Under the pieces are notes generated by a model that had not been told where the DNA came from, did no database searches, and was given only the letters and a program-made list of their open reading frames with translations. Made by a program: the position numbers and the translations under genes. 59,959 nt of DNA from Candidatus Omnitrophota bacterium (lineage in GTDB: Bacteria; Omnitrophota; Omnitrophia; Omnitrophales; Aquincolibacteriaceae), in NCBI GenBank assembly GCA_041666865.1, contig JBAYGD010000016.1, forward strand, positions 1 to 59,959. The letters run 5' to 3'. Shown piece by piece: positions 1 through 59,959 of this stretch. Positions within the stretch are counted from its first letter, which is position 1. Each line of letters opens with the position of its first letter.

Positions 1-1
1 C

Positions 2-553
2 GAAAAAGGAGGCGGTGAGGGCGGCTCCAGGGGGGGGCAGGACGGGGGACTGAGCGGCCTCCCACTGAATGAGGATGGTTCGGTCCAAACCAAAGAGCTG
101 GGCGAATGGATTTTTAGTGTGGAGGACCCCTGGGTAGATTTTGGGGCACCTGAGTTGCAGAAACGGAAAACAGCGGTTAATGTTTATGAAGGGAGAGTGT
201 ACGTGTTGAAATTGCTCGCCCACGAAGTTGTGGAAGAAGCGGGTATCATGGTCACCAGCGGGATGGGGCTGGTGGTTTCGGCCGTCGAGCTTCCGGAAGC
301 CGAGGCCCCGAGGCCTTTCGTCCAGCTGAGGTGGAGGTTTGGGGGTCTTGTCGAACTGGCGGCGACCCTGGTCGAGCTGTTTCGCGCTCACCAGACCCGG
401 GAAGAGATGCTTCTGAAAGCGGGTGAGTCCCGGTCGATGCTCGTGATATGGTCTCTTCGGTTTGCTCGTGGCGGATTTGTCGAGCTTGCGGTTGAGTTAA
501 GGGAAACGACAGGAGCGTGGGCGAATGCCTGGCGCTGGTCTTGGAACGGCTAA
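2..553 (+). CDS. hypothetical protein, C-terminal fragment (frame open to the 5' window edge)
   Basis: The frame of ORF 119..553 stays open back to nt 2. No motif was recognised, and no convincing minus-strand alternative was seen. Confidence 0.3.
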   Translation, partial: EKGGGEGGSRGGQDGGLSGLPLNEDGSVQTKELGEWIFSVEDPWVDFGAPELQKRKTAVNVYEGRVYVLKLLAHEVVEEAGIMVTSGMGLVVSAVELPEAEAPRPFVQLRWRFGGLVELAATLVELFRAHQTREEMLLKAGESRSMLVIWSLRFARGGFVELAVELRETTGAWANAWRWSWNG

Positions 554-619
554 GAAAACGGCTTAGAGATCAGGCGATACAGCCGATGAATATAAGGTCA
601 AAAGAGAGGGGGATCTGAC

Positions 620-1078
620 ATGAAGCGAAACCTTAAAGTGGCAGGGATTGGGGCAATATTATTTTTGATTTTAGCGGGCGCGGCAAACGCCCAGACCCCG
701 AGAAAGGGCATCGTCGACGAGCCGAAGGGACAGGTGGAGATTCGGACCGCAGGCGGTCAGTGGCAGGCCGCGCAGCAAGGAAGTATCCTCAACGAGGGCG
801 ATGAGATCCGTGCGGCCGAGCAATCTTCGGCGATCATCCTGCTTGATGATGCCGGAGCAACCGGCAAGCTCGAGTTGCGGGAGAAAAGCCGTTTGAGAAT
901 GACGACGATGGGGCTTGACGCCGTGAGCGGCGATCAACAGACCCTTCTCGAGCTGGCGACGGGTAAAGTGCTTATCCATGCTGAGAAGCTGAAAGGCGAA
1001 TCACGCTTCGAGGTCAAGACTCCGAACGCCATCACGGGAGTCCGCGGGACCGTCTTTGAAGTCAGCGTCGAAGATTAG
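620..1078 (+). CDS. FecR-domain secreted protein
   Basis: Has an N-terminal signal peptide (VAGIGAILFLILAGAANAQ) and a C-terminal GVRGTVFEV motif typical of FecR domains. It sits directly upstream of a CHASE2 sensor. Confidence 0.65.
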   Translation: MKRNLKVAGIGAILFLILAGAANAQTPRKGIVDEPKGQVEIRTAGGQWQAAQQGSILNEGDEIRAAEQSSAIILLDDAGATGKLELREKSRLRMTTMGLDAVSGDQQTLLELATGKVLIHAEKLKGESRFEVKTPNAITGVRGTVFEVSVED

Positions 1079-1108
1079 CTCCGTTTTCTCTCCAATGCCG
1101 AGGGATGC

Positions 1109-2863
1109 ATGAAGCTTGCCCCAGCAGGTCTCATTGACCGGTCCGATACCATTTTCCGCCGCAAGGAGAGGGATCTCCGTTTCTTTCTCTGGAAGGTTTT
1201 CTGCCGGTATTTCATCCACACCTTTGCTTGCGCGCTGATTATCGGAATTTTTCTGTGGCTGCAGAGGACTCCGTTGCTGGAGAGGCCGGAGCTGATGGTG
1301 CTCGACAAATTTATGCGCTGGCGGGGCGCTGTGGCAGTCCTGCCGGACATCGCGATCGTCGAAATCGCGCAGGATAGTTTGCAGGAGATCGGGCGATGGC
1401 CGTTCCCGCGCGCGTATCACGCTGTGCTGACCAAGGCGCTCTCCGACTGGGGTGCCCGCGCCATTATCTACGATATCCTGTTTACCGAACCGAGCACGGA
1501 ACTCGACGATGGGGCATTCGCCGAAGCGATCGCTCAGTCCGGGCGAGTCTATCTGCCGGTGGCTCTCGAGCACGCGGAGGCCGGCGCGAAGTGGATCCAC
1601 AACCTGCCGGAATTTGAGCGGCATGCGAGGGGCATCGGGCACATCAATATTTTCCCGGACCGTGACGGGATCATGCGCCGCGTCCAGCCGTTTCTTTATT
1701 CGAATACCGAAATGCAGCCGCACCTCGCCCTGAAATTGGCCTATGACGTGATGGGCGAGCAGGTCCCGCCTCCGGGAGCTTTGCCGCACGATGAACACGG
1801 AAATTTTATGATCAACTGGGCCGGCCCTTGGAACGCGACCTTCGAACATTATTCCTACAGGGATATCCTCCGCAACTTTGCGTCGGTTTCGAAGGGGGAA
1901 AAGCCCTTGATTCCGACCGAAAAATTTCGCAATAAAATCGTTTTTATTGGTTTGACCGCCGCAGGCCAGACGGACATCAAGCCGACTCCGCTCGAGCCGG
2001 TCTACCCCGCAGTCGGAGTCCATGCCAACATCCTGAACAGCGTTCTGACGGGCCGCTATATCCAGCCGGTTCCGATGGCCTTGAACCAGGCCGTGATGCT
2101 GATCCTCGGACTATGGACCTCCAGCATGTTCGTTCGGTTCCGGAGCTTGCTTTTTTTTCTCGCCAATTTGTCCCTTGGCGGCATTTGGGTGTGGGTTTCC
2201 TACCTCGTGTTCCGGCACTTCGACGTCTGGATCGACACGATGCAGCCCCTTCTTTTGATTGCGACGCTTTTTTTATTTTCCCTGGCCTACGGCTTTTTTG
2301 CCGAGAAAAAGGAGCATTACCGTTGCCTTCAGCTGGCGATCCATGACGGGCTGACGGGACTTTTTGTCATCCGGTATCTGCGGGAAGTCATGAATGATGA
2401 AGTGCTGGAGTCTCAGGTCAAAAGACGGCCGCTTTCGGTCCTCCTGAGCGACGTCGATCACTTCAAGAAAATCAACGACACGTACGGCCATCAGGCGGGA
2501 GACATGGTGCTCAAGGAGACTGCCCAGGTCATGTCGGATTTGGCCGCGAAGTTCGGCAACGAAAGGGAATGCCCGGTGGCGCGCTACGGCGGAGAAGAGT
2601 TCCTGATCATGGCCCGGAATTACCGGCTCGAGGAAATGGCGTTCAAAATCGCCGAGCCCCTGCGAAAGGCCGTCGAAAGCCATTCGTTTATTTGGGAGGG
2701 AAAGCCCATCAAAGTCACGATCAGCATCGGGGTGGGGACCCTGTTCCCGCGCGAGAGCGTTCCGGATCCGATGATCGGCCGTGCCGACGCCGCGCTCTAC
2801 CGCGCCAAAGATTCCGGCCGCAACCGCGTCTGCCTCGGAAGCGACGCGCCGTCCAAGAGCTGA
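1109..2863 (+). CDS. CHASE2 sensor domain diguanylate cyclase (GGDEF)
   Basis: N-terminal TM segment, a periplasmic CHASE2-like region, a TM cluster, then a GGDEF domain (DHFKKINDTYGHQAGD, RYGGEEF, ADAALYRAKDSGRNR). A GAGGG Shine-Dalgarno lies upstream of the ATG. Confidence 0.85.
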   Translation: MKLAPAGLIDRSDTIFRRKERDLRFFLWKVFCRYFIHTFACALIIGIFLWLQRTPLLERPELMVLDKFMRWRGAVAVLPDIAIVEIAQDSLQEIGRWPFPRAYHAVLTKALSDWGARAIIYDILFTEPSTELDDGAFAEAIAQSGRVYLPVALEHAEAGAKWIHNLPEFERHARGIGHINIFPDRDGIMRRVQPFLYSNTEMQPHLALKLAYDVMGEQVPPPGALPHDEHGNFMINWAGPWNATFEHYSYRDILRNFASVSKGEKPLIPTEKFRNKIVFIGLTAAGQTDIKPTPLEPVYPAVGVHANILNSVLTGRYIQPVPMALNQAVMLILGLWTSSMFVRFRSLLFFLANLSLGGIWVWVSYLVFRHFDVWIDTMQPLLLIATLFLFSLAYGFFAEKKEHYRCLQLAIHDGLTGLFVIRYLREVMNDEVLESQVKRRPLSVLLSDVDHFKKINDTYGHQAGDMVLKETAQVMSDLAAKFGNERECPVARYGGEEFLIMARNYRLEEMAFKIAEPLRKAVESHSFIWEGKPIKVTISIGVGTLFPRESVPDPMIGRADAALYRAKDSGRNRVCLGSDAPSKS

Positions 2864-2921
2864 AGACGTCTTTGTCCCCAGATCTTGCTTGGGGGTCGAC
2901 AGCCGCTCGCGAAATAAGTCA

Positions 2922-2951
2922 TTGAGAACCTTCCCCCTGTAATTGTATAAT
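2922..2951 (+). promoter_or_regulatory. candidate sigma70-type promoter: TTGAGA, 18-nt spacer, TATAAT
   Basis: TTGAGA at 2922-2927 and a perfect TATAAT at 2946-2951. The -10 box ends 9 nt before the gcvT ATG, and no Shine-Dalgarno lies between them. Confidence 0.35.
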
Positions 2952-2960
2952 GCCCCGCTA

Positions 2961-4055
2961 ATGGCTATGATTTCTGATCACACCCGCGTGCTTCCCCTTC
3001 ACGAAAAACACGCCAAGCTTCAGGCGAAGTTCGGCGCCTTCGGCGAATGGGAAGTTCCGCTTTACTATACGAGCATCCTGGAAGAGCACGAAGCGGTCCG
3101 CAGCCGCGCCGGACTTTTCGATATCTCCCACATGGGAGGGTTCTGGATCGAAGGCCCGGGGGCTGTGTCTTTTCTCGAGGAGCTTTTGCCCCGCCGCGTC
3201 GCGCCTGTCGAGCCCGGCCGCGCGGTCTACAGCCCGCTTCTCAACGAGCACGGCGGCTTTGTCGACGACATCGTCTTTTACCGTTTTTCGCAGGAACGTT
3301 TTTATCTGATCGTCAACGCCTCGAACGTTCGCAAGGATGCCGAATGGATTACAAGCCGCCTGACGGGCGGCGTCGGGTTTTCGAACGAGACGGGGAAAAA
3401 AGGTTTGCTTTCTCTCCAGGGCCCGGCCAGCCCCCGGATTTTGGGCCGGGTATGCGGGAAGGATTTTCTCGAGCTGAAATATTACCGCTTCAAGCCGTTT
3501 AATGACGGCATGATCGCCAAGACCGGCTATACGGGCGAGGAGGGGTTCGAGATTCTCGTCGACGTCGAGGACCTTCCGAAGATTTGGGACGACCTTTTTG
3601 ACGCCGGAAAGTCCGAGGGCCTTACCGCGGCGGGATTCGGAGCACGTGATACTTTGCGCTTCGAAGCCGGCATGCTTCTCTACGGCCATGACATGGATGA
3701 TCGCACGACGCCGCTCGAAGCCGGAGTCGGCTGGGCGGTGGATTTGAGCAAAGGGTCTTTTGTCGGGCGCGAAGCCCTACTTCGCCAAAACCGTGATGGT
3801 GTGCCCCGGCGGTTTGTCGGGCTCGAGATGATCGAACGCGGCATTCCCCGCCAGGGCTGTGAGATCCTGAAAAACGGCGTGCCGGCGGGGCAGGTGACCA
3901 GCGGAAGTTTTTCGCCGACGTTTCGGAAGAATCTCGGGCTCGGCTATGTGGCGGACGAATGGTCGGCGCCCGGGACGGAAGTGGAAATCATGATCCGTCA
4001 GAATCCCGTGAAGGCGCGCGTTGCGCCCCTTCCCTTTTATCGAAGAAAAAAATGA
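2961..4055 (+). CDS. gcvT: glycine cleavage system aminomethyltransferase (T protein)
   Basis: Family-typical sequence throughout (PLHEKHAKLQAKFGAFGEWEVPLYY, GLFDISHMG, GYTGEEGFE, ARDTLRFEAGM). I prefer the ATG at 2961 over the TTG at 2943. Confidence 0.95.
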   Translation: MAMISDHTRVLPLHEKHAKLQAKFGAFGEWEVPLYYTSILEEHEAVRSRAGLFDISHMGGFWIEGPGAVSFLEELLPRRVAPVEPGRAVYSPLLNEHGGFVDDIVFYRFSQERFYLIVNASNVRKDAEWITSRLTGGVGFSNETGKKGLLSLQGPASPRILGRVCGKDFLELKYYRFKPFNDGMIAKTGYTGEEGFEILVDVEDLPKIWDDLFDAGKSEGLTAAGFGARDTLRFEAGMLLYGHDMDDRTTPLEAGVGWAVDLSKGSFVGREALLRQNRDGVPRRFVGLEMIERGIPRQGCEILKNGVPAGQVTSGSFSPTFRKNLGLGYVADEWSAPGTEVEIMIRQNPVKARVAPLPFYRRKK

Positions 4056-4061
4056 ATCAAG

Positions 4062-4177
4062 GCTCCGAAACCTATGTTTCGGAGCAACAACCCCGTAGAC
4101 GAGCGTCAAGCGAGTCACGGGTAGTCCTTGCGCATTAGGCGCAAGGATAAGCAAATCAAAACTTGAGGTTTTGATTT
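4062..4177 (+). promoter_or_regulatory. three perfect 9-10 bp hairpins in the gcvT-gcvH spacer (4062-4085, 4125-4147, 4153-4177)
   Basis: The stems are gctccgaaac/gtttcggagc, tccttgcgc/gcgcaagga and aaatcaaaac/gttttgattt. The last hairpin ends 3 nt before the GGAGG Shine-Dalgarno of gcvH. Confidence 0.45.
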
Positions 4178-4189
4178 ATTGGAGGCGTG

Positions 4190-4579
4190 ATGAATTTTCC
4201 CAAGGAACTCAAATACACCAAGACGCACGAGTGGGCGTCAAAAAAAGGCAATCTCGTGACGGTCGGAATCACTCAATATGCCCAGGGGGAAATTTCTGAC
4301 GTCGTGTTCGTGGAGCTCCCCAAGGCCGCTCAAGTGCTCGTCCAAGGCAAGCCCGCTGCCGTCGTCGAGTCGGTGAAGGCGGCTTTCGATATTTACTCGC
4401 CGATGTCGGGCAAAGTGACGCGGATGAACACTCAGCTTGAGTCGAAACCCGAGCTCGTGAACCAGGACTGCTACGCTCAAGGATGGCTGTTTGAGCTGGA
4501 ACTCTCGAACCCTGCAGAATGGGATGCCCTGATGGCCTCCGACGCCTACGAGGCGCAAATTCAGCAGGAGCATCACTAG
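4190..4579 (+). CDS. gcvH: glycine cleavage system H protein
   Basis: Contains the lipoyl-lysine motif VESVKAA and HEW near the N-terminus. GGAGG lies at 4181-4185. Confidence 0.95.
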   Translation: MNFPKELKYTKTHEWASKKGNLVTVGITQYAQGEISDVVFVELPKAAQVLVQGKPAAVVESVKAAFDIYSPMSGKVTRMNTQLESKPELVNQDCYAQGWLFELELSNPAEWDALMASDAYEAQIQQEHH

Positions 4580-4583
4580 ATTC

Positions 4584-5921
4584 ATGAGCTACCTGCCGCT
4601 GACCGAAAATGACCGCAGGGACATGTTCGAAACGCTCGGGATCTCTTCCTTTGAAGAGCTCGTGCGGTCGATCCCTGCATCGCTTCGGGGAGTCAAGCTC
4701 GATATCCCCGAGGGCCTGAGCGAACTCGAGCTTCAGGCTCTGCTCGAGCGGCTGGGGCGAAAAAACCTTACGACCCGCGACTGCCTTTCCTTTCTCGGCG
4801 GCGGAAGTTACGACCACTTCATCCCGGCAGCCGTTTCACAAATTATTTCCCGCAACGAATTCTACACGGCCTATACGCCGTATCAGCCGGAGGCTTCGCA
4901 GGGAACGCTTCAGGCCATTTTCGAATACCAGAGCTTCATGACGGAACTGACCGGTCTGGACGTTTCCAACGCTTCGCATTATGACGGAGCCACCAGTCTT
5001 GCGGAGGCAGCGCTGCTTGCCCTGCGACAGACAGACCGGGCCACCGTCCTCGTGGCGCGCTCGGTCCATCCCCATTACCGGGAGGTCCTCAACACCTATC
5101 TGAAGGGGACTCCTTTTCGAGCGGTGGAAGTTGCAACGCTTGCGGACGGTCGGCTCGACCGTGCGGACTTCGAATCGAAGCTTGGTCCGCAGACGGCCTG
5201 TGCGGTGGTTCAGTCGCCGAATTTTTTCGGAGTGATCGAGGATCTCGACGGCATGAGCGACCGTTTGCATGCGGCGGGCTCGCTGCTGGTCATGGTTTGC
5301 CATCCGCTGGCCCTCGCGGTGATGAAGTCCCCGGGAGAATGGGGGGCGGATCTCGCGGTGGGGGAAGGCCAGCCGCTCGGGATCCCGATGAATTACGGAG
5401 GCCCGTACCTGGGATATTTTTCGGCGGCGCGCTCGCTCATTCGCCGGATGCCCGGACGCCTGGCGGGCATGACCCTCGATTCCGAAGGGCGCCGCGCTTT
5501 TTGTCTCACCCTGCAGGCCCGCGAACAGCACATCCGGCGCGAACGCGCGGCCTCGAACATTTGCACCAACCAGGCTCTCTGCGCGCTTGCGGCCTGCGTC
5601 TATATGACGCTCCTCGGGAAGGAAGGCGTGCGCGAGGCGGCCGAGATGAATGTCGACCGCGCCCATACGCTGCGCGAAAAAATCGCCGGCGTGAAGGGTT
5701 TTTCGGTCGGTACAAATCTGCCTGTATTCAATGAGTTTGTCGTTCGTTCTTCCAAGCCCTTCGCCGAGGTCGACAAGAAGCTGCGCGCCGCGAACATTCT
5801 TCCGGGGATTGATCTCGGAGCGTTTTATCCCGAGCTTCGCGACCATTTTCTCGTGTGCGCCACCGAAACCAAAACCGCCCAGGACCTGGACCGCTTTGTG
5901 GAGGCTCTCAAGCAATGCTGA
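4584..5921 (+). CDS. gcvPA: glycine dehydrogenase (decarboxylating) subunit 1
   Basis: Split P-protein N-terminal subunit (YTPYQPEASQGTLQ, QAREQHIRRERA). Sits in conserved gcv operon order. Confidence 0.95.
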   Translation: MSYLPLTENDRRDMFETLGISSFEELVRSIPASLRGVKLDIPEGLSELELQALLERLGRKNLTTRDCLSFLGGGSYDHFIPAAVSQIISRNEFYTAYTPYQPEASQGTLQAIFEYQSFMTELTGLDVSNASHYDGATSLAEAALLALRQTDRATVLVARSVHPHYREVLNTYLKGTPFRAVEVATLADGRLDRADFESKLGPQTACAVVQSPNFFGVIEDLDGMSDRLHAAGSLLVMVCHPLALAVMKSPGEWGADLAVGEGQPLGIPMNYGGPYLGYFSAARSLIRRMPGRLAGMTLDSEGRRAFCLTLQAREQHIRRERAASNICTNQALCALAACVYMTLLGKEGVREAAEMNVDRAHTLREKIAGVKGFSVGTNLPVFNEFVVRSSKPFAEVDKKLRAANILPGIDLGAFYPELRDHFLVCATETKTAQDLDRFVEALKQC

Positions 5922-7423
5922 TTTCCGACGACAGCCGTCTGAGTTTCGAAAAAGGAAGTCCCGGCCGGCGGGGAATACGCCTGAACGCGGCCCCGCTCGG
6001 GGCGAAGGGGCTTCGGGACCGTCTTCCGGCGCATTTGCTGCGCAAGCGGCCTCTCGTGCTGCCCGAAATGAGCGAGCTCGAGGTGGTGCGGCACTTCGTC
6101 AATCTATCCCGGAAGAATTTTTCGATCGACACCCACTTTTATCCTCTCGGAAGTTGTACGATGAAGTACAACCCGAAGGTGAACGAATGGGCCGCCGCCC
6201 ATCCGGCATTCACCCAGGTCCATCCCTTCGAGGGAGACGACGCGGCTCAAGGGATCTTGCAGGTCTACTACGAAACCGAACAGTATCTCAAGGCCGTGAG
6301 CGGCATGGACCGCTTCACCCTTCAGCCTTCGGCGGGAGCGCACGGGGAGCTCACCGGCATGATGCTTGTCCATGCCTGGCACGAGTCTCGGGGTGATTCG
6401 AGGCGCCGGAAGATCCTTGTTCCCGATTCGAGCCACGGCACGAATCCGGCGAGCGCGGCCCTGTTCAATTACCATGTGGTCGAGCTCAAGTCGAACGCTC
6501 GCGGGCGGGTCGACCTCGACGAGCTCCGCGCTCACTTGGACGACGAAACGGCCTGTCTCATGCTGACGAACCCCAACACGCTCGGGCTTTTCGAGGAGGA
6601 CATCCTCGAGATTACGAAGCTCGTTCACGAGAAGGGGGCCCTCCTTTACTATGACGGCGCGAATCTGAACGCGCTCCTCGGTCTCGCTCGCCCCGGCGAC
6701 ATGGGCTTTGACATCGTTCATATCAATTTGCACAAGACTTTTTCGACTCCGCACGGCGGCGGAGGGCCCGGGTCGGGCCCGGTCGGAGTCAAAAAATTTC
6801 TCGAACCCTTTTTACCCCGGCCTCTTGCGGCCAAAACGGGGGACCGCTATCACTGGGTGACGGACCCGGGACAGTCGATCGGGCGTTTGCGGGCTTTTTA
6901 CGGGAATTCGGGAATCATTCTGCGCGCGTGGGTTTACATCCGCATGATGGGAGGGCCCGGGCTTTTGCGCGCGAGTCAAGACGCCGTCTTGAACGCGAAC
7001 TATTTGCGCGCCAAGCTGAAGAATATCTTTCAGGTGGCGATCGACGAGCCCTGCATGCACGAATTCGTTCTCACGATCAGGGGTGCGAAAAAGCAGGGGA
7101 TCCACGCCGGCGACATCGGCAAGCGCCTGCTCGATTTCGGGATCCACGCTCCGACGGTCCATTTTCCGCTCGTGGTCGAGGAGGCCCTGATGATCGAGCC
7201 GACCGAGACCGAGGCCAAGGAAGTTCTGGACCATTTTGTCAAAGTCATGGGGCAAATCGGCGAGGAAATGATCCGCGACCCGGACCTGATCCTTCAGGCG
7301 CCACATCACCTCCCGATTCATAGGCCCGACGAGGTCCTGGCGGCGCGAAAACCCGTTCTTTCGTACCGCGATCTTTTGCGGGAAAAGATGCTGGCCGCTG
7401 AGGGCGCTCCGGTCTCCCCATGA
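5915..7423 (+). CDS. gcvPB: glycine dehydrogenase (decarboxylating) subunit 2
   Basis: Has the PLP-lysine motif NLHKTFSTPHGGGGPG. The ATG at 5915 overlaps the gcvPA stop (ATGCTGA), and the longer 5855 start is a frame extension. Confidence 0.95.
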   Translation: MLISDDSRLSFEKGSPGRRGIRLNAAPLGAKGLRDRLPAHLLRKRPLVLPEMSELEVVRHFVNLSRKNFSIDTHFYPLGSCTMKYNPKVNEWAAAHPAFTQVHPFEGDDAAQGILQVYYETEQYLKAVSGMDRFTLQPSAGAHGELTGMMLVHAWHESRGDSRRRKILVPDSSHGTNPASAALFNYHVVELKSNARGRVDLDELRAHLDDETACLMLTNPNTLGLFEEDILEITKLVHEKGALLYYDGANLNALLGLARPGDMGFDIVHINLHKTFSTPHGGGGPGSGPVGVKKFLEPFLPRPLAAKTGDRYHWVTDPGQSIGRLRAFYGNSGIILRAWVYIRMMGGPGLLRASQDAVLNANYLRAKLKNIFQVAIDEPCMHEFVLTIRGAKKQGIHAGDIGKRLLDFGIHAPTVHFPLVVEEALMIEPTETEAKEVLDHFVKVMGQIGEEMIRDPDLILQAPHHLPIHRPDEVLAARKPVLSYRDLLREKMLAAEGAPVSP

Positions 7424-8049
7424 AGGTCTGGCATTTTTTGCCGTTGATCAGCGCGCCGATGCCTTTTCAGATGACGGTCGATGAGACGCTTTTCCGTAGC
7501 AGGCTAGAGGCCGCTGAAAAGGAGATCCTGCCTCCCATCCTTCGCTTTTATCTCGCTTCGGAGCCGTGGATTTCCGTCGGTTATTCGGGAAGCGCGGATG
7601 CTCCGGAGGGCGGCATCCCTGTCTGCCGTAGGATCACAGGCGGTGGCAGAGTCCTGCACGGCAAGGACCTGATTTTTTCGTTGGTGGCGCATAAGGGCGC
7701 GCACGAATCGTTCCGGGAGGTTCGCGCAAGTTATGTGGCCATTCACACGGCCGTGAAGCTCGGGCTCGAAAAGGCAGGCAGAAAGCCCCGGTTTTACCGG
7801 TGTACCGAGAACCTCCCGAAGGGCGGGGATTGCTTCCGTTTTCCGATTCCCTCCGACTTGGCGGTCGATGGGCGAAAGGCTGCCGGCGGCGCCCAGAAGC
7901 GCTCGCGCGGGATCCTTTTGCATCAGGAATCTGTTCAATTCGAAGGGATGGACCGCGAAAGACTTCGGGAGGCGCTCGAGACGGCCTTCGCGGAAGTGTT
8001 CGGGGTTTCTCTCATCCCGCAAGATCTCGACCCGGAGCTCATCTTATGA
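7420..8049 (+). CDS. short lipoate/octanoate protein ligase-like enzyme (BPL/LPL catalytic domain only)
   Basis: Carries RRITGGGRVLHG and the KAAGGAQKR lysine motif of the LplA/LipM/LipL family. It is only 209 aa with no C-terminal accessory domain, and it has an ATGA overlap with gcvPB. Confidence 0.7.
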   Translation: MKVWHFLPLISAPMPFQMTVDETLFRSRLEAAEKEILPPILRFYLASEPWISVGYSGSADAPEGGIPVCRRITGGGRVLHGKDLIFSLVAHKGAHESFREVRASYVAIHTAVKLGLEKAGRKPRFYRCTENLPKGGDCFRFPIPSDLAVDGRKAAGGAQKRSRGILLHQESVQFEGMDRERLREALETAFAEVFGVSLIPQDLDPELIL

Positions 8050-8426
8050 AAGAAATCGATACCATCCTCAAGAAGATCGAAAAGATCATTGCCGGCTACG
8101 GCCATTACAAGTTCGAGGCCTACAGCTTCGTCATGGCCGGGCTCCATTACACGGTTTCGAAGCTCGAAAAGCAGCGCCACGTGACGGGCCGGGAGCTCCT
8201 TGACGGGATCCGCAGGTACGCGCTGGACCAGTTCGGCCCCATGGCCCGGACCGTTCTCCAGTACTGGGGCATTACCGAGACTGAGGATTTCGGCAAGATC
8301 GTCTTCGCGCTCGTGGATGCAGGTATTTTACGCAAACAGCCCGAGGACAAGCTCGAGGACTTTCGCGACGTGTTTCGTTTCGACGAGGCCTTCGACCAGG
8401 CCTACAAGATCGACGATGAAGCTTGA
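8046..8426 (+). CDS. small conserved protein resembling the Minf_1886 (Verrucomicrobia/Planctomycetes-restricted) family
   Basis: The internal ATG at 8046 overlaps the upstream stop (ATGA). The stretch HVTGRELLDGIRRYALDQFGPMARTVLQYWGITETEDFGKIVFALVDAGIL matches my memory of that family; this is not verified. Confidence 0.5.
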   Translation: MKEIDTILKKIEKIIAGYGHYKFEAYSFVMAGLHYTVSKLEKQRHVTGRELLDGIRRYALDQFGPMARTVLQYWGITETEDFGKIVFALVDAGILRKQPEDKLEDFRDVFRFDEAFDQAYKIDDEA

Positions 8427-8436
8427 AGTTCCGGCG

Positions 8437-10428
8437 ATGAAGGAGCCGCTCCTCGACCAGCTCAACCCTGCCCAAAAAGAAGCCGTGATTTGGGGCCACT
8501 CGCCGCTCCTCGTTCTGGCCGGCGCCGGGAGCGGAAAAACCCGCATCCTGACCCGCCGGATCGCCTGGCTCATCGCGGGCGGCGTCCGCGCCTCGAACGT
8601 TCTCGCAGTGACCTTCACCAACAAGGCCGCCGGCGAAATGCGCTCCCGCGTCCAGAAGCTCGTGAATCAGGACGTGTGGGTCAGCACCTTTCACTCGACC
8701 TGCCTCAAGATCCTACGCATGGACGGGCAGGCCATCGGGATCGACCGCCATTTTTCGGTCTATGACGACGGCGATCAGATGACGCTCGTCAAAGAATGCC
8801 TGCGCGAGCTCAACATGAACGAGAAGCAGGTCCACCCGAAGGGCGTGCGCGAAAGGATCCAGAGGGCCAAAGATCTTCTGACGACTCCGTATCAATACGC
8901 CGAGAAAGCGCCGGACCTTTTCGAGGAGGCTGTCGCGAAAGTTTACGGGCTATACGAAAAAAGGCTCGAGCAGCTCAAGGCCTGCGATTTCGGGGACCTC
9001 ATCATGAAGGCGGTCCTGCTGTTTGACCGCCATCCCGCGGTGCTGGCCGCCTGGCAGGACCGCTTCCGCCACATCCTAATCGACGAGTACCAGGACACGA
9101 ACCGCGCGCAGTACCGGTTTGTCCGGCTCCTGGCCGAAAAACATCGCCAGATTACGGTGGTGGGGGACCCGGACCAATCCATTTACGCGTGGCGGGGCGC
9201 TGACATCCGCAATATCCTGAACTTCGAGAAGGACTACCCGGAGTGCGGCATCATCCGCATGGAGCAGAACTACCGCTCAAGCTCCGTGATTTTGACCGCG
9301 GCCAACGAGCTCATCCGGCGCAATACGATGCGCAAGCACAAGGAGCTGTGGACGGAGCGCGAAGGAGGACCGAGGATCTCGCTTTTCGAGGCTCACAACG
9401 AAAAAGAGGAGGCCGAATACGTGGTCGGTAGGATCCTCCAGTACCGCCGCGACGGCAAAACGCTCGCCGATCAGGTCATTTTTTACCGGGTCCATGCGCA
9501 GTCGCGCGTGCTTGAAGACGTTCTCCGGCGGATGAAGGTCCCCTACAAGATCATCGGAGGGGTTCGCTTTTACGACCGCAAGGAAATCAAGGACCTGATT
9601 GCCTACTTGAAGGCTTCGGCGTTTCCTCACGACGATCTCAGCTTAAAGAGGATCCTGAACGTCCCGGCGAGGGGCATCGGAAAAAAAGCCTTGGAAAGCA
9701 TCGAATCCTATGCCGCGGCTCGCGGATGCCCGCTGCGCGAGGCTCTGCGGCACCCGGCCGATCTCGAAGGCGCGTCGCCCAGGCTTCAGAAGACGCTTGC
9801 GGCGCTCGACCGGATGCTCGGCTCCTTTCATGCGGCCCAGAAAAACTTGAAGGTCTCGGAGATTCTGCGGGACATCCTCGAGAGGACGCGTTACGTCGCC
9901 GAGCTGCAGGCCGAAAAATCTATCGAGGCCCAGACGCGCCTCGAGAATATCGAGGAATTTTTTACGGTCATCCAGGACTTCGAGGAGACCTACCGGCCGG
10001 AAGACGAGATCTCGCCGCTGGAGTCCTTCCTCGAGTCGGTGACACTCGTGACCGATCTGGATACCTGGGACCAGGGGACCGATATTCTGACGATGATGAC
10101 GCTCCACACGGCCAAAGGCCTCGAGTTTCCGGTGGTGTACATGGTGGGGCTTGAGGAGGGGATATTCCCCAACGTGAAGGCCTACTCGGAGGATATCGAA
10201 GACCTCGAGGAGGAGCGGAGGCTTTGTTACGTGGGGATTACGCGGACGAAGGAAAAGCTTCATCTCTCCTATGCTTCCGAAAGGCATCTTTACGGCTCAT
10301 GGCAGCACAATTTGCCGTCCCGCTTTCTTCATGAAATTCCGCAGGAGTTGTTTGACACCTCGATGGATTCCTTCCCGGATGACGATTTTGACGACCCCCT
10401 GATCGACGACGAAATCGACGTTGATTAA
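8437..10428 (+). CDS. pcrA: ATP-dependent DNA helicase, UvrD/PcrA family
   Basis: Walker A AGAGSGKT, motif II DEYQDTN, VGDPDQSIY, NYRS and TLHTAKGLEF are present. The start could instead be 8416. Confidence 0.9.
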   Translation: MKEPLLDQLNPAQKEAVIWGHSPLLVLAGAGSGKTRILTRRIAWLIAGGVRASNVLAVTFTNKAAGEMRSRVQKLVNQDVWVSTFHSTCLKILRMDGQAIGIDRHFSVYDDGDQMTLVKECLRELNMNEKQVHPKGVRERIQRAKDLLTTPYQYAEKAPDLFEEAVAKVYGLYEKRLEQLKACDFGDLIMKAVLLFDRHPAVLAAWQDRFRHILIDEYQDTNRAQYRFVRLLAEKHRQITVVGDPDQSIYAWRGADIRNILNFEKDYPECGIIRMEQNYRSSSVILTAANELIRRNTMRKHKELWTEREGGPRISLFEAHNEKEEAEYVVGRILQYRRDGKTLADQVIFYRVHAQSRVLEDVLRRMKVPYKIIGGVRFYDRKEIKDLIAYLKASAFPHDDLSLKRILNVPARGIGKKALESIESYAAARGCPLREALRHPADLEGASPRLQKTLAALDRMLGSFHAAQKNLKVSEILRDILERTRYVAELQAEKSIEAQTRLENIEEFFTVIQDFEETYRPEDEISPLESFLESVTLVTDLDTWDQGTDILTMMTLHTAKGLEFPVVYMVGLEEGIFPNVKAYSEDIEDLEEERRLCYVGITRTKEKLHLSYASERHLYGSWQHNLPSRFLHEIPQELFDTSMDSFPDDDFDDPLIDDEIDVD

Positions 10429-10432
10429 GGTC

Positions 10433-10556
10433 GGCAAAGAAAGGTTTCTCCAAAACGCGCCTGCTTCGCTCGGAGCTCATGGGCCTCACGGGTTGTGCGC
10501 AGATCTCCTCGTCTCCGCAAGCGGCGCTAATTGTTTTTCCGAAACCTTTCCTTGCC
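10433..10556 (+). repeat. palindromic intergenic repeat, copy A (ERIC/MITE-like, ~124 nt)
   Basis: Terminal 16-bp stem ggcaaagaaaggtttc/gaaacctttccttgcc. About 85 percent identical by eye to the reverse complement of 23149-23270. It starts 5 nt after the helicase stop. Confidence 0.8.
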
Positions 10557-10577
10557 TCCCCTTGCAAGTTTTCACTT

Positions 10578-10796
10578 TATAAGGGCGCATGACCGTAGCT
10601 GTAGTAAATCAGGGCGGGCAGAGTTGTTTGAAGGCAGCTCTCGGAACCCTTCGGAGCGGGGCCCACACACGCTCAAGGGCGTGGGGCCGAAGGGTGAGAG
10701 CGCAAGCGGTCGGTTGCCGCAGCAACCGAACCGCTGGTGCCGGAAGACAATTCTGACCGCCATAAAGGACAACTACGGTCATGCACCGACCTTATA
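10578..10796. other. 219-nt multi-hairpin element closed by inverted repeats (candidate ncRNA or MITE)
   Basis: Outer pairs are tataagg/ccttata and gcatgaccgtag/ctacggtcatgc. Inner stems are ggcgg-cagagttgt/acaattctg-ccgcc and a 13-bp hairpin at 10705-10735. Both ends are flanked by TATAA. Confidence 0.45.
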
Positions 10797-10863
10797 ATAA
10801 CGCCGTGATCAAAGATGATATAAACTGCTATATGTTGAATCTGTAAAAAATCCACCTGAAAAT

Positions 10864-10892
10864 TTGCATTCGTGATAAGGGGAGTGTACTAT
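10864..10892 (+). promoter_or_regulatory. candidate promoter: TTGCAT, 17-nt spacer, TACTAT
   Basis: Lies in the AT-rich stretch about 40 nt upstream of the giant ORF start. Confidence 0.3.
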
Positions 10893-10934
10893 TGTTGTGT
10901 ATTAAAGATGTTTATAAAGTACTTAACTGCACTT

Positions 10935-13900
10935 ATGAAAAAAAACAGGGCGCTGACTCTACTCACCATACTGGTATTTGCCATACAAAGCATCGGCTGG
11001 GCTTTGCCCGCTGATGGCTTGAGCATCGCCATCACTCAAGAAAGCCCTGGTTTCTTGCAGATAGAAATCCCGGAAGAACTGGCTTCGATCGAGGAAATCT
11101 ACCAAGCGCCCCCGAAAGACGATCCCAAGTTGATTCTTTACATCCAGAACGCCCACGGAAGCTATGAAGCCCAGATGAAAATCAAGCAGCTCCTCGAGTA
11201 TCTCCACGGCAAATACGGCTTCAAGCTGATCTTCGTCGAAGGGGCGGCGGAGCAGCTCAATCCGGATTACCTGCGCTTGTTCGATGAGCCCGAGAACAAT
11301 GCCAAGCTCGCCGACTATTTGACTCGGCAGGGGGAACTTACGGGCGCCGAATACTACCTGATCCAGGGCCCCAGCGAAGTGGAGGCGGTCGGGATCGAAG
11401 ATACCGGGCTTTACCGCGCGAACTATGAGGCGTTCCGCGACGTTCAGTCCGCGCGCAAAGAGGTGGATACGCACCTCGAGAATTTTGAGCGGAAAATGCA
11501 GGGGCTGGCCGCGCGCATTTTTACCTCCGACACCCGGAGGCTGCTCTCGGAGTGGAAGAAATTCGAGGCGGGGCGCCGCGATTTTCTGCCCTTCGTCAAA
11601 CAGCTTGCACAAGAATCCAAAAAGATCCTAGGGCTCGACCTCGAAAGTCTTTTTTCCCAGGTGGAGTGGCCGCAGATCACGCGCCTCCTCGTCCTGCAGT
11701 CCATGGAAAAGGATCTGGACCGCGCCGCTGCCGAGAAGGAAAAGGCCCAACTGCTCGAATTCATGAAAAGTAAAAACCTTCCGGCCGCGCTCGTGGAGGA
11801 AATTCGCGGGCTCGGGGAGAAAAAGATCCAGGTCGCGCGGCTCGACGAAAAGGGGGAGAGGGCCGAGACCTCGCCGCGGGACCTTCTCGAGCGGCTGATC
11901 GAAGAGGCGGGTCCGTCGGGTTTTCAGTTCCATCAGTATCCGGCCTTCAGCCTTTACGCCGGCTATCTGATCCTCCAAAGCGAGCTCGAAAGCCGGAAGC
12001 TCTTCGACGAGATCGAGATGCTCTTCAAGAAAATCCTCGACGAGATGACGCCCTCGGACGCGGAAAAAAATCTGATCGAGCTCTACCGGGACCATGAACT
12101 TTTACGCAAGCTGTTTAGCCTCGAGTTGACGCGCGCCGAGTGGGGGCGGGTTTATTACCGGCGCGAATGGATCGAGCCGAAGGCGATTACGCGGCGTCTC
12201 GACGCGATCCGGGGCGACTTCTCGAAGGCGGCGAAGCAGCGGACGGATCAGAATTTGGAAGCGGCCGGAGGTCTGACCTCAACGGACGAGAATACCGAGG
12301 AGGCCATTGCTTTCATGAACGGCGTTTTTGCGCGCGCGTTCGACTTCTACGACTTCGCCCGGCGCCGCGAGACCGTGTTCCGCGACCGGATGCGCGACGA
12401 GATGGCCAAGCGCAAGATCTCGAAGGCGGTCCTTATCACCGGCGGCTTCCACACCGATGGCGTCAAGGAGCTCCTGCGCGAGGAAGAGATCAACTACGGA
12501 GTCCTGATGCCGCGTCTGACGCAGGAAATCGACAACGTGAACTATCTGACGACGATGATGGAAACCCGCGAGACCCTTTTCGACATTGCTAACCTCGAAA
12601 TGTCGCTCCGGATGGAGTCAAGAGAGGCCCAGGAAGCCATGGGGCGAAATTCTGTGGAGCAAGCCAAAGTTGTCGTGGGAGGCGTTTTGTCGATTCTTGG
12701 CCAAGTGGCGCCTGATACCGCCTCGCGGCGCGACTTGCTTCAGAGGCTTACGGATAGCGCATGGGCGCAAGAGCACGGGGTGGCCTTGATCCAGACCGAT
12801 CAGACTGATGTTTTTAGCTTGGAGATTGCCGGCAATCGATATGAATTGAGGTTTGACAGCAAAGGGGCCTTTTCCCTGAAGGCTGTTTCGGTGCGGCCAG
12901 AAATCCGAAGCGATTTAAGTCGGCGTCAGTTTCTCACGACTGTCGCGGCTGCAGCAGGAGCTCTCATGCTTCCGGGCGGCGCGCTGGGGGCAACTCGCTC
13001 GCTGAATCCCTTTGCCCTGAAGCCGGAAGCCAAAGCGCGGCATTTTGGAGCCACGTACAAAAATGTTTATTTGCGCCCTGGAAAACTGCCCACGCAGGTT
13101 ACGAATGCTTTGGGCGCGCTTGGTTTGACGAAGGACGATCCCGAAGGGTCGGAAGGGTTTACCGATGCGAACATTGAGGCGTTCAGGGATCAGTGTCTTG
13201 CGCCGGGACAGCCGTTGGCCGGGAAGTTGAGCGGGCTGATGCAGTGGCTGAATCTGTTCCGGGAAATCCGCTATATTGCACGTGAAACGATTACCCGAAA
13301 GACGGCGGAGGGAAAGGCGGCCGGGCCGGCAAGGCTTGGAACGGAACAAATCATTCAATTGGCCGTTCAGATCTGGGAGCTCATGGACCGGCCCTCGTTG
13401 GACGAGATCCCGATGCATGAATTTTTCCTGGATACGCCGGTCAAGGTGAGAAACGTGACGATCGATCCCGGCGATAATATGTTCCGTTTGCTTTTGGAGC
13501 GATTGGTCGAGGATGCCTTGAAGACCGGAGACGTTCCCAAGGTCGATTTCAGTCAGCAGCTCGAAGACATCGGTGCGGGGACGCCACCTGCGCAGATGAA
13601 GACACTCCGTCACGATGCGTTCCGCGCGGCTGCTGAGAGGGTCCTCGGCCAAGTCGAGAATCTAACGGATTGGGAAATTACGGCCTTAAAGCCCTTACGA
13701 GTGGTCCCTCCGTTCTCCGACGCGACCCTCTGGTGGCTTGCGGAAGATCCGCTCGCGCGGCTTCATGCGCCGATGGTGGGTGTGAAGGATCAGTTCGATA
13801 AACCGGGAATGAGAAGGGATGTTGTTTTGAGGGAAGTTCGGGGAGAACTCAAAACCGTCGGGCAGTTCTATCTCTATATGGCGGCCTATGCCCGGGCGAT

Positions 13901-15290
13901 AAAAATAGGTGAAGCGGTCTTGAGCGATCCTCTCATGAAGCAGCGGTTGGGCGAGATGTATCAGAAAGTGACGTGGCAGGTGGCACGGGATGAAAAATGG
14001 CAAGAGATCCTGGATAAGGTCGCTGCCGCCGACCCAAACGAGAAGCCTAAAGCGAAGAAATGGATCGTCAGAGCAATGCCGGTCGCTCCCGGTAAAACGA
14101 CCGCCGTGGCCCAGCAGGACATGCTGGTCATGCAGCGCGCGATTCGTGCGATGAAGAATCCGGTGGACTTTACGGCCTTCGTGACGACGCAAGTGGGTGC
14201 GACCAACTTTGATACGCGCTATTTCTTTGCCTGGTCCGTTGAAAATCGTTTGGCCTTGATCTCGAATATCATGGAGTGCACGACGCCAAAGGCGACCGCG
14301 GAGGCCTTTGGGGTTTACTCGCAAAACATTGTCGGAAAACCTATCATCCTCCCCGTCCCCCGGAACGAGAGCCGTTCGGCAATGCGCGCGCCCTCGGAAG
14401 GAGAGGGTAACGACCGGCCTTTTGTGCCAGCGGAGCTGAGAGAAAAATATTCGAATGTGCTGCTGGGTTCTGCGCTCGCCCTTTCGGCCGTCAGTGAAAC
14501 CGTCGAAACGCAGCGCCCGGAATTGCGCATTGCCCGGTTGAGCGGCGGTTTTGTGGCCGATAAGCCTGACAGGATGGTCGCCGCTTTAGAAGCACTCGGC
14601 AAAAGCCAGGAGAAACAGGCGGCGGTCAATCCGAATCTTGAGGCCATCCGGAGCGAGATGCGGAACTTCCCGTACCCGGCTTCCGATGACCAAGGACAGC
14701 TTGTCATCCTCAAACAGAGTTGGACGCCCGACGAGCTCAACTGGCTTTTAGCCCAACTTGCCGCCAATCCGAGACAGGAAATTCGCGTCGTTTTAGAAAC
14801 GAAAGACCCGCAATGGACCCAGGCCGGGATTGACGCCGCGGTCAAACAGCGGATGAAGGCCGTCTATGGGATGGATATCGGGGGCAGGTTTGGGATGTTT
14901 GTTGCCCCGAATCAAAAAGCTGCAAGGATGCGGTTAAGCGACAAAGTCTTGCGGACAATGACCCGCAAAGACGGCAAGGTTGTGCCCTATGTGATTCTTG
15001 CGGAGGGAGCGACGTTTACCTGGTTGGAGTCGGTAGTGTTGCCGGGGGAGGACTATCGGGTGATCCGGGACGCCGAGCAGTATGACGACGATCCTGATGT
15101 TTTGGCGACCAAAAAGTGGGTGGCGATGTCGCTTTCCCAACATCCCGATGCGCTTGATGAACGAGTACGCCAGGCACTCGATCAGATTGGTCGCAATGAG
15201 TTTAGGATCAACTACGCCGGCTTGAAGGCGCTTGTGGACAGGCTTTCCACCAACATACGGGCTATCCTCAGGCTCGCCGCTTCCGCGTAA
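10935..15290 (+). CDS. very large secreted/membrane protein of unknown function (~1451 aa) with an internal Tat-like signal
   Basis: Uninterrupted ORF with an N-terminal signal peptide (MKKNRALTLLTILVFAIQSIGWALPA). SRRQFLTTVAAAAGALMLPGGALGA lies at nt 12918-12992. The start could instead be 10908. Confidence 0.75.
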   Translation: MKKNRALTLLTILVFAIQSIGWALPADGLSIAITQESPGFLQIEIPEELASIEEIYQAPPKDDPKLILYIQNAHGSYEAQMKIKQLLEYLHGKYGFKLIFVEGAAEQLNPDYLRLFDEPENNAKLADYLTRQGELTGAEYYLIQGPSEVEAVGIEDTGLYRANYEAFRDVQSARKEVDTHLENFERKMQGLAARIFTSDTRRLLSEWKKFEAGRRDFLPFVKQLAQESKKILGLDLESLFSQVEWPQITRLLVLQSMEKDLDRAAAEKEKAQLLEFMKSKNLPAALVEEIRGLGEKKIQVARLDEKGERAETSPRDLLERLIEEAGPSGFQFHQYPAFSLYAGYLILQSELESRKLFDEIEMLFKKILDEMTPSDAEKNLIELYRDHELLRKLFSLELTRAEWGRVYYRREWIEPKAITRRLDAIRGDFSKAAKQRTDQNLEAAGGLTSTDENTEEAIAFMNGVFARAFDFYDFARRRETVFRDRMRDEMAKRKISKAVLITGGFHTDGVKELLREEEINYGVLMPRLTQEIDNVNYLTTMMETRETLFDIANLEMSLRMESREAQEAMGRNSVEQAKVVVGGVLSILGQVAPDTASRRDLLQRLTDSAWAQEHGVALIQTDQTDVFSLEIAGNRYELRFDSKGAFSLKAVSVRPEIRSDLSRRQFLTTVAAAAGALMLPGGALGATRSLNPFALKPEAKARHFGATYKNVYLRPGKLPTQVTNALGALGLTKDDPEGSEGFTDANIEAFRDQCLAPGQPLAGKLSGLMQWLNLFREIRYIARETITRKTAEGKAAGPARLGTEQIIQLAVQIWELMDRPSLDEIPMHEFFLDTPVKVRNVTIDPGDNMFRLLLERLVEDALKTGDVPKVDFSQQLEDIGAGTPPAQMKTLRHDAFRAAAERVLGQVENLTDWEITALKPLRVVPPFSDATLWWLAEDPLARLHAPMVGVKDQFDKPGMRRDVVLREVRGELKTVGQFYLYMAAYARAIKIGEAVLSDPLMKQRLGEMYQKVTWQVARDEKWQEILDKVAAADPNEKPKAKKWIVRAMPVAPGKTTAVAQQDMLVMQRAIRAMKNPVDFTAFVTTQVGATNFDTRYFFAWSVENRLALISNIMECTTPKATAEAFGVYSQNIVGKPIILPVPRNESRSAMRAPSEGEGNDRPFVPAELREKYSNVLLGSALALSAVSETVETQRPELRIARLSGGFVADKPDRMVAALEALGKSQEKQAAVNPNLEAIRSEMRNFPYPASDDQGQLVILKQSWTPDELNWLLAQLAANPRQEIRVVLETKDPQWTQAGIDAAVKQRMKAVYGMDIGGRFGMFVAPNQKAARMRLSDKVLRTMTRKDGKVVPYVILAEGATFTWLESVVLPGEDYRVIRDAEQYDDDPDVLATKKWVAMSLSQHPDALDERVRQALDQIGRNEFRINYAGLKALVDRLSTNIRAILRLAASA

Positions 15291-15297
15291 AAAAAAG

Positions 15298-15378
15298 AGG
15301 GGCCATTTCCTACAGGTACAGGCCTAACTCGGACAAAAACGAAGGCCTGTACCTGTAGGAAATGGCCCCTGCTTTTGC
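15298..15378 (+). terminator. long perfect hairpin (~27-bp stem) followed by GCTTTTGC
   Basis: aggggccatttcctacaggtacaggcc pairs with ggcctgtacctgtaggaaatggcccct across a 19-nt loop. It lies immediately after the giant ORF stop. Confidence 0.7.
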
Positions 15379-15389
15379 TATAATCCCGC

Positions 15390-16175
15390 ATGCAACTATC
15401 CGGGAAAAAAATTCCACTGTGGGCCAGTTCCATTCTTTCCGTGCTTTTCTGGACGGAGTTGGTTGTGTTCTGTATTTTTTTCAATCTCCTGGGGTTCGTC
15501 GTTTTTTTTCCCGTGCGCCTCTTTTCGAGGAAATCTGCCTCGCTGGTTTTGCATCGGCTTGCCTGCGCCTGGGCGCGGTCGATTTTTGCTTTCAGTCCCT
15601 TTTGGAAGGTGAAGGCTGCCGGTTTTGAAAACGTAGATCCGAAGAGGCATTATGTTTTCGTCTCTAATCACCAGAGCCTTGTTGATATTCTGGTGGCCCT
15701 TGCCGGAATTCCCAACCCCTTCAAGTTCATTGCCAAGAAAGAGCTTTTCTCGATCCCGTTCCTTGGCTGGCATATGGCTCTGGCCGGATACATTCCGCTT
15801 GACCGTTCGTGCCGCGAAAGCGGAAAGAAGACCGTTCTCAAGGCCCAGCAGTGGCTGAGGGAAGGGGTGAGCGTTCTTTTCTTCCCGGAAGGGACGCGCA
15901 GCGAGGACGGAGCGATCCATGAATTCAAGCCCGGCGCTTTCAAAATTACCCAGGACCTTGGAATGGAACTCGTGCCGCTTGTGATGGACGGAACGCTCGA
16001 GGCCATCCCCAAAAAGTCCTGGAGGATCCGGGACGCGATTCGTTTTGTGATGAATGCCGGACAACCCGTCCGGATTCCGAAAGCCGCGGATTCGGGGATG
16101 CTGATCCGCTCGCGTGACGCCATCCGCGCCGAAATGACGGACCGCCTTGCGAAGCTGCGGAGCGAGCGGTCTTGA
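15390..16175 (+). CDS. plsC: 1-acyl-sn-glycerol-3-phosphate acyltransferase
   Basis: HX4D motif NHQSLVD and FPEGTRS, with an N-terminal TM segment. Confidence 0.85.
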   Translation: MQLSGKKIPLWASSILSVLFWTELVVFCIFFNLLGFVVFFPVRLFSRKSASLVLHRLACAWARSIFAFSPFWKVKAAGFENVDPKRHYVFVSNHQSLVDILVALAGIPNPFKFIAKKELFSIPFLGWHMALAGYIPLDRSCRESGKKTVLKAQQWLREGVSVLFFPEGTRSEDGAIHEFKPGAFKITQDLGMELVPLVMDGTLEAIPKKSWRIRDAIRFVMNAGQPVRIPKAADSGMLIRSRDAIRAEMTDRLAKLRSERS

Positions 16176-16921
16176 AGATCTTGACGCTCAACACCTGGCA
16201 GAAGCGGGGGCCGTGGCAGGAGCGTTGGCAGGTTCTCCTGGAGGGACTCGCGCACTTGCGTCCCGATATCGTCGGCTTTCAGGAGCTTTTCGATTCCGGA
16301 TGGGCCGAGACGGTTCGGCGTGCGGCCGGGTATCCCCATTTGGTTTTCTCGAACGAAAAGGCGGGGCTTGTTTTCCTTTCCCGTTATCCGGTGCTTCGCT
16401 CGAGCTGTCTTGTGATGAAAACGCAGGCGCCCTCCGAAGAATACCTGCGCTACTCGCTTTTTGCCGAAGTGGATGCAGGAGGAAAACCACTGGCCCTTTT
16501 CAACACGCATCTGTCCTGGCGTCCGGAGGAGGGGCCGATCCGGGAGGCTCAGGCGGCGGAACTTTTGGCGGACGCGGACCTGAAGGCCGACGGACGCGAG
16601 ACGCTCGCGATGGGGGATTTCAATGCGGCGCCGGGGACCCCCGAAATTAATAGGATGACGCACGGCGGAGGATTTGCCGATATTTATGGCTGCGCGCATC
16701 CGGGGGATCCTGGGATTACCTGGGACAATGCGCATCCTTATGTGCAGATGGCGAGTACGGTGCTGCCGGACCGTCGGATCGACTTTCTGTTTGCCCGGAA
16801 CCGGAGGGCGCTGCTGGGGAACCTGGTGTCGGCGAGAAGGGTGTATCTGGAGCCCGATTCACGCGGCATCTTCGCGACGGACCATTACGGCGTCCTCGCC
16901 GAATTTCGCACTGTTCCATAA
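16172..16921 (+). CDS. endonuclease/exonuclease/phosphatase (EEP) family protein
   Basis: ILTLNTW, PDIVGFQE, GDFNAAPGT and DHYGVLAEF are present. It has a TTGA overlap with plsC. Confidence 0.8.
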   Translation: MKILTLNTWQKRGPWQERWQVLLEGLAHLRPDIVGFQELFDSGWAETVRRAAGYPHLVFSNEKAGLVFLSRYPVLRSSCLVMKTQAPSEEYLRYSLFAEVDAGGKPLALFNTHLSWRPEEGPIREAQAAELLADADLKADGRETLAMGDFNAAPGTPEINRMTHGGGFADIYGCAHPGDPGITWDNAHPYVQMASTVLPDRRIDFLFARNRRALLGNLVSARRVYLEPDSRGIFATDHYGVLAEFRTVP

Positions 16922-16983
16922 CGTCTAACTTTGAGAAGGTGGGAAGCTGCGTTCTTAGATTCCGTGAAAAGGAGTGGATTTCA

Positions 16984-18099
16984 ATGTCGGTTGAGATGAC
17001 ACGAGATCGAGCGAAAGCGTATCAGAGGCAGAAGCAGGTGCTTCATCTGGTGCATTTGGCTGTGTCGCCGGCGATTCTCCTGCTTGCTGCTGTGACGCCG
17101 GTTTCGAGGCTTCTTCATCAGTGCGCCGTAGCGGCGGGAGGGCCTCCTTACGCGGTCCTAAGTTTTTATTTTCTTTTTCTGTCCCTGTTTCTCATGATCT
17201 TCGATCTTCCGTTCGATTTTTATTCCGGCTTCATCCTCGAACACCGCTTTGGGTTGTCGAACCAGAACCTGCGCGCGTGGATCGCGGATTTTCTCAAACG
17301 CTCGGTCCTGTCATTTGTTTTTTCCCTTGCCATGATTGCCGCACTCTATGCCCTGATTTGGCACTATCCGGCGCAGTGGTGGGTCATCGCGTGGGCGGCC
17401 TACGCGGTGGTCGGGTATGTCTTCGGAAAGCTTTTTCCCGTCCTGATCGTTCCGCTTTTCTACAAATACAGTCCCGTCGAGGACGGCTTCCTGCGAGAGC
17501 GGATCTTTGCGCTAGCGAAGCGCTACGGGATGCCCGTCGGGAACGTCTATTCGCTGAATCTAAGCCGTAAGACCAAAAAAGCGAACGCCGCATTCATGGG
17601 GATCGGCAGGACGAAACGGGTCATTCTGAGCGATACCTTGCTTGCGAACTTCACGCCCGAGGAGATCGAATCGGTTTTGGCGCACGAGCTCGGCCACTAT
17701 AAGCACCGGGACATTTGGCGTCAGCTCGGGTTCGGTCTCGTGGCGAGTTTTATCAGCTTTCTGTGCATTTTTCTCTGTATAGAACCCGTGGCGCGCGGGC
17801 TCGGATACGGAGGGGCGGGGGATTTGGGGGCGATGCCGGTTTTGTTTTTGGCCGGATCACTCCTCGGGCTCGTCCTGACGCCGCTTCAGAGCGCCTTTAG
17901 CCGGAGGATGGAGCGCGCGGCCGACCGGTTTTCGCTGGAGGCGTTTGCTTATCCGGACATTTTTATTTCGGCGATGGAGAAGCTCGGGGCCCTGAACCTG
18001 GCCGATCCTTCGCCGCATCCCGTTTATGAATGGTTTTTCTACAGCCATCCCTCGATTCCGAAGCGCGTCGCAATGGCTAGAAACTGGAAACGAACGTGA
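16984..18099 (+). CDS. M48 family (Ste24/HtpX-like) membrane metallopeptidase
   Basis: HELGHYKHRD zinc motif with multiple TM segments. GGAG lies 9 nt upstream of the ATG at 16984. Confidence 0.85.
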   Translation: MSVEMTRDRAKAYQRQKQVLHLVHLAVSPAILLLAAVTPVSRLLHQCAVAAGGPPYAVLSFYFLFLSLFLMIFDLPFDFYSGFILEHRFGLSNQNLRAWIADFLKRSVLSFVFSLAMIAALYALIWHYPAQWWVIAWAAYAVVGYVFGKLFPVLIVPLFYKYSPVEDGFLRERIFALAKRYGMPVGNVYSLNLSRKTKKANAAFMGIGRTKRVILSDTLLANFTPEEIESVLAHELGHYKHRDIWRQLGFGLVASFISFLCIFLCIEPVARGLGYGGAGDLGAMPVLFLAGSLLGLVLTPLQSAFSRRMERAADRFSLEAFAYPDIFISAMEKLGALNLADPSPHPVYEWFFYSHPSIPKRVAMARNWKRT

Positions 18100-19208
18100 A
18101 ACGCCTGATTTCCTGCCTTCTTGTTTTTTTGTGGTGGATGCCGGCAGCGTGCGCCGTGGAGGAAAAAAAGTCGGCGGCGCAGGAATCGCTCGAACGGCGG
18201 CAGCGCTCGGAGATCATGGGCTATTTCATGAAAGACCCCGGACAGGCCAAGCTTCCGGGAACGGCCATGGCCGTCGGCCTTTACAACCAGGCCGTGGGCC
18301 ATTTTCAGAAAAGCGAGTACGACCTCGCCCGCAAGGCCCTCGACGATTCTTTGCAGTATGATGCCATGAATCCGCTGGCCTACGAACTCATCGGCGACAT
18401 CGATAATCTCGAGCAGAAGCTGAAAGATGCCCGGCTAAACTATGAAACCGCCTACCGGATCGGCCCGAGTGACCGGATCAAGGAAAAGCTCGAAAAACTC
18501 GGCAAAGAGGAAGCGGTCGAAGGACAGTTGGCCCGCTACGACGAGGAGCATTTCGTCATCCAGTATCAGAAGACCGGCCAGCCCTACGAGGGGTTTGAGC
18601 TGCGCGAGCTCCTGCGCGAGACCTACCGGAACGTGTCCTCCGATCTGGGCTATTATTTTCAGCAGAAAATCACCGTGCTGCTCTACGACGACGAAGACTT
18701 TACCGCCCTGACGGGGATGCCGCCCTGGGTCGCCGGCCTTTACGACGGCAAGGTTCGCATTCCCATCAACCGCGAGGGTTTCGACAACCGCGATATCCGA
18801 ACCATTGCCGCGCACGAACTGACGCACGTTTTTGCGGGGATGCTGAGCGGGCGCCTGGCGCCTCCCTGGATCAATGAAGGGCTGGCCGTCTATGAGGAAA
18901 ACAAGGTCAAGCCCCGCGATCTGGTGATTTTCCGCGCGGCCGTCAAGACAGGCACCCTTTTCCCCCTGATCGAGCTCGTCGACCAAAAGAAGACGGCCGC
19001 CGTGACGGACCCCCTTCTGGAGGGGCTTTTTTACGAGCAGTCGTTCCAGCTCACGGACTATCTGATCGGCCGCTACGGCATGTTCAAAATCAAGCAGCTT
19101 TTAACGGAGTACGGGAAGGGTTTGGATTCGCAAGAGGTCCTTGAAAACGGTCTCGGGATCTCCATCGACCGCCTCGAACGCGAGTGGCGCGAATCACTCT
19201 CCGTATGA
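18096..19208 (+). CDS. secreted TPR-containing MA-clan (Peptidase_MA_2-like) metallopeptidase
   Basis: Signal peptide, HELTHV followed after 16 residues by E in PWINEGLAVYEE (gluzincin spacing). It has a GTGA overlap with the M48 gene. Confidence 0.6.
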   Translation: MKRLISCLLVFLWWMPAACAVEEKKSAAQESLERRQRSEIMGYFMKDPGQAKLPGTAMAVGLYNQAVGHFQKSEYDLARKALDDSLQYDAMNPLAYELIGDIDNLEQKLKDARLNYETAYRIGPSDRIKEKLEKLGKEEAVEGQLARYDEEHFVIQYQKTGQPYEGFELRELLRETYRNVSSDLGYYFQQKITVLLYDDEDFTALTGMPPWVAGLYDGKVRIPINREGFDNRDIRTIAAHELTHVFAGMLSGRLAPPWINEGLAVYEENKVKPRDLVIFRAAVKTGTLFPLIELVDQKKTAAVTDPLLEGLFYEQSFQLTDYLIGRYGMFKIKQLLTEYGKGLDSQEVLENGLGISIDRLEREWRESLSV

Positions 19209-19212
19209 TACA

Positions 19213-21177
19213 ATGCGCGGAATGCGAAAGTTACTCATTCTCCTTTTATTTTTGTCATTTTCCGTCCCCGGCGTCCTGCTCTATGCCCAGCAGGACACGC
19301 AGGTTACCGCTACGCTCGACAAGCGCTCGGCCGCTGTCAACGAAGAGGTCGCGCTGAGCATCAAAATTACGGGGGCGCAGGGCAACATCCAGGCTCCCAG
19401 GCTTCCCACCCTGCAGGGCTTCGACACCTTCTACACCGGCCGGTCCTCGCATTTTACTTTTGTCAACGGCCGGTCCACTTCCACCGTTGATTTCAGCTAC
19501 GTCCTGGTCGGCCGCAAGGAAGGCAACTTTACCGTGCCGGCGATCGAAGTCATCGTCAATAACCAGAGCTACAAGACCGTTCCGATGGAAATGACCGTCC
19601 GCGGCGCGGTCTCCCGTCCCGGCTATGCTCCTCAAGCGCCTGCGGCTCCGTCCCGCACGGCGGGAAATGCCCCGGCGGTGCCGTCGCCGCAATTGCCGAC
19701 GATGCCGCAGGGACAGAGCGCCGACGACGAACCGGTGGCGCCCGCGGGTTTTGTGCCCGACGACCAGAACATTTTTGCGAGCGCGACCGTCGACAAGACG
19801 ACCGTTTATCCGAACCAGCAGATCCTGCTTTCCTATTCCCTTTATACCCGCTACGACACCCGCTATGAAGGCTTTGAGGAAGAGCCCCAGGTCAGCGGCT
19901 TCTGGATCGAGGAGTTCCCTCAGGAGCGCGAGGTCAAGCGCGAGAACGTGCGCATGAACGGCCTGAAGTACATCAAGGCCGACATCCGCAAGATGGCGCT
20001 TTTCCCGACCGCCCCGGCCGAATACACCATCCAGCCCGGCACGCTGAAGACCACGATCCGGCAGGAGCCCGTGAACTCCAATGTCTTCGACGAATTTTTC
20101 AACGACAGTTTTTTTTCGGGAGGAAGTTTCTTCTCCCGGCGTGAGGGCCGTCTGCTCAAGCCGCCGGCGATTCATGTCACGGTGCTTCCGTTTCCCGAGG
20201 CCGGCAAGCCGGACGGATTCCAGGGCGCGGTCGGTAATTTCAAGATGGCAGCCGGGATCGACAAGCAGGCCCCCAAGCAAAATGAGCCTGTGACGCTCAA
20301 AATCGTGATCGAGGGCGAGGGCAATATCGAAACCTTGAACCGCCCGAAGGTGCCCGATCTGAAGGGCGTCCGCACCTACGACGGCGACACGAATTCGCAG
20401 TTGTTCCAGACCGGGGACGTGATCGGCGGGCGCAAGACGTTCGAGACCGTCTTCATTCCCACCGAACCCGGCAAGCTGGTGATTCCGAAGCTCGAGTTCA
20501 GCTTCTTCAACCCGAATACCCGCACCTATCAGACTCTGACGACGCCCGAGTATGTCCTCATCGTCGAAAAGTCCGGCGAGGCCTTCAAGATGCCGGTTTC
20601 CTTGAGCCGTAAGGACGAATTCAAGAAGGAGGTCGAGCTCGAAAGCCAGGACATCCGCTTCATCGAAGAAAGAACGCCTGAGGAGAAGAAGGCGCGGTGG
20701 GTGGCCCACGCGGTCAGGATTTTGGGCGCGGCCGACGTCCTGCTTTTTGCGGCGCTTCTTGCCGGCTTCTGGCAAAGCTACCAGGAAAAGGTCTTTGCCA
20801 AAAACAGCGGCCTCAAAAGGCGGCGTTTCGCCCGGCAGACCGCCATGGAGCGCATTCGCAAGATGGGCAAGCTTTCGCACTCGCGCAAGAGCGAGGATAC
20901 GACGGAATATTTTGAAGAGATCGACAAAACCCTGACCCATTATCTTGCCGACAAGTTCGGGCTCTCGGCTTACGGCACGACGCGCCAGGACCTCGAGGCC
21001 ACCCTGCTTACGGCACTCGGGGCCGAGGATCCGCTTTATCTCGACATTATGTCGATTTACCAGATTTGCGATGAATCGCGGTTTGCGAAGGCCAGCGTGG
21101 CCCAGGAACACAAAGCGAAGGCGATGAAAATTTTGAAGACCGCCATTTCGCGCGTGGAGAGGATACGGATCCGATGA
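19213..21177 (+). CDS. batD: BatD-family (oxygen tolerance) protein
   Basis: Signal peptide and repeated beta-rich modules (VTATLDKRSAAVNEEVALSIKITG...GNFTVPAIEV), plus a C-terminal TM segment. The architecture matches BatD. Confidence 0.6.
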   Translation: MRGMRKLLILLLFLSFSVPGVLLYAQQDTQVTATLDKRSAAVNEEVALSIKITGAQGNIQAPRLPTLQGFDTFYTGRSSHFTFVNGRSTSTVDFSYVLVGRKEGNFTVPAIEVIVNNQSYKTVPMEMTVRGAVSRPGYAPQAPAAPSRTAGNAPAVPSPQLPTMPQGQSADDEPVAPAGFVPDDQNIFASATVDKTTVYPNQQILLSYSLYTRYDTRYEGFEEEPQVSGFWIEEFPQEREVKRENVRMNGLKYIKADIRKMALFPTAPAEYTIQPGTLKTTIRQEPVNSNVFDEFFNDSFFSGGSFFSRREGRLLKPPAIHVTVLPFPEAGKPDGFQGAVGNFKMAAGIDKQAPKQNEPVTLKIVIEGEGNIETLNRPKVPDLKGVRTYDGDTNSQLFQTGDVIGGRKTFETVFIPTEPGKLVIPKLEFSFFNPNTRTYQTLTTPEYVLIVEKSGEAFKMPVSLSRKDEFKKEVELESQDIRFIEERTPEEKKARWVAHAVRILGAADVLLFAALLAGFWQSYQEKVFAKNSGLKRRRFARQTAMERIRKMGKLSHSRKSEDTTEYFEEIDKTLTHYLADKFGLSAYGTTRQDLEATLLTALGAEDPLYLDIMSIYQICDESRFAKASVAQEHKAKAMKILKTAISRVERIRIR

Positions 21178-21959
21178 AGCAAAAAACCGGGAAAATCTTT
21201 TTTGGGCTTGCAGTCCTGGCGGCGTCCGTCATGACGGCCGTGCCCGCGTCACTGGCTTGGGACAAGGCAGGCCAGGCAAAATGGGAAAGCGCGAACCAAA
21301 GCTACCGGGACGGCCGCTACGAGGAGGCGCTTGCCGGCTATCAGGAGCTTGCCAAAGACCACCCCCGGGCAGCGTCCGTTTATTACAATCTCGGAAACAC
21401 CTTTTTCCGCATGAAGAAGATGGGGCAGTCGATCCTCTATTACGAGATGGCCCTCGACCGGGCGCCCCGGAACGCCGACATCCGCGTGAATCTCGACTAT
21501 GCCCGGAGCCTTTCGCAGTACAAAATGGACGACAAAAGGAACTGGTATTTGAAGGCCATCGAGAGTCTCGTCCACTACTGGACGGAGGACGAGGTATGGG
21601 CCGTCTTTTTGGCCAGTTTGTTTTTATTCCTTGTCGCTTGGGTGTGGGTGAGCTGGTTCCGCAGGGGGCTTCCCTGGGGCTGGCTCCGGAAATTTTTGCT
21701 GGTGATGACCCTTCTTTTCGGTGCGCTTTGTGCGGCCAAGTACGCGCAGACGCACGTGATCCGGGATGCGATCATTTTGCTCGACCAGGCGGAGGTCCGT
21801 TACGGGCCTTCGCTCGGGGACCAGGTGGCGTTCCGGCTTGGGGAGGGGCTCAAGGTTTATGTCCTCGAACGCCGTGCCGACTGGAGCCGAATCCTTCTTC
21901 TGAACGGTGAAAGCGGCTGGGTCCAAAACGTCCATATCGGAGAGGTCCGCGTCCCATGA
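21174..21959 (+). CDS. batE: TPR plus SH3b protein, BatE-like
   Basis: Signal peptide, TPR repeats ([25 protein letters not shown]), TM segments and a C-terminal SH3b-like region ([14 protein letters not shown]). It has an ATGA overlap with batD. Confidence 0.55.
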
Positions 21960-23146
21960 AAAAGAATCCCGATTCGGCGGGAAGGTTCGGCATCTACGGG
22001 GGAAGCTATGTGCCCGAAACTCTCGTCAAGGCCCTCCATGAGCTGACCCGGGCGTGGCAGTCCCTCAAAAAGGAGAAGCGTTTCCGCGGGGAGCTGAACG
22101 CCATTTTACGAGATTACGCCGGGCGGCCGACGCCGGTCTATGAAGCAAAAAATCTGACGGCCCACTTTGGGAGGGCACGGCTCTTCCTCAAGCGCGAAGA
22201 CCTTTGCCATACAGGCGCGCATAAAATCAACAATACGCTCGGGCAGGGGCTTCTGGCCAAGCGGCTCGGTAAGCGGCGGATCATTGCCGAAACCGGCGCC
22301 GGCCAGCACGGAGTCGCGAGCGCGACCGCGGCCTGCGTCTATGGCCTCGAGTGCGTGGTTTACATGGGCGAGGAGGACATTCGGCGCCAAGCCCTGAACG
22401 TCTATAAAATGAAACTCCTCGGGGCCACGGTCGTTCCGGTCACGAGCGGCTCGAAGACTCTCAAGGACGCGACCAACGAGGCCATCCGCGACTGGGTGGG
22501 GAGCGTGGAAAATACGCACTACATGATCGGCTCCGTGGTGGGGCCGCATCCTTACCCGATGATGGTCCGTGATTTTCAGTCGGTGATCGGCCTCGAGACG
22601 CGCGCGTGGTTTAAGAAGAGGATCGGAAAGCTTCCCAATTACCTCGTCGCTTGCGTGGGCGGCGGCAGTAACGCGATGGGCTTTTTTAGTCCGTTCCTGG
22701 CCGACCGGCGCGTCCGCATGATCGGGGTCGAGGCCTCGGGCGAGGGTTTGTCGTCAGGCCGCCATGCGGCTTCGATCACGCTCGGTTCCGTGGGGATTCT
22801 CCACGGGATGAAAAGTTACTTGCTTCAGAACAAAGACGGACAGGTCCAGCTCGCGCATTCGATTTCGGCAGGGCTCGATTATCCCTCGGTCGGCCCGGAG
22901 CACGCGTGGCTCAAGGACACGGGCCGGGCGCGCTACATGACCTGCACCGACCGGGAAGCGCTCGAAGGCTTCCGCCTGCTCACCGAGCTCGAGGGCATCC
23001 TCCCGGCGCTCGAGCCGGCGCACGCGCTTGGCATCCTCAAGCGGCTCATGCCGCGTACGAAGAAGACCGAGACCGTCGCACTTTGTTTGTCCGGCCGCGG
23101 CGACAAGGACATGGATACAGTCAGAAAGTTTATTGCAAAAAGCTAG
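21956..23146 (+). CDS. trpB: tryptophan synthase beta chain
   Basis: PLP-lysine motif HTGAHKINN, plus GAGQHGVA and GGGSNA. It has an ATGA overlap with the batE-like gene. Confidence 0.95.
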
Positions 23147-23148
23147 GG

Positions 23149-23270
23149 AGCCGAAGAAAGGTTTCGGAAAAACAATTAGCACCGTTTCCGAGACGAGGAG
23201 ATCTGCGAACAAACCGTGAGGTCCGGGAGCTCCGAGCGAGGCGGTGCGTTTTGGAGGAACCTTTCTTCGG
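23149..23270 (-). repeat. palindromic intergenic repeat, copy B (inverted relative to copy A)
   Basis: Terminal stem gccgaagaaaggtttc/ggaacctttcttcggc. Its reverse complement aligns with 10433-10556. It starts 3 nt after the trpB stop and separates trpB from trpA. Confidence 0.8.
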
Positions 23271-23311
23271 CGACCGGCGAAGATTTAAGTAGCTACGAAA
23301 GGGAATAAAAA

Positions 23312-24112
23312 GTGAAGAATCGATTGTTGACGAGAATTCGTGAGGTGCGTTTGAAGCGGCAGAAGCTTTTCTGCGCGTTTCTGACGCTGGGTTATCCTTC
23401 CATTTCCGCCGTCAAAGGGATGATCCTCGAATTCGAGAAACTCGGTGTGGATATCCTCGAACTCGGGTTTCCGTACTCGGATCCTCTGGCCGACGGCCCG
23501 ACCATCCAGTTTTCTTCCGAAGCGGCTTTGCGCAGGAAAGTGACCCTCGAAGATGCTTTCCGGACCGTCGAAATGCTCCGGCGCATGGGGCTTCGCATGC
23601 CGGTGATCTTTTTTTCGTACCTCAATCCCATCTATCATTACGGGATGAAGGCCTTCGTGAAGCGCGCCAAGCGCGCCGGCTTTGACGGCCTCATCATTCC
23701 CGATCTCCTTCCGGGAAGCGAACCGGTTCTCGAAGCGGCCTGCCGTGAAAGCGGTCTTTGCCGCACTTTTTTGGCGGCCCCGACGACCCCCAAAGCGCGG
23801 GCCGTGCAATTGGCCAGGAAGTCAAAGGGCTTTGTGTATTTTGTCTCGACGAGGGGAGTGACCGGCGCGCGTAAGGCGGTTCCCGCGGATATCCGGGCCT
23901 CGATTCGCGCCATGAACAGGGCCTGCCCGACGCCTGTCCTGATCGGTTTCGGTGTCTCTTCGCCCGAGCAGGCCAAAATCTTCGCGGCGATGAGCCAAGG
24001 GGTGATTGTCGGTAGCGCCATCATCGACCGGATTCGAAAAGCGGGGGGGCGCACGGCATCGGCGGTGCGCTTTGTGGACGAAATGGTTCGTGCTGTGAAA
24101 GAGAAACAGTGA
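23312..24112 (+). CDS. trpA: tryptophan synthase alpha chain
   Basis: LELGFPYSDPLADGPTIQ, YFVSTRGVTG and GFGVS are present. It uses a GTG start preceded by AAGGGA. Confidence 0.93.
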   Translation: MKNRLLTRIREVRLKRQKLFCAFLTLGYPSISAVKGMILEFEKLGVDILELGFPYSDPLADGPTIQFSSEAALRRKVTLEDAFRTVEMLRRMGLRMPVIFFSYLNPIYHYGMKAFVKRAKRAGFDGLIIPDLLPGSEPVLEAACRESGLCRTFLAAPTTPKARAVQLARKSKGFVYFVSTRGVTGARKAVPADIRASIRAMNRACPTPVLIGFGVSSPEQAKIFAAMSQGVIVGSAIIDRIRKAGGRTASAVRFVDEMVRAVKEKQ

Positions 24113-24150
24113 CGGAGTGACATGACGATTCACAGTGAGGTCTCCGCCCG

Positions 24151-24567
24151 ATGAGTGCTTATTTAGGGCTGGATTTCGGCCGCGAGAGAATCGGGGTTGC
24201 GGTTTCTGACGAAAGCGGTACAATCGCTTCCGGGCTTTTGTGCCTGCGGTTTCAGAGTCAGAAAGGCCTGCTCGAGGACCTCCGGAAGCTTGCGGCCGAG
24301 TACAAGCCCGCCGCCTTTGTGGCCGGGCTTCCCAAGACGCTCGACGGCCGGATCGGCCCGTCGGCCGAGTTCGTCATGAAGCACGTCGACTGGCTGCGGC
24401 CGCATTTTGAGACGGAATGGGTCTACTGGGACGAAAGGTTGACGACCGCTGAGGTCGAGCGAATGCTTATTGCCGCGGACGTGTCGCGCGAGCGGCGCCG
24501 CGAAGTGCGCGACCAGCTGGCCGCTCAAAGAATTTTGCAAGGCTATCTCGATTCGAGGAGAACATGA
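24151..24567 (+). CDS. ruvX: Holliday junction resolvase-like protein RuvX/YqgF
   Basis: LGLDFGRERIGVAVSD at the N-terminus, 138 aa, with a C-terminal AAQRILQGYLD. Confidence 0.9.
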   Translation: MSAYLGLDFGRERIGVAVSDESGTIASGLLCLRFQSQKGLLEDLRKLAAEYKPAAFVAGLPKTLDGRIGPSAEFVMKHVDWLRPHFETEWVYWDERLTTAEVERMLIAADVSRERRREVRDQLAAQRILQGYLDSRRT

Positions 24568-25841
24568 ACTATATTCTGAATACCCTGGCCAACGGCGTGC
24601 GCGTCGTGACGGTTCCGATGCGGGAGAGAACGTCGGCATCTGTCGCCGTGTGGGTTCGGACCGGCAGCCGGTACGAGTCCGAAAAGGCGGCCGGCATTTC
24701 CCACATGCTCGAGCACATGGTCTTCAAAGGGACCGAAACCCGGACGACCCGCCAGATCAAGCAGGAGGTCGAGGGGGTCGGCGGCATGCTGAATGCCTAC
24801 ACGGCTGAGGAATCGACTTGCTATTTCGCGAAGCTTTTGCGGGAACACTACCCGAAGGCGCTCGATGTGCTTGCCGACATGGTCAACCATGCGACCATCG
24901 TTTCGAGTGAGTTCGAACGCGAGCGAGGCGTCATCCTGGAAGAAATTAAGATGTACCGCGACCAGCCGTCGCATTACGTGCACGAGCTGATCGGCGAACT
25001 GCTGTGGCCGCACCAGGCGATCGGGCGGCCGATCTCCGGATCGATCGAGTCGGTGAGCGCGATGAAGCGCTCCGATGTCCTGGAATACCGGGACCGTTAT
25101 TACCGGCCCAAGAACATCCTGGTGGCAATCTCCGGGGGCGTTCATCCCGAAGACGTTGTGCCCCGCGTCGAGGCTCTCTTTTCGGCCAAAGAGCCGGGCC
25201 AGGCCTCGTCGTTCGAGAAGGCCATCTCGCGGCAAAGCGGGCCCAGGACGCATTTTTTGCTCAAGGATACCGAGCAGACCCATTTCGTGGTTGGCCTGCA
25301 CGGCCTGGCGCGTTCGAGCCCTCACCGGTACCCGCTCGGCCTGCTTAATGTTATTCTCGGCGCGAACATGTCGAGCCGTCTCTTCGAAGAGGTCCGTGAG
25401 AAAAGGGGGCTGGCGTACGAAATCCGCTCGGGGCTCCATTTTTTTGACGACACCGGCGCTTTTACCGTTTCAGCCGGGGTGGAAACCGCCAAGGCGCCGC
25501 AGGCGATGGCGGTCATCATGCGCGAGCTTGGGAAGGTCTGCCGGAAGCCGGTGAGCGAGCAAGAACTGAGGCGGGCCAAGGATTATTTCATCAGCCAGCT
25601 CTCCATGGCGCTCGAGGATACGCTCGAGCATCTGCTGTGGGTGGGCGAGTACGCCCTGTGCCGGCAGAAGCTCCCCGACTGCGACAAGATCCGCGCCAAC
25701 GTCGAGGCTGTGACGGCCGTGCAGATTCAGCAGATCGCGGTGCAGCTTTTCAGGACCGCGAACCTGAACCTGGCCCTCATCGGGCCGGTCAAGGCCGCGC
25801 TCGAAAAAAAGATCCGCGCCGAGTTCGAAATTCCCGTATGA
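24564..25841 (+). CDS. M16 family (pitrilysin/insulinase-like) zinc peptidase
   Basis: Inverted zinc motif HMLEHMVFKGT, and EEIKMYRDQP. Confidence 0.85.
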   Translation: MNYILNTLANGVRVVTVPMRERTSASVAVWVRTGSRYESEKAAGISHMLEHMVFKGTETRTTRQIKQEVEGVGGMLNAYTAEESTCYFAKLLREHYPKALDVLADMVNHATIVSSEFERERGVILEEIKMYRDQPSHYVHELIGELLWPHQAIGRPISGSIESVSAMKRSDVLEYRDRYYRPKNILVAISGGVHPEDVVPRVEALFSAKEPGQASSFEKAISRQSGPRTHFLLKDTEQTHFVVGLHGLARSSPHRYPLGLLNVILGANMSSRLFEEVREKRGLAYEIRSGLHFFDDTGAFTVSAGVETAKAPQAMAVIMRELGKVCRKPVSEQELRRAKDYFISQLSMALEDTLEHLLWVGEYALCRQKLPDCDKIRANVEAVTAVQIQQIAVQLFRTANLNLALIGPVKAALEKKIRAEFEIPV

Positions 25842-25851
25842 GGAAAACACG

Positions 25852-26505
25852 ATGACGAATCCCGGAAGAAAAATTTGGATTGCCCCGAGTCTTCTCTCGG
25901 CCGACTTCGGCCGCTTGGCGGAAGAAATCCGCTCGATCGAAGAGGCCGGGTGCGACCTTCTCCATGTCGACGTCATGGACGGGCATTTCGTTCCCAACAT
26001 CACGATCGGCCCCGTCGTCGTCCAGTCGATCCGAAAATATGCCACGCGACCTCTCGATGTTCACCTCATGATCGAAAATCCCTCGCGCTATATCGAGGAG
26101 TTCCGCCGCGCGGGCTCCGACTGGATCACCATTCACGTTGAGGCCGAGCCCGACATCGCCGGCACGCTTGCAAAAATCAGGAGCCTGGGCGCCAAGGCGG
26201 GTCTGTCGCTTCGGCCCAAAACTCCTTTGAGCGCGATTGAACCTTATTTGTCCCAGGCTGACCTTTTGCTCGTCATGTCGGTGGAGCCGGGATTCGGCGG
26301 GCAGTCGTTTATGCCCGACATGATGGAGAAAGTCCGGGCTCTGCGTCCGAAATACAAAGGGCTGATTTCCGTCGATGGCGGCGTCAACCTCAAGACCGTG
26401 GACGAAGTCCTGCGCGCCGGCGCCGACATCATCGTGTCGGGGACCGGGGTCTTCGGCGAAAAGGACCGCCCGGCTGCCATCCGCCGGCTGCGGGAGGTTT
26501 CGTAG
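25852..26505 (+). CDS. rpe: ribulose-phosphate 3-epimerase
   Basis: APSLLSADF, HVDVMDGHFVPN, MSVEPGFGGQ and VDGGV are present. Confidence 0.95.
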   Translation: MTNPGRKIWIAPSLLSADFGRLAEEIRSIEEAGCDLLHVDVMDGHFVPNITIGPVVVQSIRKYATRPLDVHLMIENPSRYIEEFRRAGSDWITIHVEAEPDIAGTLAKIRSLGAKAGLSLRPKTPLSAIEPYLSQADLLLVMSVEPGFGGQSFMPDMMEKVRALRPKYKGLISVDGGVNLKTVDEVLRAGADIIVSGTGVFGEKDRPAAIRRLREVS

Positions 26506-26508
26506 CCG

Positions 26509-28293
<1,785 letters not shown>

Positions 28294-28953
28294 ATGAATT
28301 TTAATACTCTGCTGAATACGAACGTTTTGATCGCGCTTGCGGCCGTCGCGCTCCTGGTGTCCTACCGCCGGAAATTTTTCCGGGAGTGGCAGCGCTTCCG
28401 GCTCGATCGGCGCGCCTGGCTCTACGAGAAGTGGAAAAACTGGGGCGAGCCCTTCGTCGTGGCCGCCATCCTTGCCGTCATTATCCGGACTTTTCTGGTG
28501 GGGCCCTATAAGATTCCGACCGGCTCCATGCGCCCGACCTTCCTCGAGGAAGACAAGATCTTCGTGGACAAAATTTCCTACCGGTTCCACGAGCCCGTGC
28601 GCGGGGACATCATCGTCTTCAGGTATCCGATGGACCGCAAAAAGGATTTCGTGAAGCGCCTGGTGGGGCTTCCCGGCGAAAAAATTCAGATCACGGACGG
28701 AAAACTGGTGGTGAACGGCCGGGAGCTCGGCGAGGCCCCGTTCGCCGACCACTACTATTATAATCGCGAAGACTGGCCCTACGGCAAGATGGGCCAGGTC
28801 ATCGAGGTCCCCGAGGGGCACTATTTTGCGCTGGGCGACAATTCCGCGCAGTCCTCCGACAGCCGCAACTGGGGATTTGTGCCGCGTAAAGACGTGATCG
28901 GCAAGGCCTTTTGCATCTGGTGGCCGCCTCAGCGCATCAAGCTTACCGACTGA
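28294..28953 (+). CDS. lepB: signal peptidase I
   Basis: GSMRPTF (catalytic Ser), KRLVGLPGE (catalytic Lys) and GDNSAQSSDSRNWGFV. Confidence 0.9.
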   Translation: MNFNTLLNTNVLIALAAVALLVSYRRKFFREWQRFRLDRRAWLYEKWKNWGEPFVVAAILAVIIRTFLVGPYKIPTGSMRPTFLEEDKIFVDKISYRFHEPVRGDIIVFRYPMDRKKDFVKRLVGLPGEKIQITDGKLVVNGRELGEAPFADHYYYNREDWPYGKMGQVIEVPEGHYFALGDNSAQSSDSRNWGFVPRKDVIGKAFCIWWPPQRIKLTD

Positions 28954-28955
28954 CC

Positions 28956-30230
28956 ATGACCTTTCCCTTTCTTTGGGGCGCCGCGACGAGTTCCCATCAG
29001 GTGGAAGGTGAGAACACCCTCAACGACTGGTGGGAATGGGAGCGCGCCGGCCGCCTGAAGGAGTCTTCCGGCCTGGCGTGCGATCATTACCGCCGCTACG
29101 GCGCGGACTTCGATCTCGTATCCGAACTCGGACACAATGCCCACCGGTTTTCCATCGAATGGAGCCGGCTTGAGCCTGTGGAGGGCCGGTGGGACGAGGC
29201 AGCTTTCGCCCATTACGAAGATGTCCTGAAAACCCTGCGCGCAAAGCGCATCGAGCCGGTCGTGACCCTGCATCACTTCACGAACCCTCTGTGGTTTGCC
29301 CGCAGGGGGGGATGGGCGAACCCCGCCTGCGTGACGGCGTTCGCGCGCTACGTGCGCCGCGCGGCCGAGGCCTTCGGAAAATATGTCCGCATCTGGATCA
29401 CGATCAACGAGCCGACCATTTACGTTTATCACGCGCATCTTGCCGGACTGTGGCCGCCCGGTGGAAAATCGCTCAAAGAAGGCGCCGCAGTTTTCCGGAA
29501 CATGCTTTTCGCTCACGCCGAGGCCTACCGGGAAATCCACCGCCTCTATGAAACGAAGTCATGGCCCCGGCCGTGGGTTTCTTTTTCGCAGTACGCGACC
29601 CGTTATGAGCCCTGCCGGCCGGAATTCTTTGCGGACCGGTGGGCGGCCTCTTTCCGGAATGAGTCGCTGAACCACCTTTTCGTCAAAAGCGCGCTCGAGG
29701 GGTTTTTGTTCTTTCCGGGGTTCTTCTGTGAATTTTTACCGGTTCGCAAAACCCTGGATTTTATCGGCCTCAATTACTACATGAGCCAGTTCGTGCGCGT
29801 CTCGGGGCTTTGGGGTGCGAAGCTCGCGGGCGAGTCCTGCGATGAGGCGCACCACGCCGGCCGCGTGCGGGAGCGAAACGCCATGAACTGGCCGGTGGAT
29901 CCCGAAGGGTTTGGCCGCTTGCTCGTCGACTTCGGGCGCTACGGCCTGCCCATCCTCGTCACCGAAAACGGCATCTGCGCGGCCGATGACGAGCAGCGCT
30001 CGCGCTTTATCCGCGAGCATCTCGGCGCGCTCGCTCGCGCGAGGGAAGCCGGCGCGCGCGTGAGCGGCTATTTTTACTGGTCGCTCCTCGATAATTTCGA
30101 GTGGGCCCACGGTTTTGGCCCGCGCTTCGGGATCGTGGAAGTCGATTATGCGACGCAGGAACGAAAAGTGCGAAGAAGCGCTCAGGTTCTGAGCACATTG
30201 TGCCGACAATTAGAACGCCATGGGACATAA
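28956..30230 (+). CDS. GH1 family beta-glucosidase
   Basis: FLWGAATSSHQVEG, the acid/base motif TINEP and the nucleophile motif VTENG. Confidence 0.9.
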   Translation: MTFPFLWGAATSSHQVEGENTLNDWWEWERAGRLKESSGLACDHYRRYGADFDLVSELGHNAHRFSIEWSRLEPVEGRWDEAAFAHYEDVLKTLRAKRIEPVVTLHHFTNPLWFARRGGWANPACVTAFARYVRRAAEAFGKYVRIWITINEPTIYVYHAHLAGLWPPGGKSLKEGAAVFRNMLFAHAEAYREIHRLYETKSWPRPWVSFSQYATRYEPCRPEFFADRWAASFRNESLNHLFVKSALEGFLFFPGFFCEFLPVRKTLDFIGLNYYMSQFVRVSGLWGAKLAGESCDEAHHAGRVRERNAMNWPVDPEGFGRLLVDFGRYGLPILVTENGICAADDEQRSRFIREHLGALARAREAGARVSGYFYWSLLDNFEWAHGFGPRFGIVEVDYATQERKVRRSAQVLSTLCRQLERHGT

Positions 30231-30876
30231 CGTGCAAAAAGACCTGTTTCAAGCCACCCCCAGCGTCCTCCAGAGGGTTCAGACCGTCCAGAAACAGACG
30301 GCTTTTTTGGAACGATGCCGCTTTTCCGTGCGGCTCGACCAGGCTGTCGTGTGTGCGATCGGTCTGGTCGTGCTTTATGCGATCGTTTTTTCGGCCGGAG
30401 TCGAGACCGGCAAGGGCATCGCGCGCCGGGAGCTTACCCCAACCTTACCGGAGGGGATCGCGTCGGTCGACGCCAAGGCAGGAGAACTCATGAATATGCC
30501 GGCGGCAGTGACGGGGCAGCCAGCCGCCCAAAGCGGGGATGAGCTGGTGAGGGGTGGCGTGGCCTTGGAGCCGGGCCTTCGGATCACGGCCGAGGGTCCC
30601 GCGCCGGTTGAAGCCCCTTCGGAGGCCAAACCTGCCGGCAATTATACGATCCAGATCCTGACGACCACGGACAGAACAGAGGCTGAACGGCGCGTGAAGT
30701 CCCTTGACGCCAAGGGGCTTAAGGCGTTTTTTGCCGAAAATGGCAAGTTCATGGTCGTTTGCGTGGACGCCTTCGAATCCTTCCAGAAGGCCAAGCTGGC
30801 CCTCAAGGGCATGAAGTCGCAGGGCGCGGTTCCCGCCGACGCCTATATCCGTTCTCTTCCCAAAAGCGTCGCTTAG
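30220..30876 (+). CDS. SPOR domain membrane protein
   Basis: One TM segment and a C-terminal SPOR-like fold (YTIQILTTTDRTEAERRVKSLDAKGLKAFF...FESFQKAKLAL). Confidence 0.65.
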   Translation: MGHNVQKDLFQATPSVLQRVQTVQKQTAFLERCRFSVRLDQAVVCAIGLVVLYAIVFSAGVETGKGIARRELTPTLPEGIASVDAKAGELMNMPAAVTGQPAAQSGDELVRGGVALEPGLRITAEGPAPVEAPSEAKPAGNYTIQILTTTDRTEAERRVKSLDAKGLKAFFAENGKFMVVCVDAFESFQKAKLALKGMKSQGAVPADAYIRSLPKSVA

Positions 30877-30920
30877 CTTTTTCTGCTTCGGTTCCCGAAC
30901 CCTCTGGAATATAATCCGTT

Positions 30921-32666
30921 ATGAAAATTTCTCATCTTGCGCTGCCGGGCATTGTGCTCACGGCGCTCGCGCTGCGCTTATACGGGATCGATTTCGGCCT
31001 TCCGCATCTTTACCATGCCGATGAGCCGGTTATCGTCAATCACGCCATGGCGTACGGAGCGGGGGACCTGAACCCGCATTTTTTCCGGATCCCGCCGCTT
31101 GTGAGCTATCTTCTTTCCCTTCTGTACGGATTTTTCTTTCTCGCCGGAAAGGCCGTGTCGCTTTTCGATTCGGTCCGCGATTTTGAGGTTGCTTTTTACA
31201 GGGACCCGAGCGCTTTCTATTTTCTTGCCCGTACCGTTTTCGGGGCGTTACTGGGGACGCTTACCGTTGTCGTCCTGTATTGGACTTTGACCGCTTTCGG
31301 CCGGCGGGTTGCGCTTACCGGTGCTTTTTTTATGGCGGTTTGTTTTTTGCACGTTCGTGACAGCCATTATATCTATGTGGACATCCCCCTGGTTTTTGTC
31401 CTTACGGTCGCCTTCGGAGTCTTTTTTCGTTTGGCGCAGGCGCGTGAGCACCCGGGAGAGTCCCTCCGTCTCCATCTGACCGCAGGAGCTCTCATCGGAC
31501 TGGCCGCGGCCGTCAAATACAACGGTGTTTTTCTTGTCCTCCCGTATCTTGTTGCGACGTTCGTCCCGGAGCGGGCCGGTGCCGAGGGAGCGCGGGAGGG
31601 CCGGGGATCCGCTGTCCAAACCCTCCGGTGCTGTGCGCTCGCAGCCCTCGCCGCTTTTCTCACCTATGCCGTTCTCAATCCCTACAGTCTGATCGATTTC
31701 CGTTTTTTTCTCGCGGAGATGGGAAGCGAAGCGGCGGCCCATCCCGGGACCGGCTGGCTCCATCATTTCCGGTATTCTCTGGCCGGCGGCATCGGATGGC
31801 CTTTGCTCGGCGCGGCCTGCTGCGGCCTGATCCGATCCTTTTTCGTTCGGGACGTCCGCCGGTGGGCCATGGCGGCTTTCCTCCTGGGCTATTACGTTTT
31901 GATCGCGCGATTTGGCCAGCATCCCGAGCGCTATGTGCTTCCGCTGCTGCCGTGCGTCCTCTTTTTTGCCGCAGATTTTGCGGCTTGGGCGACCGGCCGG
32001 CTGACCCCGGGCTCATGGGCGCTTGTTTTGGCCTCGGCTGTTCTCTCGGCGCCGACTCTTGTGTCGAGCGTGCTCGTGGTCCGGCTGGCCGTTCGAGCCG
32101 ATACGAGAACACAGGCGCTTGACTGGATTAAAACGAATGTTCCATCTTCGAGCGCCATCGCGCTTGATACGGCGATGTTCATGCCGCGCCTGGAATTTGT
32201 CCGGGACCAGTTGGCTGTAAAGCGCCACGAGGCCGCACACGGGGCTTCCTTTTCCTCTGCCCGCCTGCGTAAGCTCGAGTACCAGCTCAGCCGGCCCGAT
32301 GCCGCCCGGCGGGGCTATTCTCTTTTTTTTATGTCAAAAAATTCGGCGGCCGAAGCGCCCCTTTACGCAAAGCCCGCCGTGCCTTATGACTGGGCCAAGC
32401 TCCGGGAAAACGGGGCCCAGTTCGCGGTGCTTGCGAAGACCGATCCCGAGGCATGGCAGTCGCCTTTTTTCCTGGCCTTGGACGCTCATGCGGTCCGGGT
32501 GACGGGGTGGAATCCTTACCGAAACCAAAAAATCGCGTTCAGCATGGACCCGTATGCCGTGACCGGCCTGCCTTTCCTTTTGGCTGACCTGTGGGCCCGT
32601 GACGATCCCGGCCCGCCCCTTGAAATTTACCGGTTGTCCCGCCAATCCCACGGAGAGGAAACCTAA
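30921..32666 (+). CDS. GT-C fold polytopic glycosyltransferase (GT39/ArnT/PMT_2-like) no. 1
   Basis: More than 10 predicted TM segments with an N-terminal LRLYGIDFGLPHLYHADEP loop typical of PMT_2-type enzymes. A perfect TATAAT lies at 30910-30915. Confidence 0.6.
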   Translation: MKISHLALPGIVLTALALRLYGIDFGLPHLYHADEPVIVNHAMAYGAGDLNPHFFRIPPLVSYLLSLLYGFFFLAGKAVSLFDSVRDFEVAFYRDPSAFYFLARTVFGALLGTLTVVVLYWTLTAFGRRVALTGAFFMAVCFLHVRDSHYIYVDIPLVFVLTVAFGVFFRLAQAREHPGESLRLHLTAGALIGLAAAVKYNGVFLVLPYLVATFVPERAGAEGAREGRGSAVQTLRCCALAALAAFLTYAVLNPYSLIDFRFFLAEMGSEAAAHPGTGWLHHFRYSLAGGIGWPLLGAACCGLIRSFFVRDVRRWAMAAFLLGYYVLIARFGQHPERYVLPLLPCVLFFAADFAAWATGRLTPGSWALVLASAVLSAPTLVSSVLVVRLAVRADTRTQALDWIKTNVPSSSAIALDTAMFMPRLEFVRDQLAVKRHEAAHGASFSSARLRKLEYQLSRPDAARRGYSLFFMSKNSAAEAPLYAKPAVPYDWAKLRENGAQFAVLAKTDPEAWQSPFFLALDAHAVRVTGWNPYRNQKIAFSMDPYAVTGLPFLLADLWARDDPGPPLEIYRLSRQSHGEET

Positions 32667-32675
32667 ACGATTCCG

Positions 32676-33773
32676 ATGAAGAGAAACCTGATCCTAGCCT
32701 GTTTTTCCGTGATCTTTGCTCTGATCTTCGCTGAGGGAGTGCTCCGGGTTTTACCCTCGCAGCCCCGTGCGGCCAAGCCGGCTCAGGGGCCGAAGACGGA
32801 TTGGGTGAATGTTCCCGAACGCGTCTGGACCGAATATCACCCCCAGTTGGGCTGGTATCACATGAAGAACAAGAAGGCGGTGCTTCCCGTCGGTGGCCGT
32901 GAGGTCGAAGTCCATACCAATGCCGCCGGTTTCCGGGGCGTCCGGGAGTATGAGACCGTGAAGCCCGCGGGTACGACGCGCCTCCTCGTTCTCGGAGACA
33001 GCTTTCCGTTCGGTTTCGGCGTCGGCGACACGGAATCGTTTCCCGCGGTCCTGGAGGCGGAGGATCCGAAGCGCGAAGTCCTGAATTTGAGCGTGCCCGG
33101 CTACGGCATTGACCAGATGCTCGTGGCTTGGAGGATCCTCGGTGCGCTGTACCAGCCGGATATTGTTCTGATAGGGATCTTCCCCGAGGACTTTTGGCGC
33201 TGCACTCGCGCCTTTGCGGATTCCGGCCACGCCAAGCCGTATTTTTTCCTGTCCGGAGACGGCCGGCTCGAGCTGAAAAATGTTCCGGTGCCGCCGCAGT
33301 ATCAATTGAACGCGGGGCAATTTCCCGAGCTGATACGACCGCGATGGCTCGGACGTTTGCTTGGGCATAGCGTGGTTTACCGTTTGGCCCAAAAGGGGCT
33401 GACTCGCCTCGCCAAGAACCTCGGTTTGATCGATCCCGACACCGAAACCGAATGGATCGTGGGGAGGGCCATTTTGAGGACACTCGTGACCGAGATCCGG
33501 CAGAGGGGGGCACGGCCGGTTCTTTTCATCTTACCTCCCGACCGCTGGGCTCAGACCCAAAGAAAAGATTCCCTCCTCAAATCTTTGTACCGCTTTTCAA
33601 GGCAGGAAGATGTCGAGATGATCGATCCGACCGGGGCGTTTTACGACGCGATCCGGCAGTCCTCTCTGGCGGACTACTACATTCAGGGCGACGGGCATTG
33701 GACGCCCCGCGGCCATCGCCTTGCCGCACAAATCATTGGCCGCTATTTCAAATGGGAGGTCCGCTCAAGATGA
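32676..33773 (+). CDS. SGNH/GDSL hydrolase family protein
   Basis: N-terminal anchor, block I LVLGDSFPFGFG and block V DGHWTPRGH. Confidence 0.6.
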   Translation: MKRNLILACFSVIFALIFAEGVLRVLPSQPRAAKPAQGPKTDWVNVPERVWTEYHPQLGWYHMKNKKAVLPVGGREVEVHTNAAGFRGVREYETVKPAGTTRLLVLGDSFPFGFGVGDTESFPAVLEAEDPKREVLNLSVPGYGIDQMLVAWRILGALYQPDIVLIGIFPEDFWRCTRAFADSGHAKPYFFLSGDGRLELKNVPVPPQYQLNAGQFPELIRPRWLGRLLGHSVVYRLAQKGLTRLAKNLGLIDPDTETEWIVGRAILRTLVTEIRQRGARPVLFILPPDRWAQTQRKDSLLKSLYRFSRQEDVEMIDPTGAFYDAIRQSSLADYYIQGDGHWTPRGHRLAAQIIGRYFKWEVRSR

Positions 33774-35506
33774 ACAGCCGCCGGTGGATGGTCTTTTTCG
33801 GTTCTCTTGCCGCGTGCGCGGCGCCGTGGTGGGCTTCTCATGTTCGGACGATCGGCGATCACAATTCCTTTTTGACCTCGGATTCCGTTTGTCTTCTGGG
33901 ATTATCGCTGATGGGCGCGCTTGCGGGATCCCGATTCTTGCCGGATGCCGTCGCGCCTTTTTGCGAACGTTCGTTACGGCGCTGGTTTCCGTCTCCGGCG
34001 CTATGGGCGTTGGCCAGTCTGCCGCTGCTTCTTTTGGCTTTGTTCTTTATGAACCAAAAAGTTCTCCACGCCTTCATCAGTTCGGCGGACGAACACTCGT
34101 GCTATTTTCTGGCGGAGTGCCTGCGCAGGGGGAAGCTCTTTGTCGAGACCCCTCCGCTGTCTGAGTTTTTCAGCGTCGTGCATGTCGGCAACAAGGGAGG
34201 CAAATGGTTCAGCGTCTATCCTCCGGGATGGCCGCTGATTTGGAGCTTTGGCCTGAGGTGTGGGATCAGCGACTGGCTCAATCCTGCGATGTCGGCGCTT
34301 TCGCTGGTCTTTTTTTATTTTGTGGCCAAGAAACTTTTTTCGCGGTCGGCTGCCGGATTGGGGTTCGCCTTGACGGCCCTTTCGCCCTTTTTTCTTTTCA
34401 CGGGTGCTTCCTATTTTTCACACGGAACTTGTCTGCTCGCAATCTCCGTCTTTTTGTGGGCCTTCGTTGAATGGCAAAGGACGGAGAGCGAAACGGGCCG
34501 GGTGGTTTGGGCCGGGATCGCGGCCTTCGCGGTCGGATACGGTCTGATGACCCGCTATCTGACCATGGCCGCCGTTGCGGGGCCTTTTCTTCTCTACCAT
34601 TTTTTGCATTGCCTTGAGCACACCGGGCGTTCCTCCGGGACAACCGGGGTTTCATGGGTTCTCGGGTGGCGCCTCAAATTGCGCCGCTCCGAATGGGTCT
34701 TTGTCTCCGTTGTGCTGGCTTTCATGCTCCTGATTCTCTGGCAGAACTATCAGGTGAGCGGCACTCCCCTTAAGGCCCCGAACAAATACGACAAGTCCTG
34801 GGAGCGCCTCGGGTTTAAACGGGGGCACTACACGCCCGTCGACGGGTTCTTTTATCTCCTCGCGCGCATTTTTTACCTGATGGACTGGTTCGCTCCGCCG
34901 ATCGTGGGGGCGTATCTATTTTTGATCTTCCGCAAGCCGTGTGGGCTTCGAGAGGACAAGCGAAGCCGATTCTCTCTCCAAACGATTTTTAGCCTAACCC
35001 CTGTCTTTTTAGCGCTGGCCTATTTTCTCTATTATTCCTGGGGCGGTAACCAGTGGGGGCCTCGGTACTGGTGGGAGGGGATGCCGTTCCTTGCGGTCGC
35101 CGTCGCGGACCGGTTGGTCCGGATGTGGCGGGAGCGCGGCGTCCGGGTCCAAAAATTCATTCTTGTTTTTATCGCCGCGTCCTTTGCCTCGTCGGGAATC
35201 CTTTTTGCTAAGCACGCGGAATTTACCGAGGAAGCCAGCCGTCAGCGCCGTGCGCTGTACGATGCGGCCGTAAAAACGACCCAAGGCCCCGCGATCGTTT
35301 TTATCAAGGGATTTTTAGGCGACAAGCTCGTGATGTCGGAGGACGATGCCGTCCGCAATTCACCCTTTCTGAACGGCCCCATCCTCTACGCCCATGATTT
35401 GGGCCCGCGAAACGGGGAGCTCAAGAAGTATTTTCCGGACCGGACGTTCTACCGCGGGACCTATGACCGGGAAAAAAATCGAGCGGTGATCGAAAGGATT
35501 GTGTAA
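33770..35506 (+). CDS. GT-C fold polytopic glycosyltransferase-like membrane protein no. 2
   Basis: Multi-TM protein with an ADEHSCYFLAE loop. The ATGA overlap with the SGNH gene sets the start, and the longer 33452 start is a frame extension. Confidence 0.5.
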   Translation: MNSRRWMVFFGSLAACAAPWWASHVRTIGDHNSFLTSDSVCLLGLSLMGALAGSRFLPDAVAPFCERSLRRWFPSPALWALASLPLLLLALFFMNQKVLHAFISSADEHSCYFLAECLRRGKLFVETPPLSEFFSVVHVGNKGGKWFSVYPPGWPLIWSFGLRCGISDWLNPAMSALSLVFFYFVAKKLFSRSAAGLGFALTALSPFFLFTGASYFSHGTCLLAISVFLWAFVEWQRTESETGRVVWAGIAAFAVGYGLMTRYLTMAAVAGPFLLYHFLHCLEHTGRSSGTTGVSWVLGWRLKLRRSEWVFVSVVLAFMLLILWQNYQVSGTPLKAPNKYDKSWERLGFKRGHYTPVDGFFYLLARIFYLMDWFAPPIVGAYLFLIFRKPCGLREDKRSRFSLQTIFSLTPVFLALAYFLYYSWGGNQWGPRYWWEGMPFLAVAVADRLVRMWRERGVRVQKFILVFIAASFASSGILFAKHAEFTEEASRQRRALYDAAVKTTQGPAIVFIKGFLGDKLVMSEDDAVRNSPFLNGPILYAHDLGPRNGELKKYFPDRTFYRGTYDREKNRAVIERIV

Positions 35507-35566
35507 AATACACTTTTTTAGCCTTGAAGGCCCTTCTTGGGGCGTTGGAAGACCGGGAGCAATGAG

Positions 35567-37096
35567 ATGAAAGTTGTACTTTTACGGCCGCCGATCGTTC
35601 AGCTGAGGACGAATTTGAGCTCCTACGGGGCCATCCTTCCCATCGGCTTGAGCTACATTGCCGCCGTGGTGCGTGCCGCCGGGCATTCGGTGGAGGTGAT
35701 CGATGCGCCGGGGGAGGCGCCACACACTTTGACGGTCAGGCCCAGTCCGGTGGGCGAACTCACCTTCCAGGGCTTGATGCCCGACGAACTTGTGGCACGC
35801 ATACCGGAAACCACCCAGGTTTTGGGCGTCACACACATGTTTCTCCACGAGTGGCCGATTATCCGGGAGATTCTGGAAAAGGTCAAAAAACGGTTTCCCC
35901 ACATCCAGGTTGTCCTGGGCGGCGAAAACGCGACGGCGTATTGGAGAGAGATTTTTACCGAAACGGACACAGTGGATTATTGCGTTTTGGGGGAGGGCGA
36001 GCAGTCGATTTTGGAGCTTCTTGACCGGATTGGTGCCGTGCGCGACGTCCGAGGCCTTCCCGGGGTCGTTGGCCGGGAGGAAGGCGTTGATCAGGCGGTC
36101 GTGGAAAGGCCGAGGATCCGGGAGATCGCGAAACTTCCGAGGCCTGCCTGGGATCTATTTCCCGTCGAGAGTTATCTCACGTTGGAAGACACCCACGGGG
36201 TCCACCGCGGCCGGTCGATGCCGATATTGGCTACGCGCGGCTGCCCCTTTGATTGTACTTTTTGCTCGAGTCCAAAAATGTGGACCCGCCTTTACGGAAC
36301 CCGGCCGCCGGCAGACGTGGTGGCCGAGATCCGTGACTATGTCCAAAAATACCGAGTGGCCAATATCAACTTTTGCGATTTGACGGCGATTGTCCGCAAG
36401 GAATGGATCGTGGAATTTTGCGACTGCCTGGCCGAGCAGAATTTTTCGGTGACCTGGCAGCTTCCTACGGGGACCCGCACCGAGGTTCTGGACGATGAGG
36501 TCCTGGCCAAAATGGTCAAGACCGGGTGCCGGAATATCACCTATGCCCCCGAGAGCGGCTCACGCCGTATGCTTCAGCTGATGAAAAAAAAGGTGGACCT
36601 CGAGAGCCTCTTGCGCTCGCTGAGCTCGGCGGTCCGCGCCCGCCTGGTCACCCGCGTCAACATCATCATCGGTCATCCCCGGGAAACGAGACGGGATACG
36701 TGGCAGTCGTTCCTTTTTCTTGTGAGGGCCGCTTGGCTGGGATGCGATGACACGGCGGTCATGATTTTCGCCCCTTATCCGGGCAGCGAAGATACGCGCA
36801 ACCTCATCGCTGAAACCGGGCTGCGCTTTGGCCAGGACTACTACTACCTGCCGCTGGCGCGTTCGGGCTGGAGCAGCCGCACTTACAACCCGGTGATGTC
36901 CACGGGAGAACTGATTTTCTGGCAATACCTGATGCTCGTTGCCTTTTACGCCACCGCCTATTTGACGAGGCCCTGGAGGATTTGGAAGGCCTTCTGTGCT
37001 TTCACAGGCCTGAGCGGGGAGGCGACCCAGTTGGACCAGCTGCTGCGCACGAAGTTCAAAAGCCGCGGCGCCGAAGTCGTGAACCGAGGAGCGTAA
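35567..37096 (+). CDS. B12-binding domain radical SAM protein no. 1
   Basis: N-terminal Rossmann-like B12-binding-type region (MKVVLLRPP...IGLSYIAA) and the CxxxCxxC cluster ATRGCPFDCTFCSS. Confidence 0.85.
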   Translation: MKVVLLRPPIVQLRTNLSSYGAILPIGLSYIAAVVRAAGHSVEVIDAPGEAPHTLTVRPSPVGELTFQGLMPDELVARIPETTQVLGVTHMFLHEWPIIREILEKVKKRFPHIQVVLGGENATAYWREIFTETDTVDYCVLGEGEQSILELLDRIGAVRDVRGLPGVVGREEGVDQAVVERPRIREIAKLPRPAWDLFPVESYLTLEDTHGVHRGRSMPILATRGCPFDCTFCSSPKMWTRLYGTRPPADVVAEIRDYVQKYRVANINFCDLTAIVRKEWIVEFCDCLAEQNFSVTWQLPTGTRTEVLDDEVLAKMVKTGCRNITYAPESGSRRMLQLMKKKVDLESLLRSLSSAVRARLVTRVNIIIGHPRETRRDTWQSFLFLVRAAWLGCDDTAVMIFAPYPGSEDTRNLIAETGLRFGQDYYYLPLARSGWSSRTYNPVMSTGELIFWQYLMLVAFYATAYLTRPWRIWKAFCAFTGLSGEATQLDQLLRTKFKSRGAEVVNRGA

Positions 37097-37098
37097 GC

Positions 37099-37896
37099 AT
37101 GATCAAAGGGAAGAAGATTATCGTGACGATGCCCGCCTATAATGCGGAAGATACGCTGGAGAAGACTTACCGGGAGATCCCGCGGGATGTCGTGGATGAG
37201 GTGATCCTTGTGGATGACGCCAGCAAAGACCGCACCATGGAGGTTGCGGCCAGACTCGGAGTGGATGTGACGATCCAGCACAAAAAAAACCTCGGCTACG
37301 GAGGGAATCAAAAGACCTGTTACACCGAAGCCCTCCGGCGGGGCGCCGACATCGTCATTATGCTTCATCCCGATTACCAATATACGCCCGCTTTGATTGA
37401 GCCGCTTGCATGGCTGATTGCTCATGAGACGTATGATTTTGCCTTCGGCTCGCGCATCCTGGGCAGCAGCACGCTCAGCGGAGGAATGCCGCTTTACAAG
37501 TTTGTGGCCAACCGGACGCTCAGCCTGCTGGAGAACATCGTTCTCTGGCAGCATGTTTCGGAGTATCACTCGGGGTACCGCGCTTTTTCGCGGAGGGTTT
37601 TGGAAACGGTGCCGTTTATGAATAATTCCGACAACTTTGTCTTCGATAACGAAATTCTGGCCCAGGTCTTTTACGCGGGCTTTCGCGTCGGGGAGATTTC
37701 CTGCCCGACGAAGTATTTTCCCGAGGCCTCCTCCATCAGCTTCAAAAATAGCGTGCGCTACGGAATGGGGGTTGTCCGGACCATGCTCAAGTACCGTTTG
37801 AAGTGTATGCGACTTCTGCACCCGAAGATCTTCGCCGGCATGTCGCGCCATATGGCGGCGTCCGAACGCGCCGCGGCTGCAGGTCATGCGGCCTAA
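37099..37896 (+). CDS. GT2 glycosyltransferase, polyprenyl-phosphate sugar synthase-like (CsbB/GtrB/ArnC type)
   Basis: IVTMPAYNAEDTL, VDDASKDRT and the short soluble GT2 architecture. It lies directly upstream of, and overlaps, the YfhO gene. Confidence 0.8.
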   Translation: MIKGKKIIVTMPAYNAEDTLEKTYREIPRDVVDEVILVDDASKDRTMEVAARLGVDVTIQHKKNLGYGGNQKTCYTEALRRGADIVIMLHPDYQYTPALIEPLAWLIAHETYDFAFGSRILGSSTLSGGMPLYKFVANRTLSLLENIVLWQHVSEYHSGYRAFSRRVLETVPFMNNSDNFVFDNEILAQVFYAGFRVGEISCPTKYFPEASSISFKNSVRYGMGVVRTMLKYRLKCMRLLHPKIFAGMSRHMAASERAAAAGHAA

Positions 37897-40270
37897 AAGC
37901 GACCTTCTCAGCCTTTTTGCGATCGCGGTTCTTCTTGCGCTTTTTTATCCCGGCCTTGTGCTCGCTCGCCAGGCGTCCCTCATGGGCGACCACTGGGAAC
38001 AGCACTATCCTTGGGCTTGGACTCTGGCGGATTCTCTGCACCGCGGCCAATGGCCGTTCTGGACGCCGCTGATTCAGTGCGGTTTTCCCCTTGCCGCCGA
38101 AAGCCAGATTGGGATTTTTTATCTTCCCAATTTGATCCTCACTTTATGCTTGCCGATTCAGCCGGCTTACGCCGCCACGAATCTTGTTCACTTTTTTGTC
38201 TCGGGGGCGGGCACTTACTTTTATTCTCGCCGGATCGGTCTCAGGCCGGTCGCGGCGTTTGTGGCCGCCGTTGTTTTTGTCTTCGGAACCGGCTACGGAG
38301 GGGCCTATTACAATTTGACTTCCCTGAAGACACTCGCCTGGTTTCCATGGATTCTCTGGGGGTTTGAGAAGTTTTTGGAGCGGTTCCGGAAGCGCTATCT
38401 TTGCGCGATGGCCGCTTTTATGGGGCAAGCGATCGTGGCCGGGTACCTTCAGGTGGCCGTGCTGATGCTTGCGATTTGCATGGCAGTCTTTTTTTTGAGG
38501 CTATTCATCTTTGCCGATAGTTCCATGGATTGGCGCCGGCGTCTTAAAGGGAGCGCGGGGGTGCTCGCGTCACTGGGCGGCGCCGTTATCCTCGCGCTTC
38601 CTCAGCTTTTGCTGAGCTTTGAGCTAGCCCTGTTTTCGAATCGCATGAATCTGACGGAAGATTACGCCTACGTGGGCTCCATGGCCCCGCCGGTGCTTTT
38701 GACGCTCCTTTTCCCGAAACTGCAGGGACTTTTTCGTGGAAACTGCCTTTATTCCGGGATCTTCACGCTCTACTTTCTGATGGCCGCCTATTTTGCGTCG
38801 CGAAAGGAACTGCGCCGGGTGCTTTGGCTGTGGACCACTGTTTCGCTGCTCGCCCTTGCACTGGCCCTGGGTGGATGGAGCCCTGTCTATATCGCCCTGA
38901 TCAAACTTTCTCACTTTTACGCCTTCCGGATTCCCGCAAAATATCTCATTTTCATCTGCTTCGGGGTGGCCGTTCTCGCAGGCCTTGGAACGCATGTTTG
39001 GTGCGACGAGCTCGTGCTCTCGAAGGAGCGGCTGCGCGTGTTGAACCGAACGTATCTCAAGTTCGCGGCCGCTGCGGTGGCCTTGTGGGGAATTGTCTAT
39101 TTCTTCGTCACCAAGGGACGAAGCGCGGTGTTGCATTTGGGGGAGTGGACGGTTGAACATTTTATCTACGGCAAAAGCGGTCATCCGCGCTCGCTTGACG
39201 AATATTTTTCCGGGGTCTCCGGACTTGCCGATGCCGCAAGGGACATGCTGGCTTTCACCAATCCCTGGCAATTATGGGCCTTGGTGCTGATTTTGATCAG
39301 CTGCCTTTGGGTGATGATGCTTGAGCGTTTTTTGAAGCGGTCTCGCGGAGCGAAGCTGTGCCTGCTTTTTGCTCTCGTCGTTTTGCTCGCCGATTTTTAT
39401 GTTTTTTCAGGAGAAGACATCAAGAAGGATATTGGCCCCTTTCCGGACGGAATGAAAAAAAACGCTGCGGTTGCCATGCTTTTGGCGGAAAAAGGGGCGG
39501 GCCGGATGGGGAGGTTGTATGGCTTCCGGAAATCGAACGAAAATCTGCCGGTAGTGCCCTCGGTGAATATGCTCTACGGCATCGAGGACATCGGCGGATA
39601 CTCGCCTTTTATCCTGGGGAGGTACTTTGAAACGATCGGGCAATTGGGCAACGTCAATGACTCCAACCGGATGATGGATCCGGAAACGTCCTTTGTCCTC
39701 GAGCGGCTGCCCCTTCTCGATGCGCTGGGCGTTTCCCATATTCTTTCCTCTCGTGAGCTCCTCGATCCGTCGCTGGAGCTTTTGATGCGCGACCCCGAAT
39801 CCGGAGCTTATCTTTATCGCAACCGGGAGGATCATCCCCGGGGATATTTCGTCGCGAAGGAGGCCGTTTTTGCGGATTGGAAGGAATTGAAAGAGGCCTT
39901 GATGGGTCCGGGTTTTGATCCGAGAAAAACGCTTCTGCTCGAGAAGGGTGAAAACACAAAAATTTCAGGCCGTCCGCTTCCGGGGAACTCCGCTGCGCGG
40001 GAGGTTGTTTGTGCGCGCCGTGATCCGGATAGGGAAGTTTGGCAGGTCGAAACCACGGGGCCCGGTTTTTTTGTGCTGACCAACACCCATTATCCCGGAT
40101 GGAGCGCGAGGTTGAATGGCGTTGAGGTTCCCTTGCTCAAGGCTTACGGACTATTTCAAGCGCTTGAGCTTCCCGCCGGAGGGAAACATTCCATTGAGTT
40201 GACCTATCGCCCTCTTCGGGGGTTGCTCCGGAAGTGGGCGGGGCGGGGGGATGAACTTGATGCCTTATGA
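37886..40270 (+). CDS. yfhO: YfhO family GT-C membrane glycosyltransferase
   Basis: WTPLIQCGFPLAAESQIGIFYLPN and the C-terminal NTHYPGWSARLNGVEVPLLKAYGLFQALELPAGGKHSIELTYRP are typical of YfhO. Confidence 0.7.
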   Translation: MRPKSDLLSLFAIAVLLALFYPGLVLARQASLMGDHWEQHYPWAWTLADSLHRGQWPFWTPLIQCGFPLAAESQIGIFYLPNLILTLCLPIQPAYAATNLVHFFVSGAGTYFYSRRIGLRPVAAFVAAVVFVFGTGYGGAYYNLTSLKTLAWFPWILWGFEKFLERFRKRYLCAMAAFMGQAIVAGYLQVAVLMLAICMAVFFLRLFIFADSSMDWRRRLKGSAGVLASLGGAVILALPQLLLSFELALFSNRMNLTEDYAYVGSMAPPVLLTLLFPKLQGLFRGNCLYSGIFTLYFLMAAYFASRKELRRVLWLWTTVSLLALALALGGWSPVYIALIKLSHFYAFRIPAKYLIFICFGVAVLAGLGTHVWCDELVLSKERLRVLNRTYLKFAAAAVALWGIVYFFVTKGRSAVLHLGEWTVEHFIYGKSGHPRSLDEYFSGVSGLADAARDMLAFTNPWQLWALVLILISCLWVMMLERFLKRSRGAKLCLLFALVVLLADFYVFSGEDIKKDIGPFPDGMKKNAAVAMLLAEKGAGRMGRLYGFRKSNENLPVVPSVNMLYGIEDIGGYSPFILGRYFETIGQLGNVNDSNRMMDPETSFVLERLPLLDALGVSHILSSRELLDPSLELLMRDPESGAYLYRNREDHPRGYFVAKEAVFADWKELKEALMGPGFDPRKTLLLEKGENTKISGRPLPGNSAAREVVCARRDPDREVWQVETTGPGFFVLTNTHYPGWSARLNGVEVPLLKAYGLFQALELPAGGKHSIELTYRPLRGLLRKWAGRGDELDAL

Positions 40271-42137
40271 CGCCCTTCTGGCGCTGGCCTATTTTGCTCT
40301 GGTATTTCCGGCCTGTTATCTTTTGGGCTCTTGGTTCCGGCCTTTCCTAAAACTTTCGGAGCCCAAGATGGCCGGCGTCGTTTATTTCGGCCTGGGCCTG
40401 GGCCTCTTGGCTTATTTCGTCGTGGTCGCCGGTCACGCGAATGCCCTTCAGCGTCCGGTGCTCTTCGCTTTTCTGGCGGTCCTTTATGCCTTCCGCTGGA
40501 AATCGCTCGGCGATTTTACCGCGTGGATTTCCGAAATATGGTTTTTTCTCACGCGGGGACAAGGAAAGAGCTACCGTTTTTTTTGGGCGGCATTCCTCTT
40601 GACGGCCCTTTTCACTTTGGCGTTATGTTTTGTCCCCGAAACCGCCAATGATTCCCTCTGCTATCAATTGAACCTGCCCAAAGTCTTTGCGAGTCATCAC
40701 TCGACCCGGCCTCTGTTTTACGATCTCAATTCTCAGATGCCCTTTCTGATGCAGCACTTATACGCCGCCGCGCTTGTCCTGGGCAGCGCGTCATTGGCCA
40801 AAATTTTTCATTGGGCGACCGGCGTCTTTCTCTTCCTGGCGGTGTTTTTAGCGATTTTTCAATCCACCCAAAGAAAGCTCCCGGCCCTTTTTTTCGCCCT
40901 GATGCTTTGGCTGACGCCTGCCTGTATTAATGAGGTCACCTCGGCCTATGTCGATGTGGCGGTTGCTTTTTTTCTGTTTATGGCTGTGTGGATGTTCCGG
41001 GAAGGCCTCCGAACCCGGGCTGCAAGCCTTTTTTTCGCCGGCGGTCTCTTCCTCGGGTTTGTCGTCAGCACGAAGCTGATTGCGCTATTATGGGTGGGTG
41101 CCTTTGCGTTTGTCCTGCTGGGGGTTCTTTTCGTTTCATTTCGAAAGCTGCCGCTTGTGAAGATGCTCGGGGTGGGGCTTCTCGGCGGCGTTTTGGGCTG
41201 CGGATTTTGGTTTGTACGGAACTGGATCATCGAGAACAATCCGGTGTTTCCTTATCTGGAGAGCGTGTTCACAGGTCCCTCGCTTGGGCTGGTGGGGTCT
41301 TACACCCGCGTCGGACTCCCCAAGACTTTGGGCAGTTTTCTCCTTTTGCCTTGGAATATCACGTTTCTGCCGGAGGTCTTCGATCGCGGTTTTTGGGTGG
41401 GCCCCTTTTATCTTCTGTCGCTGCCCTTCGCTCTTTGGGGGGCGTGGAAGAGAAGGGAGGCGCGGTTTTGGCTTGCGTTCGTGTTTTGTTCGCTTGTTTT
41501 GTGGTTCTTTGTCGTGCAGAATTCGCGTTTTCTCTTTCCGGTGCTTCCGGCTTACCTTCTTTGCGTCGGAATGGGATATGCCGCCGTCCCGGTTTTTAAA
41601 TCCGGTGTGACGCGATGGCTCAGGATCCCTGCGGCCGGACTTGTCGTTTTTTTTCTCCTGCTGACGGGTTTTCATTATCGTTATCCGGCGAGGGTGCTCG
41701 GCGGGCTATGGACGCCGAGCGAGTATTTGGAGAAAATGGAACGAAGTTATCCGGTCGCCGAGTGGGTGAATCGGCATTTGCCCCCTGACGCCTCTATTTT
41801 TAACTTTGAAGAAGTCCGCCAGTACTACTTCCGCAGGGACATGGTCCGTGAGATTTGGTTTCGCGCGAGAACGCACTACGACCAGAAGGTGGCTCCGGAC
41901 CGATGGCTGAACTACCTGCGTGAAAAGGGATTTACCCACGTTCTGCGGGTTTATTGCCCGGAAAGTCCGCTGGCCGAGAGCGACCGTGTGAGAGAGGACG
42001 CCCTGGACCGGGTTCTGCAAGATCCCGCGCAAGCGACCCGGCTGGTGAGCCTGGAATCCAAAAACATCAAAGAAGCCCGGGAACACTATGACGTTTATGT
42101 CCTCACAGCGTCACCGGCTCAAGGCGGAAAGGGATAG
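40251..42137 (+). CDS. GT-C fold polytopic glycosyltransferase-like membrane protein no. 3
   Basis: More than 10 TM segments, a PETANDSLCYQLNLP loop and a soluble C-terminal domain. Confidence 0.5.
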   Translation: MNLMPYDALLALAYFALVFPACYLLGSWFRPFLKLSEPKMAGVVYFGLGLGLLAYFVVVAGHANALQRPVLFAFLAVLYAFRWKSLGDFTAWISEIWFFLTRGQGKSYRFFWAAFLLTALFTLALCFVPETANDSLCYQLNLPKVFASHHSTRPLFYDLNSQMPFLMQHLYAAALVLGSASLAKIFHWATGVFLFLAVFLAIFQSTQRKLPALFFALMLWLTPACINEVTSAYVDVAVAFFLFMAVWMFREGLRTRAASLFFAGGLFLGFVVSTKLIALLWVGAFAFVLLGVLFVSFRKLPLVKMLGVGLLGGVLGCGFWFVRNWIIENNPVFPYLESVFTGPSLGLVGSYTRVGLPKTLGSFLLLPWNITFLPEVFDRGFWVGPFYLLSLPFALWGAWKRREARFWLAFVFCSLVLWFFVVQNSRFLFPVLPAYLLCVGMGYAAVPVFKSGVTRWLRIPAAGLVVFFLLLTGFHYRYPARVLGGLWTPSEYLEKMERSYPVAEWVNRHLPPDASIFNFEEVRQYYFRRDMVREIWFRARTHYDQKVAPDRWLNYLREKGFTHVLRVYCPESPLAESDRVREDALDRVLQDPAQATRLVSLESKNIKEAREHYDVYVLTASPAQGGKG

Positions 42138-42140
42138 GAC

Positions 42141-43055
42141 ATGCCTGACCAGTGGATGAGGCTTCAGTTTTGCCCCGCGTGCGCGGGAGAAGACCGGCGT
42201 CATTGTTTTGACGTGGCCGGCACCAAACTTTACGAGTGCGCCGGGTGCCATTTGCGTTTCCTGGATCCCTGTTTCTCTCCGGAAACGACGGCGCAAGCCT
42301 ATGAGTCGACTGCCTCCCTGATGGAACTTCACGGCTTCCATGAGGGTTATTACGACTACGGCGACCTTGGCCGCGCGAGTGCCACCAAAAAAGAGTTTGA
42401 GTCCGCTCTCGAGAGGCTTGAAGGGTTTTTAGGTGCGGACCCCGGGAGGAGGCTCTTTGATGTCGGGTACGGGAACGGTTTCTTTTTGGCCCTGGCCCGG
42501 CAAAGGAAGTGGCAGGTCGGGGGAGTCGACACAAGTCTCCATAATCAAAAATTGGCCAAGGCGAAGTTCGGACTCGATCTCGCCGCGGGGACTTTCGAAA
42601 AGGAATGCCGCGGGGCGGATTTTTACGATGCCGTTTCATTTTGGGATGTGCTGGAGCATTTGCCCGATCCGAGCGTTTTGCTGCGGAAAGCGTTTGAAGT
42701 GATCCGGCCCGCGGGGTATGTCCTGATCGGGGTTCCCCATGAGGGGGGCTTTTTGTCCGTTCTCTCGAACGTCCTCTTCCGCTTCACGGGAGGGAGACTC
42801 CGGCAGGGGGTTGATCGCGTGTATTTGCCCGAACATGTGGCCTATTATGCCTTGGGGGCCCTCGACCGGTTACTGGAGCGTAACGGATTCGTGCGAAGGG
42901 GCTTTTTTTACAGCAGTACGGATTTGGCCAAATACAAATTGCCTTTCACGGACAAGCTCCTTGCGCATATGATTTTGATGCTGGGGCGGATTTTTCGCCG
43001 TCCGAACCGGCTGATCGCTTTCTATCAAAAAAAGTCAGGGATGCTCTCGGGTTAG
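42141..43055 (+). CDS. class I SAM-dependent methyltransferase with N-terminal Cys4 ribbon
   Basis: CPACAG...CAGC zinc ribbon, motif I LFDVGYGNGFF and WDVLEHLPDP. Confidence 0.8.
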   Translation: MPDQWMRLQFCPACAGEDRRHCFDVAGTKLYECAGCHLRFLDPCFSPETTAQAYESTASLMELHGFHEGYYDYGDLGRASATKKEFESALERLEGFLGADPGRRLFDVGYGNGFFLALARQRKWQVGGVDTSLHNQKLAKAKFGLDLAAGTFEKECRGADFYDAVSFWDVLEHLPDPSVLLRKAFEVIRPAGYVLIGVPHEGGFLSVLSNVLFRFTGGRLRQGVDRVYLPEHVAYYALGALDRLLERNGFVRRGFFYSSTDLAKYKLPFTDKLLAHMILMLGRIFRRPNRLIAFYQKKSGMLSG

Positions 43056-43064
43056 GATTTTGCC

Positions 43065-43940
43065 ATGATTACGCTGACAAGCCTTGTCTTGATTCTCGCC
43101 TCTGCGATCATCCATCCTCTCTGGAATATGCTCCTTAAGCGCAGCGACGACAAGCTGATCTTCTACACGTATATCCACCTGATTTTTACAGGGCTTTTCA
43201 CCTTTGTCCTCTGGGTGTATCCTCTGGAACAAATCAGCTTCCGGGTATGGGTTTGGGTTGTCCTTTCCGCGGTGACTCATTTTTTTTATCAGGTTTATCT
43301 GTGCAAAGCCTATGACGAGGGCGATTTGTCGTTGACCTATCCGATTATCCGGTCCTCGTCGGTTTTTATCCTCCTGGGCGCGTTTGTCTTTCTCCGGGAG
43401 GTTCCCACCGCCTATGCCTCCCTCGGGGTCCTTCTGATTTTGGCCGGCGTTTGCTTCATCCATCAAAATAGCCTCCGGGGGTTCTCCTTCCGGTCCCTGG
43501 CGAAATCTTTGAAAAGCCGGGCGATGATTTTTGCGGGTCTGACGGCCTTCTTTTCGGCCCTCTATTCCATCGTGGACAAAAAGGCCGTTTTGGAATGTCA
43601 TCCCGTTTTGTTTTTTTATCTTTTCTTCACCCTGTCGGGGCTCTTTTTTCTTGCTTATGTTTTGACGATGAAAGAAAGGCGGGGACGTATGGGCGCGGTG
43701 CTGAAAAAGGATTTCCCCCTCATCACGGCGGCCTCTCTCATGGAATTTATGTCCTACATTCTGATCTTGTACGCCTTCAGGTTGTCGAACACCGCCTATG
43801 TGACGGCCCTTCGACAAATTAGTGTTGTTTTTGGCGTCATATATGGTTTAATGTTTTTAAAAGAACCCTTCGGGAAGGTCCGTTTGGCAAGCGCCCTGGT
43901 GATTTTTCTGGGGGCTTTTTTAATCATTGTCTATGGCTAA
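43065..43940 (+). CDS. EamA/DMT superfamily transporter
   Basis: About 10 TM segments in two duplicated halves, 291 aa. Confidence 0.75.
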   Translation: MITLTSLVLILASAIIHPLWNMLLKRSDDKLIFYTYIHLIFTGLFTFVLWVYPLEQISFRVWVWVVLSAVTHFFYQVYLCKAYDEGDLSLTYPIIRSSSVFILLGAFVFLREVPTAYASLGVLLILAGVCFIHQNSLRGFSFRSLAKSLKSRAMIFAGLTAFFSALYSIVDKKAVLECHPVLFFYLFFTLSGLFFLAYVLTMKERRGRMGAVLKKDFPLITAASLMEFMSYILILYAFRLSNTAYVTALRQISVVFGVIYGLMFLKEPFGKVRLASALVIFLGAFLIIVYG

Positions 43941-43965
43941 CTCTTCGGTTTCGTAAAGGTGAGGT

Positions 43966-45162
43966 ATGACGGATAACAAAGATCGCATTACGCTTTTTCC
44001 CGGTATGGCGGGCGTCACCCGGGATATGATCGACCGGCTTAAAAATGAAGGCGTGGAATTATTCTCCGTCGATATCATGGTCACGCAGAGGTGCAACTTC
44101 AAGTGTATTTATTGCTATGCCGACGGCGCTCCGGAGAAGACCAACCAGCTGTCGATGGCGGAGGCCAAGAAGGTCGTCGATGAATGCCTTGAGCTGGGGG
44201 TGCGTGTCGTCAATATTCAGGGAGGGGAGCCGCTGTATTGGCATCCCGGCGACTGGACCGGCGCGCGCGGAGAGGCTTTTTTTCATCTCCTGGAGTATAT
44301 CCGGGGCCTTTTTACGGCCAAGGGCGCCCCCCTGAATCTGTTGAGCTTTACCGACGTGGCGATGATGACGAAGGAGAAAGCGGAGCGTCTGCGCAAGCTC
44401 GAGGTGTCGCTGTGCTGTAAGATGGATACGCTCAACGAGGAAACGCAGGACCGCCTGCTGGGCGTTCCGGGCGGTGCCAAATCGATCAAGCGGGGGTTCC
44501 AGTACCTCCTCGACGCCGGCTACGGCAAGCCCGATGCCCCGCCGCTTTCGACCAATACGGTTGTGACGGTCCTCAACTATGAGGATATTCCGGAGCTTTT
44601 CCGCTGGTCCCGGAGTCATGGATTCAAGCCGTTTGTAATTCCCGTACACGTTCACGGGCGTGCCAAGAATTACAGCTCCCATATGCTCTCCGGCAAAGGG
44701 GGAGGGAGTACTTTGAATTCGGACTCCATCCGGAAGTTATTCGAGCGCTTGGCCGAGATCGACGGCAAGGAGTTCAATATTCATTGGAAGGCGGAGTCGC
44801 CGTGGGTCGAAAACAAGGCTTGTTCCAGGCACCTGGGCGGCATCCATGTCCGCGCGGACGGGGTCGTGGTGCCTTGTTCGGAAGCCCCCGATGAGTGGGC
44901 GCTCGGCCATATCCGGAAAAATTCGCTCAAAGAGATCGTGTTCTCGGACAAGGTGAAGAAATTTAGAACGATTTATTCTCAGCTCCACGATAGCCAGTGC
45001 TCGCCGAGCCGGTGCTCCCTGGCGGCTCAGGAGAAGTGCTACGGCTGCAGGACCCGCGCTTATGACGATTCCGCGTTTGATAAGGACGGCGGGTATGATC
45101 CTGCCCGCTTGAATCCTGACGCCTTTTTCAGCGGCGATCCGGCCTGCTGGCGGGGGCGATAG
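43966..45162 (+). CDS. radical SAM protein with C-terminal SPASM/twitch-like Cys cluster
   Basis: VTQRCNFKCIYCYA (CxxxCxxC) and C-terminal Cys-rich CS...VVPCSE...CSPSRC...CYGC. AAGGTGAGG Shine-Dalgarno upstream. Confidence 0.8.
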   Translation: MTDNKDRITLFPGMAGVTRDMIDRLKNEGVELFSVDIMVTQRCNFKCIYCYADGAPEKTNQLSMAEAKKVVDECLELGVRVVNIQGGEPLYWHPGDWTGARGEAFFHLLEYIRGLFTAKGAPLNLLSFTDVAMMTKEKAERLRKLEVSLCCKMDTLNEETQDRLLGVPGGAKSIKRGFQYLLDAGYGKPDAPPLSTNTVVTVLNYEDIPELFRWSRSHGFKPFVIPVHVHGRAKNYSSHMLSGKGGGSTLNSDSIRKLFERLAEIDGKEFNIHWKAESPWVENKACSRHLGGIHVRADGVVVPCSEAPDEWALGHIRKNSLKEIVFSDKVKKFRTIYSQLHDSQCSPSRCSLAAQEKCYGCRTRAYDDSAFDKDGGYDPARLNPDAFFSGDPACWRGR

Positions 45163-45168
45163 GCCGCG

Positions 45169-46824
45169 ATGATGAAGAAGCCCGTTTGCCTCCGAAAACT
45201 GCTGGGTGAGAAAAAGCTCATCCGGATTGTCGGCGCGCACAACGGCATGACGGCCAAGCTCGTCGAAAATAACGGCTTTGAAGGGGTCTGGGCCTCCGGC
45301 CTCGAAGTGTCCACCTCGCATGCCGTCCCCGACGCCAATATTTTGACGATGACCGACTTCCTCAACGCCTCGGCGGAGATGGCCGACAGCGTCTCGATTC
45401 CCGTGATTTCCGACTGCGATGTGGGGTACGGGAATTCGAACAACGTCATCCGGATGGTGAAGAAATTCGAGGCAGCCGGGATCAGCGCCGTGGTGGTGGA
45501 AGACAAGAAGTTCCCGAAGGTCAATAGCCTCGTCGACGATACCCGCCAGGATTTGGCCCCCATCGCGGAGTTCGTGGGCAAAATCATGGCGGCCCAGAAT
45601 GCCCGCCAATCCAGCGATTTTATGTTCTTCGCCCGCGTCGAAGCCCTCATTGCCGGCTGCGGCATGGAGGAAGCCTTACGGCGCGCAAGCGCCTACCTTG
45701 ACGCCGGCGCCGACGGAATTTTCATCCATTCGAAAGCCAAAGACCCCCGGGAAATCGTTGAGTTTTGTCAGCGGCGCGAAAAGCGCGGTATTTTATTGAT
45801 TTGTCCGACCAAGTATCCTTCCCTGAAGGAAAGCGATATGGTCAAGCTGGGCGTCCATATGGCGATTTATGCCAATCAAGGGATCCGGGCTTCCATCAAA
45901 GCCGTCAATGAGGTGTTGGCCTACATGAGCCTGAACGGCATCGGGAACGTCGATTCGAGGATTGCGCCGCTTTCCGAAGTCTTTGAATTACAGGGAATGC
46001 ACCACATCAAACAGGATGAGGAAAAGTATTTGAAGACGGAGATGGCCGGCGTCAAGGCGGTCATCGTCGCGGCGGGGTCGAGGGTCGACGAGTCCCTGAA
46101 GGAGCTGCTCCGGGACCGGCCGCTGGCGATGCTCGACATCAACGGCAAGAGCTTGATCAAGCGCGACGTGGAATCGCTCAACGCCGTAGGCATTGACGAC
46201 ATCCGCGTCATCGTCGGGCACAAGAAGGAAAGCATGGTGGTCGAGAATGTCAGCCGCATCGAAAATCCGGATTACTCCTCCAAGGGGATCCTTCATTCGG
46301 TATCGCTCGGGGCCGCCAATCCCGGAGAAAAGAACGTGATCGCGTATTCCGACATCCTTTTCGACCCCGAGATCATCGAGGGGCTCCTCAAGAAAAACGA
46401 CGACGTCATGCTGGTGGTCGACAGCAGCTACAAGAAAGTTCACGTCCGCAACAAGAAGCTGGAGCTCGTTTCGGTGGAAAATCCGCGCGTGTCCGGCATC
46501 CGTGCTGTGAACATGTCGCGCACCAAGCGAATCCTCAAGATCGGCAGGGAGCTGAGCGAAGCGGATGCGCATTATGAGTTTGTGGGGTTGGCGTGCTTGA
46601 CCCGCAAGGGAGTGCATTTGCTGGCGCGCGAGTACGAGACGGCCCTCAAGAAATGCGCGCGGAACAAGGCAAAGCTGAAGGCCCTGGAGCAGATTTCGTT
46701 TGCCGATTTCATCCAGGTCCTGATCGACAAGGGGCATCCGGTCCATGCGTACGAGGTGAGCGGTGGTTGGATGGAAGTGCATAATTTCAGCGATTACAAA
46801 CATGCCTGCTCCATCTTCACCTGA
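45169..46824 (+). CDS. pepM: phosphoenolpyruvate mutase fused to a C-terminal nucleotidyltransferase domain
   Basis: Ppm signature EDKKFPKVNS (EDKx5NS, nt 45499-45528) and DCDVGYGN, followed by an NTP-transferase-like domain (VKAVIVAAGSRVDES...LDINGKSLI). Confidence 0.88.
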   Translation: MMKKPVCLRKLLGEKKLIRIVGAHNGMTAKLVENNGFEGVWASGLEVSTSHAVPDANILTMTDFLNASAEMADSVSIPVISDCDVGYGNSNNVIRMVKKFEAAGISAVVVEDKKFPKVNSLVDDTRQDLAPIAEFVGKIMAAQNARQSSDFMFFARVEALIAGCGMEEALRRASAYLDAGADGIFIHSKAKDPREIVEFCQRREKRGILLICPTKYPSLKESDMVKLGVHMAIYANQGIRASIKAVNEVLAYMSLNGIGNVDSRIAPLSEVFELQGMHHIKQDEEKYLKTEMAGVKAVIVAAGSRVDESLKELLRDRPLAMLDINGKSLIKRDVESLNAVGIDDIRVIVGHKKESMVVENVSRIENPDYSSKGILHSVSLGAANPGEKNVIAYSDILFDPEIIEGLLKKNDDVMLVVDSSYKKVHVRNKKLELVSVENPRVSGIRAVNMSRTKRILKIGRELSEADAHYEFVGLACLTRKGVHLLAREYETALKKCARNKAKLKALEQISFADFIQVLIDKGHPVHAYEVSGGWMEVHNFSDYKHACSIFT

Positions 46825-46858
46825 TTCCCGCCCGGCACCCAAGAAAGCGCGCCTATCC

Positions 46859-48001
46859 ATGAAAGCTTCCGAGCTTGTCCGGCTGTTCAAACGCAAGAAG
46901 CTGGGGCCTTTTATCCAGGTCCCTTGCTCGATGCTGTCGTCCTTGATCCGGGACCTCTCGGCCGATCCGGACTGCGAAGTCCTGAACCCGGCCAACGAGG
47001 CCGTTGCGATGGGGATGGCGGCAGGGACTTATCTGGCGACGCAAAAAATTCCGGTGGTCCTCATGCAAAACTCCGGATTATGCAACACTCTCAACGCGCT
47101 AACCTCCCTGCACCAGGTTTATCACTTGCCTGTTTTATTCCTGATTACCTGGCGGGGCATGCGCGGGGCCCAGGATGCGCCGGAGCATCAGGTGATGGGT
47201 GCCAAGCTGAATCAAATCCTTCGGCTGTTCAATATTCCTTATGCTGTCTTGTCACCCAAGAACTATCGTGTGCAGGTGGCGGCGATGATCGCAAAGATGA
47301 AAAAAAGCGGAATGCCCGCTGCCCTCGTCCTTCGCCCCGATGTGATCGACAAAGACACCGGCGAGAGAAAGGCGGGGAAGGCCCCCCAAGAAAAAGCAGT
47401 CCCATCCCTGACGAGAAGCGAGGCGCTCGGGGAGATTTTTTCCGTTTGGGGACGCCGTGCCTGCTACGTCACGACGAACGGGTTCATCTCGCGGGACGCA
47501 TTTCACGCGGCAGGCTCGCAGCCGGGCAAACCTCCCCCGGTCTTTTATATGTTGGGTTCGATGGGGCACGCCTTGCCGCTCGGGCTAGGGCTTTCGCTCT
47601 CCCGTTCAAGAGGCGCCCAGACGGTCGTCATCGACGGAGACGGCGGGGCCCTCATGCACCTGGGCGCGATGGCTTCCGTTCCCGGCACTTGCAAGGGTTC
47701 GAAAAAGAATCTCCTGTATATCGTTCTGGATAACTGCCTTTACGCTTCCACCGGCGGCCAGCCCACGGTTTCTTCCGACGTCCGCTTCCGGACGATCGCC
47801 GAGGCCTGCGGATTTCGCCGTGTTTTCTCCGCGACGGGCAGAGCGGCATTGAAGAGCGTTCTTCTCAAAACCAGGAAGCTGAGGGGTTCTGTTTTTATTC
47901 ATGCCCGCATCTCGGAGGTGAAGAACTGTCCTTCGCCAAGAGTCTCAAGCCGGTTTTCGTGCCAGACGATCAAACAGAATTTTATGGGCGGTCTGACATG
48001 A
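46859..48001 (+). CDS. ppd: phosphonopyruvate decarboxylase (TPP-dependent)
   Basis: N-terminus FIQVPCSMLSSLI and TPP motif VIDGDGGALMHLG...LDNCLYASTGGQ. It follows pepM. Confidence 0.82.
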   Translation: MKASELVRLFKRKKLGPFIQVPCSMLSSLIRDLSADPDCEVLNPANEAVAMGMAAGTYLATQKIPVVLMQNSGLCNTLNALTSLHQVYHLPVLFLITWRGMRGAQDAPEHQVMGAKLNQILRLFNIPYAVLSPKNYRVQVAAMIAKMKKSGMPAALVLRPDVIDKDTGERKAGKAPQEKAVPSLTRSEALGEIFSVWGRRACYVTTNGFISRDAFHAAGSQPGKPPPVFYMLGSMGHALPLGLGLSLSRSRGAQTVVIDGDGGALMHLGAMASVPGTCKGSKKNLLYIVLDNCLYASTGGQPTVSSDVRFRTIAEACGFRRVFSATGRAALKSVLLKTRKLRGSVFIHARISEVKNCPSPRVSSRFSCQTIKQNFMGGLT

Positions 48002-48777
48002 AGGCCATCATCATCGCCGCCGGCAAGGGAAAGCGGTTAAAGCACTACAGCGAGAACCTGCCGAAGTGCCTTCTGCCGGTCGGAGACAAATCGATTTTGG
48101 AATGGCAGATCGAAACGTTGAAGTCGTTTGACATACGGGAGATCAGCATCGTCAAGGGATACCAGGCGGACAAAATCAATTTTCCGGGATTCCGCTATTA
48201 TCTGAACGAACGCTATGAGTTCAACAACATCCTGAACTCCCTGATGTGCGCGAAAGCCGAAGTTTGCGGCGAGGTCCTTATTTCGTATTCAGACATTCTT
48301 TACGGCCGGAGGGTGGTTGAGCGTCTGCTGGCCTCTCCGCACGATATTGCCGTCGTGACCGACGTGGATTGGAAAGAGCAGTATGTGGGCCGGGTCGATC
48401 ACCCCTTGAGCGAGGCTGAAACCGTTTTGCTCGGGGAAGGGGATCGGCTGCTCGAAATCGGAAAGCGGATGCGCCGGAAGGCGGAGGCCAACGGCGAGTT
48501 TATTGGAATGATCAAGCTTTCGGCCCGGGGCGCTGAAACGTTTACGCGCTGTTACGAACAGGCCCGGGAGCGTTTTTGGGGAAAGCCGTTCGTGGCGGCC
48601 GATACTTTCGAAAATGCTTATTTGACCGACATGCTTCAGTTTTTGATCGACGAGGGAGAAACCCTTTACGGGGTTCCGATCGAGGGCGGCTGGCGGGAGA
48701 TCGATACCGTGGCCGACTACGAGAAGGCCTGCCGGGACCTCGGCGCTCAACCGGCCTTATTCGAGGGGCGCTCATGA
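47998..48777 (+). CDS. LicC/PntC-like nucleotidyltransferase (cytidylyltransferase candidate)
   Basis: MKAIIIAAGKGKRL and LPKCLLPV. It has an ATGA overlap with ppd. Confidence 0.78.
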   Translation: MKAIIIAAGKGKRLKHYSENLPKCLLPVGDKSILEWQIETLKSFDIREISIVKGYQADKINFPGFRYYLNERYEFNNILNSLMCAKAEVCGEVLISYSDILYGRRVVERLLASPHDIAVVTDVDWKEQYVGRVDHPLSEAETVLLGEGDRLLEIGKRMRRKAEANGEFIGMIKLSARGAETFTRCYEQARERFWGKPFVAADTFENAYLTDMLQFLIDEGETLYGVPIEGGWREIDTVADYEKACRDLGAQPALFEGRS

Positions 48778-49304
48778 AAAAGGTCAAACGTTTCGGGCGC
48801 AAAAAGATCCACCGGGCGCAGTCTTTCGAAGTCGTTTCCGACAGGGTCCTGTGGCCGAACGGCAAAATCCTGAAGCGGGACCTCGTCCTTCACGGGGGCA
48901 TCAGCGTCATCCTTCCGCTGCTCGACGAGAATCAAATGGTTCTCGTCCGGCAATACCGGTACGGGGCCGATCAAATGCTTTGGGAACTGCCCGCGGGGAC
49001 GATTGCCCGGCGCGAAACGCCGCTTCAGTGCGCCCGGCGGGAAATCGTCGAGGAGGTCGGTTATCGCGCCGGACAGTGGAAGAAAATAGCGGATATTTAC
49101 ACATCGCCGGGTTACAATACGGAAAAAGTTTTTTGTTTTTTGGCTCAAAAGCTGACGCCGGCCGTGCCTCATCCCGAAGACGACGAAATTCTCACCGTAA
49201 AGGTTTTTTCCTGTGACCAGGTGAGAAAAATGGTGCAAAGACGCGTGATTCGGGACGCTAAGAGCCTGCTGGCCCTTTTCTATTTCTGGGAGATGCGCCC
49301 ATGA
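48774..49304 (+). CDS. NUDIX hydrolase
   Basis: NUDIX box GTIARRETPLQCARREIVEEVGY. It has an ATGA overlap upstream. Confidence 0.85.
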   Translation: MKKVKRFGRKKIHRAQSFEVVSDRVLWPNGKILKRDLVLHGGISVILPLLDENQMVLVRQYRYGADQMLWELPAGTIARRETPLQCARREIVEEVGYRAGQWKKIADIYTSPGYNTEKVFCFLAQKLTPAVPHPEDDEILTVKVFSCDQVRKMVQRRVIRDAKSLLALFYFWEMRP

Positions 49305-50011
49305 AAAGCGCGGTCGTCGCGATCGACGGGACGTCCTATGTCGGGAAGAGCACGATTGCCAAATGCCTCGCGATCCTTTTAGGCTATGCCTACATCAATA
49401 CCGGCCACATGTTCCGCGCCGTCGCAAAGCGCTGCCTTGAACATGGCAACGATCTCGCGGACGTTCCCGAGGTGGTCCGGCGCGCCCGCGAACTCGATTT
49501 CGACTTTCCCAAGCAGGGGGAGGGTTTCCGGACCCTCGTCAACGGCGAGGACTGGAGCCAAAAGCTCGACGACTATGGGATCGTCTCCGCGGCTTCGAAG
49601 ATCGCGCCTGTCAGGGAACTGCGGACGATTCTGCTCGAGAAGCAGCGCCAGGTTGCCAAAAAACAGGCTGTGGTGATGGAAGGCCGCGACGTCGGCACGG
49701 TGGTCTTTCCGGACGCGGCCTGGAAGTTTTTTGTGACGGCTTCCCCCGAGGTGCGCGCCAGGCGCATGCGCAAAATGATGTCTCCGGAAGAGCAAAAGAC
49801 CGTGCCGGATTTCAGGACGCTGATTCCAAAAGTCATGGCCCTGGATGACGCGGACAGGAACCGGACCGTGGCGCCGCTCGTCATGGCCGAGGATGCGATC
49901 CTCTACGATAATTCCGACAGCCCCACGGAGATGCAGGACGCGCTGATCCTCCAGTATTATATTCGCCACGCGTCCGAGATCGTTCGGAACTCCGGGGTTC
50001 TGACGAGGTAA
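49301..50011 (+). CDS. cmk: cytidylate kinase
   Basis: AIDGTSYVGKSTIAK, NTGHMFRA and MEGRDVGTVVFPDA. It has an ATGA overlap with the NUDIX gene. Confidence 0.88.
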   Translation: MKSAVVAIDGTSYVGKSTIAKCLAILLGYAYINTGHMFRAVAKRCLEHGNDLADVPEVVRRARELDFDFPKQGEGFRTLVNGEDWSQKLDDYGIVSAASKIAPVRELRTILLEKQRQVAKKQAVVMEGRDVGTVVFPDAAWKFFVTASPEVRARRMRKMMSPEEQKTVPDFRTLIPKVMALDDADRNRTVAPLVMAEDAILYDNSDSPTEMQDALILQYYIRHASEIVRNSGVLTR

Positions 50012-50044
50012 TGATCAAGAAGAGAATATAAATCGTATTTATTT

Positions 50045-50073
50045 TTGACAGCCGTGTCGTTCTCGATTAGCAT
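50045..50073 (+). promoter_or_regulatory. candidate promoter: TTGACA, 17-nt spacer, TAGCAT
   Basis: A perfect -35 box at 50045-50050 in the AT-rich spacer that opens the low-GC islet. Confidence 0.3.
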
Positions 50074-50105
50074 TTTCAGAATAAGGTTTAGTCGCTCTGG
50101 GTGAT

Positions 50106-51020
50106 TTGTCTAAAAACTGGAAAAGGAAAATAACTGTGGACACAAAACAACAAAAGGAAGCTCTGAATTATTTTAATCAGAATGCCAATGATTGGGCGAG
50201 AAGTGCTGAAAGAGGCTCGCAGGATGAGGTTAACGTTGTCAAACAGAGAAACGACTTTGTCATAAAAGTCATTGGTGAAAAGGAGAGAGTGGACTCGGTT
50301 TTAGACATTGGATGTGGAACGGGAGATCTTGTTTGCGAGATAGCAGCAAAAGGAATCAATGCTATTGGCGTTGATTTCGCACCGGACATGATAAACCTTG
50401 CTAAGGATAAAGCTGGAAAATCGAAGTGCGGGAAGGCGCAATTTGAATGCTGTTCTGCTTTTAGTTTTCCGTTTGAACAAGATCAATACGATGTTATCTC
50501 CGCTAACGGGTTTATAGAATATATTTCTTACGAAGAATTTGATCAGCTGTTGAGCCTTTCGTGGAAAGCATTAAGGCGTGGCGGTTCCTTGGTTTTGGGT
50601 TCCAGAAATAGATTGTTTAATATTTTTTCTTTAAATGAATTCACACAAGATGAAATCGAGGAAGGCAACATAGCAGCGCTTATACTCGAGGCTATTCGGA
50701 TGGCAGGATTGGAAAATGTTAAGGATTTAATTGGATTCAAAACGGCGCCACTTCAAAAAGAAAATAAGGAGCATAAGGATACAGGCATAAAAGTTTCAAC
50801 AAGGTATCAATTTACCCCAGCTCAATTAGTGAATAAGTTGAAAGGTAAAGGATTTGAGCCTGTCGAAATTTTTCCAATCCACATACATGGTGTCCCCCTC
50901 AGGCTAAAGGATAAATTTCCTATGGTTCATGGGAATATTTCAAATCTCTTGCAAAATTACGCAAACAACAGTTGCTTAATCTCTCAGGCTTCTTCGTTTA
51001 TGATTCACTGCAGAAAATAA
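50106..51020 (+). CDS. class I SAM-dependent methyltransferase (low-GC islet)
   Basis: Motif I VLDIGCGTGDL. The start is uncertain (TTG at 50106, or GTG at 50136 preceded by AAGGA). Confidence 0.78.
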   Translation: MSKNWKRKITVDTKQQKEALNYFNQNANDWARSAERGSQDEVNVVKQRNDFVIKVIGEKERVDSVLDIGCGTGDLVCEIAAKGINAIGVDFAPDMINLAKDKAGKSKCGKAQFECCSAFSFPFEQDQYDVISANGFIEYISYEEFDQLLSLSWKALRRGGSLVLGSRNRLFNIFSLNEFTQDEIEEGNIAALILEAIRMAGLENVKDLIGFKTAPLQKENKEHKDTGIKVSTRYQFTPAQLVNKLKGKGFEPVEIFPIHIHGVPLRLKDKFPMVHGNISNLLQNYANNSCLISQASSFMIHCRK

Positions 51021-51034
51021 CTAGGAATAGCACT

Positions 51035-52015
51035 ATGCCGAACCTGACAATAGTTATGTATCATTATGTTCGGGATTTAAAAAACTCCCGCTACCCTGAA
51101 ATCAAAGGGCTTTCGGTGGATTGTTTTAGAGAACAGCTTCAATATATTTTGAAACATTACAGAGTCATCACAATGCAGGACTTGTTTAGGTCTATTGAGG
51201 GAGATATGAATCTCCCAAACAATTCTTTGCTCTTAACATTTGACGATGCGTATGCGGATCACTTCACGACAGTCTTCCCCATTTTAGATGAATTGGGAAT
51301 ACAGGGCAGTTTTTTCCCGCCGGGAAAGGCGATTCAAGAACATCAAGTCCTGGATGTTAATAAAATCCATTTCATTTTAGCATCAGTTGAAAATAAGAAG
51401 CTTCTTGTCGAGGACATCTATTCCTTGATGGATTCTTTTCGCATGGAATACGATCTTGAGCCGAATGAATGCTATTACGAAAAGTTAGCAACGAAGAATC
51501 GGTTTGATGCCGAAGAAGTCGTCTTTATAAAGACGTTGCTTCAGAAAACATTGCCTGAGAGTTTAAGAAGTTTAATGCTTGCGGATTTGTTTTTAAAATA
51601 CGTAAGCAAGGATGAGAAAGCGTTTTCTAGAGAGCTATATATGAGTCATGATCAATTGAAATGTATGGTTAGACACGGAATGTATGTTGGAAGCCATGGC
51701 TGGGATCATTATTGGTTAAATACTTTATCTGAACAACGGCAAGAAAGGGAAATAGAGCTTTCTTTGAAATTTTTGGAACCATTCGGCTGTGATACGTCAA
51801 AATGGGCGATGTGTTATCCCTATGGAGCCTATAATGATTCCTTGATTGCTCTGCTGAAAACTCATGGCTGTAAATTAGCATTAACGACAAAAGTTGGGAT
51901 AGCCAATGTGCCCGTCAACAATCCCTTTACTTTTCCAAGACTCGATACCAATGATTTGCCTAAGGACGGAAATGTAGCTCCCAATGAATGGACATTGGGC
52001 ATTTCAAAAAGTTGA
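51035..52015 (+). CDS. polysaccharide deacetylase (NodB homology) family protein (low-GC islet)
   Basis: IVMYHYV, LLLTFDDAYADH and GSHGWDH. Confidence 0.78.
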   Translation: MPNLTIVMYHYVRDLKNSRYPEIKGLSVDCFREQLQYILKHYRVITMQDLFRSIEGDMNLPNNSLLLTFDDAYADHFTTVFPILDELGIQGSFFPPGKAIQEHQVLDVNKIHFILASVENKKLLVEDIYSLMDSFRMEYDLEPNECYYEKLATKNRFDAEEVVFIKTLLQKTLPESLRSLMLADLFLKYVSKDEKAFSRELYMSHDQLKCMVRHGMYVGSHGWDHYWLNTLSEQRQEREIELSLKFLEPFGCDTSKWAMCYPYGAYNDSLIALLKTHGCKLALTTKVGIANVPVNNPFTFPRLDTNDLPKDGNVAPNEWTLGISKS

Positions 52016-52058
52016 ATAGTGCGGAGTGACCCAATGCGTTGAACAGGGGGGAGGGGTT

Positions 52059-52940
52059 GTGGAAAGCCTTACGGAACTGAAAACGATTTGTCAGACGACT
52101 GCCCAGCGGGATGTCTCGAATGTCTACATGCGCTATGTCTGCCGGCCGGTCTCGATCCGGATCACCCGGCTCCTCATCCCGACCGCGGTGACGGCGGATC
52201 AGGTGAGCGCCGTGATGATCTTGACGGGCGTCCTTGCCGCGGCGATGTTTTTAACCGGTATTCCCTTTCTTTTTTACCTCGGGATTGCCCTTTTTCAGTT
52301 GTGGTACGTCCTGGATTGCGTCGACGGGGAAGTTGCGCGGTATCGGAATTTTCAGCAATCGAAGGTGGTCACGGTCGAAAAGACGCAGCTTCCCATCACC
52401 GGGGCTTACTGGGACTATCTGAATCATTATATCGTCCACGGCCTGGTGCCGTTTGCGGCGGCGTTCGGGATGGGCGGCGGGGAGGGCCGGGGGGCAGGGT
52501 GGGTTCTGGCCGGTTTTCTGGCCACGATGGGGCAAATCCTTCTGCTTGCGATCCACGATACGAAGTCGCGTTTATTTCTTGGCAAGATCACGCGGCTTTG
52601 TCAGTCGCCACGCGCCGTGACTTGCCCCCAAAAGCCGCCGCCTGAAAGCCAGGCGCGAAAAGTCAAAAAGTGGTCCGCGGCCAAATGGGTCTTCGTGGCC
52701 GTCCATTACACGACGACCTATCCGACTGTCATGAACGTCCTGACCCTTCTTGCCGTGATCGAGCTCGTGACCGGCCGGCCGGTCGCGCGATCGCTGTTTG
52801 TTCTGTATTACGCGGCGGCATCTGCCGGGGTCTTCCTTGTGTTGGCCGCCAAAAACCTGCGCAACTCGGGGCTCGACAAGGAGTTCGACGGGACCTTCGC
52901 GGCGCTCGAGATCCCTTCCGGGAATTCAGCGGCAAAATGA
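52059..52940 (+). CDS. divergent CDP-alcohol phosphatidyltransferase family membrane protein
   Basis: DCVDGEVAR (DxxDGxxAR), then a ~20-residue insertion before GAYWDYLNH (GxxxDxxxH rather than D). The GTG at 52059 is preceded by GGAGGG, and the ORF is open from 52026. Confidence 0.72.
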   Translation: MESLTELKTICQTTAQRDVSNVYMRYVCRPVSIRITRLLIPTAVTADQVSAVMILTGVLAAAMFLTGIPFLFYLGIALFQLWYVLDCVDGEVARYRNFQQSKVVTVEKTQLPITGAYWDYLNHYIVHGLVPFAAAFGMGGGEGRGAGWVLAGFLATMGQILLLAIHDTKSRLFLGKITRLCQSPRAVTCPQKPPPESQARKVKKWSAAKWVFVAVHYTTTYPTVMNVLTLLAVIELVTGRPVARSLFVLYYAAASAGVFLVLAAKNLRNSGLDKEFDGTFAALEIPSGNSAAK

Positions 52941-53662
52941 CGATTCTCGACAAGGTCCTCCGCAAGATTTACGGCGCCACGCTCGGCAGGCACGTAGCCC
53001 TCGACCGGTTTTTCCGCTACCGTGAACCGCACCGTTACTGGAAAGAACGCGGGGGCGAGACCTATTTTGAAGAACAGGAGGCCGTGGCGGACCGGACTGA
53101 ACGAAGCGATTTTATCGGCGGGGAAGTTGCCCTCCTGGATTTTTCATCGATCCTTGAGATCGGCTGCGGCTACGGAAAGCAGCTGCGGAACATTTCGGGC
53201 CGCAAGAGAAGCGTGAGCTTTGGCGGCTGCGACTTTAGCCGGCCTCAGTTACTCAAGGGCTTTCAGTATTTCTCGGCGATGCAAAACCGCGTCGTGGAGG
53301 CGGATGCGGAGCACCTTCCGTTCCGGGACAAGAGCTTCGACCTGGTGATGTCCTCGGCGGTCATCCTCCACAACGAATACCGCAAGGCCCAGCGAATGAT
53401 TTGGGAGATGATCCGGGTCGCTCGAAAATTCCTGGTTCATAATGAAGACACGGACGTGACGTTCTCGCGCTATGGGTATGATATGACGCAAACGTATCAG
53501 GCCATGGATTTCAGGGTCGTGGAGTCTGTCGAAATTCCCTGCGCGCAGAGCCCTGCCGACACGCAGTTTACCGTCGCCGAGATTCCGTCGAGCGCCGGGC
53601 GGCTTCGGCCGCAGGATATTCCTTTGCAGTATCACAAAAAAAGCGCGAAAGCCTGCCGATGA
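52937..53662 (+). CDS. class I SAM-dependent methyltransferase
   Basis: Motif I ILEIGCGYGKQL and LPFRDKSFDLV. It has an ATGA overlap upstream. Confidence 0.75.
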   Translation: MTILDKVLRKIYGATLGRHVALDRFFRYREPHRYWKERGGETYFEEQEAVADRTERSDFIGGEVALLDFSSILEIGCGYGKQLRNISGRKRSVSFGGCDFSRPQLLKGFQYFSAMQNRVVEADAEHLPFRDKSFDLVMSSAVILHNEYRKAQRMIWEMIRVARKFLVHNEDTDVTFSRYGYDMTQTYQAMDFRVVESVEIPCAQSPADTQFTVAEIPSSAGRLRPQDIPLQYHKKSAKACR

Positions 53663-54417
53663 AGCCGATTCTCTTGATTCCCACTTATGATGAAAAGGAG
53701 AACATCACGGACCTGATCCCGGCGATCCGCGGGGAAACCGCCGAATGCCCCGTGGAGATCCTCGTGATCGACAGCGGTTCGCCCGACGGGACGGGGGAGG
53801 CGGTCTCGGGGATTTCCCGACGCGACAACGGCGTCCACCTCCTTCAGCAAAATGCCAAGCTGGGCCTGGGGCGCGCCTATGTGGACGGAATGCAGTGGGC
53901 GCTCGCGCGCGACTACGACGTGATTATCACCATGGATGCCGATTTTTCCCATCATCCTCGCTATATTCCGGAGCTTCTGCGACGGATCAAGGATTGCGAT
54001 CTGGTCATCGGATCACGTTATATTCCTGGGGGGGAACTGCGTGATTGGCCGCGTTCCAGGCGCCTCTTGAGCCGCTTTGCTAACGCCTATGCCAAAAAAA
54101 TTACGGGTCTCCCGTTTTCGGATCTGACGGCGGGCTTCCAATGCTTCCGCTCGGATTTGTTACGGAAAGTGATCCGCTACCCTTTGCATGCGGACGGGTA
54201 TGCTTTTCTGATTTCACTGAAGTTTTGGTCGGTCGTGCAGGAGGCCCGGTTCGCGGAGATCCCCATAATTTTTACGGACCGCACGAAGGGCACGACAAAA
54301 ATCTCGCACCGGGTCATTTTTGAATCGATTGTCTTCGTGTGGAAATGCTTCTTTCAGCGCCACCGCTTTTCAAAGCGCCCGAAACCTGTAAACGGGAAAC
54401 CGGATGAAAGGGGCTGA
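53659..54417 (+). CDS. polyprenol-phosphate mannose/hexose synthase (Dpm1/Ppm1-like GT2)
   Basis: LLIPTYDEKENI, VIDSGSPDGT, MDADFSHHP and IGSRYIPGG. It has an ATGA overlap upstream. Confidence 0.85.
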   Translation: MKPILLIPTYDEKENITDLIPAIRGETAECPVEILVIDSGSPDGTGEAVSGISRRDNGVHLLQQNAKLGLGRAYVDGMQWALARDYDVIITMDADFSHHPRYIPELLRRIKDCDLVIGSRYIPGGELRDWPRSRRLLSRFANAYAKKITGLPFSDLTAGFQCFRSDLLRKVIRYPLHADGYAFLISLKFWSVVQEARFAEIPIIFTDRTKGTTKISHRVIFESIVFVWKCFFQRHRFSKRPKPVNGKPDERG

Positions 54418-54420
54418 AAC

Positions 54421-56058
54421 GTGAAAACCTTTTCGGCATCTTTTCCATCGCCCGGAAGTAGTGATTCGGTTCGCCAGAAGCGCCTGCGCGGGTGGAAGCC
54501 ATACGGGGTAGTTTTTTTTGCGGCACTTTTGGTGCTCGGAGTGCAGCTTTTGCAGGTTCAGAGGCCTTTTCGCGGTCATTTTGCCAGTTATCAGGCGACC
54601 GTGATGGCTTCCATAGCGCGCAACATGGTCGAGGAGGATTTTAAGGAAATTCTTTTGCCAAAAACGAACTTGCTGATTGTGACCCCACGGAAGTCTTATC
54701 ACCTCAATCAATATCCGTTTCCATCCTTGCTCGTGGCGGTGTGCGTGAAATTCCTCGGAGGCCCTTACGAGGTTTGGGGGCGCTTGCAGGCGATTCTTTT
54801 TAATCTTCTGGGGGCCGTCTTGATGTTCCGGATCGGGGCGCGTCTTTTGGGCCGTGCTGCGGGATTGATCGCGAGTCTCCTGTTCCTAATGCTTCCGTTT
54901 TCGGTCATTTACGGGCAAATGTTCCTTTGCGAGCCCATGGCCGTTTTTTTTCTTTTGGCGTCTGTGTGGCTTCTTGCCAGACAGGGGGTTCCGTCACGCA
55001 TGGCGACCGTGATGAGCGCCTTGTGTTTCTCTTTGGCCATTGCGAACCGCACGCACTACCTTTTTTTCTTTCCGGCTCTTCTTTATTTTTTGTGGATCCG
55101 CTCCCGCAGGATCCTCACCTGCATGGTCTTTCTCTTGTTGGGGGGCTTCCTGCCGGCCGCATGGGCCTGGCATACGTTTGTCGTGGGACAGCTTCATCCC
55201 CTGCAGACGCACACCAACCTTTTTTTTCAGGCAGGTTCCGCGTCGGTTTTTGGAATTCGTCTTTTGGCAGGTGCCAATTACTGGCGTTATATCCTGGACC
55301 TTTTTTCGAATGAAATGCTGACACCGGCGGTTTTTCCGTTTGTCCTCCTCGGCCTCGCGGGTCTTTGGAATAGCCAAAAACAGGTTTTTCGTTTTTTCCT
55401 TCTGTGGACGGCCGGGGGTCTTGTGTTGATATTTTTGGCTCCAAAAAAAATCATCGATCAGGATTTTTATCTTTACGGCCTCTATCCCGCGTTGCTTTTT
55501 TTAGCGGCTTGCGGGATCGAAAAAATTTCGGATGTTTTTTCATTTTTGAGGCGTTCCCGTTTTTTGGTAGCCGGCACGCTGCTCTTGATGGCGGTTTCAG
55601 CCCGTTACTTTGTTCATCCGATTTTTCAGTATCCCAAGGAAGAAAAGGATGTCGGCGCGATCGGTGCCTGGGTGCAAAAAGAGACCTCTCCAGGGGATAT
55701 CGTTATTTTGTCGGGCTCGTCCGCCGCCTTATTAAATTACTATGTCAATCGCCCGGTTTACGGGTTCTCTTTGCAGAAAGAGAAGGTTTTTTCCCCTTAT
55801 TTCATGAACCGCAGTTTCCAACGCTCGGAGCGGGACGCCATCGAGGCGATGAAAGCGGCTATGCACGATGACATTTCATTGCTGGAATACCTGAGAGGCC
55901 GGGGGGCCGGCTATCTATTGGCTTCGAGTCTTGACGGGCAGCAGGGGATTTCATCCCGGCTGCTTGATTACCTGAAAATGAATTATTCGGAGTGCCCGCC
56001 GGGGTTCGACGGCGTACGGCTTTTCAACCTTCGGGATAAAAGGCAGGCCGAAAAATGA
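54421..56058 (+). CDS. GT-C fold polytopic glycosyltransferase (GT39/ArnT-like) no. 4
   Basis: More than 10 TM segments and an N-terminal ASYQATVMASIARNMVEEDF loop. It lies directly downstream of the Dpm1-like GT2. Confidence 0.6.
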   Translation: MKTFSASFPSPGSSDSVRQKRLRGWKPYGVVFFAALLVLGVQLLQVQRPFRGHFASYQATVMASIARNMVEEDFKEILLPKTNLLIVTPRKSYHLNQYPFPSLLVAVCVKFLGGPYEVWGRLQAILFNLLGAVLMFRIGARLLGRAAGLIASLLFLMLPFSVIYGQMFLCEPMAVFFLLASVWLLARQGVPSRMATVMSALCFSLAIANRTHYLFFFPALLYFLWIRSRRILTCMVFLLLGGFLPAAWAWHTFVVGQLHPLQTHTNLFFQAGSASVFGIRLLAGANYWRYILDLFSNEMLTPAVFPFVLLGLAGLWNSQKQVFRFFLLWTAGGLVLIFLAPKKIIDQDFYLYGLYPALLFLAACGIEKISDVFSFLRRSRFLVAGTLLLMAVSARYFVHPIFQYPKEEKDVGAIGAWVQKETSPGDIVILSGSSAALLNYYVNRPVYGFSLQKEKVFSPYFMNRSFQRSERDAIEAMKAAMHDDISLLEYLRGRGAGYLLASSLDGQQGISSRLLDYLKMNYSECPPGFDGVRLFNLRDKRQAEK

Positions 56059-58088
56059 AGATTGCTTTGCTTGAACTGAATCATATGACCCTCGGTGTTC
56101 ACACGAATACGGCACCGCTCGGGATCGGCGTCATTGCAAAGTACCTCCAGCTTCAGTTCGGGGCTTCCGTGGAGGTGCGATTGTTTAAGGATGCCCAAAA
56201 ATTCATGGAAGCCGCCCAGACCTGGACGCCGGATGTTTTGGGGCTCGGCCAGTATGCTTGGAACAGCGAGCTGAACCTCTTTATGGCGAGGCGGCTCAAA
56301 GAGCGAAATTCCTCCCTTGTGGTCGTTGCGGGAGGTCCTAATCTTGAATTGGGGAGCCTCCAAAGGGCCGACTACCTGAGAAAAAATCCGATCTTGGATA
56401 TTTGCGTGTGCTTCGACGGCGAAATCCCCATGGCGACGATCGTGCAAAGACTTCTGGCGGGGGAATCGATTCAATCGATTCGCAAAAAACCCTCGGCGGG
56501 AACGTATTCCCTCGACCCGGATTCGCTGAGGCTCCTCGAGTCCCCGGAACCTCCCCCCCGGCTTCCCTCGCTGGATTTATTAGGGCCGATGTATGCCGAA
56601 GGTTTTTTTGACGAATTTCTGGAGGATGGCTATCAGCCTTTTCTCCAGACGCAGCGGGGATGCCCCTTTCTTTGCGCTTATTGTCACAGCGGCAATCGTT
56701 ACCACAATAAAATTCTTTTTCAGTCGCCTTCCATCTTTCGACAGGACATGGAATATTTGGGCCGGCGCTTTCGCGGAAATCATAACGTCACCATCCACAT
56801 CGCCAACGCCAACTTCAGTCTGTTTAAGGAGGATTTTGAAATTGCCGATGTGATCCGTGAGATTCAGGAGGCCTACGATTGGCCGATCAGCATCTCGGTG
56901 AATTCCGGGAAAGATCCTAAGAAATTGATGAGCCTGGTCCATCGCCTCAAATTCAAATTTGTCCCCGCCATCGCACTCCAAACGCTGACGGCGAAGGTGC
57001 TCAAAAATATCGGCCGCATCAATATTCCTCTCGAGAGCTTTATCGATTTTCAAAAAGAAGTCGGACGGGTGATTGAATCCAACCCCGCCACGGAGCTGAT
57101 TTTGTCGCTCCCCGAAGAGACGAAGGCGAGTTTCATGGACACCGTCCGTCTGGTGCTCAACTCCGGAGTCCAGAATATCGTGATTTATACGCTGATGTCG
57201 CTGCGGGGGACCGAGCTGGATACTCCGGAGGCTGCCGAGAAATACGGTCATGTCTTTCGCTACCGAATTGTACCGCGTTGTTTTACCGAGGTAGGGGATG
57301 AAAAGATTTTTGAGATCGAAAAGGTCATCGTTGGGACGCACAGCATGCCCTATGAGGACTATTTAGAGCTGCGCGGATTAGCGCTGATCATTGCCGTTTT
57401 TGCGAGCTCCATCGAACTTATGCCGCTTCGGAGGCTTTTGCTGACCTACGGCTTGGATTTGGCCGAGTGGATAAACGATATCCACAAAACCATTCTGGGA
57501 CATCCGGTATTGTCTCCAATCTATCGGCAATTCATTTTTGATACGGAACACGAAGTTTATGAGACCCCCGAGGCCATCCGGACTTTTTTTGGCAGGGCCG
57601 AAAATTTCGAAGCACTCAAAGAGGGGAAGTTCGGTGATAATCTGATGCGCCGATACAAAACGATCTTACTTTCGGGCTATTTTAAGGATTGCCTGGACAT
57701 CGCCTATGAAGAAAGTGTGGCGATGGCAAAAACGAATCGGCTGGACCTGCCGTTGGAATTACTGGAGGATATTAGAGTTTTTATGAAGAGCAGGAACATC
57801 GGGGATGTTTTTAGAACCGGTTACCCCGTGGGCCAGCCGACTCCGATCGTACTCACTTATGATATCCCGCGATGGCTTGCGAATGCCGGCGAATTGGAGA
57901 ATCTCGAAAACTATCGCGGCCGGTTTGTCTATACTCTGGAAGTCACCGATTATATTCGGAAGCGGCTGCATGATTTTCAGTTGACCAATCGAAACCCTCT
58001 TCTTTCCCTTCAAATCCTATACCGTGACGGTTCGATTAGGGATTTTTGGCCCATTTGGGTTCCTGTTACGCAAGTGTCTTCCAAATAA
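56055..58088 (+). CDS. B12-binding-like domain radical SAM protein no. 2 with a large C-terminal extension
   Basis: N-terminal MKIALLELN...PLGIGVIAKYL and the cluster QRGCPFLCAYCHS. It has an ATGA overlap upstream. Confidence 0.8.
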   Translation: MKIALLELNHMTLGVHTNTAPLGIGVIAKYLQLQFGASVEVRLFKDAQKFMEAAQTWTPDVLGLGQYAWNSELNLFMARRLKERNSSLVVVAGGPNLELGSLQRADYLRKNPILDICVCFDGEIPMATIVQRLLAGESIQSIRKKPSAGTYSLDPDSLRLLESPEPPPRLPSLDLLGPMYAEGFFDEFLEDGYQPFLQTQRGCPFLCAYCHSGNRYHNKILFQSPSIFRQDMEYLGRRFRGNHNVTIHIANANFSLFKEDFEIADVIREIQEAYDWPISISVNSGKDPKKLMSLVHRLKFKFVPAIALQTLTAKVLKNIGRINIPLESFIDFQKEVGRVIESNPATELILSLPEETKASFMDTVRLVLNSGVQNIVIYTLMSLRGTELDTPEAAEKYGHVFRYRIVPRCFTEVGDEKIFEIEKVIVGTHSMPYEDYLELRGLALIIAVFASSIELMPLRRLLLTYGLDLAEWINDIHKTILGHPVLSPIYRQFIFDTEHEVYETPEAIRTFFGRAENFEALKEGKFGDNLMRRYKTILLSGYFKDCLDIAYEESVAMAKTNRLDLPLELLEDIRVFMKSRNIGDVFRTGYPVGQPTPIVLTYDIPRWLANAGELENLENYRGRFVYTLEVTDYIRKRLHDFQLTNRNPLLSLQILYRDGSIRDFWPIWVPVTQVSSK

Positions 58089-58158
58089 AGAGTTGACCAT
58101 TTTAGAGGCTTGCGCATGGTGGATGGCAATGAACACTCATGACTAGTTGTGAATAGTC

Positions 58159-58187
58159 TCGACTCTTTTATAAAAAAGTGATATACT
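58159..58187 (+). promoter_or_regulatory. candidate promoter: TCGACT, 17-nt spacer, extended -10 TGaTATACT
   Basis: Lies in the AT-rich spacer. GGTGGAG Shine-Dalgarno at 58205-58211 precedes the ATG at 58216. Confidence 0.3.
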
Positions 58188-58215
58188 CCCGCCATTAAAT
58201 TACAGGTGGAGCCCC

Positions 58216-58458
58216 ATGTCCTTCATTGAAGCAAACGAAGTGTATACCCCAAAAGAATCCCAGAAGCTTCTGAAAATCAGTCAGAGTACCATGACCCGCA
58301 TGATCAAAAACGGGCTTATCCGGGCGGCGAAAGTCGGGAAACAATACCGGATCATGGGCAAGGAGCTCTTACGTGTTTTGTCCCCTCAACTTGAGGATCA
58401 GGTTGGGATTGCTTACAATAAGGCCCGCCACTGGATTCATGAAGAACCGCAGGGATGA
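58216..58458 (+). CDS. small excisionase-family helix-turn-helix DNA-binding protein
   Basis: YTPKESQKLLKISQSTMTRMIKNGLIRAAKVGKQYRI matches the HTH_17/excisionase pattern. Confidence 0.6.
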   Translation: MSFIEANEVYTPKESQKLLKISQSTMTRMIKNGLIRAAKVGKQYRIMGKELLRVLSPQLEDQVGIAYNKARHWIHEEPQG

Positions 58459-58476
58459 CGGTGAAGAGCTCTAGGG

Positions 58477-59661
58477 ATGTCATCATCCAAACGAAGGGAG
58501 GATTCGGTGAGTCGTCATCAAGCAGGCATGGATATTTTACGGCATAATCAGGATCTGCCCGCGGCCTATCAGCGCGAGTTGAACCAGGAATTTGACGCCG
58601 TGTATCAAGATCACAAAACTCAACCCAGAATTCTTATCCTGGGTGGCGCGGGGTACATCGGATCGGTCTTGACCGGGTATTTGCTTGATTGCGGCTATTG
58701 CGTTCGCTGTCTTGATCTGTTTCTTTACGGCCAAGAAGAGGTGACGAAGCCTTTTGAGAAATTTCCTTCTTTTGAATTGATCAAGGGTGATTTTACCGAC
58801 GAGAACACGCTCATCCGGGCGCTGGACTCCGTTACGGATGTGGTCATCCTCGCAGGTCTTGTGGGAGATCCCATCACCAAAAAATATCCCGAAGCCTCGC
58901 AGGCGATCAATGTGGACGGCATGATGCAGTTGATCCGGATCCTGAAACCTAGGGAACTCAACAAAATTATTTTTGTCTCGACGTGCTCGAATTACGGGTT
59001 GATCCCCGGCGATGCTCTGGCGGACGAGCAGTTCGAGCTCAAGCCGTTATCTCTTTATGCGAAGGCCAAAGTGGCCGTAGAACAAGAGCTGCTTGCCTTG
59101 AAAGGGAAGCTGTCTTTTTCGCCGACCGTTCTTCGATTTGCGACGGCCTTCGGCCTATCTCCCCGGATGCGGTTTGACCTGACGGTCAACGAGTTTACGC
59201 GGGAGGCTTTCCTCGCCCATGAGCTTTTGGTCTACGATGCCGAAACTTGGAGGCCTTATTGCCATGTCCGCGATTTGTCGCTTGTGATCCGGCGCGTGCT
59301 CGAAGCGCCGCGCGCGCGGGTCGCCTTTGAGGTGTTCAATGTCGGCGGCGAGGCCAATAACATGACCAAGCAGATGATTGTGGACGCCATCAAGCGCGAG
59401 GTCCCCGCACTGAAAGTCAAATGGAAAGAGCACGGCTCGGATCCCAGAAATTACAGGGTCGATTTCAAAAAAATCAAAGAACGGCTTTTTTTCGAGCCTC
59501 AATATCAAGTGTCCAGTGGCATTGCGGAGCTTTTGACGGCCTTTCGCCAGGGACAATTTTGCGATGTCGAGAGTCGCACAGCTTTCTACGGGAATTACAC
59601 GGTGGATTATCCGATCCTCCGCAAGGATTCGAAGGGAGCTTTGCCGGTATGCCGCAGCTGA
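58477..59661 (+). CDS. NAD-dependent epimerase/dehydratase (extended SDR)
   Basis: ILGGAGYIGSVL Rossmann motif, and STCSNYG with YAKAK (YxxxK). The ~50-aa N-terminal extension means the start may be the downstream Met at 58528. Confidence 0.83.
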   Translation: MSSSKRREDSVSRHQAGMDILRHNQDLPAAYQRELNQEFDAVYQDHKTQPRILILGGAGYIGSVLTGYLLDCGYCVRCLDLFLYGQEEVTKPFEKFPSFELIKGDFTDENTLIRALDSVTDVVILAGLVGDPITKKYPEASQAINVDGMMQLIRILKPRELNKIIFVSTCSNYGLIPGDALADEQFELKPLSLYAKAKVAVEQELLALKGKLSFSPTVLRFATAFGLSPRMRFDLTVNEFTREAFLAHELLVYDAETWRPYCHVRDLSLVIRRVLEAPRARVAFEVFNVGGEANNMTKQMIVDAIKREVPALKVKWKEHGSDPRNYRVDFKKIKERLFFEPQYQVSSGIAELLTAFRQGQFCDVESRTAFYGNYTVDYPILRKDSKGALPVCRS

Positions 59662-59959
59662 GATCCCAGCTGGATGTGGAGGCCGTCAGGCGCGCGATCC
59701 GCGGCTGCTTGCCTCAAGACAGAAAGGACTTTCAGCTCCACGAGCCTTGCTTGTGCGGGAACGAGTGGGATTATGTCAAAGAATGCCTGGACACGAATTG
59801 GGTTTCTTCGGTCGGAAAGTTTGTCGACAGGTTCGAGCAGGATCTTGCCCGTTACACGGGCGTCGCATCCGCCGTGGCGATGGTCAACGGCACGTCCGCT
59901 TTGCACATCGCGCTGAAGGTTTGCGGCGTGGAACCCCAGGACGAGGTCTTGGTGCCCGC
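59649..59959 (+). CDS. DegT/DnrJ/EryC1/StrS-family aminotransferase, N-terminal fragment (runs off the window)
   Basis: My own translation from the ATG at 59649 gives MPQLRSQLD...LHEPCLCGNEWDYVKECLDTNWVSSVGKFVDRFEQDLARYTG...NGTSALHIAL. It is absent from the ORF track because there is no stop before the window edge. Confidence 0.78.
   Translation, partial: MPQLRSQLDVEAVRRAIRGCLPQDRKDFQLHEPCLCGNEWDYVKECLDTNWVSSVGKFVDRFEQDLARYTGVASAVAMVNGTSALHIALKVCGVEPQDEVLVP

Follow-up and report, generated by a model that had tools for sequence, protein, structure and literature searches.

What does a 27-kb operon-like run of glycosyltransferase, radical SAM and phosphonate genes produce in an Omnitrophota bacterium, and do its parts form one system? 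The question was investigated in a window of 59,959 nucleotides, the whole stretch of DNA analysed. Gene families were assigned by Pfam, NCBIfam and PDB sequence searches, with the Pfam gathering scores as cutoff. The open reading frame listing and gap table showed 22 genes on the + strand at 30921-58088, with intergenic junctions of -62 to +44 nt; the sole exception was a 124-nt gap (50012-50135), which falls at a foreign insert. A 127-nt gap follows 58088; beyond it lie an HTH gene, an SDR gene and the first part of a DegT gene. The features are as follows.

30921-32666, +, GT-C glycosyltransferase a (PMT/PMT_2 family), at the start of the island (Pfam PMT E 2e-14, PMT_2 E 2e-8)
32676-33773, +, SGNH/GDSL hydrolase or acyltransferase, N-terminal signal or membrane segment (Pfam Lipase_GDSL_2 E 2.5e-9)
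33770-35506, +, GT-C glycosyltransferase b (Pfam PMT_2 E 5e-6, 27.1 bits, cutoff 26.1)
35537-37096, +, B12-binding radical SAM enzyme a (Pfam B12-binding and Radical_SAM)
37099-37896, +, GT2 a, polyprenyl-phosphate sugar synthase-like (Pfam Glycos_transf_2 E 7e-18)
37886-40270, +, large polytopic GT-C-like membrane protein (YfhO/PTPS_related-like, Pfam sub-threshold), nine hydrophobic segments
40251-42137, +, GT-C glycosyltransferase c (Pfam PMT E 5.5e-5, 23.3 bits, cutoff 22.7)
42141-43055, +, SAM methyltransferase a with an N-terminal Cys-rich ribbon, recurrent core (Pfam Methyltransf_23 E 3e-19)
43065-43940, +, EamA/DMT transporter (Pfam EamA E 2e-22)
43966-45162, +, radical SAM/SPASM enzyme, family uncharacterised (CNFKCIYC and seven invariant C-terminal Cys)
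45169-46824, +, PEP mutase fused to a C-terminal LicC/PntC-type nucleotidyltransferase (Pfam PEP_mutase E 9e-52, NTP_transf_3)
46763-48001, +, phosphonopyruvate decarboxylase, Ppd (Pfam TPP_enzyme_N, TPP_enzyme_C)
47998-48777, +, second LicC/PntC-type nucleotidyltransferase (Pfam NTP_transf_3 E 5e-13)
48774-49304, +, NUDIX hydrolase (NudE-like), recurrent core (Pfam NUDIX E 7.5e-19)
49301-50011, +, cytidylate (CMP) kinase, Cmk, recurrent core (NCBIfam cmk equivalog, 180 bits, cutoff 135.6)
50012-52058, +, foreign low-GC insert with sharp edges (GC 0.36-0.42, flanks 0.55-0.62)
50136-51020, +, SAM methyltransferase within the insert (Pfam, NCBIfam)
51035-52015, +, NodB/PgaB-like polysaccharide deacetylase within the insert (Pfam, NCBIfam)
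52059-52940, +, g22, divergent CDP-alcohol phosphotransferase-like membrane enzyme (Pfam E 0.0056, sub-threshold)
52937-53662, +, SAM methyltransferase c, recurrent core (Pfam Methyltransf_25, Methyltransf_11)
53659-54417, +, GT2 b, soluble dolichol/polyprenol-phosphate sugar synthase-like (PDB DPMS 5mlz E 2e-28)
54421-56058, +, GT-C glycosyltransferase d, partner of GT2 b (Pfam PMT_2 26.9 bits, cutoff 26.1)
56055-58088, +, B12-binding radical SAM enzyme b (Pfam Radical_SAM above cutoff, B12-binding below cutoff)
58216-58458, +, HTH_17 (excisionase-type) DNA-binding protein (Pfam HTH_17 E 8e-12)
58477-59661, +, SDR sugar-nucleotide epimerase/dehydratase (Pfam Epimerase E 2.5e-33)
59649-59959, +, DegT/DnrJ/EryC1 aminotransferase, N-terminal 103 residues, truncated by the window end (Pfam DegT E 1.2e-18)

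The gene content listed in a preliminary description proved real in these searches, including the GT2 genes 37099 and 53659, the B12-type radical SAM genes 35537 and 56055, the SPASM radical SAM gene 43966, EamA (43065), SGNH (32676), NodB (51035), the CDP-alcohol-type gene 52059 (sub-threshold in Pfam) and pepM-ppd with two nucleotidyltransferases. Four of the five GT-C proteins that it named (30921, 33770, 40251 and 54421) score above the Pfam gathering cutoff. The fifth, 37886, is polytopic as described but only GT-C-like, since its YfhO score (20.4 bits, cutoff 28.5) does not support the family name given to it, and PTPS_related reached 21.6 bits (cutoff 26.4). Three SAM methyltransferases (42141, 50136 and 52937) were found instead of four, the 'ribbon-fused' one being the 42141 gene itself. 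The NUDIX (48774-49304), cmk (49301-50011) and HTH_17 (58216-58458) genes and the low-GC insert (50012-52058; 38-39% GC, compared with 55-60% for the locus) had been overlooked.

The backbone M48...TrpB-TrpA-RuvX-M16-LepA-SPase-GH1-SPOR is common to the window and two other genomes (L022, L023). The locus lies directly after SPOR in the window and in L022, where the same PMT gene was found. It is absent at this site from L023, a more distant Omnitrophota genome, in which the backbone gene order stops at the position of the 30921 PMT gene. The locus is an accessory island of an Omnitrophota chromosome. Its whole gene order is repeated in two related genomes (L002; L014 with L022), and the phosphonate cassette again occurs with transferase and glycosylation genes in the more distant L016; the accidental adjacency considered in the preliminary description was thus not borne out. 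Its suggestion that the locus matches no described pathway also held, as a literature search found neither a characterised cluster matching the locus nor a paper describing such a system. All relatives used in these comparisons are metagenomic. The island is assembled from exchangeable modules, namely a phosphonate cassette, a conserved core and glycosylation genes.

In the phosphonate cassette, the PEP mutase carries the true motif EDKKFPKVNS at residue 111 (NCBIfam PEP_mutase 298 bits, cutoff 320) and its C-terminal domain matched LicC (1jyk) and Tde-PntC (6pd1) in PDB. Ppd scored 295 bits against TIGR03297 (E 7.5e-88), near the equivalog cutoff of 312.5, and its true start is probably downstream of 46763. 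The second nucleotidyltransferase also matched LicC 1jyk (E 1e-13) and Tde-PntC 6pd1 (E 1.5e-4). CMP-AEP is the product of PntC enzymes, whose domain type is found fused to about 60% of Ppm enzymes (PMC6697681). The EamA protein matched TIGR03340, 'phosphonate utilization associated putative membrane protein' (E 8e-40, 137 bits, not reaching the cutoff of 288), and its homologues (53-82% identity) adjoin the radical SAM gene in 9 loci.

For the radical SAM/SPASM enzyme no NCBIfam equivalog was found (best match AhbD, 73 bits, cutoff 500). Its family comprises about 80 clusters at 54-80% identity, after which identity drops. The AF2 model (pLDDT 88) was closest to SkfB and anSME (TM about 0.6); the predicted fold is generic, like that of peptide maturases and anSME, and the reaction is not readable from it. 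The family adjoins PEP mutase in all 12 neighbourhoods, which span Omnitrophota, Planctomycetaceae, Chloroflexi, Deltaproteobacteria and virus-like contigs. Of these 12, 11 lack both enzymes that normally follow Ppd, AEP transaminase and Fe-alcohol dehydrogenase (Fe-ADH; present in none, with AEP transaminase in one). Of 9 PEP mutase loci without this radical SAM gene, 5 carry one or both. A known post-Ppd enzyme was looked for in the island and none was found. The key point, unrecognised earlier, is that the SPASM radical SAM enzyme occupies this place, which makes it a candidate post-Ppd branch-point or tailoring enzyme.

The most constant partners in neighbourhoods of the g22 family (134 representative clusters at E<=1e-30) are NUDIX, Cmk, the CDP-alcohol-type transferase itself and methyltransferases, to which the preliminary description gave too little or no weight. 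Of 15 g22-family neighbourhoods with context, 14 have cmk directly upstream of the g22 homologue, and NUDIX homologues (51-59% identity) lie 5' of Cmk-g22 in 10 metagenome loci; the NUDIX protein matched NCBIfam NudE (E 7e-24) without reaching the cutoff. Homologues of methyltransferase a (40-45% identity) immediately precede NUDIX-Cmk-g22 in L047-L050 and L059 but in L054 immediately follow g22 and a YfhO-like gene, while homologues of methyltransferase c (52-59% identity) adjoin the unit in L046-L048, L050 and L051. The g22 motif DCVDGEVAR...GAYWDYLNH does not vary among 36 homologues, and in it His takes the place of the last Asp. PDB searches matched AF2299 (E 3e-7), and with the AF2 model (pLDDT 90) all 14 top Foldseek matches were CDP-alcohol phosphotransferases (TM 0.39-0.58; AF2299 about 0.57). 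As g22 lacks the last canonical Asp and falls below the Pfam threshold, its chemistry may differ; we propose that it is a phosphonyl transferase.

The pathway preceding this core varies. Upstream of g22 lies PepM/Ppd, accompanied or not by Fe-ADH, in the window and in L002, L014, L054 and L058, and in L016 g22 comes right after Ppd. In other genomes the core comes after sialic-acid-like/nonulosonic-acid genes or after Cj1418-, Cj1417- and Cj1416-like phosphoramidate genes (L045/L053, L055, L056 and the P0262 contig). The latter resemble the MeOPN enzymes of Campylobacter, whose product decorates sugars (PMC11800397). Both the PepM/Ppd and the Cj1418-type pathways end in cytidine-diphospho-type donors. 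In the available flanks of five g22 loci (up to 10 kb; L047 and L059 are short contigs) a head-group pathway was not seen, so that an ordinary CDP-alcohol may be the substrate of the core.

Dolichol-phosphate-mannose-synthase-like GT2 genes and GT-C partners repeatedly flank the core. GT-C a has seven hydrophobic segments and matched Pmt1 (6p25, E 1e-7); the adjacent SGNH gene, with a sub-threshold Pfam ALGX match, has a counterpart in L022. GT-C b is 56-64% identical to its counterparts in L014 and L002, and GT-C c, with ten hydrophobic segments, 68% to that in L014. GT2 a is 91% identical to its L014 counterpart; its best NCBIfam matches, PpgS, AglJ and dolichyl-phosphate hexose transferase, were each below cutoff. 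In L054 and L060 the CDP-alcohol-type gene has homologues of 37886 beside it. GT2 b has no hydrophobic segments, matched ArnC (E about 1e-10 to 4e-10) and is 60-87% identical to homologues in L002, L014 and L054. GT-C d shares merely 36-40% identity with its positional counterparts, versus 60-87% for its neighbours, and by this comparison appears to be a fast-diverging partner of GT2 b.

CDP-alcohol phosphotransferases are classically lipid makers, not glycan decorators. The enzyme g22 could accordingly act like ethanolamine/choline phosphotransferases, moving the phosphonate from CMP-phosphonate to diacylglycerol or another membrane lipid, with the GT2/GT-C genes forming a separate glycan system. 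We consider this rather unlikely, even though all structural neighbours of g22 make lipid or inositol phosphate, cmk is adjacent to it, and L016 carries two CDP-OH-type genes and an LPG_synthase_TM gene. A precedent is the 'Burkholderiales_CDP-OH' gene-cluster group, a predicted phosphonolipid producer with a Ppm-PntC fusion, Ppd, a second PntC and phospholipid-synthesis genes (PMC8942020). However, the island is without an acyltransferase or CDP-DAG synthase, the same core occurs with MeOPN-like genes whose Campylobacter product sits on sugars, and at least 12 loci have DPMS-like GT2, GT-C (PMT_2) or YfhO-like genes beside the g22-family gene, frequently with overlaps or gaps of a few bases.

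In L007 and L017 the four- or five-gene cassette EamA-rSAM-PepM/NT-Ppd is solitary among unrelated genes, with no transferase or glycan genes nearby, and is therefore able to work independently. In the fosfomycin pathway, which includes Fom2, a radical SAM enzyme works on a CMP-phosphonate, and cytidylylation is a transient handle. By analogy, the cassette might make a small secreted phosphonate, its adjacency to glycan genes having no functional meaning; cytidylylation would then be a handle for the radical SAM step, NUDIX would strip CMP and EamA would export the product. Fom1, itself a PepM-cytidylyltransferase fusion (PMC6697681), and the resemblance of EamA to phosphonate-associated permeases fit this reading. 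We regard both the product and this use of cytidylylation as improbable: NUDIX and Cmk are part of the g22 core rather than of the cassette, Fe-ADH, epoxidase and resistance genes are all missing from the island, and the cassette sits gap-free among transferase and glycosylation genes in the window as well as in L002, L014 and L016. Elsewhere it accompanies other glycan machinery (GT4/Wzy in L021, LicD in L019 and L020). Its neighbours in L016 again include a CDP-alcohol-type transferase, along with GT2, GT-C and methyltransferase genes and the gene for a large B12 radical SAM enzyme.

The single combined system of the preliminary description was not upheld. Its strain-variable or foreign parts are the second B12 radical SAM enzyme, the final GT-C and the NodB gene with its paired methyltransferase. 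In L002 and L014 cmk and g22 are directly adjacent, with no insert between them; a search for repeats flanking 50012-52058 found none, and a promoter-like site is present at 50045 inside the insert. B12 radical SAM enzyme a is 71% identical to its L014 counterpart and likely a methyltransferase (best NCBIfam matches ApyD, the Sden_1168 P-methyltransferase family at 135 bits with a cutoff of 575, and BchE, all below cutoff). Enzyme b matched the KedN5-like C-methyltransferase family (99 bits, cutoff 700), was not found at the corresponding position in L002 or L014, and has a 28% identical homologue upstream of the cassette in L016. The SDR and DegT genes, described earlier as the end of the run, are present but constitute a separate amino-sugar module, with the HTH_17 gene marking the junction. 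HTH_17 homologues (50-70% identity) lie beside the core in L002 and L047-L049, an HTH_17 gene also adjoins it in the P0262 contig, and in L002 the HTH gene is likewise followed by DegT and a dehydratase. The SDR protein matched GalE, dTDP-glucose dehydratase and LegB-like families in NCBIfam, none reaching cutoff.

Since Cmk scores above a housekeeping equivalog threshold, NUDIX-cmk-g22 could be a conserved housekeeping nucleotide/phospholipid unit at a recombination hotspot where surface-polysaccharide, phosphonate and phosphoramidate genes pile up, as the insertions and replacements (low-GC insert, variable g25/g26), the five g22 loci without head-group genes nearby and the lack of the island in L023 would allow, but this is very improbable given the two biochemically distinct donor pathways directly upstream of the transferase, the order enzyme-NT-(NUDIX)-Cmk-g22 kept in lineages with 40-58% GC, which is hard to explain without function, and the 4-nt gene overlaps that bridge module borders.

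With moderate confidence, we propose that the island at 30921-58088, assembled from modules, makes a phosphonate decoration and installs it on an envelope glycoconjugate. In the pathway that we infer, from substrates and step order to the radical SAM reaction and final acceptor, the module 43065-48777 would supply the head group. PEP mutase would convert PEP to phosphonopyruvate, and Ppd would draw the equilibrium on to phosphonoacetaldehyde. The radical SAM/SPASM enzyme, with two auxiliary clusters, would act on phosphonoacetaldehyde or its CMP conjugate, at the step normally taken by an aminotransferase or Fe-alcohol dehydrogenase. Both LicC/PntC-type nucleotidyltransferases would make a CMP-phosphonate, an analogue of a CDP-alcohol, and the EamA permease may move the phosphonate or a lipid-linked intermediate. 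In the transfer core (42141-43055 and 48774-53662), g22 would use a membrane-bound hydroxyl acceptor to attack the phosphonyl phosphorus of CMP-phosphonate and would release CMP, which Cmk likely recycles, while NUDIX would clear or edit nucleotide conjugates and the methyltransferases would methylate the head group or sugar. The two DPMS/ArnC-like GT2 enzymes would load polyprenyl phosphate with sugars, and the five GT-C-type enzymes would transfer these on the outer side of the cytoplasmic membrane. Both the GT2/GT-C and the CMP-phosphonate logic of the preliminary description agree with the closest solved or characterised relatives. Its surface glycoconjugate with a nucleotide-activated phosphonate is thereby partly supported, as the putative product of modules and not of one indivisible system.

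The phosphonate acceptor is most likely one of these lipid-linked sugars or a glycan built from them. The strain-level variability of the locus, with the low-GC insert, divergent GT-C d and B12 radical SAM enzyme b present or absent, is typical of surface-antigen loci. It is probable that this uncultured bacterium builds a C-P compound through an uncharacterised pathway with a radical enzyme and couples it to a lipid or sugar polymer of the cell surface.

The locus lies directly beyond a chromosomal backbone that the window has in common with its relatives. LepA, encoded just upstream of the island, was 73-78% identical to proteins named Candidatus Omnitrophota and 86% identical to the LepA on a 263-kb JGI contig that holds the related metagenomic loci L022 and L014. 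The backbone common to the window and this contig is M48 protease-BatD-TPR-TrpB-TrpA-RuvX-M16-LepA-signal peptidase-GH1-SPOR, and after SPOR the contig carries the same island gene for gene at 56-91% identity, with the exception of the last GT-C gene (37%). In L023, a locus from a more distant member of the Omnitrophota (LepA 78%), the same backbone is followed by unrelated genes after SPOR. As the backbone is common to all and the island is missing at this position in L023, the locus from 30.9 kb onward is, judged by gene order, an accessory island in the Omnitrophota chromosome; its left edge lies at ~30.9 kb, as set in the preliminary description. At the island borders, a tRNA scan, an Rfam scan (borders and riboswitches) and a repeat search were all empty. 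Within the backbone, the 670 nt at 25841-26509, between the M16 peptidase and LepA, probably encode a ribulose-phosphate 3-epimerase, because L022 and L023 both carry this gene at the same position. Also in the housekeeping part, a 1472-residue ORF (10872-15290, GC3 0.69) had no Pfam match at E<=0.001. Five further ORFs of 144-355 residues were without a Pfam match (15668-16735, 18435-18986 and 4269-4817 on the minus strand, 5297-5734 and 119-553 on the plus strand); those at 4269-4817 and 5297-5734 have a low GC3 of 0.47-0.50 and may not be genes.

The island comprises 22 plus-strand genes between 30921 and 58088. According to the ORF and gap tables their junctions range from a 62-nt overlap to a 44-nt gap, and the sole larger gap is 124 nt at 50012-50135. 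The features discussed here are the following, a single coordinate being the start of the gene:

30921, plus strand: GT-C protein (GT-C a)
33770, plus strand: GT-C protein (GT-C b)
35537, plus strand: B12-binding radical SAM (rSAM) enzyme (B12 rSAM a)
37099, plus strand: GT2 enzyme (GT2 a)
37886, plus strand: large polytopic, YfhO-like protein
40251, plus strand: GT-C protein (GT-C c)
42141, plus strand: methyltransferase (MT a)
43966, plus strand: radical SAM enzyme with SPASM domain (rSAM/SPASM)
45169, plus strand: PEP mutase (PepM, Ppm) with C-terminal nucleotidyltransferase (NT)
48774, plus strand: NUDIX hydrolase
49301, plus strand: cytidylate kinase (Cmk)
50012-52058, plus strand: low-GC insert
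52059-52940, plus strand: divergent CDP-alcohol phosphotransferase-like gene (g22)
52937, plus strand: methyltransferase (MT c)
53659, plus strand: GT2 enzyme (GT2 b)
54421, plus strand: GT-C protein (GT-C d)
56055, plus strand: B12-binding radical SAM enzyme (B12 rSAM b)
58216-58458: HTH_17 (excisionase-type) gene

The gene families were checked by Pfam, NCBIfam and PDB sequence searches, and nearly all of those named in the preliminary description were recovered. Its three radical SAM enzymes comprise two with B12-binding domains and one with a full seven-cysteine SPASM domain, and its two polyprenyl-phosphate-sugar-type GT2 enzymes do resemble such synthases. Of the five GT-C proteins it listed, four (GT-C a to d) exceeded the Pfam gathering scores for PMT/PMT_2 and had 4-10 hydrophobic segments, while the assignment of the 37886 protein to YfhO did not hold at threshold: its YfhO and PTPS_related matches in Pfam were both sub-threshold, PF09586 reached 20.4 bits against a gathering score of 28.5 with only the C-terminal 40 residues aligned, and NCBIfam gave zero matches. 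Three SAM methyltransferases were counted instead of four, and the NUDIX hydrolase, the HTH_17 gene and a genuine cytidylate kinase, which exceeds the NCBIfam cmk equivalog cutoff, had been missed. Both GT2 genes are similar to characterised DPMS/ArnC/GtrB-type members and lie directly upstream of GT-C genes; they do not reach NCBIfam equivalog cutoffs. In the PDB sequence search GT2 b matched the Pyrococcus dolichol-phosphate mannose synthase 5mlz (E 2e-28) and ArnC (E 4e-10). Promoter and terminator scans gave the same counts as in shuffled sequence and were uninformative on operon structure.

The phosphonate genes and the GT-C and radical SAM genes, taken together as one system in the preliminary description, are linked in relatives as well, namely in L002, L014/L022 and L016. 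L002, from an uncultured bacterium (PEP mutase 78% identical to that of the window), retains GT-C b, GT-C c, the YfhO-like gene and an additional PMT_2 gene, followed by MT a-EamA-rSAM/SPASM-PepM-NT-Ppd-NT-NUDIX-Cmk-g22-MT c-GT2 b-GT-C d-HTH and, after the HTH gene, by DegT and a 4,6-dehydratase. In L016 (Omnitrophota GCA_043797125) a 680-residue B12 radical SAM enzyme is encoded upstream of the cassette, which reads NT-EamA-rSAM-PepM/NT-Ppd and is directly followed by a CDP-OH-type gene; beyond it are genes for a GT2, a methyltransferase, a second CDP-OH protein, PMT_2, LPG_synthase_TM, a methyltransferase and a GT4. Since these genes are joined again in the related loci, the adjacency is non-accidental in this lineage. 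The variable parts are the low-GC insert, GT-C d (36-40% identical, against 60-87% for its neighbours) and B12 rSAM b, which is missing at this position in L002 and L014. Such gene variability is usual in surface-antigen loci. The insert spans 2 kb at 38-39% GC, compared with 55-60% in the locus, has sharp edges and occupies exactly the junction of cmk and g22, which are adjacent in relatives. Its cargo is a UbiE/CpaM-like methyltransferase and a PgaB/NodB-like deacetylase, with its own promoter-like site at 50045. The insert was found on two assembled contigs (the window and L001), no flanking repeats were detected in the repeat search, and it appears to have entered the operon recently by horizontal transfer.

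The PEP mutase carries EDKKFPKVNS at residues 111-120, which matches the EDKxxxxxNS catalytic motif that separates Ppm from other isocitrate-lyase-superfamily members (PMC6697681). Its score was below the NCBIfam equivalog cutoff (TIGR02320, 297.9 bits against 319.55), with phosphonopyruvate hydrolase close at 282 bits; a mutase is favoured over a hydrolase because the motif Asn is present and Ppd is adjacent. Ppd, directly downstream of Ppm, scored 295 bits for TIGR03297, just under the cutoff of 312.5, and the next family was sulfopyruvate decarboxylase at 101 bits. The C-terminal LicC/PntC-type nucleotidyltransferase of the mutase and the second nucleotidyltransferase, encoded downstream, both have a PF12804 domain located at or fused to Ppm and are similar to LicC (1jyk; E 1e-13 and 8e-6) and Tde-PntC (6pd1; E 1.5e-4 and 2e-4). 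For both domains a role as phosphonate cytidylyltransferase is predicted.

The rSAM/SPASM protein matched Pfam Radical_SAM and SPASM and contains the cluster motif CxxxCxxC (C43/C47/C50) and a seven-Cys SPASM pattern for two auxiliary clusters (invariant C286, C304, C345, C350, C358, C361 and C394). Its family comprises ~80 clusters at 54-80% identity, none of them named, beyond which identity drops abruptly to 40% or lower. In 12 of 12 distinct neighbourhoods (the window, L002, L003, L005, L007, L014, L016, L017, L018, L019, L020 and L021) the gene lies no more than ~1.5 kb from a PEP mutase gene. Represented among them are Omnitrophota, Planctomycetaceae, Chloroflexi and Deltaproteobacteria, along with two virus-like contigs that encode PolB, a clamp-loader and Cas4-like proteins. 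An Fe-alcohol dehydrogenase (Fe-ADH) occurs in none of the 12 and a class V aminotransferase only in L020, whereas in PEP mutase loci lacking rSAM/SPASM an Fe-ADH and/or AEP transaminase (AEPT) gene stands beside Ppd in five of nine (L006, L011, L013, L054 and L058). This near-complementary pattern is the main argument for the SPASM enzyme as a post-Ppd step, for which it is a candidate with a putative reaction.

Searches for named radical SAM/SPASM functions (AhbD, NirJ, MoaA, anSME, BtrN and peptide maturases) gave AhbD as the best match, with 73 bits against a cutoff of 500. Haem or sulfatase genes were absent from the cassette, and a fold search returned only generic SPASM neighbours (TM ~0.6) and no functional clue. 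A RiPP maturase was rejected, because a precursor-peptide ORF would not fit into junctions of 6-25 nt and the enzyme is constantly partnered by Ppm; an anSME-type maturase of a sulfatase-family transferase would not be general, the weak sulfatase match being confined to L020. The alignment showed many invariant Arg and Lys residues, which together with two auxiliary clusters suits a small, negatively charged substrate and redox reactions like those of anSME/BtrN or AhbD. Our working guess is an oxidative or C-C-cleaving change of phosphonoacetaldehyde or its CMP conjugate, with low confidence in any particular reaction. No paper linking SPASM radical SAM enzymes to phosphonate biosynthesis was found, the sole mention being one sentence on Campylobacter GCF 385, in which ppm-ppd is flanked by a radical SAM and an adenylylsulfate kinase gene and no function is given (PMC8942020). 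Clusters with ppm-ppd and none of the seven known branch-point enzymes are there classed as 'post-Ppd other' (PMC8942020). The window resembles GCF 385, by description only, in having Ppm and Ppd, no known branch-point enzyme and an adjoining radical SAM gene, and an APS-kinase gene adjoins the same cassette in L018 and L019.

The virus-like contigs L019 (ENA ERZ27252234 k141_1301427; 78 kb) and L020 (k141_2285479; 117 kb) carry genes for a family B DNA polymerase, a clamp-loader, a Cas4-like nuclease and a resolvase. Their phosphonate set consists of a CTP_transf_like-PEP mutase fusion, a split Ppd, the same rSAM/SPASM family and B12 radical SAM enzymes; two LicD genes and an APS kinase are also present, with the class V aminotransferase in L020. 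Phosphonate decoration appears to be encoded by large viruses or elements. An IMG/VR scan for viral copies of the rSAM/SPASM family yielded only unrelated radical SAM fragments. In L006 (Methanosarcinales MAG) and L011 (Nanoarchaeia MAG), PEP mutase-nucleotidyltransferase fusions 48-52% identical to that of the window are accompanied by AEPT, Fe-ADH and one to three B12 radical SAM enzymes, a gene content that suggests methylated phosphonates in archaea.

The g22 protein lacks the canonical CDP-alcohol signature D(x)2DG(x)2AR(x)8G(x)3D(x)3D. It has instead D86-x2-D89-G-x2-A-R94, ~20 residues, and G115-x3-D119-x3-H123, the spacer being longer than canonical, and this DxxDGxxAR...GxxxDxxxH signature is conserved, with the last Asp replaced by an invariant His in 36 homologues. 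The Pfam score was below threshold (17.5 against a cutoff of 22). By its AF2 model (pLDDT 89.9), g22 has the fold of the CDP-alcohol phosphotransferases: the top 14 Foldseek matches were all members of that family, with AF2299 at a TM of 0.57 and a probability of 1.0. AF2299 was also matched in the PDB sequence search (E 3e-7). The family comprises 134 representative clusters at E<=1e-30. In metagenome loci g22 is constantly accompanied by cmk (in 14 of 15 contexts), by a NUDIX gene and by counterparts of MT a and MT c, and at least 12 loci have DPMS-like GT2, PMT_2 and YfhO-like genes on its flanks. Upstream of this core are PepM-Ppd-Fe-ADH in L054 and L058, a pseudaminic/legionaminic-acid-type gene set in L048, and homologues of Campylobacter O-methyl phosphoramidate (MeOPN) enzymes in L045/L053, L055, L056 and the P0262 contig. 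The MeOPN-like order is a PRK05849 match (953 bits), which we take to be the Cj1418 family, then a gamma-glutamyl-CDP-amidate hydrolase and then a cytidylyltransferase; the Campylobacter pathway itself has been described (PMC11800397). That two unrelated pathways to cytidine-diphospho-type donors directly precede a CDP-alcohol-type transferase and a CMP kinase argues strongly, from context, for g22 as the enzyme that transfers the phosphorus head group and releases CMP.

The loci with MeOPN-like genes come from uncultured environmental bacteria, and in them the Cj1418, Cj1417 and Cj1416 homologues adjoin cmk, the CDP-alcohol-type transferase, GT2 and PMT_2; L045 also has heptose-synthesis genes. 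MeOPN-like chemistry may be much wider than Campylobacter. Homologues of the HTH_17 gene were found in L002, L047-L049 and the P0262 contig, where the transfer core meets amino-sugar or nonulosonic-acid genes, and the gene may encode a dedicated regulator of these loci.

The mechanism that we consider slightly on the probable side, transfer of a CMP-phosphonate to a membrane acceptor that feeds GT-C glycosylation, draws on the established chemistry of the families involved; we infer the substrates, the acceptor and the radical SAM reaction. Ppm and Ppd form phosphonoacetaldehyde, CDP-alcohol phosphotransferases attack the beta phosphorus and release CMP, and DPMS/ArnC-type GT2 enzymes with a GT-C partner glycosylate outside the membrane. 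PntC/LicC enzymes make CMP-phosphonates (PMC6697681). In the island, the phosphonoacetaldehyde from Ppm/Ppd would undergo the rSAM/SPASM step, either as the aldehyde or as its CMP conjugate, and g22 would transfer the head group from the CMP-phosphonate supplied by the PntC/LicC-type nucleotidyltransferases, with CMP released and GT2/GT-C glycosylation taking place outside the membrane. The main rival is phosphonolipid synthesis, which is in keeping with the fact that all solved g22 relatives make lipids and which we regard as rather unlikely. A diffusible phosphonate exported by EamA would suit stand-alone cassettes such as those of L007 and L017, which lie among housekeeping genes, but does not fit this locus and is very improbable here. 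Least probable is a hotspot mosaic around a housekeeping cmk unit, which would hardly explain why the order enzyme-NT-Cmk-g22 recurs across lineages whose GC ranges over 40-58%. A long shot goes further: rSAM/SPASM might be a new oxygen-independent branch point on phosphonoacetaldehyde (one option being radical C-C cleavage to methylphosphonate and formate). After cytidylylation, a new CDP-alcohol-phosphotransferase-like family might install the small phosphonate, and O-methylation would give a C-P isostere of the Campylobacter O-methyl phosphoramidate decoration. Phosphoramidate, phosphonate and perhaps further head groups would then all be handled by the same core across anaerobic phyla.

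The locus would work like a hybrid of the 'Burkholderiales_CDP-OH' group, the MeOPN pathway and Arn- or Pmt-type polyprenol glycosylation. That group, whose function is itself a prediction, belongs to the closest described kind, the phosphonyl tailoring (Pnt) clusters (Rice et al. 2019, PMC6697681; Li & Horsman 2022, PMC8942020). Both have Ppm fused to a PF12804 cytidylyltransferase, Ppd, a second PntC-type cytidylyltransferase and a CDP-alcohol-type membrane transferase, with the cell surface or membrane as predicted destination. Unlike the group, the window has rSAM/SPASM and an EamA permease instead of an AEP transaminase and a 2-oxoglutarate oxygenase, its transferase belongs to a divergent subfamily (last signature Asp replaced by His), and genes for DPMS-like GT2 enzymes and five GT-C proteins surround the cluster. 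With the MeOPN pathway (C. jejuni Cj1415-Cj1422) the proposed route would have in common an unusual phosphorus head group, CTP activation, transfer to a surface glycan and methylation, and Cj1418, Cj1417 and Cj1416 homologues precede the same Cmk-g22 core in L045, L055 and L056. The window, however, has PepM/Ppd/rSAM and not a glutamine kinase and hydrolase, cmk and not the APS-kinase-type Cj1415, and a CDP-alcohol-type and not a Cj1421/Cj1422-type transferase; no window gene has a PPDK_N/PEP-utilizers or GATase domain in Pfam, both of which occur in L045, L055 and L056.

The early fosfomycin steps (Fom1, Fom2, FomC, Fom3, FomD) likewise involve a PepM-cytidylyltransferase fusion, Ppd, radical SAM chemistry in a CMP-phosphonate pathway and a hydrolase for the nucleotide conjugate, for which NUDIX is the candidate in the window. 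In the window, however, the cytidylyltransferase is a C-terminal PF12804 and not an N-terminal PF01467 domain, the adjacent radical SAM enzyme is SPASM-type and not B12-type, and the context is one of envelope genes. Fe-ADH and epoxidase are missing (no FomC homologue by tblastn, no Fom4 cupin epoxidase in the Pfam results), and the B12 radical SAM genes lie ~8-9 kb from the phosphonate core, unlike the adjacent Fom3. An AEPT (PhnW-like class V) homologue was absent from the window and from 10 of the 11 other rSAM-bearing loci, the sole class V match in the window being the glycine dehydrogenase GcvP2. By gene content, the locus falls outside the AEP, fosfomycin and MeOPN pathways.

The three-component polyprenyl-phosphate systems ArnC/ArnD/ArnEF/ArnT, CsbB/GtcA/YfhO and Ppm1/Pmt resemble the window in having a DPMS/ArnC-like GT2 beside GT-C partners, a DMT-superfamily membrane protein, a NodB-type deacetylase, and DegT and SDR for an amino sugar. 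Differences are the five GT-C paralogues and two GT2 enzymes of the window, the YfhO assignment being sub-threshold, the lack of a formyltransferase, a NodB gene that sits in the recent foreign insert and is missing from relatives, and an EamA gene that travels with the phosphonate cassette and not with GT2/GT-C pairs. Borg elements of Methanoperedens have DPMS, MeOPN-like genes and a PEP mutase-cytidylyltransferase fusion co-located, read as surface decoration; these glycoconjugate regions concern an archaeal host and its elements, are annotated descriptively only and, unlike the window, have no reported radical SAM/SPASM or CDP-alcohol-type core (PMC12660748).

From comparative and metagenomic evidence, two enzyme families with clear, testable candidate roles emerge from the locus. 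Most microbial phosphonate capacity is thought to serve cell-surface decoration and, to our knowledge, hardly anything has been established about what follows Ppm, Ppd and cytidylylation, least of all about the transferases. The first candidate is a conserved CDP-alcohol-phosphotransferase-like family behind both phosphonate and phosphoramidate pathways; the second is a tightly Ppm-linked rSAM/SPASM family in place of the known post-Ppd branch-point enzymes, in anaerobes of several phyla and in virus-like elements. Either, if true, would widen known phosphonate biochemistry, and a way of making small phosphonates without oxygen would matter for the cycling of phosphorus and methane in anoxic habitats. 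The Omnitrophota are uncultured bacteria of very small size that may depend on hosts, and the locus offers a first view of their envelope chemistry.

Follow-up and report, generated by a model that had tools for sequence, protein, structure and literature searches.

Several described systems resemble the locus analysed here. In the survey of Rice et al. 2019, 59.5% of PEP mutases (Ppm) were fused to a nucleotidyltransferase (NTase), 33% to PF12804, and clusters with an extra NTase beside the fused Ppm were shown as well (PMC6697681). The fusion and the second NTase, which a preliminary description of this DNA had singled out, are thus documented and common; what is added here is the degeneracy of the fused domain, a CMP cycle and a five-gene module. 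The characterised PntC enzymes are canonical and not fused to Ppm (PMC6697681). The phosphonyl-tailoring (Pnt) clusters described there in Atopobium rimae, Olsenella uli and Treponema denticola share with our locus a Ppm fused to a PF12804 NTase-type domain, Ppd, a separate LicC-like PntC cytidylyltransferase one or two genes off, surroundings of cell-surface glycan genes and a CMP-activation logic (PMC6697681). However, they encode AEPT (fused to PntC in T. denticola) and make CMP-AEP (PMC6697681), whereas the cluster here has no AEPT. Unlike them, it contains a radical SAM/SPASM gene with EamA, and genes for NUDIX, Cmk and a CDP-alcohol phosphotransferase.

In fosfomycin biosynthesis, Fom3 acts on CMP-HEP and FomD hydrolyses CMP conjugates. 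The Streptomyces pathway (Fom1, Fom2, FomC, Fom3, FomD; PMC6697681 and general knowledge) resembles our locus in its Ppm-NTase fusion, its Ppd and the B12 radical SAM genes of the locus. In the scheme proposed below it would also share a CMP-linked C2 phosphonate as radical SAM substrate and a dedicated CMP-removing hydrolase. The CyTase domain of Fom1 is N-terminal and belongs to PF01467, whereas the domain here is C-terminal, belongs to PF12804 and is without the catalytic Arg and Lys. The iron alcohol dehydrogenase (Fe-ADH) FomC has no counterpart here, the radical SAM enzyme next to ppm carries SPASM but no B12 domain, a NUDIX hydrolase stands in for the DUF402 one, and the context is envelope glycosylation instead of an antibiotic.

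The preliminary description also pointed to the missing branch-point enzymes; Li & Horsman 2022 had already catalogued a ppm-ppd class without any known one ('post-Ppd other', approximately 13% of neighbourhoods; PMC8942020). Within this class, Campylobacter GCF 385 (radical SAM + APS kinase) likewise has ppm-ppd without the seven branch-point enzymes and flanked by a radical SAM gene, a likeness taken from the one-line description in that paper (PMC8942020). Among the loci related to ours, L006 has APS kinase and sulfotransferase alongside the module, and L109 has them alongside a B-type radical SAM gene. Finally, Kennedy-type and IPCT/DIPPS-type pairs (AF2299, 4o6m; IPCT-DIPPS, 4mnd) also combine a cytidylyltransferase with a membrane CDP-alcohol phosphotransferase (DxxDGxxAR...GxxxD). 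In contrast to these pairs, NTase and phosphotransferase are separate genes here, and the predicted donor is a CMP-phosphonate instead of a CDP-alcohol.

The window (the whole stretch of DNA analysed, 59,959 bp) is the entire contig JBAYGD010000016.1 (GCA_041666865.1) of a Candidatus Omnitrophota bacterium, and searches of its own genome span this single 60-kb contig. The preliminary description covered 45169-48777. Its sequence observations were all confirmed; its span omits the radical SAM/SPASM and EamA genes upstream and the NUDIX, Cmk and CDP-alcohol phosphotransferase genes downstream, which are the most relevant to its own question. The features are:

30921-43055, + strand: upstream envelope glycosylation genes (three GT-C, SGNH, GT2, YfhO-like, methyltransferase; Pfam)
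35537-37096, + strand: B12-binding radical SAM enzyme of the extended locus, class B methyltransferase-like (PF02310, PF04055)
43065-43940, + strand: EamA/DMT permease, relative of the 'phosphonate utilization associated' phn_DUF6 family (PF00892, TIGR03340)
43966-45162, + strand: radical SAM/SPASM enzyme (A-type), candidate for the step at the level of phosphonoacetaldehyde (PnAA) (PF04055, PF13186)
45169-46038, + strand: PEP mutase domain, fusion residues 1-290 (PF13714, TIGR02320, EDKx5NS, PDB 5unc)
46039-46824, + strand: C-terminal fusion domain with the LicC/PntC fold, an NTase-like, non-canonical paralogue (PF12804, 1jyk, 6pd1)
46859-48001, + strand: phosphonopyruvate decarboxylase, Ppd (TIGR03297, TPP_enzyme_N/C, GDG...LDN)
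47998-48777, + strand: stand-alone canonical LicC/PntC-like nucleotidyltransferase, likely a cytidylyltransferase (PF12804, PF00483, 1jyk)
48774-49304, + strand: NUDIX hydrolase (NudE/ADP-ribose pyrophosphatase-like), candidate CMP-phosphonate hydrolase (PF00293, NF008736)
49301-50011, + strand: cytidylate kinase (Cmk), which would recycle CMP (TIGR00017, 4.5e-53, over the cut-off)
52026-52940, + strand: CDP-alcohol phosphotransferase-family membrane protein, likely head-group transferase (homologue profile against 4o6m)
52937-56058, + strand: SAM methyltransferase, GT2 polyprenyl-phosphate glycosyltransferase-like protein and GT-C (PMT_2) membrane glycosyltransferase (Pfam)
56055-58088, + strand: second B12-binding radical SAM enzyme (PF02310, PF04055)

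Judged by its genes, the cluster is a genuine phosphonate biosynthesis locus of an uncultured Omnitrophota bacterium. On balance, and with modest confidence, we read the region as the central part of a locus for phosphonate tailoring of the cell envelope, in which the AEPT/Fe-ADH step is most likely taken by the radical SAM/SPASM enzyme. The cluster may yield a new phosphonate, since the usual post-Ppd enzyme appears to be replaced by a conserved radical SAM enzyme and a transporter.

The fusion ORF (45169-46824, + strand) has 551 codons and zero internal stops, and reads through into an NTase-like domain (residues 296-545), as had been described. Its N-terminal part matched PF13714 (PEP_mutase; residues 8-250, 9.4e-52, Pfam scan), and the Ppm structure 5unc was the top PDB match (2.9e-84). 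The best model was TIGR02320 (residues 8-277), with 297.9 bits slightly under its NCBIfam equivalog cut-off of 319.55. These matches uphold the earlier Ppm call, which was made from the EDKx5NS signature (EDKKFPKVNS, residues 111-120, nt 45499-45528). An artefactual fusion, created by assembly, or an N-domain other than Ppm (such as methylisocitrate lyase or phosphonopyruvate hydrolase), either of which would mean that no phosphonate is made, has a negligible probability and is already contradicted. The phosphonopyruvate hydrolase model did score 282 bits against 298 for the Ppm model, both under their own cut-offs, but the signature is kept in 120/120 fusion homologues, while the hydrolase PphA (2dua) has Thr at the position of its Asn; the prpB and CPEP mutase models scored far lower than the Ppm model, and Ppd directly follows the fusion in all related loci. 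More than 120 full-length fused homologues in independent assemblies show that the fusion is not an artefact. We assign the N-domain as Ppm, which with Ppd would take PEP via phosphonopyruvate to PnAA. The Ppd ORF (46763-48001, probable ATG at 46859) matched TIGR03297 (7.5e-88; 295 bits, also slightly under the equivalog cut-off of 312.5) and carries GDG-x27-LDN at nt 47636-47737, in agreement with the decarboxylase proposed earlier.

No AEPT-type enzyme or Fe-ADH was found by Pfam in the 44 + strand ORFs (every substantial + strand ORF of the contig). Probes from related clusters had zero matches in the window, both six for class-V AEPT (tblastn) and those for Fe-ADH/Zn-ADH (searched by blastp in the ORF translations). 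This confirms the reported absence of a class-V aminotransferase and an iron alcohol dehydrogenase from the window, from which the earlier question about the head group arose. The sole PF00266 match (5855-7423) is glycine dehydrogenase subunit 2 within a gcv operon and not AEPT. AEPT, Fe-ADH, Zn-ADH and class-III aminotransferase were absent both from the window and from +/-10 kb of 10 module-bearing loci in several phyla. Among 80 more distant fused-Ppm loci, 18 contained a class-V AEPT and 15 an Fe-ADH, usually straight after Ppd.

Our best candidate for the post-Ppd step is, from its conservation and position, the radical SAM/SPASM enzyme at 43966-45162. The gene lies immediately 5' of Ppm-NT at each locus inspected, and EamA (PF00892, 1.8e-22; TIGR03340 phn_DUF6, 7.6e-40, under its cut-off) lies directly 5' of it in 8/8 related loci, with 53-82% identity. 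The module [NTase]-EamA-rSAM-PpmNT-Ppd has the same order in 8 loci, which span at least five lineages (Omnitrophota, Phycisphaerae, Chloroflexi, Dehalococcoidia, Deltaproteobacteria). Across phyla, the radical SAM enzyme is the best conserved of its proteins (65-71% identity in other lineages, 65-80% over all eight loci; Ppm-NT, 54-63% in other lineages). Its CNFKCIYC motif and seven SPASM cysteines are invariant across 59 sequences. Approximately 77 clusters lie at 54% identity or more to it, with a sharp gap below, and at least 15 contig-length matches link the match lists of Ppm-NT and radical SAM. A relative at 40% identity is again directly 5' of PpmNT-Ppd, and a sister B-type clade (34% identity) lies within PpmNT-Ppd-FeADH-rSAM-NTase clusters, which argues that the whole clade is phosphonate-associated.

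The B-type loci L108, L109 and L167 contain Fe-ADH, unlike the cluster here, so the radical SAM enzyme may act after reduction and not replace Fe-ADH; the PnAA-reducing or -aminating step in the cluster would then still lack an enzyme. This would fit an ordinary CMP-AEP or CMP-HEP pathway, with the transaminase or reductase encoded elsewhere or a housekeeping enzyme, and with radical SAM and EamA in later tailoring and transport. The stand-alone NTase is LicC/PntC-like, the B12 radical SAM genes recall Fom3 with its CMP-HEP substrate, and the sequence at hand covers just 60 kb of the genome. Nevertheless we consider such a pathway rather unlikely, given the absence of AEPT/ADH genes around the module in several phyla, their place beside Ppd in more distant relatives and the normal clustering of PnAA-processing genes with ppm (PMC8942020).

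The locus ends with an SDR gene (58477-59661), followed at the 3' edge by the first part of a DegT aminotransferase gene (59649-59957). The latter encodes a sugar aminotransferase paired with the SDR and not AEPT; in L003 and L004, too, a DegT-SDR pair comes after the cluster. PnAA itself might be the building block, coupled reductively, for instance, to an amine or amino sugar that SDR and DegT supply. An AEPT-independent amination was proposed by Li & Horsman for Fibrobacter N-hydroxyethyl-AEP, a precedent for direct PnAA coupling (PMC8942020). The radical SAM enzyme would then have no part in C-P chemistry and serve glycan or protein maturation. Its AF2 model (pLDDT 82.9) was closest to anSME (TM 0.62-0.68), and its fold matches were generic SPASM relatives only (anSME, SkfB, CteB, BlsE, viperin), the nearest being peptide-modifying. 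We regard this as improbable, more so than the ordinary pathway above: the DegT-SDR pair lies outside the five-gene core and is absent from L005-L008, L011 and L088, there is no evident imine reductase, Pfam scans revealed no precursor peptide or sulfatase in the window, and ppm has the radical SAM gene as its direct neighbour in every lineage, the whole clade of that enzyme being confined to ppm clusters.

The two NTases, a question raised by the preliminary description, are both real, and their motifs indicate that they are not redundant. Fusion residues 296-545 matched NTP_transf_3 (PF12804, 2e-08) and NTP_transferase (Pfam scan), as well as LicC 1jyk (8.3e-06) and PntC 6pd1 (2.1e-04). The reported atypical loop VAAGSRVDES was seen at nt 46066-46095, and the canonical IIAAGKGKRL of the stand-alone NTase at nt 48010-48039. 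In alignments to LicC, ST0452 and PntC, the NTP-phosphate-binding catalytic Arg and Lys of GxGxR...PK are replaced by Ser and Leu in the fused domain; of 120 homologues, 111 have Ser at the Arg position and 115 have L/V/I at the Lys position. Yet the domain is strongly conserved: D395, E536, D323, R332, D412, D418, R445 and E470 are kept in 117-120/120, with D395 and E536 invariant, so the metal-binding acids and many polar residues remain. Its role is probably to bind a partner or nucleotide conjugate, for regulation or channelling, and not standard cytidylyl transfer. Loss of Arg and Lys is no proof of inactivity, as the invariant R332 and R445 could compensate. The stand-alone NTase (PF12804, 5.1e-13; PF00483, 9.8e-09; LicC 1jyk, 1.2e-13) has the full set of motifs (AAGKGKRL, LPKCLL, YSDI, EIDT) and, the fused domain being non-canonical, is the likely cytidylyltransferase.

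The downstream genes would complete a cycle of CMP activation, transfer and recycling. NUDIX (PF00293, 7.5e-19; NudE NF008736, 1.7e-23) and Cmk are syntenic in L001, L003 and L004, in L001 and L003 with NUDIX after the NTase and then Cmk; in L091, an Fe-ADH-type locus, NUDIX is likewise a neighbour of the NTase. Cmk may be just a housekeeping gene. A six-homologue profile of the CDP-alcohol phosphotransferase matched AF2299 (4o6m, 3.9e-25); D97xxD100G101xxA104R105...G126xxxD130 is invariant, and in most members His takes the place of the final signature Asp, unlike in AF2299 and IPCT-DIPPS.

In the scheme that we favour, the radical SAM/SPASM enzyme, co-inherited with the EamA permease, would take as substrate either PnAA made by Ppm and Ppd or a C2 phosphonate already linked to CMP. 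Further tailoring would fall to the B12 radical SAM enzymes and SAM methyltransferases of the locus, and the stand-alone NTase would turn the end product into a CMP conjugate. The CDP-alcohol phosphotransferase would pass the phosphonyl head group to a hydroxyl of a lipid or lipid-linked glycan; Cmk would recycle the released CMP, and NUDIX would, like FomD, hydrolyse CMP conjugates that are surplus or wrong.

The B12 radical SAM protein of 35537-37096 matched the Sden_1168 P-methyltransferase family (2.5e-39) and the PhpK family (1.6e-23), both far under cut-off, and that of 56055-58088 the KedN5 C-methyltransferase subfamily (2.5e-28, under cut-off). The former gene is kept in L001; it lies within the span 30921-43055, which is largely colinear in L001. 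The genes of 52937-56058, 3' of the core, are colinear in L001 and L003, and the GT2 among them resembles AglJ, PpgS and ArnC.

The predicted phosphonate genes at the centre of the cluster are the following.

45169-46824, + strand: Ppm-NT, a predicted PEP mutase (Ppm) fused to a C-terminal nucleotidyltransferase (NTase)-like domain; 551 codons, uninterrupted by a stop
46039-46824, + strand: the fused NTase-like domain; PF12804 at 35 bits (cut-off 27), LicC 8.3e-06, PntC 2.1e-04
46859 (probable ATG)-48001, + strand: predicted phosphonopyruvate decarboxylase (Ppd); TIGR03297, PF02776 and PF02775
47998-48777, + strand: stand-alone NTase; PF12804 5.1e-13, with LicC as the best PDB match (1.2e-13)

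All ORFs were present as the preliminary description had reported them, including the read-through of the fusion and the position of its diagnostic motif. Pfam placed PF13714 (ICL/PEP-mutase superfamily) on residues 8–250 of the fusion (9.4e-52) and NTP_transf_3 on residues 296–545. The Ppm-specific motif EDKXXXXXNS, a criterion taken from PMC6697681, reads EDKKFPKVNS at residues 111–120 (nt 45499–45528), and its E, D, K, N and S were unchanged in 120 of 120 fused homologues. The top NCBIfam model for this domain was TIGR02320 with 297.9 bits, under the equivalog cut-off of 319.55; the rival families scored 282.3 (phosphonopyruvate hydrolase), 159.9 (prpB, methylisocitrate lyase) and 94.7 bits (CPEP mutase). 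The closest solved structure was Ppm 5unc (2.9e-84). On these sequence criteria, the N-terminal domain is a predicted PEP mutase. For Ppd, the TIGR03297 equivalog gave 295 bits (cut-off 312.5) and the runner-up, sulfopyruvate decarboxylase, 101 bits. The protein carries PF02776, PF02775 and the TPP-binding motif GDG-x27-LDN (nt 47636–47737), and ppd adjoins ppm in all related loci compared.

Among 5.8 billion proteins searched, more than 120 full-length fusion homologues were found (about 550 aa, at least 49% identity), nearly all with a precomputed PF13714 + PF12804 architecture. Their sources are Omnitrophota, Phycisphaerae, Deltaproteobacteria, Nanoarchaeota and numerous metagenomes. Together with the stop-free ORF, these homologues rule out an assembly artefact as the source of the fusion. 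The Fom1-type layout, with an N-terminal PF01467 cytidylyltransferase, is absent; the domain fused here is a PF12804 member at the C-terminus, and the Pfam scan gave no PF01467 match. Rice et al. (2019, PMC6697681) found 59.5% of Ppm enzymes in fused form, with PF12804 as the partner in 33% of them. Because this architecture has been published, the fusion and the second NTase, which the preliminary description had emphasised, are already known and textbook for the field. Its interpretation is partly supported; the missing branch-point enzyme is real.

The two NTases were compared by aligning stand-alone NTases and fused domains with LicC, and through HMMER alignments to LicC, ST0452 and Tde-PntC. 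The stand-alone enzyme has the full GxGxR...PK signature and the acidic ligands (AAGKGKRL, LPKCLL, YSD, EID), with its IIAAGKGKRL loop at nt 48010–48039; AAGxGxR[LM], PK, YSD and EID are retained in the stand-alone enzymes generally. By fold, signature and metal ligands it appears to have the hallmarks of a LicC/PntC-type cytidylyltransferase. From the fused domain the catalytic Arg (GxGxR) and Lys (PK) are missing in these alignments, the positions being taken by Ser309 and Leu319. The fused domains have a variable loop of 4–6 residues, with Ser at the Arg position in 111 of 120 homologues and a hydrophobic residue (L, V or I) at the Lys position in 115 of 120. No variation occurs at the metal-ligand positions D395 and E536 (n = 120), and D323, R332, D412, D418, R445 and E470 are kept in 117–120 of the 120. 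A change of EID to EVH was considered as a lost metal ligand and dropped, as the ST0452/LicC alignment shows that the metal-binding Glu (E536) is kept. The fused domain is thus probably a conserved, functional-looking, non-canonical paralogue, neither a decaying copy nor a standard cytidylyltransferase, and with its Arg and Lys replaced it should not be classed with the canonical PntC. To date, the characterised PntC enzymes are canonical and not fused to Ppm (PMC6697681), and the activity of Ppm-fused domains is a topic absent from that paper. Where the catalytic Arg and Lys are lacking, many of the ~60% of Ppm that are NTase-fused may not be cytidylyltransferases.

To our knowledge, all characterised pathways leave phosphonoacetaldehyde (PnAA) by a handful of enzymes: the class-V 2-aminoethylphosphonate (AEP) aminotransferase (AEPT), the iron alcohol dehydrogenase (Fe-ADH) and PhnY. 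A Pfam scan of 44 + strand ORFs, comprising every substantial + strand ORF of the contig, gave no class-V AEPT (AEPT/PhnW/AepZ); the lone PF00266 match was glycine dehydrogenase subunit 2 (GcvP2, 5855–7423). PF00465 was likewise absent from the scanned ORFs. Fe-ADH, Zn-ADH and class-III and class-V aminotransferases from related clusters, their identity confirmed by Pfam, were used as BLAST probes. Apart from NTase-domain matches, none of these matched the window or ten related loci. In tblastn, six AEPT probes gave only such NTase-domain matches in the window and these ten loci, and the Fe-ADH probes from L091 and L092, two fused-Ppm loci, matched nothing in the window or in the A-type loci, i.e. 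those with close relatives of the window's radical SAM enzyme. The scan and the BLAST searches together rule out an AEPT or ADH hidden in the window, bearing out the preliminary description, which had seen neither a class-V aminotransferase nor an iron alcohol dehydrogenase.

A DegT/DnrJ/EryC1 aminotransferase does start at the 3’ edge (59649–59957, cut by the contig end), adjoining a GalE/4,6-dehydratase-like SDR (58477–59661). Its family, its SDR neighbour and its absence from the conserved core rule it out as the AEPT. The two genes are a sugar-nucleotide pair, which also follows the cluster, outside the conserved core, in the related loci L003 and L004. The lack of a branch-point enzyme is genuine and assigns the cluster to a class that has been catalogued without being explained: Li & Horsman (2022, PMC8942020) describe some 13% of ppm neighbourhoods as without all seven known branch-point enzymes, among them those of a Campylobacter family that has ‘radical SAM and adenylsulfate kinase’.

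When the neighbourhoods of close and distant homologues were compared, eight loci shared the colinear core [NTase]-EamA-radical SAM/SPASM-PpmNT-Ppd. These loci belong to the window's lineage, to two further Omnitrophota, and to Phycisphaerae, Chloroflexi, Dehalococcoidia and Deltaproteobacteria. Two of these core genes, EamA and the radical SAM/SPASM gene, had been missed by the preliminary description, whose interval was confined to 45169–48777. Across phyla, the strongest conservation is that of the radical SAM protein.

Identity to the window's proteins in all eight core loci and in the five of them that come from other lineages (L005–L008 and L011)
Radical SAM/SPASM: 65–80% in all eight; 65–71% in the five
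PpmNT: 54–86%; 54–63%
Ppd: 46–69%; 46–51%
EamA: 53–82%; 53–56%
NTase: 41–78%; 41–52%

EamA resembles the ‘phosphonate utilization associated’ membrane protein TIGR03340 (7.6e-40). What the present analysis adds is this radical SAM/SPASM-EamA-PpmNT-Ppd-NTase module excluding AEPT and Fe-ADH, and the absence of the catalytic Arg and Lys from the Ppm-fused NTase-like domain. As a lead for genome mining the cluster is good; it does not amount to a new category of system.

The radical SAM enzyme (43966–45162) carries PF04055 and PF13186. Its cluster cysteines C43, C47 and C50 (CxxxCxxC) and the SPASM cysteines C286, C304, C345, C350, C358, C361 and C394, the set for two auxiliary clusters, were invariant in 59 sequences. 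The A-type family to which it belongs is small and sharply bounded, with about 77 clusters at 54% identity or more and two at about 40%, beyond which comes a ~30% group; PpmNT-Ppd again lies directly downstream of one of the two ~40% members. The GTDB species representatives contained only four orthologues, the next best match having 31% identity. Assigning a function from the ~30% outgroup was rejected, since the two members inspected sit in ketosynthase/aryl-polyene-like lipid clusters. The AF2 model was confident (pLDDT 82.9, pTM 0.87), and Foldseek matched it to anSME (TM 0.62–0.68), SkfB, CteB, SuiB, BlsE, viperin and MoaA. As modelled, the enzyme has a generic SPASM fold with two predicted auxiliary clusters and is without a close functional analogue; with generic SPASM/twitch enzymes the only matches, at TM ~0.6, assignment of a function from structure was rejected as well. 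Apart from a single sentence of PMC8942020, the literature searched yielded no paper on SPASM radical SAM enzymes in ppm clusters.

In the metagenome set, 80 loci were listed, with relatives at 35–52% identity only. A class-V AEPT was found in 18 of these and Fe-ADH in 15, and in the other 47, short contigs in many cases, no branch-point enzyme was detected. In these distant loci AEPT often follows Ppd directly or occurs as an NTase-AEPT fusion resembling Tde1415. The gene order of L091 (52% identity) is Sulfatase-PpmNT-Ppd-FeADH-NTase-NUDIX. The A-type radical SAM was present in none of the 80 loci listed. A partial EamA homologue, the sole EamA match among them, lies directly before PpmNT (47% identity) on the 2.7-kb contig L115, with no radical SAM gene between. 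About 22 metagenome loci (including L137, L149, L150, L157 and L162) encode fused proteins of 36–39% identity with EDN...CS in place of EDK...NS, so that the motif rule excludes them from Ppm. The canonical PK lysine is retained in many of these proteins (Lys in 28 of 72 metagenome sequences, including 5 of 5 inspected examples), and they form a distinct ICL-superfamily-NTase fusion family. The Nanoarchaeota locus L092 (GCA_016782615.1, 8001–17359) has a fused Ppm-NT without Ppd, next to Zn-ADH, aspartate-semialdehyde dehydrogenase, 2-hydroxyacid dehydrogenase, Fe-ADH, phosphoglycerate kinase and an NTase-class III aminotransferase fusion; this archaeal context resembles that of valinophos (pre-Ppd).

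Three loci (L108, L109 and L167) contain a B-type radical SAM/SPASM, 34% identical to that of the window and sister to the A-type clade in an NJ tree, within PpmNT-Ppd-FeADH-rSAM-NTase clusters. Since this sister group also lies inside PpmNT-Ppd clusters, the A+B clade is predicted to be phosphonate-specific. APS kinase and sulfotransferase genes were observed beside both a B-type (L109, 8001–16166) and an A-type module (L006, 8787–14653) and hint at a sulfated phosphonate or glycan. These radical SAM and APS kinase neighbourhoods match the description of the Campylobacter family GCF 385 (Li & Horsman, PMC8942020).

Taken jointly, these data allow a tentative reading, which we regard as rather doubtful: the A-type radical SAM would be an unrecognised early, oxygen-independent branch-point enzyme converting PnAA or CMP-PnAA to a head group other than AEP or hydroxyethylphosphonate (HEP), the EamA inherited alongside it would take care of the product, which a CDP-alcohol phosphotransferase would attach to the envelope, and the fused NTase-like domain would be a repurposed nucleotide-binding module, not a cytidylyltransferase. 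As the B-type co-occurs with Fe-ADH, the radical SAM enzyme may instead act after reduction rather than in its place. The reaction could be an anSME/BtrN-type dehydrogenation, e.g. of PnAA hydrate to phosphonoacetate, or activation of a C-H bond alpha to phosphorus with subsequent C-S or C-C coupling; by analogy with Fom3, the substrate could be a CMP-linked C2 phosphonate. Judging from general knowledge of these groups, the lineages with the A-type module are mostly anaerobic. A radical SAM/SPASM in place of the standard enzymes would signify a new C-P head group at the surfaces of Omnitrophota, Dehalococcoidia and other uncultured lineages, and a new reaction type for the radical SAM family. 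Bioactive molecules abound among phosphonates, which also make up a significant share of the marine and sediment phosphorus pool.

Downstream of the stand-alone NTase the following genes were found.

48774-49304, + strand: NUDIX, NudE-like; follows the NTase here and in the related loci L001 and L003
49301-50011, + strand: Cmk (TIGR00017, above cut-off); position kept in L001 and L003
50106-51020: SAM methyltransferase, in a low-GC island
51035-52015: polysaccharide deacetylase, in the same island
52026-52940, + strand: membrane protein of 304 aa, a candidate CDP-alcohol phosphotransferase, D97xxDGxxAR...GxxxD

The single-sequence Pfam match of the last protein was below cut-off, and a profile of its family matched the CDP-alcohol phosphotransferase AF2299 (3.9e-25). 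Of the signature DxxDGxxAR...GxxxDxxxD, residues D97, D100, G101, A104, R105, G126 and D130 were invariant in six aligned sequences, among them the window's protein and its homologues in L001, L003, L007 and L092; five of the six carry His in place of the final signature Asp, the putative catalytic base. In the window's lineage there is an insertion of about 12 residues after the AR motif. In a four-part CMP scheme, the NTase would activate the phosphonate, transfer to a lipid or glycan hydroxyl would release CMP, Cmk would recycle the CMP and NUDIX would provide hydrolytic editing. The scheme is supported by the downstream genes and by the established precedents of Kennedy-type and LicC/LicD logic and FomD. 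The low-GC island (50012–52025; GC 0.389, compared to about 0.56 and 0.54 in the flanks) separates cmk from the candidate CDP-alcohol phosphotransferase gene. As these two are adjacent in L001 and L003, the island looks like a recent horizontal insertion.

The window is a complete contig of 59,959 bp, assigned to Candidatus Omnitrophota through its LepA homologues. The first 30 kb of the contig are housekeeping (gcvT/P, uvrD, trpBA, rpe, lepA, lepB); between uvrD and an acyltransferase gene lies a 1472-aa ORF (10872–15290) with no Pfam match at E ≤ 0.001. An envelope-glycosylation locus begins at ~30.9 kb, where two GT2 polyprenyl-phosphate glycosyltransferase-like genes, five GT-C/YfhO-like membrane proteins, methyltransferases and two B12 radical SAM genes surround the cluster. 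Such neighbours suggest that the phosphonate is destined for envelope glycosylation at the periplasmic face. Over some 25 kb (30921–56058) the density of GT-C-fold/YfhO-like proteins is unusual (at 30921, 33452, 37886, 40251 and 54421), and the two GT2 genes in this stretch are GtrB/DPM1-like. With DegT, SDR, ArnC-like GT2, ArnT-like GT-C and deacetylase, the locus resembles Arn-type aminosugar modification. For the B12-binding radical SAM enzyme at 35537–37096, NCBIfam ranked ApyD first, then the Sden_1168 P-methyltransferase family (135 bits) and, more weakly, PhpK (83 bits), all far below cut-off. The Sden_1164 family is a weak match to the stand-alone NTase. By sequence likeness, the locus may be linked to a Shewanella-type phosphinate cluster.
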